Positions 1 through 64,000 of a stretch of 64,000 nucleotides of DNA are shown piece after piece; the first letter of the stretch is position 1, and the number at the start of each line of letters is the position of its first letter. The notes beneath the pieces were generated by a model. The model was not told where the DNA came from. It did not search any database and worked only from the letters and a program-made list of their open reading frames with translations. This DNA comes from Amoebophrya sp. A120 (taxonomy: Eukaryota > Protista > Dinoflagellata). Both the position numbers and the translations under genes were made by a program. Where the stretch lies: NCBI GenBank assembly GCA_905178155.1, contig CAJINV010000004.1, positions 8,894,411 through 8,958,410 on the forward strand, given 5' to 3'.

Positions 1-3000
1 GCCCCGGGCAAGTTCTGCTCGCGACGGCGGGGCCACCAACCCTTTCCGGTCCGAGTTTGGTGGTGTTTGAGTCGAATTCCGATGATGGGAGCACAACGTT
101 ACCCCCGACAACGACCACGACCACCACCACAACGTTGGAGTTCGCTTTTATCGGGGTCACCGCGCAGGACCGGACGTCGATTATTTTGCACAGCAATCCC
201 GATTTAGTCTTCATGAACATTGGCGGGAATGTCCGGGGGGAGGTGCATATTCGGGAAAACCCGGCGCTCCGCTCCATGTCGATGGACATGATGAACTCCA
301 TCCGGATGACGGTGTTCATTCACGACAATCCGGTACTGAACGGCATCAATTTCCCGGCTTTGACCGAAGTTTTGTCGACCGGGCTGCACTATCAAATGCA
401 AAAATGTCTGGGTCTGGAAACTTGTGATGCTGGGTGGCGTATCATGAGGAGGCCACAAGTGCTCGCTCAGCATGACAAGTTTCTGAGCTTCTAGATGTTG
501 CCTATTCTGCATGACAAACTGCGTTTCTACATGACAGAAAAATGGCGCTCTTGGGTAACGTGCATGACAGATTTGAGAGTCATGCCAGACAAGCATGACA
601 AACATGCACTCTTCCAGACCCAGACATTTTTACACTTGATATGCACTCTTTGGTCTTGCGGGATAACGGAATTGCCTGTACCTACTCCGGCTTCATGCGG
701 TTCCCGTCGTTGCAACGGATTTCCGGGATGGTGACGATCACGGGGAACCGGTGGTTTGGGGTCATCGAATTCCCCTCCCTGGTCGAAACGGGGCCCGTCC
801 CGTCGGACGGATACAGGCGGTTAGAGGATGGACATCAAAAAGCAGCGGTGGGGTCCGCAACTGAAACCATCAGTGAGCGGAGACAAGAACAGCACACGAC
901 GCCACCCAAGAGCAAAAACAAATCTTCGACCTCCAAGGTTGTAACTACTACCCGTGGTAGCAAAAATGTTGACCGACATAACCATCCCAACTCCCTCGAC
1001 AATCGTCGTGGCGGGCAGAAGGTGCCGGATTTGCTTTCTCCACCGGATTGGCGGTCCGGTTTGATGTCAGAGGGGGAAAAGGAGCAGCGCAGACTGATGT
1101 TTTCCGAAAGAGAAGAGCTGGAGCTGGAAAAACACGCTGCACTAGAACGCGAAAAGTGGGACGCAGAAATTGAAATAGCGGAAAATAATGAGAAACAGTT
1201 ATTTGGTGGTCGTGTCAGGCAACTCACCACCGGCACGCCCTACACCACCGGGAAAGTGTCCGTCAATTCCGTCACTATCACGGATAACCAGCGGTTGTAC
1301 TACGTGAAATACTCCGGGATTCTCTACGGCAGCATGCAGGTCTCCGCCCAGTCGGACTTGGTGAACATCGATTCGCCGGATCTGCGCGAAATCCGGGGCA
1401 TGCTGTGGATCGAGAACAACGCGCAACTCGCGAGGGTTTCTCTAGCGAATTTGCAAACGCTCGGCGACACCTTCGACTACAGCTTGAAATTTGTCAGTAA
1501 CGGGCAAGGCGCGCAGGAGCGGACCGGGTTTTTTCAAGCACATGTTTTACGGTCGACAACCCGTGGGATTGTGTTCGCGGAGAACCAAAACTTTGCGAGA
1601 TTGCAATTTCCGCAAATGCAATCGACGGGGGAGACTTTGGGCTCATCCGTTTTCGTTCAGAACAACAAGGACCTTTCCCTATTGGATTTCAACGGCGAGA
1701 TGGAGGGCAACGTGGTGATTCATAACAACCCAGATGTCGAATCCATCCGGTTGGAGGGTCTTGCGAAGGTCAAGAACGACGGGAATCTGTACTTCACGGA
1801 CAACCAAGCGCTTCACACGGCGAATTTGGTGCAGTTAGTGGAATTGACCGGTGATTTAGTCCTGGGTCGGAACGGCTTGCTCGCCCGCGCGCACGGATCG
1901 GTCACCGCGCCGTTGTTGAAATTAGTCGGAGGAAGGATTCGGATAGAACAAAATTTCAATTTGGGCAATTTAGTTTTTCCGCAATTAGATTCCATCGGGC
2001 AAGCGGAGGGGGAATCTGTGGGGGTTTTTCAGAACGTGAATTTCCAGTGCTGGAACATTCTCTTCAACGCGTTGAGATTCGTTGGCGGTTACATTCAGTA
2101 CAAGGACAATTTCATGCTGGACCAGATGGAGTTTGATTCCATGGGGAACTTATCAAGTGCAAAAATGTCTGGGTCTGGAAAGATCCGAACTTGTGATGCG
2201 ACTTCCACTACACGCGCAAATCTCTCATGCATAGGCAGCAAGCGGTGCCCATTTCCTGTCACCAAAAAGATGGCTTTGTCATGCGGATTAAGCATTGCGG
2301 AACGTTCTCAAAATCTGTGATGCTAGGGCTTCCATGACAGACCTTCTGTGTCATGCAGAAACAGCATGACAAAAATCTGCATTCTTCCAGACCCAGACAT
2401 TTTTACATTTGATAGAACTGCGGCCCGGCGCAGGCGGAGCTCGGGTCCTACTGCCCCTCCGCAAGATTCATTTGCGCGGCGCGGCATATCCTGAGTAAAA
2501 ACGTACCCACACCAGAGTTGTAATGCAAATCTGCATGCTTAAAATGTTTGTCATGCGGAGCCCCATGAGAAGCATTTTCTAAGGGTGTTTTGAAATTTGT
2601 CATGCTCCAATCAGCATGAGAGACTAGATCTGTAATGCTGCTGAACTAGCTCAAACAGCACTGCACTACGCGTCCAAATTTGTCATGCGAAACAAGTAAA
2701 GTTGGCCGATTTGTCTAGCAGATTTTCCATCTTGACTCTGGTGTGGGTACGTTTTTACTCAGGATACGGCAGGTGCGGTACCCGCCGTACGATCTCGGGA
2801 TTCCGGAGTTGAAGTTTTTGTCCCCTTTGGAGGTAACTCTGGAAGCGGACTTGACCGACCGGTTACTATACGGCGTGCCACTGTTGAACGACGACATGGC
2901 GCGGGTGTACGCGAAGTACTGCAAAGTGGACCCGATCCAGGTGAAAATTCTCTCCTACGCGATCACGAATCCAGCGTTAGTGCCAGGGAGTATCTCCGGT

Positions 3001-4500
3001 GCGGCGCAAACAACGGTCGCGCCAGGATCTAGTACGACACCGTCGAACGGAACTTCTTCTCTGCGGGAACTGCAACCCTACGACTACCCCAGCAACTACC
3101 CTGCAGTAGCTCTAAATGGTGACCAACGCAGCTCGCAGCTCAAAGGCCGCCAACTCGGTCAGGTCGCACGGTTGCTGGGCGTCCGGGTGGAAGTGATCAC
3201 AACTAGTTCGATCGAACTCCAACGGGTCTACAACCGGATCGCCAGTTTCAGTCCGGCGACGTTTGCGGATATGACCGCGGATTTAGTGATTGAGCTCGCG
3301 ACCCACATGAACACGCTACAAATCATCTCGGTGGGGCGAATCAACATCACCAGTACATTCGGCCTCGAAGGAATCACCCAGCCGCCGATCCCAGAGGGGA
3401 CGTACTTGGACACATCCGATATGGTGGATTTGACCAAAGCACGGGAACGACCTGTCGACCCGGCGGACGCGGGCGCAACGGCCGAGAAGGAGACGGACTA
3501 CACGTGGTTCATTGTAATTGGGTGTGTGGTTGCGTTCGGTTTGTTGGTTTTTCGGCTTTTCGTCTTCTTAACCATGCAGTCCGCTTTACAGGCGAATTTG
3601 TTGGAGCAGGAAAGGGAAAGAATCGAGAGGGAAGAACGGGAGAAATACGAGGAAGAATACTACGCCCAGAAGGAGATGGAAGCGAAAGCGAAGGACCACA
3701 TGCTCGTGCTGGGGTCGCAGTTGGTGATGAACAACGACGAAAAACGGGAAGACTTGGAGTTCGGCGCGACAATGGGTAGTTCCGCCGCGGAAATGCAGAT
3801 GCTGAGCCAGATGACAAGCAGTCCTTCGGCTTCGCATAGTAAGCACAAGATCGCGCCGATGGCAATTACCGACGGCTCGGCCGGTATGGAAGCGTCAGGT
3901 TTGAAATCGACAAAGTTGAAATAATTTGCCATGCATAAAATGCAACTCATAAAGTGCCTGTCTTGCAGAGTAGGCAAGCGAGGCAGACTGTAAGCCTGTG
4001 AAGGTGTAGAAATAGAGCTGCTAAACTAGCATGACAAAAGGCGTCTTCCTTACCCAAACAGCATTACAAACTGGATTTAGGCACCACCAAAATTTGTCAT
4101 GCGTCACTTGGAAACTGGGTTCCCACTGGCATCCATTTTATGCATGACAAATCATTTCAACTTTGGCGATTTCGATCCTGACACATCCATAGCCGGTTTT
4201 GATGGGAGTCCGACTGCGGCATCCGGGACGTTGGCGATTATGGACCGGTCGTTTATGCAGTCGACACAATCAAAAATGCCCCAGATCTTCCGTTACGACG
4301 ACGGATCCCGAGTCGCCCCAGTGGATTATGGCGACGGGATTGTCGTCGCGCCGGGCGTGCAGCCGTCGAAGCGGTACATTGGCGGGAAGGTGAAAATTAC
4401 GCACAAGAAAAAAACGACGCGGGGGAATCCGGAAGCGTACACGAATTTCCTGCGGGATAGGATTCACAACGCGGACGAAACAAATGTGTATGAAGTGTGA
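1..4500 (+). CDS. 5'-partial type I membrane protein with receptor L-domain-like (leucine-rich beta-helix) repeats; 4 introner introns
   Basis: ORFs 57-494, 641-2320, 2743-3924 and 4099-4500 join in frame after removing elements at 390, 2151, 2487 and 3885. Repeated motif I.G.L.I..N..L..l.fp.L. Single hydrophobic helix WFIVIGCVVAFGLLVFRLFVFL near 3505-3570. Confidence 0.75.
390..641. mobile_element. Introner family A (252 bp)
   Basis: TIR tatcaaatgcaaaaatgtctgggtctggaa / ttccagacccagacatttttacacttgata; TSD tgcac; excision gives ...TGLH|SLVLRDNG. Confidence 0.95.
2151..2414. mobile_element. Introner family A (264 bp)
   Basis: Family A TIRs; TSD gaact; excision gives MGN|CGPAQAE in frame. Confidence 0.95.
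2487..2766. mobile_element. Introner family B (280 bp)
   Basis: Perfect 32-bp TIR tatcctgagtaaaaacgtacccacaccagagt; TSD cggca; excision gives AAR|QVRYPP. Confidence 0.95.
3885..4191. mobile_element. Introner family D (307 bp)
   Basis: ~55-bp imperfect TIR tatggaagcgtcaggtttgaaatcgacaaagttgaaa...; TSD gccgg; excision gives GSAG|FDGSP. Confidence 0.9.
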
Positions 4501-5346
4501 TGAAACTACTACAACTGCGCTCGCTTTTGGTTTTGTCGTGGTTGAGTCACTGCTTGTTATTCCGTTCATCTAATACTACACTATTGCTTATCATAAACTC
4601 TAACTCATCTGAAAAAGAACTTTTCGTTGATAAAAATGCCTACCGAAACGAAGTAGCAATTGATTGATACCCTTAAGTTACCATCTAATATCCAAAACAA
4701 TTCGAAACTCTGCATCGGCTTTGAAATACATAACCTGTAGCTATTTGAGAAGGACTTGAGAACACACTTCTGTTGAGACAAAATGTACATAGAATGACTT
4801 GGAGTTGTTGGAGCTAATTGTCCGCAATGCACTGGCATTTGTCATTTCGTTGGTGCACCGCGATCCCGGTCGCTTGATTTGTCGCGCAGGCGGTTGATGA
4901 TGCATGTTTGTTCGAAAACGGTGGGTCACGAGCGCATGATGAAAAAAATTCGTAAGCTTTTTGTCCCCAACATCCCTGGTGCCCTTGTGCTTGTTGTCGT
5001 CCAAAAAAATCTAGGCGCAGGTTAGGTGAAGTCGTATTGTCGTTTTCAGCATCATCAATTAAAGAAATCGTAAATCGAAAACAATGGCTCGTGTCTTCGC
5101 AATCGTGTCCAGTAGTGCTGGGTCGCTATCGCAATCGTTTCTCGGCAGAATCTTCGAAGGAGCGTGAACCAACTGTCGTCTCAGGTACTTGATTCCAAAA
5201 TTTTTTTCTTGGACCACTTAGACTTTCCGCTCCGCTGCATGTAGCTTATGTAGTTTCGTTTTCGTGTGAGCCAAAAAATGTACCTGTAAAATAAAATGCA
5301 ATAGAGCCACCTTGTATCAAGCCTTTGAACTTGATTCCAAAACAAG

Positions 5347-8300
5347 ATGGATCCCCCCAAAAACGATTTTGTCTCTACAGAAACCACGCGCATTGCCGAC
5401 GAGGTGTTTGCTTCCGTCGACGCAGAGCTCGAGGCGATTACGGCGCAATTGCGAAAGTGGGGCACAACTTCCAAGAAATCTGTTTCAAAATCGCCCGCGG
5501 TTGGGACGCCGACGAGTACTGCGGGTACGAGTAGGCAGCAATTACGACGGGATATCAGTGCAACGAAGGTAGAATTGGAACAAAGAGAACAAGCTGCGGC
5601 GGAGGTGAAAAGTACAGAAAACGCTGGGACGAAAGGAAGTCCAGAGCTACAACCAGGAGGAACAGCTGGATCCTCGTCCCCACCGTTTCTGTTTTACAGC
5701 GATCCGACGCAGGTGCTGCTGAATACAAAAGGAGCTCCGGTGCTAGACGACGGGCTATTTGCTTCGCAGGCGGAGTGGTATGGCAATATGAATGTTTTTT
5801 TTTCTCATGCGGAAACAACTGAGATGTCATTGTGAGAATCAGAGACATTCACTTGCAATGCAAAATTTGAATTCCTAAAACTTTTATATGGCCTTCAATG
5901 CAAAAAGAAAAACAACTATGCAGGAAAACAAAGCAAGACTTGCGTCTCCATCCCAAAACCAAAAACCGTATCCAATTTCCCCCACGGGACGGGAGAACGC
6001 CGGCTCTGATTGAGCACGAGATCGAAAAGGACCTGAAGACCTGGCCCAAGGACTGGGTGAAGGAAGTGCCGAAGAAACGGAAATTCGTTTTGAAAAGATC
6101 TTCCTCCGAGCAACTGTTGCTGTCAGCTGCATCCGGCACTGCTTCTCGGATTGAAGCATCAACGCAACACCAGAGTCGTGGTCTCGAATCTGCCACGGCG
6201 AAAAGGCAGTATAGAAAGACCAGTACTGGAAAATCAAGAACGCAAAAATCCGCAACAGGGTTAACGCGTTTCCACGAGGTCGTGCAAGACTGGGCGAAAA
6301 CGCTACGCAGCCCGGTGCAACCCAGTACGGTGAAAGGAGTCACGCGGAGCAGGAGTGTGGGCGCATTAGGTAGTCGGGGGAAAACACCGGTGAGCTGTGT
6401 GGACGACGACGGGGACCTGCAGGAGAGAAGTGTGCAGGTGCAGGTAAAGAATGAAGCGGCAATAAAGCCTGAAACCACTTCCGCAGTGAGGGAACAAAAA
6501 GAAGACCACAACTCTTCCAGTGAAGACGAGAATGATGCTGCGGATCATGAAAATAAACGGGAAGTAAAAAATAACCCACGTAGTTTGCTCTACTACACCG
6601 AGGAGAATACCACTACGAACGGAAACGACGGGGCCGACGACCAAGAAACTGCCCAACCACCACAAGACCAGCTCGCACAGCAACTCCAAAACCTCCAAAC
6701 CTCCCGACCCTCCCTCAGCCCCCTATTCCGTCAAGACAGCGTCGCGGAGCTCGTTTTTCAAGACCAGGAGTCCACCAAACCGGACAAGAAGCTCTTCAAA
6801 GACGACCCCACGCACAACCCGCACCACACCGCGACGGAGCGCGGCGATCCGAAACTGCACTTCGCGACCACGTCGGAAATCGCGTACCGACAAGTCAGGT
6901 CCAGTCAGGAGTTCCAGGATCTGTTCCTAGATTTGACCCAATCCTGGCCGGAAAAGTCGCCGCAGTCGAGGACGAGGGAAGCGCGAACGGAGCGGATTTT
7001 GAAACGACAGAGCGAGAAACGACCGCTGAAGGCGTGTTTGTACGATTCTGGGGAGACCAGCTACACGGGAAAGTACCCGTATCGTGGCGGAGAGGGGTCG
7101 GATTGGCAAGTGCGGGAGTACAACGAGGCGTTGCTGGCGCAGAAGCGGCCGAGGGAGTTAAAGTTAAACAACCCTGCGGTCGGCGTTGTGGACGACGAGT
7201 GTCGGGCCAGTCGGTTTCAGGGAAAATTGTACGGGGTGAGGAGAAACAGTGGGGTGACGAGCAGGTATAGGTTTATGTGCACCATGACAGATCTGATGCT
7301 ACCTAGAATGCGGTTTTGAGCATGACAGAGTCGCTCCCAAAATTTATCTACATAATGGCGATTCTTATCAGGAGCCGTTCCCGGTCCCGGTCTCGCTCCA
7401 ACAGTCCCGCGAAACAGAAGTCGCAGAAACGGGTCGGCAGTTGGGAACGAGCCAGGCAGCAGGGGGGACAGCGAGAACGACTAGCATCCCCGTTGAAGAG
7501 CGTGCACTTTTACCCAGAAGACGCAGGATCGAGTTTGTACGAGGAAAGCGTAACGGATTCGCAGGTCTTCTTCGACGGTGGGATCATACGACCTGCGGAC
7601 GCAGCGGAAGTGGACAGACCCTCGACCAAAAAAATGCCGAATCGCGCAGGAGGCACCACGTACAGGCCTGGCAGTTCCGCCAGTGGTGGCCCTGCAGCGG
7701 ATCATCGCGACCAGCAGTTCATTCCCAGGAGCAGTCAACACCAGAACAAAGCAAGTAGTTCGAGCTCCAGTAGTACCGCAGCTGCCGCTCCGTTCCAAGT
7801 CCCGCCCGGCAAAGTTCTCGTGGATCAGTCGGTCTTGAAAACGATCAAGCAGGAAGTTGCGGGCCTGCAAAAGTCTTATCAAATGTAAAAATGTCTGGGT
7901 CTGGAAGAATGCAAGAGTTGTGATGCAGGTTTTCCATGACCGATGAGGTCTGGAATGCGAGACCCAGCATGACAGATTCCTTGAGGTCTCTATCATGCCT
8001 GTCCTGCATGAGAAACTCCCTCTCAACTTGGTCAAAAGCGGACAGCTTTTGGTACTCACGCAACACAGATTTTTGCATCATTCAGATTTAGCATGACAAG
8101 TTCTAATCTTCCAGACCCAGACATTTTTACATTTGATAAGTCTCTCTCTGACACGAAAGCGCAGATTCCGCAGCTGCAGAAACTGCTGCAGGACGAGCAA
8201 GCGAAAGTTGCTTCCCTGCAGCGACGGAAGCAGACGTCGACTGATTTGCAACGGTTGGAGAAGGTTTTGGCGGATCGGGAACAGAAGATCCGAGAATTGG

Positions 8301-8581
8301 AGATCGCATCGTTACCGGTGCCGATGGGCCCGGAACTGCAGGAGCTCTGCTCTGAACTGACGAAAGCGAGGGAACAGAACCAGGGGCTGAGGGAACAGGA
8401 GGCGGATTGGCAGAACCGGGTGCGGGAATTGAGCGGGGTGATAGACGAGCAGAGGGAGAGGTTGTCGAAATACGACGACTTGCAGAGGAAGTGGACCCAG
8501 GCGGCGAGGCTGGATGAACAGAAAATGCGGGAATTGTACGGGAGGATAGAAGAGTACTTTTTATGGTTTTTGCTTGTGTAG
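5347..8581 (+). CDS. Hypothetical protein with RS-rich segment and C-terminal coiled coil
   Basis: ORFs 5347, 5898, 7316 and 8093 join in frame via GT-AG introns 5778-5923 and 7265-7371 and introner 7877-8138. Confidence 0.65.
5778..5923 (+). other. Canonical GT-AG intron
   Basis: gtatgg...ctatgcag; splicing gives AEW|KTKQD in frame. Confidence 0.7.
7265..7371 (+). other. Canonical GT-AG intron
   Basis: gtatag...cttatcag; splicing gives GVTSR|SRSRSRSNSP in frame. Confidence 0.7.
7877..8138. mobile_element. Introner family A (262 bp)
   Basis: Family A TIRs; TSD agtct; excision gives LQKS|LSDTKAQ; opposite orientation to the copy at 42321. Confidence 0.95.
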
Positions 8582-9500
8582 TCTTTTTAGAAGCTGCATG
8601 ATGTTGCTCATGTTGATGGCAATCAAACGCGGTGAATTATCACAGTGCCGCATCAGAAACAAATCCCTGTCACAGGCTCGAGGCGATAGTCGCTGGCGAT
8701 GTGCCCCGTCCGCAAGATTTTTCCACCACCGCTAATCCGGGATTCGAGCCACTTTCCAGCCGTGTGGGACAGCATCCATAAGCCTTTAAACTGCAACGTG
8801 ATGACGTAGCTGACAGAATCTAGTATGCCGATTGAAGTTCCTTGAAAGTTATAAAGCCGTACGCCGAAATAACGTATTAAGCCGAATCGCAAAAATGAAA
8901 TTTGTTTACTGTTTACCGCACTCATTTGGATTTAGGACCAGAGTATGCCGAATTGTACGTACGTGTTTGTCTAGCCTTCTGTATCACTTTGGAAAAATGA
9001 AAAGCTTAGCTGCAGGCGGGATTTGCGCAAAACTACAACTGGTTTTTGTTCGCTCAGCTCGCACTTACGGACTTCTTGTGGAAAACACCTCTATCGGTAA
9101 ATTTGCTCTCGGGTCTTGTATGAAAAAGCTGTTCGTGAAGATGGGGAAGCTTCTACACAAACCTCTGGGACGAGATAACTTCATTTCCAGGACCCCATTT
9201 TAGTACAGTTTTAGAAAAACTATGCGCACCACGCAACGTCTGCTACACCCAAGAACATTCTCGCGATTTCATGATAATGAACGTACTCAAGAACTACTAA
9301 AAGAACCCGCCACAACATTTTTCCACTCATCGCGCTACTTCCTCAACCCACAAAAGAACCACACTCGCTTCCCGAGACTAGGCCAAGACATAAAGTGTTT
9401 TTTTCCTCTGCATGAGCAGAAACTGAATTCTTTTTCCACAACAAGTTTAGCAGATTTAGCAAGAAACAACAAGAACCGTTCGCTTTACCAGCAAATAATC

Positions 9501-11437
9501 ATGAAGCGCGCCGCGTCCTCCTCTTCCGCCGCTGGCGCCAAGCGCCAGAAGCAGGGCCCAACCGGGAGTGTCAAGCAGTCCTGCGCGGGGGTTACCCGCG
9601 GCTTCGCAGATGCTCTCAGAACGGGGAGTGAAAAGTACCCGGAGCACGGTGCCGACCCCCCAACGAAAGCAACGGTTTCTTCAACGAAGAAGCCTCTCCC
9701 GACCAGGAATGCGACGACAAAAGAACTCACGTTTGTTGATTTCCCGGAATTCAAGCCGAATCTGACGCCGGGGGAAGTCGTCTTAATGGGTTCCTTCGGC
9801 GGCACGTATTTTCGCGACATCCACTCTGCCGTCACGATATGCATTGCAAACGTATCGTACTCGTATAAATGCATTACAAATTTCCTCAGCATGAGAAATA
9901 AAATTTGTAATGCGGATTTACCTTAAAGAAAAATATTTGTAATGCAAGACTTGCATTTATACGAGTGCGATACTTTTGCACAGGATACACGAAGCAGGCG
10001 CACAAGGGAAAACAAGTCGCGGCGGAGTTTCCGCTGGAAAGTTGGGGCTGGAAAAGCGGAAAGGCGATTTCCTTGCCATCCGGTGTTATGCATTGCAAAT
10101 ATGTCTGGGTCTGGAAACTTGTAATGCTAAAAGTGAATGAGAGTTCCACTGCAATATGAAGGCAAGCATGACAAATTTTTGGGCTCCCGTGTGTTGCGTG
10201 TTCCGCATAGCAAATTGCGTTTTTGCTGGACAGGTAAGAGGACCACTTCGTGCCCATGCATCACAGATTCTTGAGTCATGTCAGACATGCAACCAAAGGA
10301 GAGCAGGATACAAGGGCGGAGCCGGGCGAGGACCGGGATGCGATGGGAGTGCGCGGATCTTATCAAAAAGGTACGGCCTAAGGCCTCGGGAACGCCGAAT
10401 ATAACCGCGCTCTTCTTCGTGAAACGCCCACCGCTTTTTGCGCGATGGATAAGAAAAAAAATCAAAAGAAAATCAAGAAAAATCAAAAGAAAAAAAATCA
10501 AAAAGAAAAAAATCAAAAGAAATCAAAGAAATAAAAAGAAAAAGAAAGAAAGAAAAACTGCAAATCCATGCGCAGAGAGTTCAGAAAAAAAAAAAAAAAA
10601 AAAAGACATGCATGACAAATGTAGCAATCTTCCAGACCCAGACATATTTGCGTTTGATAGGTGTAAACGTCTCGCCCGGGGTGAGTGTGAAACAAACGAA
10701 ATTTGACGCGGAGTTGATGCTGCACTCGGATACCTACAGGACGACTGTTAACAAGTAACTACTTGATGTTCTTGATTTGGTGGTTACGATTTTTTGTCAT
10801 GCGGTTTTTGAAACATATGTCGTTCCTGTGATGCGCGCAAATCAATGCACACGACGGGCGGGAAAAAAAAATCAATCACAGGTTCGGCGTCAAGTGCGGT
10901 GGCTCTCTCTACATGTGGGAAGGGCACGGGTGGATTAACGAGATCGACCCCTATGGCTGGTTTCACTGGTATTGCCGGTTTTACCAGGGGAGGAGAAGTA
11001 CCGACGACGCGAGGCAGGTCCAACGGTGGTTGAACTCCGCGGGGCCGAAGGGACGCTTCAAAAATCAGTTGATGAATAAGTGCCAAGCGGAGGGTATGAA
11101 TTGCAAAAATGTCTGGGTCTGGAAGATTGCAACTTGTCATGGTAAATCTGAAGCATGCAAAAATCTGTGTTGCGTGAGTACCAGAAGCTGTCCACTTTTG
11201 ATCAAGTTGAGAGGCAGTTTCTAATGCAGGATAGGCATGATAGTGATCTCACGGAATCTGTCGTGCTAGGTCCTCCAATACAGATCATATGGGTCATGGA
11301 AAACCTGCACGACAAGGCGAGCAAAGTTCCAGACCCAGACACTTTTGCATTTGATAGCCGGGAAATCAAAAACCGACCCGAGCGTGTCGCCCGTGATCAG
11401 GCAGACTCTGCAGCACTGGGCGCTGGAGATCAAGTAG
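9501..11437 (+). CDS. Conserved protein of unknown function (PNLTP-GSFGGTYFR / DPYGWF-WYCRFY-GRR family)
   Basis: Motifs FKPNLTPGEVVLMGSFGGTYFR, NKFGVKCG, WINEIDPYGWFHWYCRFYQGRRSTDDARQVQRW and VSPVIRQTLQHWA are rebuilt after removing 3 introners and 1 GT-AG intron. Confidence 0.8.
9838..9987. mobile_element. Introner family C (150 bp)
   Basis: TIR tatgcattgcaaacgtatcgtactcgtataaatgca / ...gatacttttgcacaggata; TSD cacga; frame restored (AVT|KQAH). Confidence 0.95.
10087..10659. mobile_element. Introner family A carrying a nested poly(A) retroposon
   Basis: Family A TIRs; TSD ggtgt; 573 bp, or 252 bp once the nested insert and its TSD are removed. Confidence 0.9.
10292..10603 (+). mobile_element. 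Non-LTR retroposon fragment (SINE or 5'-truncated LINE 3' end)
   Basis: 9-bp TSD agacatgca (10283-10291 and 10604-10612); A-rich aaaatcaaaag repeats; terminal run of about 20 A. Confidence 0.8.
10755..10881 (+). other. Canonical GT-AG intron
   Basis: gtaact...aatcacag; restores conserved NK|FGVKCG. Confidence 0.85.
11095..11356. mobile_element. Introner family A (262 bp), diverged TSD
   Basis: Family A TIRs; flanks gaggg/gccgg; removing element plus 5 nt restores the frame. Confidence 0.9.
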
Positions 11438-11914
11438 TAGGGAAGTAGATTTTGAAAGAGTATTGTAGAAGATGTGTAAAGCAGGAGCAGCTGGTAAGGA
11501 CTTTCTCAAGCCCTTTGGAAGCTAAATGTAATGAACTATCAAAAGCGAATAGAAGAACAACTGTGTGCAGATTTCAAAAATTTCAACACCAAGTATGAAA
11601 ACGCTAAGTACTGTACGATAACGATTACTTCGACGCATACAGCACAGTGCCTTTGTCGTGCGAAAAACCGAACGAACCTCTCTGAAATTTGGGCCAGAGT
11701 TTTGCGAACTGTTCCTCGTGTCGTTTCTTTTCGTCTACTCCTGCTAACGCGTGTAGGTACGTAGCTGCGAGGTTTTATTCTTGAATTGGATGATCATTGA
11801 TACTCGCTTCATCTGAAAAAAAAACGGTCTCGAGTTGCGGAGAGCGGTTCACACGTATCCCTTCTTTTAAAAGGACCCACCATTGCTTTTGTTTCTTGAA
11901 AACAAAAGAAAGCA

Positions 11915-14096
11915 ATGGTGGGCTCCTTATCCTTGATTCCAAGATGCGTTTTGCTTCTGCTTTCAACTGGACCTCCTGCGCTGCAAATGCAATGCTCAAC
12001 CCTGGCGGCACGGGTGCATAGAGCCAAACGTGGTCGTCGCTCCGGGAAAGCAAAGACCCGCGTCCTCGTTCCCAGAAAATCAGGTACTACCTCAGCCGCT
12101 GCTGCCAAGACGAAAACCGGCAAAAGGAGATCGAAATCGCACTCCCAACATGTCGTGACCAAGCAGGAAAGGCTCGCCATCCGGAAGGAGCTGCAGAGGT
12201 TGCTCGAGGAAAATCGGGAAGACGAGGGGGACGAGGACGAGTCTTCTGCCGAGGACCAGGACGGGGAAGAGACAGACACTGAGCCTGCAGACGCGACCGA
12301 GGAAGCTACAACCAGCGAAGGAGGAGAGGAACAAACCACTTCAGGAGTTGCAGAGGGAAATGAAGAACCACCAGAACAGACCCTAGAACAGGAGCAAGCC
12401 GCGGAGCAGCAGGAAGTTGCAAAAGAGCAGGCGCAGGCGTCGCAGGAAGATGCTGCGGAGGCAGCGGAGGCACAGCAGGAACAGGCGGCGGAAATGGCGG
12501 AGGAACAAGAGCAGGATGAGCTGGACACAGGGTCTACGTCGTCATCAAACGCTCTTTCTGGTAGCCGCGGTGGTGGCGCAGCGAGCGGTCCAGCAGCCCC
12601 GGTTATTTCTCCGACCCCGATGGTGGTGCCAGCACCAGATAGTTCTCCTGCGGGGCGAACAACTGCAAGTGCACCGGCACCAATGGACGGTCCAGAAGTT
12701 GTTTCCTCGAGCACTCCGAGCGCCAGCAGTGCACCGCCACCTGGATCCGTGATTGTTCCCACAGAAACCGCTTCCGCACCAGAGCAAGTAGTACCCGAAG
12801 TAGACCCGACCGGCATCAGCGAGGCGGACGCAGCGGACGATTTGGTAGCGTCAGCAGCTGGATCTACTTCTTCTGGATCGACGGGTTCAGGTTCTTCGAC
12901 GGCTGCAGAGAAACCAGTCCTCCCGGAAAAGAACCTCCAAACCTGGCGGTTTCTCCGCGAGTCGGCTGCGAAAGTCGGGGCCATCGCGCAACAGCTGTTA
13001 AGCGTGCAAGCGCGGGTGGACGGCGCGCGGAAATTCGTGGAGCAGGACAGATTGCAGTGGGAAGCCGCGGAGAAGGACCTGGAAATGCGGAACGCGGATT
13101 TGAAAGCCTCGTTGGCGCAGTTGCGAAAACAGGCGAGGGAAAACCAAATCGCAAGGGACGACTGGTCTGTGAAAAAGGAGAAGATTCAAACTGGTATAGG
13201 ATTTTTCAATGATAGATTTCCACCTTTGTCAGCGATTGTATAGTATGTATGCATGACACGTTCAAACAGGTTTGGAATTTGGGCAATACAAAGTTACTCC
13301 ATGAATTATGATTATCACAGTCCGCACCCGCATTCTCGGTGTGGAAGAGGACATGCAACGCAACGCGGAGCAGTTTTTGGAGAAAAAAGCGGATTTGGCG
13401 GACGAAATTTCTAGTTTGAAGGATCGGGTTGCCGAGTACCGACAGCAAGAGGCCGAGGAGGAACAGCAGGAGGAGGAAGGCAGTTCGTCTGCTGAAGAAG
13501 AGAAGGAAGCTGCGTCGTCGGGTGAAGATGAGTCTGACAGCCTGTCCATGGTGGCCACTACTAAGAGAACAGCAAGTGTAGCGCCGCGAATCATGCCGAA
13601 GAAGATGGGAGCCGATGGCAGTAGCACCAAACCGACGAAGCAAGCACCACCACGGCAGAAGACAACAAAGAGGAAAACCTTTTTGCACCAGCAAAGCAAG
13701 GCTAAGTCCGGCTCGCGGAAAACTACGGCTAAAAACAGCAAGAGCGCAGCGAGCGGTGTGAAGAAGGAGCACCAGAAGCGGAAGAAACAATCGAAGGAGC
13801 ACGGCAAAAGCAAGAAAAAATCGGTGGAGGAGACTGCTGACGCAATGGTCCGAGAGATACGGGAAATGCAACAGCAGCTGCAGAAGCTTAAGGCGATGAA
13901 CAAAGCAGGTACGACGACTACTACGGCGAAGAGAACAAGGACTGCTGCTACTTCTGCGGCAAATCAAAGTACTAGCAAGGAAGAATCCAACGCACGGAGA
14001 GCCACGTCTGCGCTGCAACTGCAGCAAAGAGCAACCGCACCCTCATGCCCGAAGGCGGAGGAGCTGAAGGAGCAGTTGAAGGAATGTCTGAGTTAG
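11915..14096 (+). CDS. Putative secreted acidic, low-complexity coiled-coil protein
   Basis: ORFs 11915-13243 and 13308-14096 joined by GT-AG intron 13194-13320 (QT|VRTRI); hydrophobic N-terminus. Confidence 0.65.
13194..13320 (+). other. Canonical GT-AG intron
   Basis: gtatag...atcacag; in-frame join. Confidence 0.8.
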
Positions 14097-14683
14097 AGGA
14101 AAAATTGACAAGAAGACCATTTTACCCAATTTTTTCCATATCAAACGCAACAGCCGTCAATTTACTTTTTGTTTTTTCTGCACCAAAGGACAGGATCCAT
14201 GTGCCGCCGTGAGAATCACCTTGAAAATCGACCGTATGGTGAAGGTCTCCTTCGTGAAAACGCACTAGCTACACTGAAAACTACCATGCTGACGTGCTGT
14301 CCACAGATCTGGAAAATTGCTTAGTCCAAGTTTCGCCGTTATCGTTATGCACATGGTGGTCTCTATTTCGTTTTGTCTAGAATTGTTTTCATCGGTGCCT
14401 CGTCTGCGGTAGAATTTGTTGAATTTTTCAATCGTGGAAGGGATAAATCGTCAACGTTTCTGATACCTGTCGTAATGCTGTGGTAATCGTCGTGAAGCCA
14501 GGAATCCGTCATGTCGTCGGGAAAAAGCAGAAGAAATCATTTTCTACACGATTCCGTAAAACAATGACAAAGCAGCAATTTCTTCATTTCTTTGCTCTAA
14601 AACCACCGGGTGCCAGATTTTCCGTTTTTTTTCTTTCACAGGGGATAGAATTTTACCAAGAAGAAGCACATCTTCAAAAAATC

Positions 14684-17600
14684 ATGGCACGCAGCACGAG
14701 GCGTAGCAGCGGCGGTGGCCTAGTCACCCGGCGTCCAAATGGAACGACGCTTTTCGTGCTGCTTCAAACGCTTGCGCAATATGACCTTTTCTTCCTCTTG
14801 GAAGACTCTACGACTCCTTTCACCGCCGCGGCGAAAAAGTTCTACTGTGTGGGCTCCAGCTGCTATGGGCCGGAAGCATCTGGTCCGATCGATGAAGAGG
14901 GCTTTTCGAATTTGTTCACCGCGGACCGGGCAAGGAAGCCGAAGCATAAGAGGGCAAAGAACTACCGTGCATCACCCGTTGAATTGTCGGCTCGGCAGCG
15001 GAAAGCAGAAAGAGTTAGCAATGCCGATGTTGACCTCCCGGCTGGTTTGCTGAACACGACGAGGACTCCTACCGGATCCTTCGAAGATACTGAGGAGGCG
15101 TCTACTTTCGCCCAGACCGAGATGGAGATGAGCCTGGACCTCGGACTAGAAAAACTCGACTTCCAACTCGATCTCCAGCAAGAGGGGTGGCTCATGGACA
15201 AAATTCACACTCTTGGCAGCGGGGCGAAAAAGCACTACGAAGACGCGAAGAGTTGGGTGAGCCAGCAGGCTGGGAAGGGGAAAAAGGCAACGGAGAAATA
15301 CTTGCAGAAGTACCTGCAGGGGGCGGTGAACATCACAAACGCGATGACATCGAGTTGGAACGGGTTCAAAACCTTTCTGCAGATCATTGCCGACGCAGAC
15401 TGCCGGACGAAGCTGAGCACGCAGTTCGCCAGCATGTTCGTCCTGAGTTTTTCCAACACGAAAAGGTACCCGCACTTCAGCAAGGTGAGGGACGCGGGGA
15501 AAACGGCGCTGAAGAAGCTGAACAAATTGTTGAGTAAGTCCGGGTGGGGGTTGCGGAAGATCCAGGAAATTTTCACAACCGTGCTTTTCGACCCGCTGAA
15601 GCTAATCGCCGGTGTGATGCAGGACATCGGCCGGTTGGCATTGGATTTCGGCAGCACGGCGATAAAGAACGTGCAAACGCTGATTGAGGCGTACCGGAAG
15701 GACGGAAACAAGGCGTGTATTCAGACGGACGAAGAAGAGACCGTCGGTGAGGATGCCGAGGACGAGAAAAATGCGGCTGACAAGTCATCCAAAAGCGGGT
15801 TTTTGGAACAGGGGAAGAAGAAAAATTTTGAACTTGAACATGTGCAGAGAAGTTCTGCAGCGAACACTGGAGTAGGGGCAGGTCGCGTAGCGGTGCATAG
15901 CAGGTCTTACACCCCGACCGGAGACCTTTTTGGTTTCACGCCGTACCCAAATGTGACGCGGTTTTATGGTGCCGGTAAAACGCCCAACCCATTTCTCGAA
16001 GTTATTGGAACATCAAATAGTGCTGCGGCGCAGGAAACCTCTACAAGCGCCGTCTCTACTTCCGCGTTCCTGAATCTGCAGTCTGATGACGAAGCGGATG
16101 CTGAAGAGGCTCGTGCAGAAGCCAAAAAAGCAAGGGTGAAGGCGAAAAGAGCGGAAAAAACAGCTGATGATGCGGATCGAACAGCAGAAAAAGCCGAACA
16201 GAAAGTGACGAGAAGAAGGCAAAAAGACCAGGCGCATGAGGCACGTGAGAAACTGGATCGGGAACGCAGCGAGGCGCTACTGGATAATCCAGACGAGGCA
16301 AGAAGACTCGCGGAGGCAAAAGACAACGAACTGACCCCAGAACAGCGGAAGCAAGCTCAAGAGCAATTCCCAGAAAAGAAGGTCTACACGATGACGGATG
16401 CGGGTGACGACCCGGCGGACACGTTTCGGAAATGCAAGAAGTGCATGCTGGCGGTCAGCTTGGTCCTGGATCTCCTTCCCCGGGAGCTCCACGCCACCGT
16501 CGGGGCGATGGTGCCGATGGCCATGCACATGCTGTACCGGGTTTCCGGCGCGACCGTCGGGGCGGCGCTGAACTCATTTCTCAAAGTCGGCCACGGAATG
16601 TCGCCACCGACACTGACCGCGGCCTGGGCCTTGCGGTTTTTGAATACGTCCAAGAGCAGCACCATGCATATGATGTTCGGGGGCCTGCGGCGGGCGACGG
16701 GAATCGAATTGCTGGAGGAAAGGGAGCAGAAGGACATATCGGACGTGACAACGGCTTTGACCTCCGACAAGGGGTTTAAGAAAGTTCTCGTCCACGCCGG
16801 GGTTCAGATGCTGGAGCAGTCGCCGGTGTGCGCAAACGCAGCTGGCGAGGTTGATGCTGGGGAAAAGACTAAATCCTCAAAGGCGGACAAAGGATCGTCC
16901 TCTTTTGCCACGTTGGCCGAAGGACAACAGGAGCGTCGCGTTCAGGTGGAAAAGCACAAGCAGGCGGATTCTCCGGACGGTGATGCAGAGGACGCTGAAG
17001 ACGAAAATGCGAAAGGTACGCACGATGATGACGCTCTTGCCCTCGAGAATGACGAGGACGACGACAGCGACGGCGATGATGAAGCTGCTGCAGATGATGA
17101 TGCGAAAGTCAAAGACGCCGAAGACCCAGAACAAGAAGAGCAGGAGCGTGACGACGGTGCGGAGGAAAAAACATCTGAGAAACCAACGACCTCAAATCAA
17201 GACCACGACGGATCTCTTACCCAATACGAGGATGACAAGGGCAACGTGCAATTACAAGGCTATTCGAGCTGCAAAGCCGCGGAGCTGTTCGGGAAAACGA
17301 TCACCGAGCAGTACGTGAAGGGGAAAAATAAGGACTTGAGTGCGAATGAGATTTTGTCTAACGTCATGCCGGTTTTCAACACGCAGGTCTTGGACGTTGT
17401 GGAGGGCGGGAAGGAGAAAGAAAACCAAAAAGTCGACAAGGCGTTGGAGGATTTGGAGAAGGAGGTTGAAAAGGCCGAGAATTTTGTCGGCGGGAAGGGG
17501 AAGGCGAGAACGACGAAGAGTCGAGGTGATGAAGAACAACATCACCGGAAGAAGAAGGGAGGTGCTGTTGCGGGGAAAACGAAGCAAAGTAAGAAGAAGT

Positions 17601-19761
17601 CGGGATCCGGATCGTCGGAAAAAGCAGAAGCCGAGGAAGGAGCGGGTAGGAGAAGGAGAAGGAGGTCTTCGAAGAAGAAGGAGAAAAGCCTGAAAACCAC
17701 GCCGGCCACTTCCAGTGACGACCAGGGAAAGGAGGTGCGGCGGAAGGAAAAAGAAAGGAAAAGAGAAGGTTCCGAGTCGTCCTTGCTTCAGAGGAAAGCG
17801 AGTGCGGACGAAGGGCGGAATGACGAAGAGCGGAATGACGAAGACCGGAGCGAAGCAGGCAACCCAGACGGGCGGGACGGCGGTGCGGGCGAAGAGGGAA
17901 ATGACGAAAACCCGAGCGAACAGAGGAACCCGGACGACAGGAGGCAAGAGCGCGGCGCGGACGACAGGGTGCAAGGGCGGCGCGGACGGCAGGAGAGAGG
18001 ACACAGGAGGCAGGATGATGAACAGGGGGACCCGGACGATCACGAGGGCAGCGATGAAAGAGGAGACAATGGCACGGGCGGAGAGCATCATCAGGAAGAC
18101 CATGATGGGGAGGAAAGAAGTCCGCCAGCGACGGTCGAATGCGCTCCATGAAAAACACGCTCTCACTTTTCAGTACCGGTGATTCTTGCGTAGAGGTTTT
18201 GTGTCATGTTTAGTTTGTACGTAAGGCGAAACGAATGCGGGCTCGCGGCTTGAGGGTATCCACTTAGAAGTGGAAGGAAGCAGGCGCATACATAATTGCC
18301 ATACTTAACATAAGATCAGAAGCGTGACGGGTCGTGTTTTTCCTCGCATACTGCTTGTAGTCAAGCGGAAGAACAACTCGAAAAAGGTAGTAAGAAGAAC
18401 TGTAAAAAGTTGGAAGGGAGCATCGAAAGCGAGGAGCAGATCAACAAAGAGAAACTTCAAGATGCAGAAAAGAAGCTTAAAGATCTGACAGAACAGATTG
18501 AAAAGGGCTTAGAAATCGCAAATCGTGCGGCCGCCTCAGTCTCTGTCGCGGGCTTCCGTTCGTTGCCTTCGTAGGTGCGATGATGTTTCTTTCGTATAGA
18601 GAGAATCGGGCTACCATCCATAACGGCAGGTCCAACGTATGATTTATATAAAAGTTTTTGCATGTGCAACAGGAACAGCCTGGTTGCAGTGCCTGAGTCA
18701 GAGGCGGTCCGAGTTTTCAAATTTCATAGGAAGAGGCAGGAAAAAACGGTGAAAAGAAACAGAGAAACCTAGTTAAGGCTCACAAGGCTGCCAAGAAAGC
18801 TCTTAAGAAAGAAGTGGCCGCCAGAAAGAAATTGCAAAAGAGTATCAAATTGCAAATAAGCTTCCCACTCAAAAAACCCCAGGGCAGCACGACGTACAGT
18901 CGTGTCGCCATCCCTTTCTCAGTGTCACCCTTGTGTGACGAATGGTTTGAGTCCTGAATAAGGTCGAGCACTTTGCCGCCCCAGTATTTGCATTATAGCA
19001 TTGCACTTTTAGCGAATTGGAATAAGTAAATGTGAAACTGCAGCAAGTACCGGCGGAAGGACCATTTGTGGCTGCACGCGCCTTTTCGCTTTGGTGCCAT
19101 CCTCTGCAAAATGCGTTTTGGTGCTGCAGCCGTCTGTGTCTCTACTGAGGCGCAGCAAAATATAATGTTCATGTTTACTTTTGTACCGTGGGAAGCTTTT
19201 GCTAGGATACGAAAATATCACCAACTTCAGGAGAAATTGGAGCAAGCTCTCGGACAGCAGGCAGACGAGAAAAGCGACCTAAAAGAAAAGATAGAGAAGC
19301 TGACGAAGAAAAACGAGCAGCTCCAGCAGACACAGAAGGCGTTGGGTGCGGTTGCAGACGGCAGAGCGGAAGAGCTGGCGAAGAAAAAAAAAGAAGCCGC
19401 GGAAGCCGCGAAAGCCGCTGCGGCAGAAGAGGAAGCTGGTCAAGGACAAGAGGAAGCAACCGAGGAAGGTGTGCAAGACTCCTCCGGCGCGGCAGAATCG
19501 GCCACCAGCGATTCACCCGATGCTGAAGATGATACAACAGCGGAAACCAGTGACCCAGATGAAGCACCAGAGGACCACCAGGCCGGGGCAGACGGTGGCG
19601 CGACTGGTGGAGATGAAGAAGCGGCTGGCGGAGGAGCAGGTTCAGACCACACCCACACGGGCGGCTCTGGTGGAGGTGGTGATGGCGCCGGTGGCGGCTC
19701 TGGTGGAGGTGGTGATAGCGGCGGCGACGAAGACGGCGAGGACGAGGAGCACGAGGACTAA
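14684..19761 (+). CDS. Large hypothetical, probably secreted protein with acidic/basic low-complexity and coiled-coil regions; 3' exon structure uncertain
   Basis: 1223-aa ORF to 18151. Further coding-like segments at 18356-18510, 18730-18842 and 19215-19761 (QAEEQLEK..., EEAGKNGEKK..., YHQLQEKLEQ...) lack their own start. Confidence 0.55.
18843..19209. mobile_element. Degenerate introner (367 bp)
   Basis: tatcaaattgcaaataagcttcccac / gtgggaagcttttgctaggata; TSD decayed, but element plus 5 nt removal is in frame (LQK|RYHQLQ). Confidence 0.65.
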
Positions 19762-20385
19762 GTTTTTTGAACGCCGAACAGTTCTTTTTCGAGCGAATTG
19801 TACTGAAAATATATTTAAGTAATAATTTGGAATCGCATCAATTACCAGTGCTACTAGAAACTGTTTTGTGGAATTCTTTACGAGCTCATTTTTTGCAACA
19901 CGTACACATTTTTCATCTTTTTTTTTCGGTTTCGACATGCAAGATTTTCATTTTTAGTCATGTTTTTGCCGAAAGAACACTTTCACATGTTTTTACGATG
20001 TCACGTTGATCATGATCTAGACGATGATTGGGATAATTTGCCTTTACCCTCTGGGGTTTTTCGAAGAACTGTATAAAGTTTTTGAACCTACTGTACCTGA
20101 AGCTGAACACGGGATAAAGACATCAAACCTCATTTTCCACACGACGACGCGCGCCCAGTCTGCCAATGTCCGTCGCTGCGGTACCACACGAGTGTTTGAT
20201 GGTTTGACTGCACCTTGCGAGAGAACGTTCTTCGAGAAATTTTCGGCAAACAGAACACACGATCAAGAAACCGACCTATCGATCATCAGATCTCAATGAC
20301 TACTTTAAAACTTAGTTGTTTTCCATCTTCACATCAAAGCCAAGTGCCTCACACACCAATTTCACTCTCCCCAACCACCACCTCC

Positions 20386-20742
20386 ATGTCCAAGCCGACC
20401 CGCGAGGTGATCGTCCGTGTGGAGCCGAAGAGCTTTTTCGCGAACGAGCGGACCTTACTGGATTGGTGCGCGATCTCCACCGTCCTTGGTTCCGTCAGTG
20501 TCACTTTAATGTGCCACGTGTCGCGGAACTACCAGATTGCCGGCCGCTGTTTGATGTGTCTTGTGTTGCTCTTTCTCGGCTTTTCCCTCTACGATTACCG
20601 CTACCGGACCTGGGTGTTGCTGGAAAAGGCGCAGGACTGGCACTTCATCAAGCAGTATAAACCATTATTACTCGTCGCGCTGCTCTCCGCGTTACTCGTT
20701 GCGTCCGTGTGCGTAAACGACGCCGCCGATGTTCACCCGTAG
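20386..20742 (+). CDS. VTC1: Vacuolar transporter chaperone 1-like (DUF202) three-TM protein
   Basis: VRVEPKSFFANERTLLDW motif followed by three hydrophobic helices; 118 aa. Confidence 0.85.
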   Translation: MSKPTREVIVRVEPKSFFANERTLLDWCAISTVLGSVSVTLMCHVSRNYQIAGRCLMCLVLLFLGFSLYDYRYRTWVLLEKAQDWHFIKQYKPLLLVALLSALLVASVCVNDAADVHP

Positions 20743-23460
20743 GCTGGTTGGATCTACTACCGCAAGAACGCTTCTTGCATCGTCAGGGAGAAGAAGTGTC
20801 GCGACATCAGCGAAAACTCCTGCACCGTTGTTCTTCCTCCGTCGCCACCCGAAGAAACTTATCTTTTCTGGAATCACCACCTTCCTTGCCGTCCAAGAAT
20901 ACGCCCGGGCGCGCGCCCGAGCGGAGGCGCGGGAGCGGTTCTACGATGCGTGTAACGAATTCAAGGACAAGAAGCAGGATTTGCGGCGAAAGAGCAGGAG
21001 GGATTTGGATCAAATCGCCCCGACGACACGTTTAGGGAAAATAGCCTACGCGTTTTTGGAATGGGCAAGGCAGGTTTTTCGCGGCTTGCAGTTGTTCATC
21101 GTTTTCCTCCCCGCACTTCTAACCGCGGTGCCGTGCTTGGTTCTGGCGCCATTATTCGACATTGACAACCTCGATAGAGTAGAGCAACCCCTTTCCACCA
21201 AAGCCGAGGAGGTTTGGCTGGATGTCCTCACGAATTGTATCCAGCAGTCCGGCGCGATCTTGATCAAGGTGGCGCAGTACATTTCCCACCGCAGGGACCT
21301 GGTCGGGGATACGATCGCCGACAAATTCTACTATTTGAGGGAAAACGTGCCGGCGCACAGCTACGCGGAAACGAGAAAGATTGTGAAGGAGGATTTTGGT
21401 ATCGATTTGGATGCGGTTCCTGGCGGTGGTTCGGATGAGGAGGGTCAACAGAAAACACCGTCGACGCCAACGAACCATAATATCCATCTCACCGAGTTCG
21501 ACAAAACCCCCGTCGCCAGCGGCAGCATTGCGCAGGTGTACCGAGGGAGACTTGCGGATGACAATACCAATGAGGTCGCGATCAAGGTCCGGCATCCGAA
21601 TGTGGAGAAGCAGGTGGACACGGACTTGAAACTGGTGCATTCTGTTTGTTCTTTTCTGTCAAGTATCAAATGTACAAATGTCTGGGTCTGGAAGAATGCA
21701 ACTTGTGATGCTGCGTTTGGATTCCAGAAAAATCTGTATTGCATGAGTACCAAAAGGAATGTAATTTTTGCTACGCGGTGAGGGCATTTGTCATGCGGAA
21801 TAAGCATCAAGAAGCTCTCAAAAAATCTGTGATGCTAGGGCATGCATCACAGACATCATGGCTCATGCAGAACGTGCGTGACAAGTGTCAGAATCTTCCA
21901 GACCCAGACATTTTTCCAGTTGATATCAAGGTTTTCTTACTTCGAGTGGATGGAACTCCCGGTGACCATGGACGAATTTCGGAAGGTGTTACTGGATCAA
22001 ACGGATTTGCGAATCGAAGCGAAAAATCTGAAAGTCTTCCGGGACCATTTCGGGATCACGAAACAAGTAGACAGTCGTGGGGGAACAGATGATGAGACGA
22101 AGGAACTAGTTTCCGCAGCTACAATTGTCCCCGACGTGGAGCAGTTCGTCACGTTCCCGGAGCCGATCGCGGCGACGGAACGGGTGTTGATCGAAACTTT
22201 CGTCGATGATGCGAAGCCGATCTCGTATTTCATCGAGAATCCCTCGTCGTTGAATGAAGAAATCGCGAGGCTGGGGATGCAGACGATCAACCGCATGATC
22301 TGGCTGCACAACTTCGTGCACGCAGATTGTCATTCGGGGAATTTGTTTTTCCGAATAAAAGACCGGAGGAAGGAGCTGCAGAAACAGCGGAATGTGCTGC
22401 TGAGAACCGCCAGTCAGAAGTACAATGCGGACAGAGCAGCGGGATCGGAAGATAGGGCAGCAGGTGGACAACATACTGCAGTGCCCGGGATGCGGCCAGC
22501 GCCAGGTGGCCAGAATGCAGAGATGAGCCCAGGCAGCTCAACTGGAACTGCGAGCACTTCTCCCACCTCGACGTACTTCCAACTTTTCACCAGCCTCGCT
22601 TCCAACGCGGCGGAAGCAATTTCCCTCGAGTTGACGGATTTGGCCCAGTCCGCGGTGGAAAAAGCGTTTCTGTTCTACGATGAAAATTTCGTAAAGGATG
22701 TTCCTCCCTCGGACCAAATTTTATCCGCCGCCAGTCGCCTGCAGTCGAAAATGAAAACGCAATCTTCTAGTAGCACTTCCAAACACCACCAGCTCCCCAT
22801 CGTCGAGCCTCCGGAAAAGCGTTCCCTCCGGTTTTTTCGCAAGAAAGAGCACCGGCATTTGGACTATGCAGTGCAAAAGTAACGTAGTAGTATGAATTGC
22901 ATTACAAATTTTGGCAAGAAGAAAAGTGGGATTTGTAATGCTGTTTTACCGTAGGAGGAAGGTTTGTCATGCATATCTGCAATTACTTTTACTACGAGTA
23001 CGATGCTTTTGCACAGCATATGGACATCCAGATGGTGATTTTCGACGTGGGCATGGTCACCGTCCTTTCCGAGAAGGACAGAAGGAAGTTCATGAAACTG
23101 GTCAAGTCAATCATCACCCGGGACAGCAACGGCTGCGCGGAGATGCTCCGCGGGCTGTGCTCGTACCGGGAACAGACCAGCGCGAAAATGCGGGAGTGCA
23201 CGAAGGACATGCTGGTGTTTTTCGACGAATTAAACAAGCTCCCACTGCACAAAGTGAACGTCGGGGCGGCGTTGCGGGAAACTCTGAACATCATCGCGAC
23301 ACATAGACTGCAGGTGGAGGGCCATTTTGCGACGTTGCTGTCCAGTTTGATCATTCTGGAGGGGATGGCGAAAGACTTGGATCCGCAGATTAACATCATG
23401 GCAAGCACCGTGCCGTTCTTGATGAACCGAGCGGTTGAAACGTTCATGGAGGATGGATGA
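20729..23460 (+). CDS. ABC1/UbiB (ADCK-type) atypical protein kinase, probably mitochondrial
   Basis: IKVAQYISHRRDL, PVASGSIAQVYRG, VAIKVRHP, NFVHADCHSGN and IFDVGM motifs; Arg/Ser/Thr-rich transit-like N-terminus; 2 introners. Confidence 0.9.
21664..21925. mobile_element. Introner family A (262 bp)
   Basis: TSD tcaag; frame restored (LS|RFSYFEW); near-identical to 41666-41927. Confidence 0.95.
22865..23020. mobile_element. Introner family C (156 bp)
   Basis: TSD tggac; frame restored (HLD|IQMVIFDVG). Confidence 0.95.
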
Positions 23461-24445
23461 TAAGTATCTATTTTTCAGAGCTGCTGCCAGGAGTAAGCTT
23501 CCCAGTGATGAATGCTGCTGATGCAACGTAACATTCAACCTACTTCAGCATGATCGATGGCTTCTGGCCCGATGTGTTCATGCTGGAACGATTGAAGAAA
23601 ATTTTTTCTGATAGATAGATGGAGTAGATTACAAAACATTGGAGTGGAAAAACGTGTCGCTATTCAGCAACCACTTCGTCTACACTCGGTGTGATCATGT
23701 TGTCCACGACTTTCGGACTCGGTCGTCTTGAATACAGGAAGCATATGTGCATCGGTGTGGTTGTTGCAAGTTTACAGCTATCGGTGGAGAATTTGCACTT
23801 TCGTGGTTACATAATTACTTACTTCTTTCGGTCCATCGGCACCATTGCCACTTAATACTTTGAGCATCCTTCTTGATTCGGTCATGCGTCTGCGTGGTGA
23901 TAATTCGTAGAAGGCATAATTTCAATAGCGTTGACGCTTTTCTGTCATCTTTCGATTTTCGTTCAGTGAAGTTGAAGCAACTCGATCGGTGACGAAATAA
24001 CTTGGCAATGCAACACAGGACCCTGGTCCTGGTGAAGCAACCGGGCCCATCTTCAGTGGATTTGGGAACCCGGTAAAAAACTACCGGGACTTAACCCGGC
24101 CAGTCACAATTTTCAGTTTGCATCTTTACCCACATAAATTTTATTTCAAGTTCCAAACGATACACTTCTTGTTCTAGCGTACTTTTTCTCATCATCCTGC
24201 ACCCTGAAGACAATACGCCTACACTATGGTACGCGGAGCTCCTGCGAAAGGTGCTGTGAGGGGCAAGGGCAGAGGGGCCGAACCGGTTTCCGATTTGGTG
24301 GAAGACGAGCCGCCACTCGCGATTCGCCCGGCCATAAAACCGAAAGCTGGGGGGAAGATGAGGGGGAAGATGAGGGAGACGCCGCGGGACCGGGAAGACA
24401 AGAGGAAGTCGCAGCAAGTCGTGGTGGAAGAAGAGGACGAGGAAG

Positions 24446-27400
24446 ATGTATGACGATTACAACGACCACGCTCCACCGCGACGCCCGCACCGCCCTCCGC
24501 GTCCGTCCGTGCTGGACCAGATTCTTGGCCTCTGCTGCAAACGCCCTTCGGGACGAGGGCGGAAGGGTCGTGGCAAGGGAAAGAAGGGGAAGGGGCGCGG
24601 GAAGGGGCGGGGGGCGGTGGCGGATCCGGAAGATGATTTTTTTGTCGAAGATGATATCACCAGTATGGAGGAAGAACTCCCAGCACCGGCGAAGCAGATT
24701 GTATGCTCCCGGCAAATATTTAATATTAAAGGGGTGTCGGAATCGTATGCTCCTCGTTGTATAGAATTTTTGCAAGATATGTGTGTTACTTGTATGACAT
24801 GAGACTTCTATTTCTTGACGTTCGCTGTCGCTGCCTGAACTAGCATGAGGACAAAAAATTGCAGTTTTTTCTACCGATGAAAAATATGCCTACTTCGCTT
24901 AAATGCGATTTGTACTTCACTTTTTCTGAAAAAGAAAAACTTTATCCCACACTCCTTTTGCACGGTCGATAAGGGCAAAAAGGCAAAGGGAAGATGATCA
25001 AAGGCAAGGACAAAGGCAAGGGGAAGAAAGGCAAGCCCTTTGTTGTTGAGGAAACCGACGAGGAGGCGCTGACCAACGAGGAGAGCGCAACGGACGCCGA
25101 GGAAGACTCGGCAGAGGAGAGCGAACGGGATCCCACCCCTACCTACCAGTTTATCAAATGCAAAAATGTCTGGGTCTGGAACAAAGCAACTTGTCATGCT
25201 AAAGTTGAATCATGTAAAAATCTGTGTTGCATGATTACGAAAAAATAATGCCCACTTTTGACCAAAGTGAGAGGGAGTTTGTCATGCAGGACAGATCGAT
25301 GATAGAGATGTCACAGAATCTGTCATGCTAGGTCCTGCATTCCAACCCGCATGCATCATCGAAAACCTGCATGACAAACCTTGGAGTCTTCCAGACCCAG
25401 ACATACTTATTTGCATTTGATACAGTTCACCATGCGGCAAATCGTTCTTGGCGCGGTACTATCCTGTGCAAAAGCATCGTACTCGTAGTAATCGCAAGCA
25501 TGCATTACAAGTCTCCATCCCAAGGCAAAGCAGCATGACGAATTTCATATATCATGCTGAGCTAATTTGTATTGCAATTGCTACTAGTACGATACTTTTG
25601 CAGTTCATATGTACTGGCGGCTCTGATCGGCGGCGCTTTCGCCGCCATCATCACTGCCGTGGCGATGGACAGCTATCAAATGCAAATATGTCTCAGTCTG
25701 GAAACTTGTGATGCTGAGTGGTGCATGACTGAAATACTTCCCCATGCAGCTACGCATGACAAGTTACCCGCACTACACTTTCTCAGGCGGAGTCTGCATG
25801 AGAAACTGCACTTTTGTACTTATGACAACAGAGGGTATCTTTTTGCTAGTCGTGGTGCAACACAGATTTTACAGGAGTGCAGGGCTAGCATTACAAGTTC
25901 CATGCTTCCAGACCCAGACATATTTGCACTGGATAACAGCGGCGACGAAACAAGTTCTGCCTCATCTTCCACGTCTTCGGGTACCGCGCCGACCCCCTCG
26001 CCGACCCCGGCAACAACCAGTCCGACGCCCTCGCCGACCCCGGCTACGACCAGTCCGACGCCCTCGCCGACCCCGGCTACGACCAACCCGACGCCCTCGC
26101 CGACCCCCGTCTCGCCGACACCCGCCTCACCGACCCCGGCGCCCGCGCCGACGCCGTCCGGCACTTGCCAGGCGACTTTCACGCAGCCTGCGCCGCCCGC
26201 GAATCCTGACAGTACTACTTACATACTGCTTTTTCAAGAACTTGTCAGCTGGTACTCTATGATTGAATCAAAACTATGCGCAAAAATGTTGACATCGTGT
26301 GAAGAGCCTGACTGTCAATCTGAAACTGATGGTAGAAAATGAGAGCATGAGCAAATAAGGTAAGTACACAAATCTGATCTTCTCAGTGACGCCACCTGTG
26401 ATCGATGCGGACCTCGAGTGTGACGCGAGCGAGTACGCGAACATTGCCAATGCGCCGGCCGAGTGCGCCGCGTACACGACCCGGCCGACGGGCGGCAACT
26501 TATCCAGGAAAAAACACCTCCCATCCCCATCCATTTTTTGCATGACAAGTAGTGGATTTTATGCATGTTTTGCATGACAAATTGGGTTGGGATGGGTGTT
26601 TTTTCCTGGATGCGACTCCGTGAACCCCTATGAACTGATCCCCCTGGCCTGCCACGCGCCCAACTGGGACATTGTGAACAACGTGCAGCTATGAACTGCA
26701 AAAGCATCGTACTAGTAGTAATCGCATTACAAATTTGCTCTCATGCTGAGTTACCTTGAAAAAAAGATTTGTCATGCATAAATGCGAGGATTACTACGAG
26801 TACGATACTTTTGCACAGAATAGCAGCCGGCCATCGAGCTGGTGCAGAACTCCCCTGACTTTTTGTCCAAGTACGTGACGTATGGATTGCAAAAGTGTCT
26901 GGGTCTGGAAGATTGCAACTTGTGATGCTGCATTTGGATTCTACAAAAATCTGTATTGCATGAACAGCAAAAGAGGCCCAGCTTTTGCGACGGCGAGAGG
27001 ACATTTCTCATGCGGTATAGGCATCAGGAAGCCATCTCCATCACAAAATCTGTGATGCTGGGGCATGCGTCACAGACATCAGGAGTCATGCGAAATGTGC
27101 ATGACAAGCCTTGCATCCTTCCAGACCCAGACATTTTTACACTTGATATGACACAGCACACCATGACCACGAAGGAGGCCATCGTGGGGCAGCTGCAGCG
27201 CGCGCAGCAGACCGCGGCCGCGAAGTGGGTCAGCGACATGGCCACCATCAAGGGCGGCGACATGCCGCAGGGGACCATCTCGAAGTGCAGCACCCGAACC
27301 TTAAACGGCGTGCTGCAGGCGGCGCGGAAGAAGGGGTACAAAGCGCTGACCGTGATCTGGTACAACCTTCCCAACCGGGACTGCAACGCCGACGCGAGTA

Positions 27401-30400
27401 ACGGCGAGATCTGCTGCGACGGCACGACCAACGGCTTCACGACGAAGTGCGCGCAGGAGGCGATCGGCGGCAGCTCCTACGACGACGGGCAGTGCGAACA
27501 GGGGCTCCAGGTGTACGAAAACCAGTACGCGCTGCCTTTGTTTAACGTGTTGAAGTCCTACAACGACATCCGCTTAACGCTTGTTCTCGAGGTCGACTCC
27601 CTCCCGAATTTCATCACCAACGAGGGCAAGAAGAAGTGCACGGCCGAGACCAAAAACGCCTACATAACGGGAATCGGACTCACGCTGGACCTGCTCGCCC
27701 AGCTGCCCCACGTGACCACCTACATGGACGCCGGGCACGGGCACTGGCTGGGGTTCGTGGCGACCTCGTGGCCGAAGTACGTCGAGCAGGTCAAGACCTG
27801 GATGACGCCGAGCGGGAAGTTATGCTGAGTAAAAATGTCCCCACCCCATACTTGTCATGCAGATTTGCAGTTACAGGAAGATTTGTAATGCGCATCCCCA
27901 AAGGGGTACGTCGTCTCTTCCGTGAGAACAAAAACGTAAGGCGTAAAATGGGTCGGGTCCTGGATCGTTCTGTATGTTGGGCTGTCGCGCTCGGCTAGCT
28001 GGCCGGGCTGTGCTGATCAGGTGTGGTGGGTAGCTCCCGACTGGTTGGTACTTTTCAGCGGGCGACTTGCCGTGGTAGCGCTCGGCTTTTGTATGATGAG
28101 GTCGCCGAAAGTGCTTCCTCGCCCACCCCCCGGGGAGGGGATTCTTGACCTGTGGCGCTGGGAGCGGGTGTCCACTACATGATGATGATGCGCATCCCCA
28201 TGAGGCATGAGCAGAGGCATTTCCCATCGTGTTTTGGACTTTGTAATGCTGTAAACAGGATGACTAGATGGATTTGTGTTGCGGCTGTACATGCTAAACT
28301 GCACTACACTACAGAGAGGAACTTGTCATGCTTGACTCCCAAAACTTGTCGATTTGTGTTGCGAGATCCCCATCTTGACTATGGGGTGGGGACGTCGACG
28401 TTTTTACTCACGATACAAGTCCTTCATCAGCCAGATGCGCGGGTTCGCGATCAACACGAGCAACTATGACAGTGCACAACTCCCCCTCCTCCTCATTTGT
28501 CATGCAGAAACCCAAATCCACTTGCTACCTTGTGGCACCGCGTGCATGACAAATTCGTGAAATCCAAACATTAGTACACTCGGCGCATGAACTTGTCATG
28601 CACAGGTCCACTTGTACTGATGTTTGCAATGCTGTTGATGCCATACAAATGAGGGGGAGGGGGAGTTGTGCACTTTCATAGCAACTACCAACCGGTGGAC
28701 ACTTCCACCTACGGGCAGATGCTGGCCGCGAACGTGTTGAAGGCGAAGGAGCCGTGGCGGTGCACCGACAACGCGTGGTTTTCGAAGATGTTGTGGGACG
28801 AGTTCCAAAAACCGGTCATTGTGGACGTCGGGCGCAGCGGGAACTCGTGCTACGGCGACCCGTTATGAACGGCAAACATGTCGGGGTCTGGAAGGATGCA
28901 ACCTGTGATGCTACCTCTGGATTCTACGTAAAATCTGTCTTGCATGAACAGCAAAAAAGGTCCAGCTTTTTGCAACGCGGACAGGGCATTTCTTATGCGG
29001 TATGGGCATCAGAAAGTCCTCGCAGAGTCTGTGATGCTACGGCATGCATCACAGAAATCATGAGGCATGCAAAATCTGCATGACAAACTCCTGCATTCTT
29101 CCAGACCCTGACATATTTGCATTTCATACCCGTCGGGTACGGACGACTTCAAGGCGTTCGAGAACTGGTGCAACGCAGCGCGCGCGGCGCTGGGGCCGCC
29201 GCCGCGGGCGCTGCCGTATCGCGAGGAAAAATCCATCCTCCCCATATCATCAACATGGAAGTTTGTGATGCTGATTTGTGGTCACAAATCGCCTTTGTCT
29301 TGCCTATAGGGCAATGGGAGCCATGTGGCGCATTCCAGAGCCAGTCTGTCATGCGCTTTCGACTACTGCAAACCTGTTTGCCATGCCTATCTGCTAGCCT
29401 GTTGCATATCCAAACAGGCTTAGATGAAAATGCCGCCATGCACTTCCTGCAAAAGAAATGTGATTTGTGTACGCACTTCCAGCATGAGAAATTTCGTTTT
29501 GATGTGGGGAGGGGGTATTTTTCACTGTAATACGCCGTGCACGGTCACCTTCGACCGCCCGGACGACATGTACGTCAGCGACGACGTGCTACGGATTGCA
29601 AATATGTCTGGGTCTGGAAAAATGTTGGAGCTTGTAATGCTAGTTTTCCATACCTAGAAAATCTATATTGCATACCCAACAAAACTAGTCACAGCCTCTT
29701 TTGTACATGCAAAAACGCAATTTCTCATGCGGATTGCCTATGAGAAAGCGTTCTGGAAAGTTGTCATGCTGGGTTGATGTATTCGGAATTGTTTCCATCA
29801 TCCACATTTTAGCATCACAAATTTCCACACCCAGAAATAGAAATATTTGCATTTGATACGTGCCGTCCATGAGCAACTTGCCGGCGGGGGCGATTGACGC
29901 GTGGGTGTGGCTGAAGACGCCGGGGGAGGTGGACGGGTGCAGTCACGCCGTGATCTATCCAGGAAAAAAAGTGTGTAAGTGTAACTTTCTTTGACGAACA
30001 GCATCACAAATTTGCTCTACATGACAGAGAAAACCTGTCATGCATGGTTTATAAGGGAAAACACACATGAAAATAGGACTTCATGGCTGTCTGGCATGAC
30101 AGGTGTAACTCTGTTGCATCTTCTGCAACACAAATTTACACTTACACAGTTTTTTTCTTGCATATGATCCCGGCGAGCTCCTGGTGGATGACGGCGGAGG
30201 CCTCCGTCTTTCGCGACTTGGTCGGCGGCACGGGGTTATGAACTGTAAAAGTGTCTGGGTCTGGAAGAATCCAACTTGTCATGCTGATTTTGGATTGTAA
30301 AAAAATCTGTATTGCATGAGCAGCAAAGAGAGCCCAAGTTTTGCTACACGGAAAGATGAGCATTTGTCATGCGGTATAGGCATCAGGTAGCCCTCACAAA

Positions 30401-31010
30401 ATCTGTGATGCTAGGGCATGCATCACAGACATCAAAAGTCATGCAAAACGTGCATGACAAAGAACCTGGCAATCTTCCAGACCCAGACATTTTTACATTT
30501 GATAGGGGTGGGACCCCACGGCGAAGTTCTGCAACGCGAACGTCGACCACATGTGCGAGATGGCGGTTATGGGATTCTCAATTGTTACATTCTCAACTGT
30601 TACATGAATTTGTCATGCAAAAGCACCATCATCATCCTCACGCTCACGATCAAGCTGCTCCGCATGACAAATTTGCGAAGGGCTGAGCCGTGCCGAAATC
30701 TGCGCCAGCCTTGTAATGCAAAAGGCGCAATCTTCCTCCTTTCACTTTTGCCAGTCTTGCATTACAAATTCATGTAACAGTTGAGAGTGTAACGTTTGAG
30801 AACTTCATAGCTGTGGGCGACGTGCAGGGCCTGTGGGCCGGGAGCGGCACCCCCATCGAGATCCCGGACGCGGGCCGGTTTTCGCCCCACAACATCATCA
30901 CCCTGGCGACCAACGCTGCGATTCTGGGCATCGGGGACTCGTCCGCCCAGTACACGGGTTGCTTGAAAGCTACGGACGCGGGGCAGTTCGAAGTCGTCAC
31001 GTCCAGGTAA
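24446..31010 (+). CDS. Glycoside hydrolase family 6 cellulase with N-terminal membrane anchor and Pro/Thr linker (start may be 24226)
   Basis: After removing 15 introners and 1 GT-AG intron: TM IVLGAVLAALIGGAFAAIITAVA, PT linker, YNLPNRDC, LEVDSLPN, YMDAGHGHWLG, RGFAINTSNY, IVDVGRSG, WCN, WLKTPGEVDG and PDAGRF motifs. Confidence 0.92.
24702..24971. mobile_element. Degenerate introner (270 bp)
   Basis: tatgctcccggcaaa...aaggggtgt / acactccttttgcacggtcgata; TSD decayed; element plus 5 nt removal is in frame. Confidence 0.55.
25152..25422. mobile_element. Introner family A (271 bp)
   Basis: TSD cagtt; frame restored (YQF|TMRQ). Confidence 0.95.
25460..25609. mobile_element. Introner family C, reverse orientation (150 bp)
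   Basis: tatcctgtgcaaaag...ttttgcagttcata; TSD ggtac/tgtac; splits the TM helix. Confidence 0.93.
25674..25935. mobile_element. Introner family A (262 bp)
   Basis: TSD acagc; frame restored (MDS|GDET). Confidence 0.95.
25988..26160 (+). repeat. Coding tandem repeat (~33 bp unit) encoding PTPSPTPATTS linker
   Basis: ccgacgccctcgccgaccccggctacgaccagt repeated about 3.5 times. Confidence 0.9.
26212..26386 (+). other. Canonical GT-AG intron
   Basis: gtacta...ttctcag; join NPD|MTPPVID is in frame. Confidence 0.75.
26501..26612. mobile_element. Introner type G (112 bp, the smallest)
   Basis: TIR tatccaggaaaaaacacc..catccc / gggatgggtgttttttcctggatg; TSD caact/cgact; frame restored (GN|SVNPY). 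Confidence 0.88.
26690..26822. mobile_element. Introner family C (133 bp)
   Basis: TSD gcagc; frame restored. Confidence 0.93.
26881..27148. mobile_element. Introner family A (268 bp)
   Basis: TSD tgacg/tgaca; frame restored (YVT|QHTM). Confidence 0.93.
27821..28415. mobile_element. Introner family B with nested insertion (595 bp)
   Basis: tatgctgagtaaaaatgtccccacccca / tggggtgggg...tttttactcacgata; TSD gaagt/caagt; frame restored (SGK|SFISQMRGFA). Confidence 0.9.
27901..28187 (+). mobile_element. SINE-like retroposon with (ATG)n tail
   Basis: 13-bp TSD atgcgcatcccca (27888-27900 and 28188-28200); 3' tail catgatgatg. Confidence 0.75.
28465..28680. mobile_element. Introner type H (216 bp)
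   Basis: TIR tatgacagtgcacaactccccctcctcctcatttgt; TSD gcaac; splits the NTSN|Y motif. Confidence 0.95.
28864..29128. mobile_element. Introner family A (265 bp)
   Basis: TSD cccgt; frame restored. Confidence 0.93.
29217..29532. mobile_element. Introner family E (316 bp)
   Basis: TIR ...gaaaaatcc..cctccccatatc / gatgtggggagggggtatttttt..ata; TSD tgccg/cgccg. Confidence 0.9.
29590..29858. mobile_element. Introner family A (269 bp, TAC start)
   Basis: TSD cgtgc; frame restored (DDV|PSMSN). Confidence 0.92.
29956..30164. mobile_element. Introner family F (209 bp)
   Basis: TIR tatccaggaaaaaaagtgtgtaagtgtaa / ttacacttacacagttttttttcttgcata; TSD tgatc. Confidence 0.93.
30237..30504. mobile_element. 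Introner family A (268 bp)
   Basis: TSD ggggt; frame restored (GTG|WDPT). Confidence 0.95.
30568..30809. mobile_element. Introner type I (242 bp)
   Basis: ~50-bp TIR tatgggattctcaattgttacattctcaactgttacatgaatttgt; TSD gcggt/gctgt. Confidence 0.92.
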
Positions 31011-31772
31011 AAACTAAAACGCAGTGACCGATGTCGGACATTTTTGTTTTTCTGCATTTGTAGTATCTGCACGACGTTCTTCGACGTCTCAGGTTGTACC
31101 AAGTTCTCACATTCCGTGTCACTTTTCCGTTCTTCTAAACAAATTGTTTCGTTTTTATCAACATGGAAGTATACCAACCGCCCAGCATTCTTTTGTTGCG
31201 GCTACACTTACAGTTTGCAGTGCAAGAGATGTGAGTGAGCTGCACTTGTAGCTGTACCACATGCTGTTTTGAAGCTCCACCGATTTTATTTTGCAGGACA
31301 AGGCTTTCTTAATTCTAAAAATTCTGGTTCACCCATTCCACTTGCTACGACGAACTACGAACTAACCAACACCCGCAAGGAACTACGTAAGGGGTCTTCA
31401 CACGACGAAAGGCTTTTTACGAAGTACGAACTAAGTGAGGGGCAGCATCAGCAACAGCATCTTGTCTCCTGTGCTTTCATGTGTTCGGGTCACGAAAAAA
31501 ATCTGTTTGTGCCGATCGCAATATAAAAATCGGTTGTTGATGTTGCAGAGAATGTTGAGTCACATCAGTGCTTTCTACTTTCTGACCGTTATCATAAGAT
31601 TCAGAAACGGTCCGGAAAGTAGAATCCAACACGTAAGTACACACGAAGTTTTAGCTGTGACAAAGCCTGAATGGGAATCAATGAATCATTCCAAGATAAG
31701 TAAGAAAACAGAGCAGCCTCGTAGTTCAAGATCACCATAACAAGTTCAAAGCTCTCTGTGCTTTTCCCAAAA

Positions 31773-33585
31773 ATGTTTCCCACTGCCGGTTTCGCTTTGC
31801 AGCGCGACGAACAGGTTTTTGAAAGCAATGCGACCGTCGACAACAATAAAACCGATAGCGGTTTTGCTGGTTTTAAGTACACTAGCTCTACCGCATCTCA
31901 GCCGCAGCAGCCACCACAACAGCAGCAGCAGCAAATTGCACTCGCCACGACCACAGAGGAGCCGGTGTCCTTGCAGCTCGGTTTGGAGAAATTCAAGGAT
32001 GCGCAGTATTTGAGTCTGTCATCAGGTGGCCGGGGAGAGAAAACCAAAAGCAGTTCTACTTTTGCTTCTTCTAGTACTCTCCGCCACACGTCGTGGTCTT
32101 CAAGTGGACAACCCCGCAGCCGGGACAAAATCGAACAGGAGGTGAGACAGTTCGAAAAAGTGATTGATCAGGCGGTTCTGGAATGTAGTTCTACTTCTAG
32201 CGGAACAACGGATGGTAAAACGAAGATTATTTTCACGGGCGGATTGGAGTCTAAAGAGCAACTGCTCGCGTTGCAACGGCAGGTGAAATTACTACTGAAA
32301 GAATTGCAGCAACTGGGTGAGGCACAACGAGCAATCGTGGAAGAGCAGAAGGGCAGTGCAAATGGGAGTCTTGCAGAGAAGCAGCAGAAGAAAGGAACAA
32401 GTAGCAGCAGCTCGGCCGCTTTGAAGAACGATAATAATACTGATTTCTCTACTGACCAGAAATACGACGAAGTTGCGCTCCAAAACGCCGTGGAGAGGCT
32501 GAATAGGAAGTTAAAGAGCGGCGGTGGAACCAAGAATTATACTAGCCAAAATAAAGATGGGTCGTCTGATAGTACCACTACTAGCAACCTCGCGAAAATT
32601 GAAATTTACTGCGACAAGAGGGACAGAACGTCAACCTCGTTGTTGAAAGCTTTGGAAAAGAAGATCGCGAGTTTGGAGGAGAAAATTTTCGGCGTTGTGA
32701 ATCCGCAAGAGGAAATGGTCTTGGCCGGCGGCGACGAATCACTACACGAGACGTTGACACGTATTGTTTTTCTTCATCGGTAATATTTTGCTTCATCGGT
32801 GCAGATGTTAAAAACTAAATTGACATGTCATGTTACAAGAACTTCTAGTGATTTTGTTGGAAAATATTAAAGCTCTATCACCACAAAATCAAAATCAGGC
32901 GTGAGCCGAACGTTAAAAGACCTCGACACCGGCCGTCTCGACGCCATTGCCGAGTCTTTGCGCTCTTTGAAAAAGCAGAAAGAGGCCGCGATCGAGGGGG
33001 GAGAAAATAACACGGCCGACCCAGCAGGAGAAGTACAAAGGCTATCCGTGATCGACAACACCAACACACGGCAGATGGCGAAAAGGTCCTCGTTGCTCTT
33101 TCACCAGCAGGCCGCGCTTACCAGAGCGGCAGAGCAGCAGACGGTGGAAGAGGAACAGTTGGAGGAGCTGTATAGTCTCTGTGAAAATCTGTTCTCCGTG
33201 TCCTCGAAAAAGATCCCGCATTTCCTCGCCCGGATTGAGACGTTCAAGGATTTTCGAGAGAATGAAAGTCGCGTGATAGCAGATTTTATGAACTGCAAAA
33301 GTATCGTACTCGTATGAATGCATTACAAATTTCCTCAGCATGAGAGAAAAAATTTGTAATGCGGATTTCCCTTAAGATAAAGATTTGTAATGCAAGCCTT
33401 GCATTTATAGTTATACGAATACGATACTTTTGCACAGGATAGATTTGGAGCGAGTCGAGGGGCAGCAATTGGACGTGCGGAAGAAGCTGGAAACGTGTAA
33501 GCAAGCGCTGGAAGCGCTGCAGGGCGGGTTAGCGGAAAATATTGCGGTGATGCAGAAAAATTTTAGAAAATTAGGCGGTGGGTGA
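31773..33585 (+). CDS. DCTN2: Dynactin subunit 2 (dynamitin/p50)-like
   Basis: N-terminal DEQVFES, ALEKKIASLEEKI, LEELYSLCE..IPHFLARIETFKDFRE and C-terminal LQGGLAENIAVMQKNF resemble dynamitin; GT-AG intron 32761-32898 and introner 33287. Confidence 0.7.
32761..32898 (+). other. Canonical GT-AG intron
   Basis: gtattg...aaaatcag; join TLT|RVSRT is in frame. Confidence 0.8.
33287..33441. mobile_element. Introner family C (155 bp)
   Basis: TSD gattt; frame restored (IAD|LERVE). Confidence 0.95.
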
Positions 33586-34309
33586 GCGAGGACGTGATCA
33601 TCTTCGCTTCAAACTGCTTCATTTGACATCAATTTTTTGCTCGAAGTCATTTACCGTGAACGTCAAGTCAGATGTCTTTGTCACGTCGCACTTGGAGAAG
33701 CAGTACTGCAGTATTAAGCATGGAGTCGAGGCATCAGACTCAAACTTATCGTGACCACGTCAACGTCTGCTACAGCGCAACTCGAAGTCGGTACTTCCTC
33801 GAACAGCAGCTTTGCATGTGTCAAGCGAAATTTAGAAAGCTCCGTCGGTACGTGCAACCTCCAGAAATTTCGTTCGGTCCGTGAAACTCGAATAAAAAGA
33901 AAGTCCAAAAAAATTTCGGTGGTCCTTCGTGCAGAGATCTGTATAGATTTTCGTTTCATCGTACAACCTGTTGCCCAACTCGTACTTCGTGCTACGTACG
34001 CCTTACCTGCTATTGAGCAGCATTTTGGAGTAGATTAAAAACCGTTTGTCTTCTTGCCTTAATACTTCACAGGACCTCATTTCACATTTTCACCCAATAA
34101 TTTTTTCGTACATTACATTAGTTCCACATCTTCATGCGATTCGATTTGATCCAGGGGGGCGCTCCCCCCTTCTTTGCAAGACCATTGCTTTACCCTAATC
34201 GGTGAGGTTATCTCAACAGACATGACCAAGCTTTTACATTACTCTGCTCTACTATTCTAATTCATTTCTCATTCGTGCCTTAATGCACAGTTTGTTTCCC
34301 ATTCTGAAG

Positions 34310-37300
34310 ATGACGGATCCTGCAACCACCGCAAGTACCACCGCCGCACCGGCGCAGAATCAAGACACAACCACCACAAATAAGCCACGGATGGACCGCG
34401 GTTTCACGACGATGCGGATGAATTCGATCGTGTCTGTCCTTCGCCTGGCCGCGCCAAGATTCGGGTCCTCGCAGGCGAGCACGTACCAGGTGACTCCACC
34501 GAATGGAGGTCATCAACATGGAAATAAGAAGACGAAAGTGAGGAAAGGAGGCACACATCACGGGCAGCCGCATGGATCATCCAAGAAGGGACATCAAGAA
34601 GAATCCTCAGCCAACCCGATCGCTTGTGCGTACAATCTCGTCGCCAAATTTTTCTCACTCTTTTATCTTCCTTCCGGCGGCCACGCGGAGGTGGTGGATG
34701 AGGAAGACGGGATGAATCAACCCTGGTATCAATGCGACGAGCAAAGTCTGGTGTACAAGCAGGCGGACACGTTGGAGTTGAGTTTCAGCCAGGCCAGCTA
34801 CCCGTCGCTGTTACTCGATTTGCTGCTCGCGATCGCGTTCGGGTTTCTGCTCGGGGGGGTTTGGTCTGGGTATTTGTTTGTATCAACCAGTGTGCACTAC
34901 ATCATCGACGACTTCATTTACGGGTACTTGGACACGAGAAACTCTTTCGTCTACTACCTCCACTGGGTGTTCTTATCGACCCTCTCCACCGGCATCGCAG
35001 TGTTCACGACCTACCGGTACTTGCCGCATTGTATCGGCGACGGCGTGACGCAACTCTACGTCTCGCTGGCGATAAAATGCAGCGTCCCGATGCACGTGGT
35101 GCTGTACCGGACGTTGCTTTGCCCTCTCTTCATCGCCCTGGGTTCCCCACTAGATCTCGAGTCCCCCTTCCGCCAAGTTTCTGCCGCGTTGGGCTGCGCC
35201 GCGGTGCGGTTTCAACGGAAGTTTTTCGGAAAGCCGTTTTCCCGGGACGGGTACCCCGTGTGGGCGATCACGGGCAACGCGAGTTCCGTCGGGTGCGTGC
35301 TCGGGTCACCTCTGGCCGGCTGTGTGTTCGCGATCGAGCAGATGCTGAACTTGCGGTCCGTCGCTTCTTATGGAATGCAAATATGTCTGGGTCTGGAAGG
35401 ATGCGAACTTGTGATGCGCATTTCACAACACACGCAAGTCTCTCATGCAGAGGCAGCAAAAGATGCCCACTTCCTGTCACCAAAATGGGGGATTTGTCAT
35501 GCGGATTAGGCAATGCGGAAGCTTCTCGAAATCTGTGATGCTAGGGCTTCCATGACAGACATTCTGTGTCATGCAAAAACAGCATGACAAAAATCTGCAC
35601 TCTTCCAGACCCAGACATTTTTGCATTTGATATTTCTGCGTTTCTGCTGGTCGGGTGCTGCGCGATCTGCGGAAGTTACGCCACCGAGAAGGTGACGGAT
35701 TATCTGCACCGGGAAGTGCGCGAACATTTCAGTCGGGACTGGAACTACCACACGATCCAAGTCGATGGGGAGTACACGTTAGTGGCGTTATTCCTCGCCC
35801 TGGGCATGGGGTTCATGACGGCTTTCGTGGGTGGGTTTTTCACCATCGGAGTGGAGAAACTCCAATCCTTTTTCGCCGAAGCGGAGATTCTGCAGGACCA
35901 ACCGCTCCGACGGCAGTTGATCGGCTTCCCAGTAGGGTTTCTCACAGGTTTACTCGGCGCGATTTGCTACCACGTCGCCGACGTGCGAAGCGGGTGGATG
36001 CCGGGGTATGATACGATGGAGCAGATCGCGACGCGGTACAGTTGCAACGAGCTGAAGGCATTAAGCAACACCGATTTGAACAAAGTCGCCTACAACATCC
36101 GAACAACGGGGCAAGCGGTAACTGATGAAGACAACTGTATGGAATTAGCGGATTACGTCACTATTTTCCTCACGAAGTTCCTTGCCTGCATGCTGCTCTG
36201 CGCCATCGAAGCGCCCGGCGGGATGCTAATACCGAGTTTGGTGTTGGGGTCGAGCTTCGGGGGCGTGACAAAATCGATTTTGGCGGAGATATTTCCGAGT
36301 GATGTGGGGATGTTTCGGATCTGCGGGTTTCTGGGCATGACGGGCATTTTCGCGTCGATCATACGAGCGCCAGTGACCGGGCTGATGCTGATTTACTTTC
36401 TCTACGGTTCGGCAAGGGCCGGGTTTGTGGTCACGATTACCAGTCCACTGTTGCTTTGCGGTATAGTTTGTTGGTTTTTTTACTTCATTTTGTACGGAAA
36501 AATTTTAGATCGAGCTTGAGTTTCTGATGCAAATAGTTCCATGCGTGGGTGAGTTCCTGGGTGGTGTGTCTTATAGGCAAAACGAAAACAAGTGCAAAAA
36601 TATGAAATCATTGAAGTCCTCGACGAATTCTACCAAAAAAACAGCCATGACCTCCGCCGTGATCTCCTTTTTCATCCGCCCGGACGAGTGGCATTTCGAG
36701 CTGTTGTTGAAAGCCGGCGTGCGGATGGAAACGCTCTGGAAGAAGGGCGCGCACGCGCTCATCGAGGTAAAGCACATTCTCGAGGACAGCTGGCGCTGGA
36801 GCTACATTCTGCAAGAATCCAAGCAGTGGGAAATGGAGTTGCAACACGAAGCGCTGCTGAAGTTGTTTGAACTCGTGAAGGACCCGGAAAGAACCCGGGA
36901 TTTACAAGACCACTTGGTCAACGGCGGCGGCGAGGCGGTGATCGGAAATGCCACAACGTCTGGGAGGGTGCTGTCCAATTCCTTTTTCAACCAAGAAGTG
37001 TCGAACGCGCAGTCGAACGGGTCGGCGGCATTAACATTACCCCCACAATCGTCCAACGGGCTGCACCATCATGGATCTTCGTTACTGTCCAACGGAGGCA
37101 ACAGCAGCTCAGTGAACGGCACATCTACTTCCCCCTTCCGGAGAGGGGCGTCGGGTGAAGAGATGAAGGAAACGATGTCGCACATGATCTCGCAGCTGTC
37201 GCCCATCGGCGGGGGATCCAGCGCGCGTCTCCACGATAGCAACTTCTCGGTGACCCCACTCGGGTACGCTTTGGTCTACTGCAACGAGTCGGCGGTTCAT

Positions 37301-39526
37301 TTATTACTGTACAAGAAGGCGGACGCGTGCACTTTGTCCGGCGGGAAATCACCCTTGGAAATCGCAACCTCGAACCTACTCGTCGACAGCACCAGTCGGC
37401 TGATCGCGTATGGGGCGCAGGCGGAGTCGTTGATATCATTGCTTACCGTAGCGTCGCATTTGGCGGCTGACGTTTCGTTTTTGGATTCGCAGAGCCGGGT
37501 GAAGGCGGTGTTAGAGGAGAAAATGCCGGACAGTTTCGAAGAAACAACTACAACAGCCGAGGAAGAGGATGAAGTAGAGCAGCCCGCGGACCAAGTCATC
37601 ATGAACATTTTACTCACCAGTTGCAGCCCGGAATTTTTAGAAGAAACTAGACAAACCCTCGACGACCCGAAGAAGCTCGCGGAAGTTTTGGAGGATCCGT
37701 CTTACGCGAACGGAAGTTCTTTACTTTCGCCAAAAGGGCAAGGTGCAGCTGCAGCAGGAGCAGCAGCTAACCCAGCTGCTCTATCAGCTTCGAACAATAG
37801 CAGCACGGATAACAGTAGTCAAGCAACGCCCTTGGAATTGCGACGGGAGGCGGCGATAAGTCTGCTGAAGACTCTGATTGACGCGATTTTGGTCGCAGTG
37901 GAGGAGAAGAAGAACGTTAGACCGGTGAAAATAATAACAGGATTGCGTTCATCTGTGGACGTCGACAGCAGTAATGCTCCTACGCCTGCGATAATAAAGG
38001 CGTCGAACTCCGATTTCAATTTCATCAAAAACCCATCCTCACCATTAGCGAAGCGAACGGACAGCAAGGGGAACACGTATGACATCAGACTCTTCACGAA
38101 GGCCATCGTGACGAAAGACCGGCAAGCCAACACGAAGTCGATAAAATCCGAATATCAGTGCGAGGACGAGGATGTGCTCGCAACGAGCAGCGTCGATATC
38201 GAGAAGATTTTGCAGGCAAACCTACCGGCTGGAAAATCCTTCGATTCCGTCTGGTCGCAATTGGCGGCGGCGAGGGAGGTGGGAGTGGCGGTATTAAAAA
38301 CAGACGAAAATGGGGTCGAAGTGGTAAACGCAGTAGAGGAGAGCAAGGAGGAACAAGAACAACCTGGTGTAGAGCAAGAAACCTCCCAAGTGCAACAACT
38401 ACAAGCTACCACGACGGCCGCTGAAGGAGACGGCAAGATTTTTACCCAGCTGGAGAAGCTGCAAAAACAGATGGAGAACGGTCTGTGCGGTTTACGGTAC
38501 TACCAGTCAATAGTACACGTGGTCGCACCTACTATGGACGATAACACGAGCAACGCCAGAACAAGGGACGGCAGCGACAGCAAGGAAGCGGTTGGAACAA
38601 CAACTACGAGGATATTAGGTGAAGAAGGGCCACCAGAGGATGCGAATAAAAATCCTGCGGAAGGTGAAGGACGAACAACAGCACCTGACCACACCTCTCA
38701 ACCCCCCGAGGACCAACTGCTTACAAGACAGCGCAGCGGGAACTCCAACTCTCGCACTGCGTCGAAACAACAAGCGGTACTAGAGAAAAAATTATGTCGC
38801 GTCGTGAGATCGGCGAGGCTCGTGATGCGCGGGAGAGCCGTCCGAGACGGCACGAAGATGCTGGTGCAGGAAAGACGCGCGTGGGATCCCCCCGCGGCGG
38901 GCTCCAGCGCGCGGAGACCAGGGGCACGGGCCAGATTACCGGAGATATCCATAGTCCATCCCAACATGACGGACGCGGATGTGTTCCATCTACTGCTCCA
39001 ACGGATCGGCCTCGGCCACTTCTCCGCGGAAAGGCTGCACGAGTGCTTTCCGGGTCCGTGGCGAATGGAATCGATCCGAGAGTTTTACCCGGTGGATGAT
39101 TCCTTCCCGGGCCTCGGCGGTTTCATCCGCCAATGCGACCAGTGGGTTATAGACATCGGCTACATGCGACAAGCAACGGCGCTGCCAGTGTTGAGAAATC
39201 ATTTCGCAGAAACCTTGAGCACAGCGAGGGAGTTGTTGCTGGCGCAGAAGGAGAACGCGGCTGCGGCGGCAGCCGCTAGTGGAGCTGCACCAGCTGCGAG
39301 CACACCAGCGTCATCAGCAGCTGCCGGCGCTGCAACACCTGCAAGTAGTGCCACTGGGGTTTCCCCAACCGGTATCAAAACAACGACATTCAGCGTCTTC
39401 CGCGACCGGGACGACATTTCGAATTTCGCTCTGGGCCTACCGGTGTTGGAACCATTCCTAGCGGATGGATTTGTGTTCCAATGGCGCCACGAACCGACCG
39501 GAGCGGCGGCGAGGAAAGGGTCGTGA
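34310..39526 (+). CDS. CLC-family chloride channel/antiporter with long C-terminal tail containing an ankyrin-like repeat
   Basis: GDGVT, LESP, SPLAGCVFAIE, PGGMLIPSLVLG and GIFASIIRAPVTG motifs with many TM helices; introner 35369; GT-AG intron 36461-36644. Confidence 0.88.
35369..35632. mobile_element. Introner family A (264 bp)
   Basis: TSD cttct/tttct; close relative of 2151-2414. Confidence 0.93.
36461..36644 (+). other. Canonical GT-AG intron
   Basis: gtatag...aaaaacag; join LLLC|AMTSAV is in frame. Confidence 0.8.
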
Positions 39527-40803
39527 GTTGTCCCTTCTTTTATGACAATTAATATGCTCACACACTAATTAAGCCAAATTAGAACGAGATCGACTTCCCC
39601 ATCACCAATTTCCAACCCAACCTTTTTTTTCGAGAAGATCATTTTCAGAAGGAGCGACTCTAGAGTTCGTATTTCAGAACATTGGTAGCCTATGTTACCT
39701 CATATTTTCCAACGTATCTTCAGAGTCTCTTACTTCATTTAGATTTAACCCGAACTGTATTTGAGAGGTTTTTATCACAGTTCTGTATTCCCCCGACGGA
39801 TTGTTGAAATGGATTCGTAACTACAAGTTTCTGCACTGATAGAAAGTTCTCTGGATTTTCATGGAAGGAGGTACGGAGCGGCAGCAGGTGGTTCCTGCAC
39901 CTGCAGTATCTTCCCTGCTGGACTCTGTATGCTTTGTTCGGGTCATGGATCGGACCGACGGCGTACGCAAGGAGCCTACAATATCGGTTAAACGGTGTAG
40001 TTGTCTCTCTGCGATATCAAGCGCAAAAGACGCAACAAAGATTCATTTTCTCATCGGTCGTACCATACGCCAAATGAACTAGTCTCGGTTTTCAACTTCA
40101 TCGTGCACAACAATGCTGCACTGACGCGTGCAATAAATAGTTATTGACATCGTACAAGAACAACCGCACCAAAAAAGTCGGTCCATGATAAGTATCTCGT
40201 CCAGAAAGTGGTATCTATCGTCGTCCCTTGTAGCTGCTTGTAAGACCTTCACCTAACGTATTTGCTTTACCCTATCTACGAACGCCCATTTATTTTCCAT
40301 TTCAATCAAAAACCCAACAGGTGAAGACCCCCATCGGTTTTCACTCCCAATTTTGGCCCACCTGTTGTATATGTTTCTACTATGAGGAAAACCTCCTTTT
40401 ATATTTTCAATTGATTTTTCTCCCTGTTGCAACCGAATTCTCTTTTCCCTTCGCACTACTAGTTGTACCCCTTAATATTTTCGCACGGATTCAGAATTAG
40501 AATTTGGTTGGACAAGACGACGATGTTTTACCCTCTGGCTCCTACGAAAAACTTGTAAATTTATAATTTCAAGGCAGTTGTTGTCATTGTTACAACGTCT
40601 GTCTGTTTCGTCATTTACAAGTAGAATTGGAATTTAGTACAACTTTGTATAAACAGAGAGCAAATTATACAGCTGTACTCCAACCCGCAGCCCCTATCTT
40701 TCTCAAAACGCGCAGCCTATGTGGTCGCAGCTCAAACTCGTTAAAATAAAATCTTCCAAGTAGAATTAAGTAAACTCCCCTCTCGTCGTCGTCGTCCTTG
40801 CCC

Positions 40804-43800
40804 ATGTCGTTGACCGGGCTAAAGCAGGGGCTCGCCAAGGCGCAGGGTGGCGCACCGGGAGGGCTGGTGCAGAAGGATAGGCAAAGGCTCACCGTCGGTG
40901 CCATCGACCCCAAAGATGCGGCCAACGCCAACAACGGGGCGAAAGCAGGCGGGAGGCCGAGCAATAACAGGGGGTTGGTGCAGTTTCTCAAGGCAAACGA
41001 CACGATAGCCTGTGCCAGTGTGTCGTCGTCACTGTATTGATTTTGATTTTTTTTTTTTTGAAAGAACCAACCTGCACGAGGATTAATTCTTCCACACTAC
41101 TAATTTGAATGTGATGAAATCAATGCAAGACACGTGGAAGATAGAATTTCAGCTCTTGTGAGAATATTACAATTTTCCATGTTCTTTTGAAGATGAAACT
41201 GAACCGAAACAAAAACAAAACAAAGGCGGTCCTCCACCGGCTCTTCCGTTTGTCTTTCTTCCGAGACGGTGCGCCGTCAAAATTCCTTCGACGAGAAGCG
41301 GTTGACAAAAGAGGGCGACCTATTCTGAGTAAAAACGCACCCACACCAGAGTTGTAATGCAAATCTGCATGCCAAAAATGTTCCTCATGCGGAGCCCCAT
41401 GCGAAGCATTTCCCCATCGTGTTTTGGAGTTTGTGATGCGCAAAGCAGCATGATATGCTAGATCCATGATGCTTCTGGAGCTAGCTAAACAGGATTACAC
41501 TAGCGGGCCAAATTTGTCATGCGAAACAACCAAAGCTGGTCGATTTGTCTAGCAGATTTCCCATGTTGACTCTGGTGTGGGGATGTTTTTACATAGGATA
41601 CGACCCCACTTTTGACATTGGCAAGCTCGCCGCGATGGGCGTGGCCATCGGGTGCAAGAAGGGAATATCAAATGTAAAAATGTCTGGGTCTGGAAGAATG
41701 CAACTTGTGATGCTGCATTTGGATTCCAGAAAAATCTGTATTGCCTGAGTACCAAAAGGAATGTAATTTTTGCTACGCGGAGAAGGCATTTGTCATGCGG
41801 AATAGGCATCAAGAATCTCTCAAGAAATCTGTGATGCTAGGGCATGCATCACAGACATCAGGGCTCATGCAGAACGTGCATGACAAGTGTCAGAATCTTC
41901 CAGACCCAGACATTTTTACAGTTGATAGGGAAAGAAGCCGGAATCGCCGAATCAGGACTCGTATGCCTTTGTGCACTGTCCAGACGACTTTACGCTTTAC
42001 ACGGTTTTTGACGGTATATTAAGGGTTGACCGTTGATGTTTTAATATTTTGTGATAAAGTACATTCATCTGGAGGTGCTTATGCTTAATTTGCTAAGCTA
42101 GCAAAGTTGAAGCATGGAAGTTTTAATCTAGTGATTCATCTCCTTCAGCATGAGAAATACCTACTTCAAGTCGTTGCACCTCATACAGGTCACGGCGTGA
42201 ACGGGCACGACGTGTCGAATTTCTGCAAGGAGTACATGATAAAACTTTTCATCTCCGACCCCAACCGCGACACGAACACGGAAAAAGCCTTCGCGGACAC
42301 CTTCAGGAAAGCCCAGCAGATATCAACTGTAAAAATGTCTGGGTCTGGAAGAATGCAACTTGTCATGCTAAACCTGAATGATGCAAAAATCTGTGTTGCT
42401 AGAGTGCCAAAAGCTGTCCGCTTTTGACCAAGTTGAGAGGGAGTTTCTCATGCAGGAGAGGCATGATAGAGACCTCAAAGAATCTGTCATGCTGGGTCTC
42501 GCATTCCAGACCTTATGGGTCATGGAAAACCTGCATCACAAATCTTGCATTCTTCCAGACCCAGACATTTTTGCACTTGATAGCAGATGCTAGAAAACGA
42601 AATGGCCTCGCAAATCGACAGCAGAACTTCGGTATGAACTGCAAAAGTATCGTACTAGTATAAATTGCATTTGGCGCGCGCGCGCGCGCGATTTTGGTTT
42701 GTGAGGTACGAAGCGCTGCGCGACTATTGTTTACGGTGGGACGGCTGACGGTCGTAGGTTTTCGGGACGCTGCTTCCGAGCACTGGGCGCGCGAAGACCG
42801 AAGCTGTGCGCGTAGCGCTGGTTTTAAACAGAAAGCGGGCGAACGCTAGGGCCGATCGCAGTCGTGGCTGCTCTTTTCTGTAGTGACAGATTTGGGGCCT
42901 TTGGTGCCCATCACGGCGCGCGATGAGGTGCTGCAGCACCATCTAAAACGACGGCGCTGCGGCATTGCAGGTACAGATCCGAACCGGGGGTCAGATCCTA
43001 CCTGACCCCCCGGGTCGACTCAGTACCATAGAGATCAGGAGCGTACCTTTGGGTCAGGAACGCCCCCCCTACTTCTTCCCAGACCCGCATTTTTTTTTGG
43101 CGCCGAGCATATCAAATGCCCTGTTTGTTCTAGAATATTCAGGCCCCGGGGCGCTATTGAACTGGTAGGTACATTGTTGAACCGCGGGACCAGTTGAACT
43201 GATACACATTACAAATTTCCTCAGCATGAGAAATAAAATTTGTAATGCACATTCGCCTCGGGAACAAGATTTGTCATGCAAGACTTGCATTTATACGAGT
43301 GCGATACTTTTACACAGGATATTCGGGGGCCACGGCCACGATGATCTACCGTCCCGCCGGGAAGAGGGAACTCCACGTGGCGTACTGTGGGGATAGCAGG
43401 GCATCGGTATACATAGAAGCAATTTATTTGTGTTGCTGTGTCTCGCATGCCAAAGCGATCTCTTGTACGGCTTTCACGCATTACAATCTTTTCGGATGGT
43501 ATTCCGAGCTCTACCGTGTTTTGCATGACAAACTAGCTTCCAGCACGACAAGAAATTTGGCCCATCGCATTCATGCATTACAGATCTTGTTGTCCTCCGA
43601 GTTTCGCATCACAAATCCAAAACAGATCTGCTTCGCTACCGAGTCCACCACCGTCGTTCCGGGCACGTCCCAGAAGCCCAACGGCAGGAAGCAGCTGGGC
43701 GTGGAGCTCACCCGGGACCACAAACCGGAGCTTCCCGAGTATCAAGAAGAAACATCCCCCCTCCCCATATCAAAACGGAGATCTGTGATGCAGATTTGCA

Positions 43801-44791
43801 GTCACAAATCAGCTCTGTCATGCTAGAAGGGAAAAGATGCGGACTGTCGTGCTGGGTGGCGTGGGGAAGCCTTGCATCTTCAGGATGACAGGAAGCAGCT
43901 GGAAGTGGGAAACAGCATGACAAATTGCCTGCAAACGAGGCCACAACTGCGGCTCTTGGCCTTCTAGCATTACCAGGCGATTTGTGTACTCAAATACAGC
44001 ATCACAAATTTCGTTTTCGATATGGGGTGAGGGGATTTTCCCTTTTGATACCGAGGAGAAAAGGAGGATTGAATCCTCCGGCGGCGTCGTGCTCTTCGAC
44101 GGGTACTACAACCACCGGGTTTTCAAGCGCGGTACGGTGTACCCGGGGTTAAACATGTCCCGGGCGATGGGGGACGTGATTGGGAACCGCGAGGCGGGGA
44201 TCGTGGAGACGCCGGACTACAAAATCTTCGAGCTGACCTATTACAATGAAAAATGCCCCCTCCCCATATCAAAACGGAAATCTGTGATGCAGATTTGTGG
44301 TCACAAATCAGCTTTGTGATGCTAGAAGGCACAAGATGCGCACTGTAGTGCTGCCTAGCGTGGGAGTAAACCTATGCGTCTCCAGCATGACAGGAGACAA
44401 CTAGACGAGTGCGAAACAGCATGACAGATTACCTGCAATTTAGACCGCAGCTTCGTTTCTTGGCCTTCTAGCAATACAAGTCGACTTGTGTACTCAAATA
44501 CAGCATCACAAATTCGCGCATCTTCCGTTTCCGATATGGGGTGGGGGCTTTTTTCACTTTGATATGACCGACGAAGTGATCGCCTTTCTCGTGTGCTCCG
44601 ACGGCGTGTGGGAGTTCATCGACTGCCACGAGGCAGCCACGATTGTGCACAAGCACAAGGACAAAGAGACGGGGAAAATCAACTGCGAGAAGGCGGCCGA
44701 GGAGCTGTGCCGAGAAAGCTACCAGAGGTGGATGGACGACACTGGTGGGGAAATTTCGGACGACATCACCGCGATGATTCAAGTTCTATAA
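40804..44791 (+). CDS. PPM/PP2C-type protein phosphatase
   Basis: CKKGKKPESPNQD, VFDGHG, SGATAT, VAYCGDSRA, LTRDHKP, LNMSRAMGD, CSDGVWEF and DDIT motifs after removing 6 introners and 3 GT-AG introns (41034-41225, 42014-42188, 43407-43625). Confidence 0.93.
41321..41600. mobile_element. Introner family B (280 bp)
   Basis: TSD cgacc; same length as and similar to 2487-2766. Confidence 0.95.
41666..41927. mobile_element. Introner family A (262 bp)
   Basis: TSD gggaa; restores CKKG|KKPESPNQD. Confidence 0.95.
42014..42188 (+). other. Canonical GT-AG intron
   Basis: gtatat...atacag; restores the FD|GHG motif. Confidence 0.9.
42321..42582. mobile_element. Introner family A (262 bp)
   Basis: TSD gcaga; reverse-complement relative of 7877-8138. 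Confidence 0.95.
42633..43321. mobile_element. Introner family C with nested insertion (689 bp)
   Basis: TSD ttcgg; restores TS|GATAT; 150 bp once the nested insert and its TSD are removed. Confidence 0.92.
42672..43206. mobile_element. LTR-like insertion (TG...CA ends, 4-bp TSD)
   Basis: Flanked by catt/catt; begins tg and ends ca; contains a (gc)n run, a hairpin, and a PBS-like tggcgccgagca at 43098. Confidence 0.65.
43740..44050. mobile_element. Introner family E (311 bp)
   Basis: TSD ccgag; restores LPE|EKRRIE. Confidence 0.95.
44239..44564. mobile_element. Introner family E (326 bp)
   Basis: TSD tgacc; restores ELT|DEVIAFLVCSDG. Confidence 0.95.
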
Positions 44792-46662
44792 GCTACGTTT
44801 TTATGCTATGTGTTTCATCGTGGTATAATAAGTAGTTGGAGAAGTAGTAGAAGTAGAAGTAGTACCCCATGTAGTAGTATCCTACATCGCTGATCAGACA
44901 CAACAAGTCAAGTAGACCTTTTACTTGCACAGGGTTGTAGTTGCACTGTTTTTCATATATCGAGAGCGGATATCATCGAGAATTTTCGAGTTTGTAAGAT
45001 TTAGCTCGTGAATTCAAATGGAAACACGAACAACAACATCCATTGTGTGTGATTGTGTGGAAAGATCTCAGCACTCTAAGTAGACTAGTAGGTCAGCATA
45101 ACTGGCACGCATATTAGTTGTATCGGACACGGTACTCAAAATTTTTGCATAATTGCGCGACGCGAATCGGAGCTACACACGCCTTTCTCGACGACACGCA
45201 GCATAGTATTCATCTAACGCATTGTGAAGGTCTTTTTCAAACGACTTGTATAGAAGCAGCTTTTAACCACATCCTCTTGCATAAAATTTTATCAGCTCTG
45301 AATACGGTCGTGTATTTCAATTTTTCGATGGACATGATTTTCATGGTGTATTTTTCTTCCTCTTTTTCAGGCCAAAGATCTTTCAAACAAGTGGAGGGAG
45401 CTCAATCGAAAATGAAGGAGGTTGTAACTATTGCTTTATGTCGTGGTCAAGCTACTGGTGCCATTACCATTACTCGCCAGTGGTCTTCTGTTCGAAGTAT
45501 CGACATACTGTGTTCGTAGTCAGCATCGAATGATGCAGGTCGAGGTCGAATGATCTTTTCTGAAAACTTAGACTTCTGATCTTTTCTTGGAGACAGAGAT
45601 GGTTCTGTATGCAAGATTTATACAACTGTTGTGCTCTATTTTCCCGTTGCAAATGCAAAGTAATTACCTACCGTCCGAAAAGCCTATCTCGGTATGAGTC
45701 AGTTATTTTCAGGTTTTGTGAAAGCAAAAAAACAAAAAGTTGAAATTCGTTGAGATTTGTTCTGCTGTGTAGGTACTCGGTCATACCTTGGCGGCACTGA
45801 GTCTGTGAAGAAAGACAAACCAACGTCGAAGAATTCCACCGACAGAGCTTTCGTTCTTTCCGTTCCAGTCTCATGCATCGTTCAGCCTCGGCATCGGCTC
45901 GAACCCGATATGAGTAAATGACTCTTTTTATTTTTATTTCCTTTTCCGATTTTTTCGTTTTCTTTCGTACACAGTCCTTTCCTTTCGTCAGCGCATGACA
46001 AGAGGATTTCGTTATCTTGGCCACCTTCGATTTTTTTCAAGCAGCACGTAGCTGAAGCATCAGAATAAAGTAAATCACCAGCATACCCTCTTAATATGAG
46101 ACTGCCCTTCGACGTGATGATCGTGGTCTGCGCGACCGGTAAACTGCACTGCCTGTCGTTCTGGGAGATCGCAGCAGTTCGTGTCGTGATGGTTAGCACG
46201 TTTCTTGTCGTGCAACATTTATTTCATCGTACGTACGGACGCTTGTAAGTAGCAGTAGCTTGTACAACGTGCAAATCAAGTAGTGCTCAGTTCCCTTGGT
46301 GTATGTGGTATTTATCGGGCTGAAGCGGAAAGGTGTACACGTTTTTCACTGTTACGACTGCTCCACTTGAATGGTATACGTCCTCGTCAAGAACAGAACC
46401 AGATCTGACAAAGGTGGTTGTCGTTGTTCGTACACCACTCAGGTCAAGCGTATAGTCACGCACCACAAGAACTAATCGTGTCAATCTAAAGCTACAAACA
46501 AAATTGGAAATAACAATAACGCCAACGCAGTTCCCAGGATTTTAGTTGTGGTTCACAACGACAACGTGCTCACAGCATCTTTTTTTCCTAAGCTGCTACA
46601 TAGCAAAGCGCACACTTCTGCTCGTGCTCTAGTCCGTCATAATCTTTACGACACAAGAGAAA

Positions 46663-48670
46663 ATGTCCGCACCAGGAGAAGGCACTATCAGCATGGGCAA
46701 GACAAGCAAAGCGACGCGGCAGGGAGCAGCCGCGACGGGCGCCCCGCTCGTGACCGGCGCACCGCCCCCCCCCCCCCCCGTCCGCTCGACAGCACGTTTT
46801 GCTCCCACCGGGAAAGGCGTGTCGCCGGTGTCGCGCGAGGTGGACGACTACTGTGCGGGGGAAGTCGCCGCCGACTGTCCGCCTGTGGTCGGTCCGCAAG
46901 GGGATGTCGAAAGCGGATTTTTGGACAACAGCGACAAGAACCACGACGACGAAGACGATGTTCTTTCTGCCGCCACCGGCAAGGATGATGCTGCAAAGCT
47001 ACCGGGGGCGGACGCCGCGCGCTCTTCCTTCGTGTCCTACGACACCTTCCCGGCGAAACAGAAGCCGCACAGCAAAAGACTCTCAAAGCCGGCTTTGGCG
47101 AAGGTTTCGGCCATTACGGCGGAGCGTGCTTTCTTCGCTGGTGGCTTGGGCTCTCGTGCGTTTCTGTGGACGTCCTGCGCCTTAATGGGTTTGGTCTTGA
47201 TTCTGATGACCTTCGGCTGGGACACTGCAGGAGCAGGTAAGTATACTTTGCTGCATGAGATTTGTGCCTCAAGCTGATGAACAGCGACTGAGAGTTGTGT
47301 CTATACAGGATGCGAAATCGTAGTAGGAGTAGTTCTTCAAAGTCTTTTTATTCCACCTCCCTCGGGAGCGAAAGCGAATGCACGGCCAAAATTCAGCGTA
47401 TTTATGCAAGGGTGAAGAAGAGCCTGGGCTGCATCAGGAGCTCGCGCATGATCATGCGAACTTGAACTTCAAGGAAATCCTCGCGAAAAAAAAAAGCATG
47501 GAATCAATCGGAGATCTTCTTTTTCTTCTTTGTGAGCAGTCGGAGTGTAGAACATCTGGACGAGGATGTCAGCGTATTTTTTGAAAGTGAGGAAGTGTTG
47601 AAGTTAAAAACTAACCCCAACAGTTGACGCATGCTTCGGCTTCCTGCTGCCGTCTACGGTCTGGTCCGAGACGCTCTGGACGCGGGGCCGATGGCGTCGC
47701 GGACGCATCCCTCCGCTATCCAATGCAAACTTGTCTTGATATGGAAGATGAAAACAAACTGTTGCAGACCCACACACTTGCCATGTAGTTTTTGCACCTG
47801 CGAAGACGTCTGGAGTGCACGCGGAGCGAGCATGACAAATTCCGCGCAGGCTTCTCCATGCCTACACCGCATGAGGAGTCGGCCTCTCTCGCTGGGAAAC
47901 AAATTTTTCTGGGGTCCATATCTTCGAGGCAGCTCAGTAGATTGCTCTTCCTGCTGGTGCTGCCTGAGGTTCTGCCAGAATCAGGCTCATAACAGATTTG
48001 CGTCCTCTTTTTCCGGAAACAGACATATTTGCAACTCATGACCGTGAAAGCGAAACAATGGGCAACTGTGGCAGAGAGAACTGCATTCTCGCAAGCGGGA
48101 GCAGCAAACGCCACCGAAGCCGCGTCGCCGTCGTCCTTCATTTTTACCGGAAAACAGCAGGTGCGAGATCCATTCCACTCATACGGGTGGGAGAAAGAGG
48201 AGCTGCTCTGCAAAAACGTAAAGCGGCAAGCGGAAAGAGAAGAGTGCGAAAAGCCCCTTATGTCAATTTATAACGACCACGACCAGATTGGACGCACGAT
48301 CCCGATTGGGGCCTGCTGGTGGAACGACTCCAAATTGGGTCCCTTTCAAATGGGAACCCCAGGGTGTCTGTTGGATGCAGACCATCTGCAAGAAGGTGAC
48401 CAAACCGGCTGGGAGAGCCAGTGTTTGCGTCACAGCTTTTACAACCCGGGCGCAAACGACATCTGCCAAAAGGGAGAGCTGAAGTGGTGCGAGTGGCAGG
48501 GAGCGGAGATTAAGTTGCCCCACGACGATCATCAGTCCGAACAACGATCGTGCATCGGCTACGACCGCGGCTGCTGCGTTCCGCGAGGCAGCAAGGCCGC
48601 GGGAATCGGGTGGAAGTTCAGCCCCTTCAAAACCACCAGTCGCGAGATCGTGGCAACGATCTTCTACTGA
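46663..48670 (+). CDS. Hypothetical type II membrane protein with Cys-rich C-terminal domain; middle exons uncertain
   Basis: ORF 46663 with TM FLWTSCALMGLVLILMTFG and gtaagt donor at 47237; exon ~47635-47716 joins ORF 48029 after introner removal. Confidence 0.55.
47717..48040. mobile_element. Diverged introner family A (324 bp)
   Basis: tatccaatgcaaacttgtct...agacatatttgcaactcatg; flanks tccgc/accgt; frame restored (HPS|AKAKQW). Confidence 0.75.
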
Positions 48671-51142
48671 CCGTTGTCTTCGTCGAGGAGGAGATGTTTT
48701 CGCGAAGTTTTTTCACGAATGTGCAAGCTCACCATCTTTTACAAATTTAATTTTTTTTTTGGAAAAATGAAAACTTCAACTCTGACTGAAACCGCGACGA
48801 AGAAACTCGTCCGACTATGTTAGTACTAGGCGTCATCGCTGACAGAACGTAGTAGCAAAAGCCGGGTCATCGCTTACAGAACGTAGTTTCGGGTTGTTTG
48901 AATGTTGTACAAGCCACTTTGTTTTCATCAAATCTTTTCGAAGCTAAAAGTAAAATAAACCAGACAAAATTTAATTTCTTGTTCGCTCCTTATCTGACTT
49001 ACTCATCAAGCAGCAGACGCGACGACATTCAAACGCAACTGCATTTTGTTTTCAACGTTTTTGATTTTGCTTTGCTTTTCTTGTTCAAGTTTTTCAAAGT
49101 AAAAAAGCAAATGGAAGTACTTGAAGTTTTTAGCATCTAAGCGGTTCTTCTACTTCTTCTTTGGTTGCACGCCTACGGCACTCTCCGGCTGTCTTCGTAC
49201 GAACTATTTCCGATTCTGCGCATAGTCGGCCGGTAAGTGCGCCAGGACGTAATACCAGCAAGGCCTACGTTTTTTTTTTTTCATCGAATCAACAAGAAAT
49301 GCCATTGAAAGAAGAAACGCATTCAGATCAACATTACCAATCACCACTCGTCGTCGGAATACGAATTTCAATTTCCGTCGCATTTTCTGTTTATTGGAAG
49401 TTCTTTTACAACACCAGCCGTGCCAATTTTCACCCCGTATTTCTTTCCTGTGGAGGTCCCCGGCGTTGTTCAGAAAACAGCAGCCCTGCTGTAGGCATTT
49501 TTAGTGCCGCCCAATCCCCGCACACCCAACACTGGATACGCAAAAGCACCCAGCACTGGATACGCATAAAAATAAAAATATCTGCGCATAAAGTACCCGA
49601 AGCCTAGGACTCTGGACGGCCAAAGCCTAATTGACATGCTTATGGTCTTCTTCAATGAAGATGGAGAAGCGAAAAAACGCCTCTGTGTACTTAGTTTTTT
49701 TGAAGCCTCCACAGCACGTTTTTTTTTTCAACCTCCCGCCCCCACATTGTAGCCCAATAGGTGAGTGCCGCTATCATAGATCTTTTCTTCGTCCGACTGC
49801 GTATCTATAGAGCTTAAGTAAGGTAATATTTAATCTACTTCTACTATGTCTTGGGCTTGGAGCGAACAGGAACAACCAAGCTTCATGATATCTAGACTAT
49901 ATTTGCCAGTCGGACGATGACGATCATTTAGATTGTAGCGGTCTCCTTCTGCGTGCCCAACCCATACCCGGAAGTAGTTTTTTTATATCTCTATTTGTAG
50001 TCCCACCCTGAACGAGTAAAGACGCAAAAAAAAAGCGCTATAAAAGCGCCAGGGCGCTCGTTCAAAACTCTTATCCCCCATTTTAGCAGCTTTGTGAAGT
50101 CGAGCAGGTAAACAATAAGAAGATAGGCAGAATAGTTCGACAACAATTATCCGCAAAGCAGTTTTTTCGAAATCTTTTTCGACCCCCACACGATGAAAGC
50201 CAGAAGCTAGCACTTTCGGGAGACGAGAACTTCCTAAACAGGAAGGGATGGCGTTGCTGCTCAGGAGATAGCACAAAGTGAATGCTTCTAAACGGTTTTC
50301 GAATAGTTTTACCCGACCCGTCCCCAAAAAAATCGTCTCGAGAGGTAAAGCCGCCTCGAAAAGGCTTTCCCCCGTGGAGGTCGTGTTGCGTCAGCAGCGA
50401 GGGCTCGAGCAATGACCGAGGGTGCCCCCGCGAGCCACGCACGCTCTCTAGGTAGGTGCTTTGGCCACCTTCATGTTTGTTCCGTACAAAGAAATATTGG
50501 CGTCTTAATGTGCTTGCGCTGTGCTTGTTGCCTCATTTGTTCTTTCCTCGGGGCCGCATGGTAGTACTTCCTGCCCTTGATGCCCTCTTACTGCAAGACT
50601 TTAGCTATTATACTAACATTGAAATTGATGAAGGTCGGGGCTTGCTCAATGTTGATCTTGTCTAAAACTTTTGATCTTTCGTTGGAGACAGAGATGATCC
50701 ACCTGTCGCAGCAGGAGAGTACAGCACTAAAGATGTTGAGGGACAACTGCAGTTCTACCCGCCTTCCAAGACAGAAGCTCATGGAGGTTTTTGACGGTCG
50801 GTTTAAAATCAAGGTCCGTGTGGTCGAAGAGAATGAAGGTTCTTCGCGCGCTCTGCTTTTTGGTTTTGGACGTCCTTGATCATCGTGATTCATATAAATC
50901 GTAAAAATCCCTTTTGACCAGTTTCCCAACCCCCCATTGGCTCCGTCGCACTCAAAACTATGACCCGCACCTTTCATTGCTCAAATGATTTTCGTTTTCC
51001 TTATTTCGAGTTAATATCTTTCTTCTCGCCAGCTTATCCTGAATTGAAGCTTCCAAATTGAAGAGTAAAAAATGGCAAGCGCGTTCTTAGGTTTGTCGCC
51101 CATCAATGCGCCGAAAGTGGACAACTTTTTAAAAGCGTTAAC

Positions 51143-53592
51143 ATGATGCTCCTCACGTTTCTGCGGAGCCTGGCGCCCTGTGGCGATGACGATACATGCG
51201 CGTCGTTCTCGTTTGGGCGAAGCAAGGCTGGGTCGAAGGAATACAACGATGGCAGCGATGAAAAAGAAGGTGTCGGGGCTGCAGGTGGCACTAATGTCGG
51301 CACGACCACCAGCCCCGAAGTCGTGGTTGCTTTCAACCGCCGTCCTACCGCCCCGAGCGAGCGCAATGCCACGCTGCGACAATCAAATGAGATACTCGCC
51401 GGGAGATCTATCCAGGAAGTTCTGCGGCGGCGCTGCCTCGAATACATCTACGCACGAGAATATCGTGAGAAAAAAGTGTTTCACTGTAAGGCTTTTGCAG
51501 GTTTTGCATCACAAGTTTGTTCTACATGACAGAGAAAATTTGCCATGCCAGGTTCCTAAGGGAAAACACAGCTAAAAATCCACTGTCTTGCATGTGTAGC
51601 AAGACAAATACTTCTGTGTTCAATTTTATGCATCACAAGTTTACAGTGAAACAGTTTTTTCTTGCGATAGAAAACTGGACTGGTTCCCACCTGATGTCGC
51701 GGAGAAGATGCAGGAGATAATATTGAAAGGAAAAACTCCCCCTCCCCATATCGAAAAGGCATGTTTCCGAAAATTTGTGTTGCTGATTTGAGGTCACAAA
51801 TCACATTTGTCTTGCAAGAAGACAAGTGCAAAAGCTTCGCCCCTTTTATGGAAGCGATTTGTCATGCTGTTGGGCCTAAAGGGCAGCCGTTTGCCATGCT
51901 GAGCAACTAGGCCGATACGCCCCTGCATAGCCTGGGGATCTGGTCGCAATGCCTTCCTGCAATACAAAGCTGATTTGTGTACACAAATCCAGCATCAGAA
52001 ATTTCGTTTTGATATGGGGAGGGGGGATTTTTCCTCTCGATAGATAAGCATGGTTAGAAGTACAGCAGAGGAAAATCTTAATCTTCAAAATAATGCCGAC
52101 GCAAAGGAGCTTGGTGTTTCATCTGTTATTTCCCCCGGCGACCCCGATATCGAATGGCTGAAGGTGGCCACGACAAAAACACTGTCCCGGACGAATTCTG
52201 GAAATGTGCAATTAGAGGATTCCGAATCGTGGATCGACTCCTTTCACCTCCGTTACGAGATCGACGAAATTGAGTCTCTGGTGATGCAGCTTCTCAAAGG
52301 TGTTCGTGTTGAGCCGGAAGATGGTCCGAACGCTTTGTGCGAGGTCTTAAACGAGCTGCAGTGCCTGCCGAGAGTCGCGCCCGGGCTGGTGAAGAAAGAC
52401 TGCGCGGAATTTGGCAGTTGGATGTCCGCGGATGCGGTCACCGTGAAGCAAAACGGCTTAAGATTGCTGTTGTTCGAATGCTTACCGCTGGCAACTCGTG
52501 TACAACAATACGTTCAGTCTTCCGCTTCGAGGACACTACTGGGCCAAGAGCGGGCGGGGATTGAGCGGGAGCTCTGGTACCAGCGGGGACGGAATGAGAG
52601 GCTGGTATCGGCAGGGAAAGAGCATGTCCGGCCGGAGCAGCTCGTAGCGCCGATAACTAGTAGACAGGAAGAAGGCGGTAAGAACGCCTTGAAAGATGAG
52701 GATGGCCAGAGCTTGAAGGGATCACTTTACCTGGAGAAGTATGCAGAAATGCTCGTTTCGTCTTACTCCTTTTTGACGGATGCCTCGCTCGGGGAGATCT
52801 TTGGTGCTCTGAACAAAGTTGTCCAAGAACAAAGTAGCGGCCACCATAATTACCGAGAAGCGCATGTACCTAAGCATCTCGATGCCGCCCTTGCCAGCTA
52901 CGTTTTGGAAGTCTGGCGCGAGTTTTCTGCTCTCCCCCCAGACCTTCAGGGAGACGGAGTTCATCTCTCGGGCTCGAACCACCTTGGTGCAGTAGTTGTG
53001 CAGAACACATACCGCAAAAAGATTCTGGAACGTCATTGGTGGGAGAAGGAAGGCCCGGAGTTGCGGTCAAAGATACTTCATCTTGATAAAGACCAGAAAA
53101 ACTACCCCTCGCTCACAGAGGCTTTTCGGCGCATTGAGGGTCTGGAAAGGGGTTTAACCATCGAGCAGAGGGCCCAACAGCAGGTGAACAGATTGCTACG
53201 GGAACATGGGGACCAAGAACAGAATATGAACTGCAAAAGCATCGTATTCGTATAAATGCATTACAAATTTCTTCAGCACGAGAAATAAAATTTGTAGTAA
53301 TGCGGATTTGCCTTAAGAAAAAGATTTGCATTTGTAATGCATGACTGCAATTACCACAAGTACGATACTTTTGCACAGGATACAGAAACTGCTCGTCGAC
53401 CTCTCATCTACTTCAGGACCGGAAATAAACGAGGTTGAGGCGCAGAGGAGGAAAAAAGCCTTTCAGCAGCTGCAACTGCAGTGGCATCCCGACAAGGAGC
53501 CAGATCCGGAGAAGAGGAAAATCGCGACCGCCGTGTTTCAATTACTCCAAGACGAAAAGCCACGGTTTCTTGGCGAAATAAACTGTTCATAA
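51143..53592 (+). CDS. Protein with C-terminal J (DnaJ) domain; true start uncertain
   Basis: RKKAFQQLQLQWHPDK..ATAVFQLL; exons join in frame across introners 51461, 51721 and 53225. Confidence 0.75.
51461..51669. mobile_element. Introner family F (209 bp)
   Basis: TIR tatcgtgagaaaaaagtgtttcactgtaa; TSD gagaa/gaaaa; same length as the copy at 29956. Confidence 0.92.
51721..52042. mobile_element. Introner family E (322 bp)
   Basis: TSD gataa; frame restored (QEI|SMVRS). Confidence 0.95.
53225..53382. mobile_element. Introner family C (158 bp)
   Basis: TSD cagaa; frame restored (EQ|KLLVDL). Confidence 0.95.
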
Positions 53593-54010
53593 GCTGCAAG
53601 AAGTGAGTTCATCAAGTACAATGCGTGTTTGTGATATTCACAAAAACATTTGTAAAAGCTTGAAATTCGGGTACAGTAAGTAACACAAGCAACAGCTGCC
53701 CGAGCGAGCGACAGCTTCGGCCCTAGCCGCATGAAAAACAGGTAAGTGTTCGTGCGAACTGGCGAGAAATACAAGGTTCTTGCTCTTCATTCTGCAGGTA
53801 AGAAAACGATCAAACCTTCGCACAGCATCAGAAACACTACGGCAGTACGGCGCTTTGTTTCTAGGCCCATACAGCCTTCAAGAAAAATATGGGATCTAAG
53901 AATCAATAAAAGTGTTGCACTAGTAGTAACTAACTACAAAAACACTACAATCTTGTCCAGCAAGTTGTAGACGGCGAAACCACAAGCATCAATCTCACTG
54001 CTTTGCTAAA

Positions 54011-57000
54011 ATGGCGCACCGAAAAACAAAGAGGAGAAAACCTTTACCATGTTCCGTGACAGCCGCCACGATCTCCACTGCAGCTGCATTAGCGCTCCTC
54101 GCGAGAGTTGTTCTGTCCGAAAAGCCTTTTGTTCTTTCCTCCCAGAACCAAAACTGGTTTCCCGATCACGACTGCAGAAATTCGGAGAAATGGAACCACT
54201 GGCGGGAACAAATCCGCGACCAGCCCACGTGGCTGCGGCCGGAGAACACGAAGGTGCAAGCGGGAATTGTGGACTTCTACTTGAAGCAAAATCCATCTGG
54301 ACAAGACCAGGCGTACAACAGCGACCCGGCGGACCCAAGTGCTCTCCTCCCCCACGAAGGGAAGATGTATGAGGATTGTTATCTCGGCGCCCTCTACTCC
54401 GGCCTGATCGTCATGCTGACCTGCTGGCTGCGACAAGACTCGTGCTACTTTGAGAACGAGCAGAAACTGCAGAGAATGTTCCCGCCTTTAAGAGTCCTGA
54501 TCGGGACGGAGTGGCCGATATTGGAGACGTTGGCGGAGACAGATTGGTCCGCGAGTCCGAGCGCAAAGGATCTGCAAGTGACCTGCGATTTTCCCACAGA
54601 GAAAAAACCGCTCGTGGACTGGACACGGTTCAAGGAAGTATAGAAAATGGTACTTCTTCTTCTAGTTCTATCTTCTTCTGTAGTACCTGCGTCGTGAAGG
54701 CTGTTCTTGGTGTTGGCTTCTGGAATTTCAATTTCAGTGCACCGCGTGTGCATGTGGTGCATGAGAAGTGTTGCTGTGTACTAGCAGGGCAGTCATTTTA
54801 CATCACAAATTCTTTCTAGGTTTTCACGACCTCGCCAAATTCCTGGTTCGACTACGCCGTGAAAATCGCCTACGGGAAAGAGCTGGAACAAAACACCCAA
54901 GTAGCCATCGCCGAATGCCCCCTTGGGTTCCTGACCGCGAACATTGTGAAAGCGTTGCTCTGCGCGAACACGGAGTCCGTGTGTTTCCCCGCCCACGCCG
55001 GCGCAGTGGATCAGGTGATGGAGAACTTGAGCTTCCACGCCCTGTTCGGGGGTACCTGGCCCATTGGCACTCTGCTGGTGCATTTACGACGGCAGGTAAA
55101 AAGGCATGGGTACATGTTATCAAAGGGAAAAATCCCCCCTCCCCATATCGAAACGAAGTTTCTGATGCTGGATTTGCGTACACAAATCAGGTCTGTCTTG
55201 CTGGAGAGGACTGCAGGCATATGCCAAGCCTGGGCCGAGAGGTTTTGACGTAGGGGACTAGCATGACAGACGTCGGCCCTGTAAGCCCAACAGCATCACA
55301 AACCGCCGGCATAATGCGGCGGACTCTCTGGCTTTGCCTTCTTGCAAGACAGACAGGATTTGCGACCTCAAATCTGCATCACAAATTTTTAGACGGATGC
55401 GTTTTCAATATGGGGAGGGGGGATTTTTCCTTTCAATACATGTTGGGGTTTTCCGAGAAAGAACTGGCGGATCAGTTCTACAACGATGAACATGTAGAAG
55501 TGGACAATACTAAAGTTCGTGATGACACAGACACCAGCGTCGGCGATTTGGGTCCATCTTCATCTTCTGGCAGGATACATGCAGTCACCACGCTTTTTGG
55601 CGCTGCATCTACTAGTTCGAGATCAAGCAGAACAGCTGCACGACTACCAACAGAAAATTGGTGGTGCAGGAGGAGTGGTGGGGAAGCAGATTTGATGTTT
55701 TCTGCAGCGCCAGAATTTCAAGGTTTTGAATTCCGGATCTCCGCCTTTTCCCCAACCATGCAGAACTTTTTAACCTTGGTCGCGAAACGCAAGCTCTGCG
55801 CCGTGACCTGGGACATACGAGATAGCATCGTTTTGACCACGATGGTGTACGGGAAAAAATTCCACAAGTACATCACCCCCTTCCTCCAGCGCGTCGACGC
55901 GGTGGGAGTGAAATTCTTCGTCCTGTGGTGCTTAGACGAAGAAGCGCTGTTGCAATGCGAAAGGACGACAGCTGCATTGACGCCTTCAACATCTTCGTCC
56001 ACGCGGATGGAGGCAAGCCCTGGCGAGTGGTTTGAGCAGAGCAACATGTGGGAGCTGTACGGGGTGAAAAAGCCAGACGGAGAAGGCGGGACGACCAGGG
56101 GCAGCTCGGAGAGGAACTACTACGAGGACCCTAGCAACAGAAAAATTTTCTGCGTCCGCGGATTCACCAAAGGAATTCTGAACAAGTTTTCCCTGCCGTT
56201 GGTCTTGCTGAATTATAAGCTGCACGTTTTGTGGGTGGATTTCGACACGTTTCTGTTCCGAAATCCAGTGGAGGAGGTGGTAAAGCAGATCGGTGAAATG
56301 GCGTTGCGGGAGGATATTCTTGAAGAAGCAGAAGAGGTGGAGCAGCAGGGCACCAGTACTGGTGGGTCTGGAAGAACAGGAGCACCTGCGAGTTTGCCCG
56401 ATCAACCGGATAAACTACACGAACTGTCACACGAGCCCCCAGGAGCGGCTGAGCGTGCCGCCATTTTCGAAAATTTTCCCTTCGACTTCATCACAGAAGA
56501 TGAAAAGGACCACGAAGCGTATTGGAAGAAACTACATCGCAATGGTGGAATAATAAATACCGACATGGAACAACAACAAGGTCAAGCGCCGTCTGATGCA
56601 AAAATTGATATAGCACAAAAATCCGAAAGCGAAACCCCAGCAACTCCCGACCTTCTTCTCTCCGGCAGTTTCTCCACCGAGTGCATCAACTCTGGTGTCA
56701 TTTTCTTCCGCTCGCGACCGAACGTCCGCCGGTGGCTTCTTGAGGTTCTAAAATGGATGTACGATCACCCCTACGAACACGATCAGAAGTGTGTTTCCGC
56801 GTTTCTCGGTGCGGGGGAGCGGGTCGCGTTCCCGCACGAAATGCCACAGGTGTTGTTTGAAGACGATAATTTAATATTTCGAGCGGCGTCGAGGACGAGT
56901 GCGAGTGGAGGTGGACTACGACGAGATGGCACGACAGCTGCTGGTGGTCGTGCGACCTCCAAAAATGACGCCGGCACGAGGACACAGCATGAAGTCGTTC

Positions 57001-57437
57001 GTCTTGTCACCTTTGACTACCTCGACCCCGAGACGAAGTTCGTGACCAGCAAGAACGTCCCGGATGGGGGCTGGACCGGGGACCCGGACAAGCTCGTTGT
57101 GTTTCATTTCTTGCACGGGGAAAGCGACCAGAGTTTGGGGGGGCACGGGTTCACGCAGGACCATTTCGAGTACTTCGATTACATGCAGGGCTTTTACGGC
57201 GCTGGGGCGGTTCTCCTTGATGTAGTTCCACATGAAAATTATACTCGAGAAGGAGAGCAGGTGGATAATCATAATGACGTCGTTCCTTTGCAAATGAACG
57301 CTCTGTACAGTCAACCCGACATGTGGAAAGAGTCTGCTGCCATCGCGGACTCTTTAGCAAGGTCGCGGGTGGATGGGGGCAGACCGGCGAAGGAACTGAG
57401 GAAGAAGTGCAATGAGACCGTGCCTATGAACTACTAG
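54011..57437 (+). CDS. Nucleotide-diphospho-sugar transferase (GT-A, GT77-like) with N-terminal signal/anchor
   Basis: VLWVDFDTFLFRNP (DxD), INSGVIFFRS, HDQKCVS and VFHF motifs; GT-AG intron 54638-54819; introner 55118. Confidence 0.8.
55118..55438. mobile_element. Introner family E, reverse orientation (321 bp)
   Basis: TSD catgt; reverse-complement relative of 51721-52042. Confidence 0.95.
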
Positions 57438-57961
57438 CGGAATGATGTTGAATTCATGTTGGATCTGCGGTGCGTCCTCTTAGTCGCACCGCCTTCAACT
57501 CGACGAAAGCAGGTGCGCAGAAAGAAACATCAAAAACCATTGCTGGAACCGCACTGCTTGCAAAAGACGCACAGTAGAACGATACTGCGAAGTTTCTGTT
57601 GTTCCATGAAGCGATAGTACTTGCATTGGTAGAGAACCGAAGATCATAATTGTTCTTAACGCGTCGCGATCCTGGTCTACTTCGCACTATGTGATAGAAA
57701 GGTTTTGTTGAAAAATTTCACGCGTTTTGACGTTAAAGGATCCTCGACTGGTGAGCATGCTCGGATTTTCGTGGAGTTTTCAAGAATTCCATATTTGGAC
57801 TTTAGCGTACTACTCGTAGGTCACTGTCTTCCGCATACTTAGTGAAGGAACTCCTGCTGCCTATTTTCGTGTTCCAAGATAGAAAAATCTCCTGGTACGA
57901 ATAAGCGTGAGATCATTTTTCTGAACCCATCTTCGCCAGACAACGAACACGTCTCAACATC

Positions 57962-60011
57962 ATGTCCGTTCTTCACGACGAAATGAACCCACCAGCGCCA
58001 ACCGCTGCTGCTAACGACGCCGATGGGAAGAAGAACAAGTTTTCCGCCCAAGATAAAACCTCCGGGAATTATGGGCAGCAGCTGCACGAGGACAACTTCG
58101 ATAGTGCGAAAGTGGTGAAGCGGTTAAATATGAGAACCACGATTGTGTACGTGTCGAAAAAACCGAAGTACCTTGGTGGGGTCGCGTACCATCTGAAAGA
58201 AGAGGACTGGGACTACAACCAGCACGGTGTCTGGACGGATTTCGGCCACGGCGTGACCAGTTTCCCGAAGAAGGACAAGCCGGACCACACGATCAGCGTT
58301 TTTGATTTGCTGCAAGCGATTGAAGAAGCCTGCAAGAAATGCGAAGACAGCTTGGAGCAAGTGACCCAGCTCCACGACCAACCGGCGCTGCTGCAAACCG
58401 ACCCGGAATTTTCCATCGAGGATATGCATTGCAAAAGTATCGTACTAGTAGAAATTAATAGCATTACAAATTTTTCCAGAAGGAAAAATGGAACTTGTAA
58501 TGCTGAATAAGCTAAGGAACCAGATTTGTCATGCATGACTGCAATTACTACGAGTACGATGCTTTTGCACAGGATAGAGGAGGTTCGGAAACGAAAACGG
58601 GAGATTCAGGACGTCTGCCTGTACGCGTTTGACCGGTTGAGGTATGGACGGTTGTTGGTGGAGACGCTGGAGTTTATCTTGAAAAAGCACGCGGACCAGA
58701 AAGAGGAGTTTGAAACGTTGCAGGAAAAGGGGGAGGAGTGCGGGAGAGTGATTAGCGGGTACAAAATGGAGATATTGGAATTGGATAAAGCGCTGAAGGA
58801 GGTACAGGTGGCGCAATACGACGAAATACTGCAGATTCATGGTATCTATTTGTGTATTTCTATTCATACATAAGGTCATGCTTTGTTGTTTGTTGTTCTG
58901 TCTTTTCAGTGACCGGATAGAAATTTCATCTCGATGACGAGAAAACAGGATGCATTGATTTTTTATACCTGCATATAAATAGTTGACAAAATAAAGACAA
59001 AAACAACTCTGGATCATATCAGAACGGAAATCCGACTGGCTGTGCCCCGTCTGTGCCTACCGCAACTACCAAAGGAACAAAGTTTGCCGCGAGTGCATGA
59101 AGCACGGGCGGACAGTGTATAATAACTGCACCGCCCCGGGGCCGCAGGAGGACGAGAATCTTCAAGAGAAGAGAGCTGCGGGTGCACATTATCGGGATGA
59201 ACAATTACCGACGATTCACGAAGAAGAAGAGGAACATGATCTTTGTGAGCAGAAGGACGTGGACGTCGCGCAGAAGGACGAGCTCCACATGGAATCGCAG
59301 CAAGAGGTTCTACTTCTAGATGCGGTCGTCCAGGACAATTTACACGAAGATGATGAACATAATTCGAAGCAACCAGACGAGGAGCAGAAGTCCAACATCA
59401 AGGCGGCAATATTAAAGCAACAAGAAGAAGATGAATTCGACGTCGCAGGGACGAGCCGCGAGAAAAAAGTCCCGAATTATTGTTCTACGACGGGGGCAAG
59501 TAGTACAAGCCCCGCCTGGGTACTACGACAACTACAGGCTCCTCACTCGGGACGAGACAACTCCTCGTCGTCCACTGCTACCCCGGCTGAGACGGCCAAG
59601 AAGGAGAATGATCCGGTGGAGATGAACAGAAAACCGTTCGGCATGAAGAGGCTGGGTGGTTTACTCCCGTTCCTCAGCAAGGCTGCGTCGATCCAAGCAG
59701 CACCAGTAAAGACAGATGACCTCGTCCAATGTGGCACTGTTTCTCTTTCCAGAAATGCAGGAGGAGGAAGCACCAGCAGCCGTAGTAGTAGAGCACCGCT
59801 GGATCATAGGAATGATACTGAAAATGAAGCAGTCTCCAAGCACCCGGATAAAAGTTTTTCAAAGCCTGGGTTCATTCGCATCGACGGGCGGTGGTACCCG
59901 GATTTTTATACGGGTTCAAGGGATGAACAGCCGAGAAATACTACGGAGAACAACAAGGTCGAGAATAATTACCGGAAAAGCGGAAGCTCAAGCTCTTCCT
60001 TAAAAGTGTAA
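57962..60011 (+). CDS. Coiled-coil and RanBP2-type zinc-finger protein (5' part; probably continues at 61111-62382)
   Basis: After introner 58423 and GT-AG intron 58842-59022: DWLCPVCAYRNYQRNKVCREC fits W-x-C-x2-C-x3-N-x6-C-x2-C. Confidence 0.75.
58423..58576. mobile_element. Introner family C (154 bp)
   Basis: TSD gagga; frame restored (SIE|EVRKR). Confidence 0.95.
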
Positions 60012-61110
60012 GTGTTTCACTTGTTCTACCTAACTACAAAAACGCTACAATCTTGTCCAGCAAGTTGTAGACGGCGAAACCACAAGCAGCAATCTCACTG
60101 CTTTGCTAAAATGGCGCACCGAAAAACAAAGAGGAGAAAACCTTTACCATGTTCCGTGACAGCCGCCACGACCTTGTTCACTGCAGCTGCATTAGCGCTC
60201 CTCGCGAGAGTGGTTCTGTCCGAAAAGCCTTTTGTTCTTTCCTCTCAGAACCAAAACTGGTTTCCCGATCACGATTGCAGAAATTCGGAGAAATGGAACC
60301 ACTGGCGGGAACAAATCCGCGACCAGCCCACCTGGCTGCGGCCGGAGAACACGAAGGTGCAAGCGGGAATTGTGGACTTCTACTTGAAGCAAAATCCATC
60401 TGGACAAGACCAAGCGTACCACTACAACGACCCGGCGGACCCAAGTGCTCTGCTCCCCCACGAAGAGAAGATGTATGAGGATTGTTACCTCGGCGCCCTC
60501 TACTCCGGCCTTATCGTCATGCTGACCTGCTGGCTGCGACAAGACTCGTGCTACTTTGAGAACGAGCAGAAACTGCAGAGAATGTTCCCGCCCTTGAGAG
60601 TCCTGATCGGGACGGAGTGGCCAATATTGGAGACGTTGGCGGAGACAGATTGGTCCGCGAGTCCGAGCGCAAAGGATCTGCAAGTGACCTGCGATTTTCC
60701 AACAGAGAAAAAACCGCTAGTGGACTGGACACGGTTCAAGGAAGTATAGAAAATGGTACTTCTTCTTCTAGTTCTATCTTCTTCTGTAGTACCTGCGTCG
60801 TGAAGGCTGTTCTTGGTCGTGTTGGCTTCTGGAATTTCAATTTCAGTGCACCGCGTGTGCATGTGGTGCATGAGAAATGTTGCTGTGTAGCAGGGCAGTC
60901 ATTTTACATCACAAATTCTTTCTAGGTTTTCACGACCTCGCCAAATTCCTGGTTTGATTACGCCGTGAAAATCGCGTACGGCAGAGAGCTGGAGCAAAAC
61001 ACCCAAGTAGCCATCGCCGAATGCCCCCTTGGGTTCCTGACCGCGAACATTGTGAAAGCGTTGCTTTGTGCGAACACGGAGTCCGTGTGTTTCCCCGCCC
61101 ACGCCGGCGC
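60010..61110 (+). repeat. Direct duplicate of ~53909-55004 (5' flank, exon 1, intron and part of exon 2 of the glycosyltransferase)
   Basis: Near-identical sequence with scattered substitutions and two 3-bp insertions in exon 1; intron retained. Confidence 0.95.
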
Positions 61111-61126
61111 GAATTATCGAGAATAA
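60111..61126 (+). pseudogene. 3'-truncated duplicate of the glycosyltransferase N-terminus (no catalytic domain)
   Basis: Same MAHRKTKRRK start; after intron 60744-60925 it runs into a stop 5 codons past the duplication breakpoint. Confidence 0.7.
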
Positions 61127-62382
61127 TCACCGGAAAAGCGGAAGCTCTTCCTCCTCCTCTTTTCGGACGAACACGCGAGCACCACCCGCGGGTGCCGTTA
61201 GAGTACTAGAGACTGTGGAAGACGCACGAGTGGATTTGGAACAAGCAAGTGGAGCGGTGCCGAGGAACGAAAGGCGTACTGAAATTATAGGGAAGAAGCA
61301 AAAGACAAAGGTGGTGCAGGTGCAACCACGACCTGGAATGCGTATTAAAATTTGGTTTCGATATAGCAAGGGGTTTTGTTCGAGCGCTGTACTCTGCATC
61401 GAGCATCAGCATGTATGCACAAAGACAAACACGGCTTGATGTGGCAAGGATGTTGCACCCACTGAAAATAAACTTTCCAACATCTTCAGGTAATGGGCGC
61501 ATTCTGTCACCAGCACCAGATGAAGTTATGAAGCGAGACTCTTCATCACCCTTTCAATATCCAGGAGGACTGGGTGGATCCCCGATGAAAAAACGCAAAT
61601 TGAGTCCGGTAGTAGCCGAGCTACCAGGAACGCGGGAGGAGCAGAAGGATAGAAGTGGAAATAAAATCTCGCCCGAAAAACCATTCTGTGGCGACAAGAA
61701 TAAGCTAGGGGTTGAACAACAAGGGTTGGAACAAAAGGACTACTGCATCGAAGTTAATAGTGATAGCAACATCTTCAAAACCTCGAAAGTATTTCCCATG
61801 CCTGCTGCAGCCGAGGTAAAAAAACAGGAGCAGGAGATGCAACAAGCACCTATTTCTTCTTCTGTTATTACAACCACAAAGATGGCCCAGGATGAGAAAC
61901 CAGTAGTTAAAAATAAAGTTAAAAAACAGCAACCGAACAAGAATAAAAGCAGAAGCCACGACCCTTGCTCCTTCGCTCCTTCTCGCGAGCAGCTGATCGG
62001 AATTCGGGTGGAGAGGTTGCTTGATTTAAACGACTCGGAGACGAAGGAGGAGTGCCAAAAGTTGAAAATCGACATTCTGAAAAGTGACCGAAAGGAGGCT
62101 TTGATTGTGAAGTTGCTGAAGAAGGATTCTTCTAAAAGCGACAAGGCAACTGCCGTGAAATGCCTTTTGCAAAACGCCGCCGAGTCGGCGCAGGAACTGC
62201 AGAGCTTGTGGGAACAGATGGGGGAGCTGGAACTGGAGAATAAGAACGAGACTTCAACTTCTTCTAGCGACATCAAGGAAAAACACCAAAGACGGTCGGA
62301 TCTGGATCGGGACATTGTCTTTCAGATGCAAAGGCACAGGGACGCGAAAACGGTAGCGGACATGCTGCGGGATTTGTCATAA
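61111..62382 (+). CDS. Probable 3' part of the RanBP2-ZnF gene
   Basis: Resumes with ENNHRKSGSSSS, matching ENNYRKSGSSSS at 59961-60000; GT-AG intron 61342-61489 joins ORF 61411-62382 in frame. Confidence 0.6.
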
Positions 62383-63056
62383 GAGATGCGGAAGTAGCGG
62401 AAGAATGTTAACACGAGGTTCGACATGACACAAGAAGAGAAAAGAAAGCTCTCGGGGGCATCCAAGATGACGACAAGGAACTTACAGATAAAGGGAATGT
62501 CCGCTCTCACGGGAATAAAGTTAATTGTGAAAAACTTGTGTAAAAACGCGCGCTAGTATGCTCTGGTTTTGTAATAGTAAGTACTTACTTACTTTTCCAG
62601 CGACGGATGCGGCTTTTGTGCGAGTTCCCATGCGCACAAAAAGGATGCAGCTCTGATGCGGGCCACAGGGTAAAAATTGTTCGCTGTCGGAGGAGGTGTT
62701 CTTGGTAAATTCTAGAGAAACATACGACGTTTGTCTACAACATCTACTAGGAAGTGTAAGTGTTGACCCGAACAATGGTATCAAGTATATGGAGGAACGA
62801 GTTTACTCGAAAAGATATAGACGAAAGTGTTATGCTTTGCGAATCGCAAAAGTCGTATAGTTTTCTGTCTGTGTCTGTGCAGGCATCGTACAATTTTCGT
62901 CTGCGTTGTACAGCAGAATTTCGCCTTTCTCTTTCCAGTCGTGTACAAGATTTTTTTGTGTGGCAATTATACGCTTCGTCCAAAAAACATCATCAACGAG
63001 CTTCAATCCGACGCCACAGAGCTGCAACATCTTCGAGCCCAAAGCCGTCCAAAATT

Positions 63057-64000
63057 ATGGCCACCACAAACGTACAAGGCCCCCCCAAAGGTGCCCCCGC
63101 TGGTGCCCCCAGTGAACAATCTACGACCACCTCTGTCGAGCTCTTCGTGAGGGTTTGTGAAAAAAAAGAGGTCCAAGACTGGTACTACCCCGACGACGAA
63201 CGGTCCGCCGAGTGGAACGAGGAGCACGAAAAGATCGAGAAACAGATCAAAAAGCAGTTCGAAAGGCTCGGGTGCGAGATCACACAGTACAAACGGGAGT
63301 TGAATCACGCCGGGAATGAGTTCGCGACCGTGTCCTTCGAAAAAGAGGAAGACCAGGAATTTTTCCTCATGGCCTGCAAGCGCGAGCATTTTCGGAGCAA
63401 ACTCTCGCCCAACCCGTATCCTGTGCAAAATAAGTATCGTACTCATATAAATGCAAGTCTTGCATTACAAATCTTGTTCTCAAGGCAAATCCGCATTACA
63501 AATTTCATTTCTCATGCTGAGAAAATTTGTAATGCATTTATACGAGTACGATAACGATACTCATACTTTTGCAATGCATAACCCGGACTACACGTCGATC
63601 TGCGTTTTCGGAAAACACCACCACATCACCGAGGCGGTGCGGACCTTGCGGGTGGCGAAGGAGAAAGCGATGTCTGCGGTTTGGTTTCTCCAGGAAGAAA
63701 CGACCCTTCATAACCAACCGTCCGACGCTGTCATTGTGGAGGAGGAAAGGGGGGACGCGGAATACCGGCAGCGGGTCTTGCGCGCGGCCATAGATCACGC
63801 GAGGAAAAAGGTGGACGAGGCTGTTGAGAACAACGGGAAGGACTTTATTCCGCAACCGGTGGCGGACCACCTCGCAAAGGAGATTAAGGTTGCGCAAGCG
63901 ACTTACCAACAGAATCGGTTGTTGATTATCGATCTGGAAAAAGTAGTAGCTCCGGCAGAGGTGGAGGAAAAAGCCGAGGGAGGAGCGGCTCCAGGTACTG
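63057..64000 (+). CDS. 3'-partial hypothetical protein, possible degenerate RRM-like N-terminal domain
   Basis: ATG at 63057; VELFVRV...EFATVSFEKEED; frame stays open to the window end after removing introner 63417. Confidence 0.6.
63417..63580. mobile_element. Introner family C, reverse orientation (164 bp)
   Basis: TSD acccg; frame restored (SPNP|DYTSIC). Confidence 0.95.

What the first reader, a model, noticed from the sequence alone, without database searches (positions are those of the whole stretch)
390..63580. 41 TIR/5-bp-TSD elements act as non-GT-AG introns in apparently functional genes
Seen: 41 elements of 112-370 bp (longer when nested), nearly all TAT...ATA, have TIRs and a 5-bp direct repeat. 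Removing the element plus one repeat copy restores the frame every time, often in the middle of a motif (PP2C CKKG|KKPESPNQD, GH6 NTSN|Y). For most (e.g. TSDs tgcac, cggca, gccgg, acccg), no junction position within the TSD gives GT...AG. Known: non-canonical introner elements with inverted and direct repeats are reported in Amoebophrya spp.; to my knowledge how they are excised is unresolved. Inference: an RNA-level (or programmed DNA-level) excision system recognises the TIR hairpin and TSD rather than standard splice signals.
Basis: partly seen in the sequence, partly recalled or inferred. Interest (0 to 1): 0.92.

Follow-up and report, generated by a model that had tools for sequence, protein, structure and literature searches.

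The report
Known introners with a fixed cut
These are the already described jumping-element introns of the marine parasite Amoebophrya A120, which are missing from transcript assemblies although they lack normal splice signals; the new detail is that the cut falls inside the duplicated target site, likely always one base before and four bases after the element, and is likely made by a loosened spliceosome.

Summary
I find 39 TAT…ATA elements with 5-bp direct repeats (29 exact; 0-1 in shuffles). A window exon is 100% identical to a protein labelled Amoebophrya sp. A120, and the elements fit the A120 introners of Farhat et al. 2021 (PMC7789003). RNA-like contigs skip element+5 nt at all 22 joints listed, none placeable as GT-AG; a DNA-like run keeps the elements.

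New here: repeats whose two copies differ reveal the cut. Seven RNA-covered cases leave only offset 3 or 4 into the repeat. A Rab gene on another contig points to 4 (protein evidence, one case). The intron is then N-TAT…ATA-NNNN. The paper calls these splice sites variable or unknown; seven literature searches found no fixed register.

Offset 4 puts U and A at intron positions +2/+3, as in the GT-AG introns here, while first and last bases are free. Best reading: a relaxed spliceosome (~0.5). Main rival: a Euglena-like separate machinery (~0.3). DNA excision is unlikely. The scan noted a similar single element in another dinoflagellate earlier (not checked).

The parts
390..641 (+). introner, exact 5-bp repeat
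   Evidence: inside 1124-aa frame; not RNA-tested
2151..2414 (+). introner, exact repeat
   Evidence: not RNA-tested
2487..2766 (+). introner, exact repeat, 30/30 TIR
   Evidence: not RNA-tested
3885..4191 (+). introner, exact repeat, singleton family
   Evidence: not RNA-tested
7877..8138 (+). introner, exact repeat, reverse orientation within its family
   Evidence: not RNA-tested
9838..9987 (+). introner, exact repeat
   Evidence: not RNA-tested
10087..10659 (+). introner with nested A-tailed insert
   Evidence: not RNA-tested
11095..11356 (+). introner, repeat mismatched at positions 2 and 3
   Evidence: not RNA-tested
21664..21925 (+). introner in ABC1 kinase gene
   Evidence: RNA-like contig pieces
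22865..23020 (+). introner in ABC1 kinase gene
   Evidence: joint not listed
25152..25422 (+). introner, GH6 gene 5' part
   Evidence: joint not listed
25460..25609 (+). introner, repeat mismatch at position 1
   Evidence: joint not listed
25674..25935 (+). introner, exact repeat
   Evidence: joint not listed
26212..26386 (+). ordinary GT-AG intron in GH6 gene
26501..26612 (+). introner ending ATG, mismatch at position 2: offset 2-5
26690..26822 (+). introner, exact repeat
26881..27148 (+). introner, mismatch at position 5: offset 0-4
27821..28415 (+). introner with nested insert, mismatch at position 1: offset 1-5
28465..28680 (+). introner splitting the GH6 INTSN-Y motif
28864..29128 (+). 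introner, exact repeat
29217..29532 (+). introner, mismatch at position 1
   Evidence: public A120 model implies offset 1 or more; joint not listed
29590..29858 (+). introner starting TAC
29956..30164 (+). introner, exact repeat
30237..30504 (+). introner, exact repeat
30568..30809 (+). introner, mismatch at position 3: offset 3-5
33287..33441 (+). introner, exact repeat
   Evidence: joint not listed
35369..35632 (+). introner in CLC channel gene, mismatch at position 1: offset 1-5
   Evidence: RNA-like contig pieces
41321..41600 (+). introner in PP2C gene
41666..41927 (+). introner splitting the PP2C CKKG-KKPESPNQD stretch
42014..42188 (+). ordinary GT-AG intron in PP2C gene
42321..42582 (+). 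introner in PP2C gene
42633..43321 (+). introner with ~540-bp nested insert, still skipped exactly
43407..43625 (+). ordinary GT-AG intron carrying element-type internal motifs
43740..44050 (+). introner in PP2C gene
44239..44564 (+). introner in PP2C gene
47237..47623 (+). ordinary GT-AG intron
47717..48040 (+). decayed introner ending ATG, mismatches at positions 1 and 5: offset 1-4; frame unresolved
51461..51669 (+). introner, mismatch at position 3: offset 3-5
51721..52042 (+). introner, exact repeat
53225..53382 (+). introner in gene with weak DnaJ match
55118..55438 (+). introner, exact repeat
   Evidence: not RNA-tested
58423..58576 (+). introner, exact repeat
   Evidence: not RNA-tested
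63417..63580 (+). introner, exact repeat, reverse orientation within its family
   Evidence: not RNA-tested
24973..31007 (+). GH6 glycoside hydrolase gene: 14 introners and 1 GT-AG intron, 738-aa open frame
41203..44788 (+). PP2C-like phosphatase gene: 6 introners and 2 GT-AG introns, 344-aa open frame
   Evidence: last exon PF00481 at E 0.001, just under cut-off

Best explanation
These are Amoebophrya A120 introners, small transposon-like insertions with a 5-bp target duplication that RNA-like contigs skip at element plus 5 nt with the cut 3 or 4 bases into the duplication, likely always 4, and likely made by a relaxed U2-type spliceosome. Shown: the anatomy, the skip length, the lack of GT-AG, and offsets limited to 3 or 4 if one register holds. 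Inferred from one protein-level case: offset 4, so the intron is N-TAT…ATA-NNNN. Inferred: a transposase elsewhere inserts the element in either orientation; because both ends read TAT inwards, the transcript always offers U+2, A+3, U+4, which would act as a donor read by U6/Prp8 without U1. The acceptor would be set by distance from the 3' TIR (hairpin or nearby branch A), not by AG, so one repeat's worth of bases leaves with the intron and the original coding sequence is restored wherever the element lands. My odds: RNA-level removal 0.95, fixed offset 4 about 0.8, spliceosomal chemistry given both about 0.6-0.65.
For: 22 of 22 listed joints skip element+5; four GT-AG introns are skipped too, three of them in the same contigs as elements. 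Seven RNA-covered mismatched repeats give ranges 2-5, 0-4, 1-5, 3-5, 1-5, 1-4, 3-5, overlapping only at 3-4. In locus L054 (Rab gene) the repeat differs at position 4: offset 4 or more gives Ala, offset 3 gives Asp; 5 of 5 homologues have Ala, including the A120-labelled protein identical over the queried exon. The four RNA-shown GT-AG introns and one in L054 all have A at +3, and 2 of 5 have U at +4. All 9 top non-canonical classes in A120 start N-T, and all 9 in A25 start TT where the repeat starts TTA (Table S4), so both strains would keep U+2/A+3 with different repeats. Offset 4 puts 11 of 39 window and 32 of 157 other elements in those classes against 0-5 and 0-15 for other offsets. Weak AG excess at the predicted acceptor: 19 of 196 against 6.1% in flanks, one-sided p 0.033. 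83 of 89 spliceosomal proteins and U2, U4, U5, U6 are reported in A120, U1 not found. U+4 is favoured when U6 A43 is unmethylated (passage). Both orientations occur: 41:61, 22:22, 10:10.
Against: Offset 4 over 3 rests on one locus from another assembly and on protein, not reads; the other position-4 cases were synonymous or of uncertain frame, and one (L060) had no homologue. Table S4 and the class test can reflect aligner preference inside the repeat: published A120 families include GC and GA donors (21 and 23 of 331 in fam12) and 24-34% AG acceptors in the larger families seen, which a fixed offset 4 does not predict. All 16 first/last base pairs occur (n 196, chi-square p 0.079), although normal 3' site docking needs G-G and A-A pairs (passage). 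The predicted hairpin would bury the donor (terminal triplet paired in 30 of 39). No branch motif is enriched on the sense strand. [quoted passage not shown] Runs X1-X4 are guessed RNA, contigs only, 2 samples of 1 study. Splicing in both orientations rests on frames, since within each family the RNA-shown copies share one orientation (one five-copy family was not scored).
Confidence: 0.5

Rival explanations
1. A separate, Euglena-like machinery removes them from RNA. It reads the paired TAT/ATA ends and cuts at fixed spacers (1 nt before, 4 nt after), as Euglena introns use CAG/CTG with 3-nt and 5-nt spacers, releasing circular or linear RNA.
For: Same architecture: paired triplets at fixed distance from both cuts, free terminal bases, direct repeats (PMC12501133 passages; PMC11282704 section 6). 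First and last bases are free; TIR cores pair in 39 of 39 predicted folds; the two 3' ends that changed to ATG keep a U-G pair and are spliced; U1 not found.
Against: No G-U over A-C excess in stems (77:75). The triplet coincides with donor positions +2/+3 in both A120 and A25. The Euglena motif and spacers differ. GT-N and N-AG hybrids are common at offset 4 (8 and 4 of 39), although this is near chance level.
Confidence: 0.3
2. Removal is from RNA but the register is offset 3, or varies between elements; the apparent single register comes from few cases.
For: RNA alone cannot separate 3 from 4 (no position-4 mismatch among 39). The original paper calls the sites variable. Published family calls are inconsistent.
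Against: Eight informative cases without a conflict; L054 excludes offset 3 unless a conserved Ala became Asp; published boundaries inside a perfect repeat cannot be resolved by alignment.
Confidence: 0.15
3. Elements are excised from DNA at some life stage (programmed excision), so transcripts never contain them.
For: Only one DNA-like run was laid, as contigs that drop rare forms, and its joints were not all counted.
Against: X5 covers the stretch, with its long pieces at depth 22-31 running from exon into element, and has depth 0 at every listed exon-exon joint. The skipping contigs also lose GT-AG introns and have no cover over 45441-46302. Both retained and skipped contigs exist at 47717.
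Confidence: 0.03

Closest known systems
Introner elements / non-canonical introns of Amoebophrya sp. A120 (Farhat et al. 2021, PMC7789003)
   Same: Same organism label; inverted repeats starting TAT, seven variable bases, then three or more A; 3-5 nt direct repeats; RNA-supported non-GT-AG introns.
   Different: The paper reports splice sites as variable with unknown border position; here mismatched repeats fix them at offset 3-4, likely 4. I saw text, legends and supplementary tables, not the figures.
A120 introner families in Gozashti et al. 2025 (PMC12130899)
   Same: TIR DNA elements of about 150-320 bp that co-opt splice sites from the target duplication.
   Different: Automated calls give 2-5 bp duplications and mixed mechanisms; no single register in the 21 of 58 A120 rows I saw.
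Nonconventional introns of Euglena (PMC12501133)
   Same: Paired short motifs at fixed spacers from both cuts, free ends, direct repeats, probable transposon origin.
   Different: CAG/CTG with 3 and 5 nt spacers against TAT/ATA with 1 and 4; circular excision product reported there, untested here.
Non-canonical introns of Fritillaria borealis (PMC13326754, PMC11282704)
   Same: TIR/TSD-derived introns without GT-AG handled by a modified U2 spliceosome; U6 m6A loss proposed.
   Different: Fritillaria has preferred ends (AG-AC, AG-AT), keeps U1 and has duplicated U2AF; here all end pairs occur and U1 was not found.
MITE-type introners of Micromonas and Aureococcus (via PMC11282704, PMC9860276)
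   Same: Non-autonomous TIR elements whose duplication is removed by splicing.
   Different: Those keep canonical splice sites and so need suitable target sequence; these insert into near-neutral sequence.

Membership tests
Amoebophrya A120 introner elements | Host is A120 | tested here: met
   GH6 exon 100% identical to an A120-labelled protein; 583 of 583 residues after splicing
Amoebophrya A120 introner elements | Inverted repeat starts TAT, seven variable nt, then AAA | tested here: met
   TAT in 38 of 39; A at positions 11-13 in 36, 36, 38 of 39; definition
Amoebophrya A120 introner elements | 3-5 nt direct repeat at the borders | tested here: met
   5 nt; 29 of 39 exact; 158 of 197 elsewhere
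Amoebophrya A120 introner elements | Repeated families | tested here: met
   Five multi-copy groups in the window; families of 102, 44, 20 and 5 among 196
Amoebophrya A120 introner elements | Removed from transcripts with non-GT-AG ends | tested here: met
   22 of 22 listed joints; runs are guessed RNA
U2-type spliceosomal introns | GT (or GC) donor and AG acceptor | tested here: not met
   0 of 22 joints allow GT-AG; only U+2/A+3 are kept at offset 4
U2-type spliceosomal introns | Branch-point motif near the 3' end | tested here: inconclusive
   No sense-strand excess of five motifs among 196
U2-type spliceosomal introns | Lariat product and U2/U5/U6 dependence | not testable with these tools
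   No raw reads of this strain (X9 laid 4 reads); no genome held; no Rfam hit in window
Euglena-type nonconventional introns | CAG at +4 to +6 and CTG at -8 to -6 | tested here: not met
   Ends are TAT and ATA
Euglena-type nonconventional introns | Paired ends at fixed spacers from the cuts | tested here: inconclusive
   Fixed spacers likely 1 and 4; pairing predicted but no RNA-specific selection signal
Euglena-type nonconventional introns | Circular excised RNA | not testable with these tools
   Needs raw or RNase R reads
MITE (non-autonomous TIR DNA transposon) | TIR, constant target duplication, short, no coding capacity | tested here: met
MITE (non-autonomous TIR DNA transposon) | Cognate transposase with the same ends | not testable with these tools
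   No genome held; Farhat et al. found none in A120

The most novel reading that the evidence does not exclude
Amoebophrya A120 has a second, exact splice code, N-TAT…ATA-NNNN, run by a U1-less spliceosome that has dropped recognition of the first and last intron bases and measures the acceptor from the transposon's own end. Any 5-bp-duplicating element with TAT ends would then be a perfect intron at any site and in either orientation, which would explain the roughly 30,000 copies.
Probability: 0.45. Interest if true: 0.8.

Novelty: already known. Interest (0 to 1): 0.5.

Why it matters
The elements and their non-canonical splicing were published in 2021, so the finding as written is a rediscovery. 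How they are cut is still open in every paper I read. A fixed register turns an apparently random set of borders into one rule, would correct tens of thousands of annotated borders, and gives sharp tests: lariat or circle, where the branch lies, and whether U6 is unmethylated at A43. If spliceosomal, it would be a natural spliceosome working without the first/last-base pairing thought to dock the 3' splice site.

Tried and rejected
No whole genome was held, so snRNA, METTL16 and transposase searches were not possible. The run search listed no holder on record as RNA; X1-X4 are guesses. Rfam scan of the window: 0 hits. A second position-4 test (L060, Asp or Glu) failed: no homologue in two searches. 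Repeat composition did not single out a register: G at position 5 in 46 of 157. G-U against A-C test: null. Branch-motif strand test: null. Cryptic GT-AG use was rejected (0 of 22). A cut exactly at either TIR edge was rejected: offset 0 by 6 of 7 and offset 5 by 2 of 7 informative joints. Further GT-AG introns seen by eye were not verified, so donor statistics rest on five introns. The script stopped at its last step; that check was redone. Dropped rows: 14 of 197 outside elements with more than 2 repeat mismatches (or short flanks), and 26 more with weak strand calls, leaving 157. Roy et al. 2023 (Curr Biol) was not read; figures of PMC7789003 and files 13-14 of the PMC12130899 supplement were not seen and could hold register information.


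Full report
Observation. A scan for inverted ends flanked by an exact 5-bp repeat gave 36 hits against 1-5 in three shuffles; restricted to TA…TA ends it gave 29 against 0, 0 and 1. Three hold nested inserts. The ends are TAT in 38 of 39 and ATA in 37 of 39, with an A-run at positions 11-13. A codon model trained on + strand frames puts all 39 host frames on the + strand. After removal all 39 lie in open frames of 90 aa or more, among them a 738-aa GH6, a 344-aa PP2C-like, a 771-aa ABC1 kinase and a 674-aa CLC channel. The per-element control is weaker: element+5 was strictly best in 27 of 39, tied in 3, not best in 9; at 47717 the upstream frame stops at the joint.

Identity. A GH6 exon is 100% identical to a protein labelled Amoebophrya sp. 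A120, and my spliced model matches it at 583 of 583 aligned residues; the public model's first ~116 residues differ from mine. Farhat et al. 2021 (PMC7789003; passages, sections 10-12 and supplement passages seen, figures not) report that over 60% of A120 introns are non-canonical, with inverted repeats starting TAT, seven variable bases and three or more A, 3-5 nt direct repeats, 29,850 repeated copies, and no U1 found. The elements are therefore already known.

RNA or DNA. The run search listed no holder on record as RNA. I laid 21000-36200 and 40700-53600, which hold 28 of the 39 elements. Contigs of X1-X4 (guessed RNA, 2 samples, 1 study) show 22 of the 28 joints; the other 6 were not listed in a truncated table. 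All 22 skip element+5, and none can be placed as GT-AG. They also skip four GT-AG introns and leave 45441-46302 uncovered, as spliced RNA would. X5 covers the whole stretch, its long pieces run from exons into elements, and it has depth 0 at every listed exon-exon joint, though not all its joints were counted. Programmed DNA excision is unlikely.

Where the cut falls. In a perfect repeat the cut can slide, but where the two copies differ the transcript shows which base is kept. Call k the number of upstream-copy bases kept. Seven RNA-covered elements give k of 2-5, 0-4, 1-5, 3-5, 1-5, 1-4 and 3-5: only 3 or 4 fits all. No window element differs at position 4, so I fetched more copies: 174 loci of one other assembly held 197 elements, 158 with exact 5-bp repeats. 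Eight differ at position 4; five are synonymous in the likeliest frame or of uncertain frame, one had weak flanks, and two change a residue. L060 had no homologue. L054 is a Rab gene whose exon is 100% identical to an A120-labelled protein: k of 4 or more gives Ala, k of 3 gives Asp, and 5 of 5 homologues have Ala. With one register, k is 4 and the intron is N-TAT…ATA-NNNN. This last step rests on one protein-level case.

Mechanism. At k of 4 the TIR supplies U+2, A+3 and U+4. The five verified GT-AG introns all have A+3 and two have U+4. Table S4 of the paper lists nine top non-canonical classes in A120, all starting N-T, and nine in A25, all starting TT where the repeats start TTA: two unrelated repeat sets would both keep U+2/A+3. 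k of 4 puts 11 of 39 and 32 of 157 elements in the A120 classes, more than any other k, but aligners slide inside repeats, and the published family table shows GC and GA donors and many AG acceptors that fixed k of 4 does not predict (21 of 58 A120 rows seen). U+4 faces U6 A43 and is favoured when that base is unmethylated (PMC13326754 passages). Against a normal spliceosome: the 3' site is usually docked by G-G and A-A pairs (PMC11585973 passages), yet all 16 first/last pairs occur here, with only a weak AG excess (19 of 196 against 6.1%, p 0.033, not corrected for codon phase). No branch motif is strand-enriched, and G-U and A-C stem mismatches are 77 to 75, so a need for an RNA hairpin is not shown, although TIR cores pair in all 39 predicted folds. 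Families occur in both orientations. I put a relaxed spliceosome at about 0.5.

Rivals. Euglena introns use paired CAG/CTG with 3-nt and 5-nt spacers, an unknown machinery and circular products (PMC12501133 passages; PMC11282704 passages and section 6). The layout here is the same in kind, so this rival gets 0.3; the motif test for membership fails. A register of 3 or a variable one gets 0.15, DNA excision 0.03.

Novelty. Seven searches and passages of PMC12130899, PMC9860276, PMC12005148, PMC11453091 and PMC12787238 showed no fixed register or resolved mechanism for A120; the legend of Farhat's Fig. 3 calls the sites variable and the borders unknown. Subscription papers and figures were not available. 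Verdict: already known elements, with a new and testable detail on where they are cut; interest 0.5.

Noticed in passing
window 10087-10659: Introner holds a ~320-bp insert ending in a long A-run with a short flanking repeat, like a retroposed sequence inside the element (read by eye).
   Followed up: no
window 27821-28415 and 42633-43321: Nested inserts of ~300 and ~540 bp; the first looks multicopy (many variant contigs). Both host elements are still skipped exactly, so the interior does not set the cut.
   Followed up: partly
window 46633-48667: The two RNA-shown joints put a stop at the 47717 junction in the upstream frame while another frame runs on; contigs retaining each intron also exist. 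Unexplained: assembly error, missed exon or decaying gene.
   Followed up: partly
window 24973-31007: GH6 cellulase-family gene with a Pro/Thr-rich linker in a parasite of dinoflagellates, many of which have cellulose plates (host wall chemistry recalled); a role in host entry is a guess.
   Followed up: partly
window, all elements; also 43407-43625: A 7-8 nt internal motif in both orientations: 123 of 134 hits lie in 38 elements, and four more in one GT-AG intron, which may be a decayed introner. Candidate transposase-binding site.
   Followed up: partly
window ~53905-55050 and ~60020-61110: Near-identical partial gene duplication, seen by eye.
   Followed up: no
window 11868-11929: Small 62-bp inverted repeat with TA ends outside the introner families, apparently between genes.
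   Followed up: no
window 26212-26386 and 47237-47623: Both GT-AG introns have a branch-like A ten bases from the 3' end (read by eye), hinting at a short branch-to-acceptor distance in this organism.
   Followed up: no

Follow-up and report, generated by a model that had tools for sequence, protein, structure and literature searches.

Amoebophrya is a marine parasite, and the system closest to the one analysed here was described in the same organism, Amoebophrya sp. A120. In the available text of Farhat et al. (2021; PMC7789003), the introners of A120 have a repeat that opens with TAT, seven nucleotides and AAA, have non-canonical borders, form a hairpin, are flanked by direct repeats of a few nucleotides (5 bp according to the legend to Fig. 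S19) and are supported by RNA; the proteins of the DNA studied here match the A120 entries CAD7947343.1 and CAD7947333.1. According to the same text, A120 keeps 83 of 89 spliceosomal proteins together with U2, U4, U5 and U6, with U1 undetected. How Amoebophrya removes its tens of thousands of non-GT-AG introns when no U1 snRNA can be detected is a question that neither this paper nor a 2024 review settles. The legend to Fig. 3 calls the splice sites variable relative to the hairpin. In the available text the word 'orientation' is used for gene blocks only, and that text contains no statement on the orientation of elements relative to the host gene, on a fixed removal of the element plus 5 nt, on a cut register or on a match between N|TAT and the canonical donor.

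Related systems share parts of this description, as far as the available portions of the reports go. The introner-like elements of Polarella glacialis and Aureococcus anophagefferens are DNA transposons with target-site duplications (TSDs) that serve as introns in either orientation (bioRxiv 10.1101/2020.10.14.339549), but they use GT, GC or GA donors and AG acceptors taken from the element or from a constrained TSD, whereas in A120 the TSD is unconstrained and 159 of 169 elements have no GT/GC..AG register. The three either-orientation classes first described for these elements are biased to one orientation (same preprint; Huff et al. 2016 as cited there and in PMC10228655), whereas family A of A120 is near 50:50. 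The nonconventional introns of euglenids share non-GT-AG borders, pairing inverted-repeat ends, direct repeats at the borders and a likely MITE (non-autonomous TIR DNA transposon) origin (PMC12501133, PMC11282704); however, the Euglena signature N3CDG...CH'GN5-6|R (PMC12501133) does not, by inspection, describe the A120 elements, in which the stem ends in TAT/ATA with overhangs of 1–2 and 3–4 nt and which, unlike euglenid introns, form recent high-identity families. The non-canonical introns of Fritillaria borealis are likewise MITE-derived, with TIR and TSD, and are removed by an altered U2 spliceosome (PMC11282704, PMC13326754), but there the preferred borders are AG-AC and AG-AT and U1 is kept, whereas the A120 elements show no preferred border dinucleotide.

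The window, which is the whole 64-kb stretch of DNA analysed, contains 39 TAT...ATA inverted-repeat elements with 5-nt TSDs, and these are confirmed as the published A120 introners. Elements of this kind are 112–689 nt long (median 262 nt) and non-coding, with stops in all three + frames in 36 of the 39 copies of the window. TAT, seven variable nucleotides and then at least three A were found across 169 elements, with A at positions 11–13 of the terminal repeat in 156–165 of them, TAT itself being a search criterion. Direct repeats border the elements, as in the published introners (3–5 nt); an exact 5-nt repeat was found at 204 of 267 locus elements, compared with 5, 3 and 0 in the 3-, 4- and 6-nt tests, counts in which overlap resolution favoured 4–5 matches. 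The elements form repeated families, have non-canonical borders and are absent from RNA. With TIRs, TSDs, short length and no transposase gene they have the make-up of MITEs; a scan of 167 short loci for an autonomous partner yielded no family-A-ended element longer than 900 nt with a TSD, and an Rfam search gave 0 matches.

An earlier note on this DNA had proposed that the same families are removed in both orientations from genes that all lie on the + strand. The copies outside the glycoside hydrolase gene considered below are as follows.

390..641, - strand: family A, further reversed copy, from the orientation call and an open frame after removal
7877..8138, - strand: reversed family A introner in a + strand gene; its 26-nt terminal repeat is perfect and its TSD is AGTCT
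11095..11356, + strand: forward family A copy with 85% complementarity to 7877; TSD 3/5
21664..21925, + strand: forward family A copy that interrupts an ABC1 kinase domain
42321..42582, + strand: family A introner, reference orientation; TSD GCAGA, gene with a PP2C domain
9838..9987, + strand: family C introner, reference orientation; TSD CACGA
33287..33441, + strand: family C introner, forward; TSD GATTT
58423..58576, + strand: family C introner, forward; TSD GAGGA, below the stricter clustering cut
63417..63580, - strand: family C introner, reversed; TSD ACCCG, open frame of 218/139 codons after removal of the element plus 5 nt
51721..52042, + strand: family E introner, reference orientation; TSD GATAA
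55118..55438, - strand: family E introner, reversed; TSD CATGT, gene resembling a nucleotide-diphospho-sugar transferase

The inversions were borne out in all three families. The copy at 7877–8138 is the reverse complement of 42321–42582 at 94%, and with the 35 nt of terminal repeat stripped the interiors still score 0.948 reversed versus 0.533 direct. The interiors of the family C copies at 25460 and 63417 score 0.63–0.77 reversed and 0.46–0.55 direct against 9838, 33287 and 58423, and the family E copy at 55118 scores 0.73 reversed versus 0.59 direct against 51721. Among strand-called copies, forward and reversed copies number 60:44 in family A (near 50:50, p=0.14), 9:8 in family C, 6:5 in family 2 and 1:4 in family E, and 0 of 1708 similarity edges within family A are inconsistent in orientation.

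The host genes are indeed on the + strand: a fixed-window codon score prefers it at 39 of 39 junctions, in agreement with Pfam matches and homologues for the tested genes, although the score was trained on the + ORFs of the window (own gene left out) and is partly circular. Removal of the element plus 5 nt leaves an open + frame at every named copy in both orientations, as had been claimed, and when three length classes are compared it fits best at 36 of the 39 elements (the exceptions are 11095, 25674 and 51461); 25674 would also stay open in frame if retained, so that the frame alone is no proof of its removal. The Pfam ABC1 profile is split around 21664 (positions 29–82 upstream, 88–203 downstream), and Pfam PP2C lies on an exon downstream of 42321. 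The NCBI protein CAD7947333.1 reads across 7877 as removal of the element plus 5 nt predicts, and the junction at 55118 aligns gap-free to four of four homologues, including those from A25 and Perkinsus.

Fourteen elements lie in a single gene, among them both orientations of families A and C.

24976..31008, + strand: glycoside hydrolase family 6 (GH6) gene; 14 elements, one GT-AG intron, Pfam GH6
25152..25422, + strand: family A introner, forward; joined in CAD7947343.1
25460..25609, - strand: family C introner, reversed; TSD GGTAC/TGTAC, joined in CAD7947343.1
25674..25935, - strand: reversed introner, a divergent copy related to family A; TSD ACAGC, joined in CAD7947343.1
26212..26386, + strand: canonical GT-AG intron; the RNA contig that skips it skips elements as well
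26501..26612, strand uncalled: short element; RNA joint skips 117 = 112+5
26690..26822, + strand: forward introner resembling family C (the interior gives a weak call, the ends are of the forward type); RNA joint skips 138 = 133+5
26881..27148, + strand: family A introner, forward; RNA joint skips 273 = 268+5
27821..28415, + strand: family 2 introner with a nested insert of ~310 nt; RNA joint skips 600 = 595+5
28864..29128, + strand: family A introner, forward; RNA joint skips 270 = 265+5
29217..29532, + strand: forward introner resembling family E; RNA contigs retain it in part, and the NCBI model keeps it
30237..30504, + strand: family A introner, forward; RNA joint skips 273 = 268+5
30568..30809, strand uncalled: element; RNA joint skips 247 = 242+5

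With all elements and the intron removed, the GH6 gene gives a 737-codon ORF whose first 583 residues are identical to CAD7947343.1 and whose residues 139–735 are 58% identical to the AT5 orthologue. CAD7947343.1 reads into 29217, whereas the AT5 orthologue continues beyond it, and the contig that retains this element has a depth of 17.7 versus 385–398 for the exon records.

All ten element joints read from contigs of an RNA-like run, at forward or unclassed copies, skip the element plus 5 nt, and RNA-like contigs with element joints also skip a GT-AG intron. The nested insert in 27821 was no bar to removal of the whole element. A symmetric removal of N-TAT...ATA-N (element plus 2 nt), which would keep the frame and mimic GTAT/TAG, was rejected, as ten of ten RNA joints equal the element plus 5 nt; a cryptic CACAG near the 3' end of family C was unused at 26690, the one C-like copy with an RNA joint read. 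Removal of reversed copies is supported indirectly: by RNA depth and contig geometry at 25674 (depth 11.6 at 25869 versus 266.9 for the exon record with a piece beginning at 25936), by NCBI models at 7877, 25460 and 25674, and by orthologue collinearity at 55118. At 25460 the RNA bin depth in this run is 196, below the 267 of the exon record, and for 63417 the reading frame suggests removal.

The features on which a two-way signal could lie are concentrated at the ends. Over 20 positions in 169 elements, the base profile of the 5' ends equals that of the reverse-complemented 3' ends (all p>0.1). Folding predicts as much terminal stem for forward as for reversed copies (family A median 22.7 versus 22.3 of 26 pairs, p=0.37); at least 12 terminal pairs are kept in 162 of 163 folded elements, although the presence of the stem and the invariance of TAT/ATA are partly built in because the elements were found by those features. 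TAT-N7-AAA is common to different families. The spliceosome normally needs a G at +1 and a terminal AG. GT/GC..AG borders were found in 10 of 169 elements in any of six registers, the TSD has no excess of GT or AG, no register has an AG excess, and the frequency of G before TAT (0.30) and after ATA (0.34) is as in the flanks, with no selection seen; the canonical +1 G and terminal AG are thus absent. A mirror asymmetry of the target site (p=0.0001, TSD positions 2/4) was rejected as a splice signal, since it matches the purine skew of the flanks. The earlier note had concluded that information used in both directions must be symmetric and, by implication, could not be directional spliceosomal signals. 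The first part stands, with the information symmetric and in the ends; the second does not follow, because a terminal inverted repeat shows any donor- or acceptor-like word both ways, so that two-way removal is compatible with directional signals. A two-way internal motif acting as a fixed-strand signal is not supported either, as discussed below. As the removal of exactly the element plus 5 nt is blind to orientation, the signal is confined to the terminal ~30 nt, with the interior and the target sequence ruled out, and it likely lies wholly in the mirror-image ends.

The position of the cut can be narrowed from copies in which the two TSDs differ. At 26501 (mismatch at position 2) the RNA keeps the left letter, at 26881 (position 5) it keeps the right letter, and at 30568 (position 3) it keeps the left letter, which places the cut at or after TSD position 3. 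Assuming one fixed register for 26501, 27821, 30568 and 26881, we infer that the cut lies 1–2 nt before TAT, leaving 3–4 TSD letters on the 5' exon. For register 3 versus 4 at locus L016, the matches are a same-contig ORF and a paralogue, neither crossing the junction. Single TSD mismatches fall at position 1 in 11 of 25 cases, an excess that fades to 15 versus 7 (p=0.13) once double mismatches are included.

In the favoured reading, TAT...ATA inverted-repeat transposons inserted either way in coding exons are lost from the RNA, and one of the two 5-nt duplicates goes with them. There is an even chance that the removal signal is read by a spliceosome that lacks U1 and takes its guidance from the terminal stem. 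In register 4 the intron would start N|TAT, corresponding to positions +2 to +4 of GTAT, the commonest canonical donor of this genome; either end of the element could supply N|TAT, and the 22-pair stem would position the 3' cut 4 nt beyond ATA with no need for an AG. GTAT is the donor of 12 of 28 GT-AG introns predicted by a motif-blind gene finder, versus 3.9% of all GT; roughly half of these 28 predictions show atypical donors and could be miscalled, and three of them coincide with introns of the NCBI model CAD7947333.1. Points against the spliceosome are the missing +1 G and terminal AG, and position +5, which is C or G in the elements and mixed in canonical donors.

A spliceosome-independent, structure-guided machine that reads the terminal stem and cuts and joins at fixed offsets, as proposed for euglenids, is less probable but a serious competitor: most elements lack GT/AG, the ends are symmetric, the interior tolerates insertion, and the 5' overhang is shorter than the 3' overhang, resembling the N3 and N5-6 of Euglena, where, in the available text of PMC12501133, knock-in tests required the inverted-repeat ends and a circular excised intron was reported. 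The match of N|TAT to the canonical donor, if register 4 holds, speaks against such a machine, as do the nearly full spliceosome of A120 and the 15% of canonical introns that share the repeat layout (PMC7789003, available text); Euglena hybrids are rare, unlike the repeat-bearing canonical introns of A120. It is unlikely that the spliceosome reads words of the terminal repeat directionally (TAT; TTTT-N7-ATA at the 3' end), with the stem an unneeded by-product of transposition. Such words are common to the families, as PMC7789003 also describes, Polarella two-way introners use splice sites from the element and TSD, and 25674 is removed with a predicted TAT:ATA pair probability of only 0.11; however, the 3' cut falls 3–4 nt inside a TSD whose sequence is unconstrained, which leaves no word to mark it, and nearly all folded elements keep the terminal pairs, a figure inflated by the repeat-based selection.

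In ciliates, internal eliminated sequences (IESs) have TA-like ends and are excised from DNA whatever their orientation. Excision of this kind in an expressed life stage or nucleus, so that RNA never holds the elements, would account for the ends and the orientation-blindness, and the evidence here comes from contigs, which can drop rare variants, and from one DNA-like run; it is nevertheless very improbable, because that run holds 0 of 11 RNA joints and its contigs cross exon–element borders, the RNA-like run holds the retained 29217 at low depth, and the elements were validated as introns by RNA-seq on DNA assemblies (PMC7789003, available text). Least probable of all, to the point of being nearly negligible, is that GCATnA[CG]A, repeated on both strands, acts as a two-way splicing signal (branch point or enhancer). 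Its density is 13.5 per kb in elements, versus 3.2 in predicted canonical introns, 0.34 between genes and 0.11 in exons. However, the motif switches strand with the element and lies anywhere from ~40 to 150 nt from the 3' end, depending on the family, and four of six forward family-2 copies have no sense-strand copy; RNA shows the removal of 27821, which belongs to family 2 and faces forward. The motif may better fit a transposase site acting at the DNA level.

Both the elements and the general class of two-way introners are known from the literature; what appears to be new is the constraint that removal in A120 is blind to orientation. The text searched contains no statement on the orientation of Amoebophrya introners; the figures of PMC7789003 and the Gozashti datasets may bear on this point. 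The concrete outputs are a cut register of 3 or 4 and the donor hypothesis N|TAT. Orientation-blind removal forbids no insertion site or direction, which may explain the rise of introners to about 30,000 copies. There is somewhat less than an even chance that A120 possesses a route that needs no directional sequence, in which any sequence closed by a TAT...ATA stem is released by cuts 1 nt upstream and 4 nt downstream of the stem, whatever its orientation or content, by a U1-less spliceosome without an AG acceptor or by a new nuclease-ligase. If this direction-free stem route is true, transposons with a 5-bp TSD would be mutation-free in coding exons.

A paired-end scan of the window yielded 39 elements of 112–689 nt, each flanked by a 5-nt direct repeat (the target duplication, TSD), which start with TAT, with the exception of one TAC, and end with ATA, with the exception of two ATG. 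In their sequence they fit the published A120 introner elements, described as TAT followed by seven variable bases and AAA (PMC7789003, section 11) with direct repeats of 5 bp (PMC7789003, Fig. S19 legend). The Amoebophrya sp. A120 models CAD7947343.1 and CAD7947333.1 show 100% identity to the window exon at 27151 and 98% identity to that at 7355, respectively, and the orthologues of the window proteins are from A25, AT5 and Perkinsus. Every gene examined in the 64 kb lies on one strand, like the co-oriented blocks reported for A120 (PMC7789003).

The orientation of paired copies was decided by their interiors alone, with the terminal repeats removed beforehand, and all of the pairs named in the earlier note proved to be inverted (elements are named by their start; reversed is relative to the + host genes):

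7877, family A, reversed; against 42321, interiors 0.948 reversed versus 0.533 direct
25460 and 63417, family C, reversed; against 9838, 33287 and 58423, interiors 0.63–0.77 reversed versus 0.46–0.55 direct
55118, family E, reversed; against 51721, interiors 0.73 reversed versus 0.59 direct
390, 10087 and 25674, additional reversed family A copies in the window

A codon score computed with the junction's own gene excluded favoured + at 39 of the 39 window junctions, in agreement with the placement of the host genes on this strand, and the + frame was open at every named copy, in either orientation as had been claimed, once the element plus one TSD copy (element+5) was taken out. This length class came out best for 36 of the 39 window elements; if 25674 were retained, the frame would also stay open.

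Scanning the collection with a 23-letter terminal motif gave 167 loci (about 272 kb; all 80 of those listed are from assembly JACKZZ01) with 267 elements, 204 of which carry an exact 5-nt repeat. Among these elements, 239 were unique with at least 3/5 TSD matches, of which the 130 whose host strand was called with confidence were kept and the other 109 dropped. Of the 186 locus elements with enough flank, 151 fitted element+5 best (62 expected by chance). Counted over the window and the loci, the two-way occurrence persisted, with forward:reversed ratios of 60:44 for family A (p = 0.14 against 50:50; window 11:4, loci 49:40), 9:8 for family C, 6:5 for family 2 and 1:4 for family E, the families other than A being undersampled because the motif was built on the family A end. 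None of the 1708 family A similarity edges was in orientation conflict, and 18 of the 169 strand-called elements remained without an assignment.

CAD7947333.1 crosses reversed 7877, and CAD7947343.1 crosses reversed 25460 and 25674, exactly as removal of element+5 predicts; these are gene models, not reads, and their source project drew on RNA-seq. For reversed 55118, the junction is gap-free against four of four homologues, and the one line of support for removal of reversed 63417 is its open frame. Forward 29217 is retained in CAD7947343.1, whereas residues 139–735 of the full 737-codon GH6 model can be aligned with the AT5 orthologue. Keeping 29217–29532 shortens the annotated GH6 protein; both the AT5 orthologue and the depth in RNA point to usual removal of this element, so the annotation looks wrong here.

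Four sequencing runs were compared over 25050–31000, in the GH6 gene (24976–31008, +) with its 14 elements. Run X3 was presumed to be RNA from a label guessed by the tool; within one contig it skips a GT-AG intron as well as elements, and therefore behaves as spliced RNA. At least ten element joints are among the X3 joints listed, each of exactly element+5 nt, including that of a 595-nt element with a nested insert. None of 11 X3 joints was seen in the DNA-like run X1, possibly the window's own sample, and X1 has contigs that span exon–element borders; excision of the elements from DNA is very improbable. The joints listed (712 more are unlisted) include none for 25152, 25460, 25674 or 29217, hence none for any reversed copy. 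For reversed 25674, the X3 depth (throughout, a contig depth and not a splicing rate) is 11.6 at 25869 versus 266.9 for a record with a listed piece starting at 25936, the first base past the element; the 262 unlisted letters of this record would reach back to 24976, an exon start in the NCBI model CAD7947343.1, if the three upstream elements are all removed. An unspliced record (25674 is also 262 nt long) was ruled out by the low depth inside the element. Reversed 25460 has an X3 bin depth of 196, under 267, and for forward 29217 a contig that keeps the element stands at 17.7 versus 385–398 for exon records. The raw runs X9 and X10 gave seven and six reads over 25050–31000, too few to be informative.

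Some elements carry inserts. That in 27821–28415 (about 310 nt, at about 27897–28210) is removed together with the introner and has a relative in an RNA-like contig at depth 315; its long, 13-nt flanking duplication suggests a retroposed element. The family C element at 42633–43321 is interrupted by about 535 nt with a TG start, a CA end and a 4-nt flanking duplication, apparently solo-LTR- or Ginger-like, and the reversed 10087 (573 nt) holds an insert of about 300 nt that has an A-rich tail and looks SINE-like. The first exon of the transferase-like host gene of 55118 is tandemly duplicated (54062–54614 and 60165–60720, 95–96% identical), and the frame of the second copy stops soon into the second exon.

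Across the 169 elements the TSD matches the coding sequence around it in composition. Across 20 positions the base profile of the 5' end is the same as that of the reverse complement of the 3' end, and one of 22 tests of family A ends by side gave p = 0.014. Forward and reversed copies do not differ in the predicted terminal stem, in elements that had been selected for having one. That the repeat is read as sequence only seems distinctly improbable. The strand of the internal motif GCATnA[CG]A goes with the element, and the sense strand lacks it in four of six forward family 2 copies, so the chance that this motif is the signal is close to negligible. Together, the symmetric ends, the unconstrained TSD and the element-bound motif argue that the removal signal is in the element ends. 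The earlier proposal that symmetric features carry the information thus stands for the ends and is not supported for the internal motif. The same motif occurs at 3.2 per kb in predicted canonical introns (for example 43407–43583), 0.11 in exons and 0.34 between genes, an excess of about 30-fold and 10-fold, respectively; such introns may have arisen by decay of introners, or the two may have a DNA-level signal in common. Of the 25 TSD pairs with a single mismatch, 11 differ at position 1, and for 70 of the 169 elements the length of element+5 is divisible by three, an effect of the family A lengths; neither figure reaches clear significance.

GT/GC..AG borders are possible in any of six registers (the number of TSD letters kept on the 5' exon) for only 10 of 169 elements, and removal by a Euglena-like nuclease–ligase was considered, which we regard as rather unlikely. 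The earlier argument that two-way removal speaks against spliceosomal signals is not supported: a terminal inverted repeat presents the same end sequence either way, and in Polarella and Aureococcus element and TSD sequences supply the splice sites of two-way introners (bioRxiv 10.1101/2020.10.14.339549). In X3 joints with mismatched TSDs the 5' exon keeps at least one letter (27821), at least two (26501), at least three (30568) and at most four (26881), and we therefore infer register 3 or 4 if a single register is used. Among the 28 GT-AG introns predicted by a gene finder without a donor motif, three of which agree with CAD7947333.1, 12 have a GTAT donor, versus 3.9% of all GT; their acceptors are A-rich, without a polypyrimidine tract. 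In register 4 the intron would start N|TAT, matching the canonical donor over +2 to +4 and available from either element end, and the terminal stem would position a 3' cut lacking AG. Because of this donor fit, and because A120 keeps most of the spliceosome with U1 undetected (PMC7789003), a U1-less spliceosome with the stem placing the AG-less 3' cut is the explanation that we favour, with evenly balanced confidence, for which we infer both register and machinery.

The A120 elements, their hairpin and the open question of mechanism have been published (PMC7789003), two-way introners were described in the Polarella preprint (bioRxiv 10.1101/2020.10.14.339549) and the 2022 Gozashti method permitted opposite-orientation matches. 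Our literature search found no report of Amoebophrya non-canonical elements removed both ways, or of the register and N|TAT match in Amoebophrya, although figures, datasets and subscription papers may hold them. Two-way removal places a genuine and new constraint on a system that was already described.
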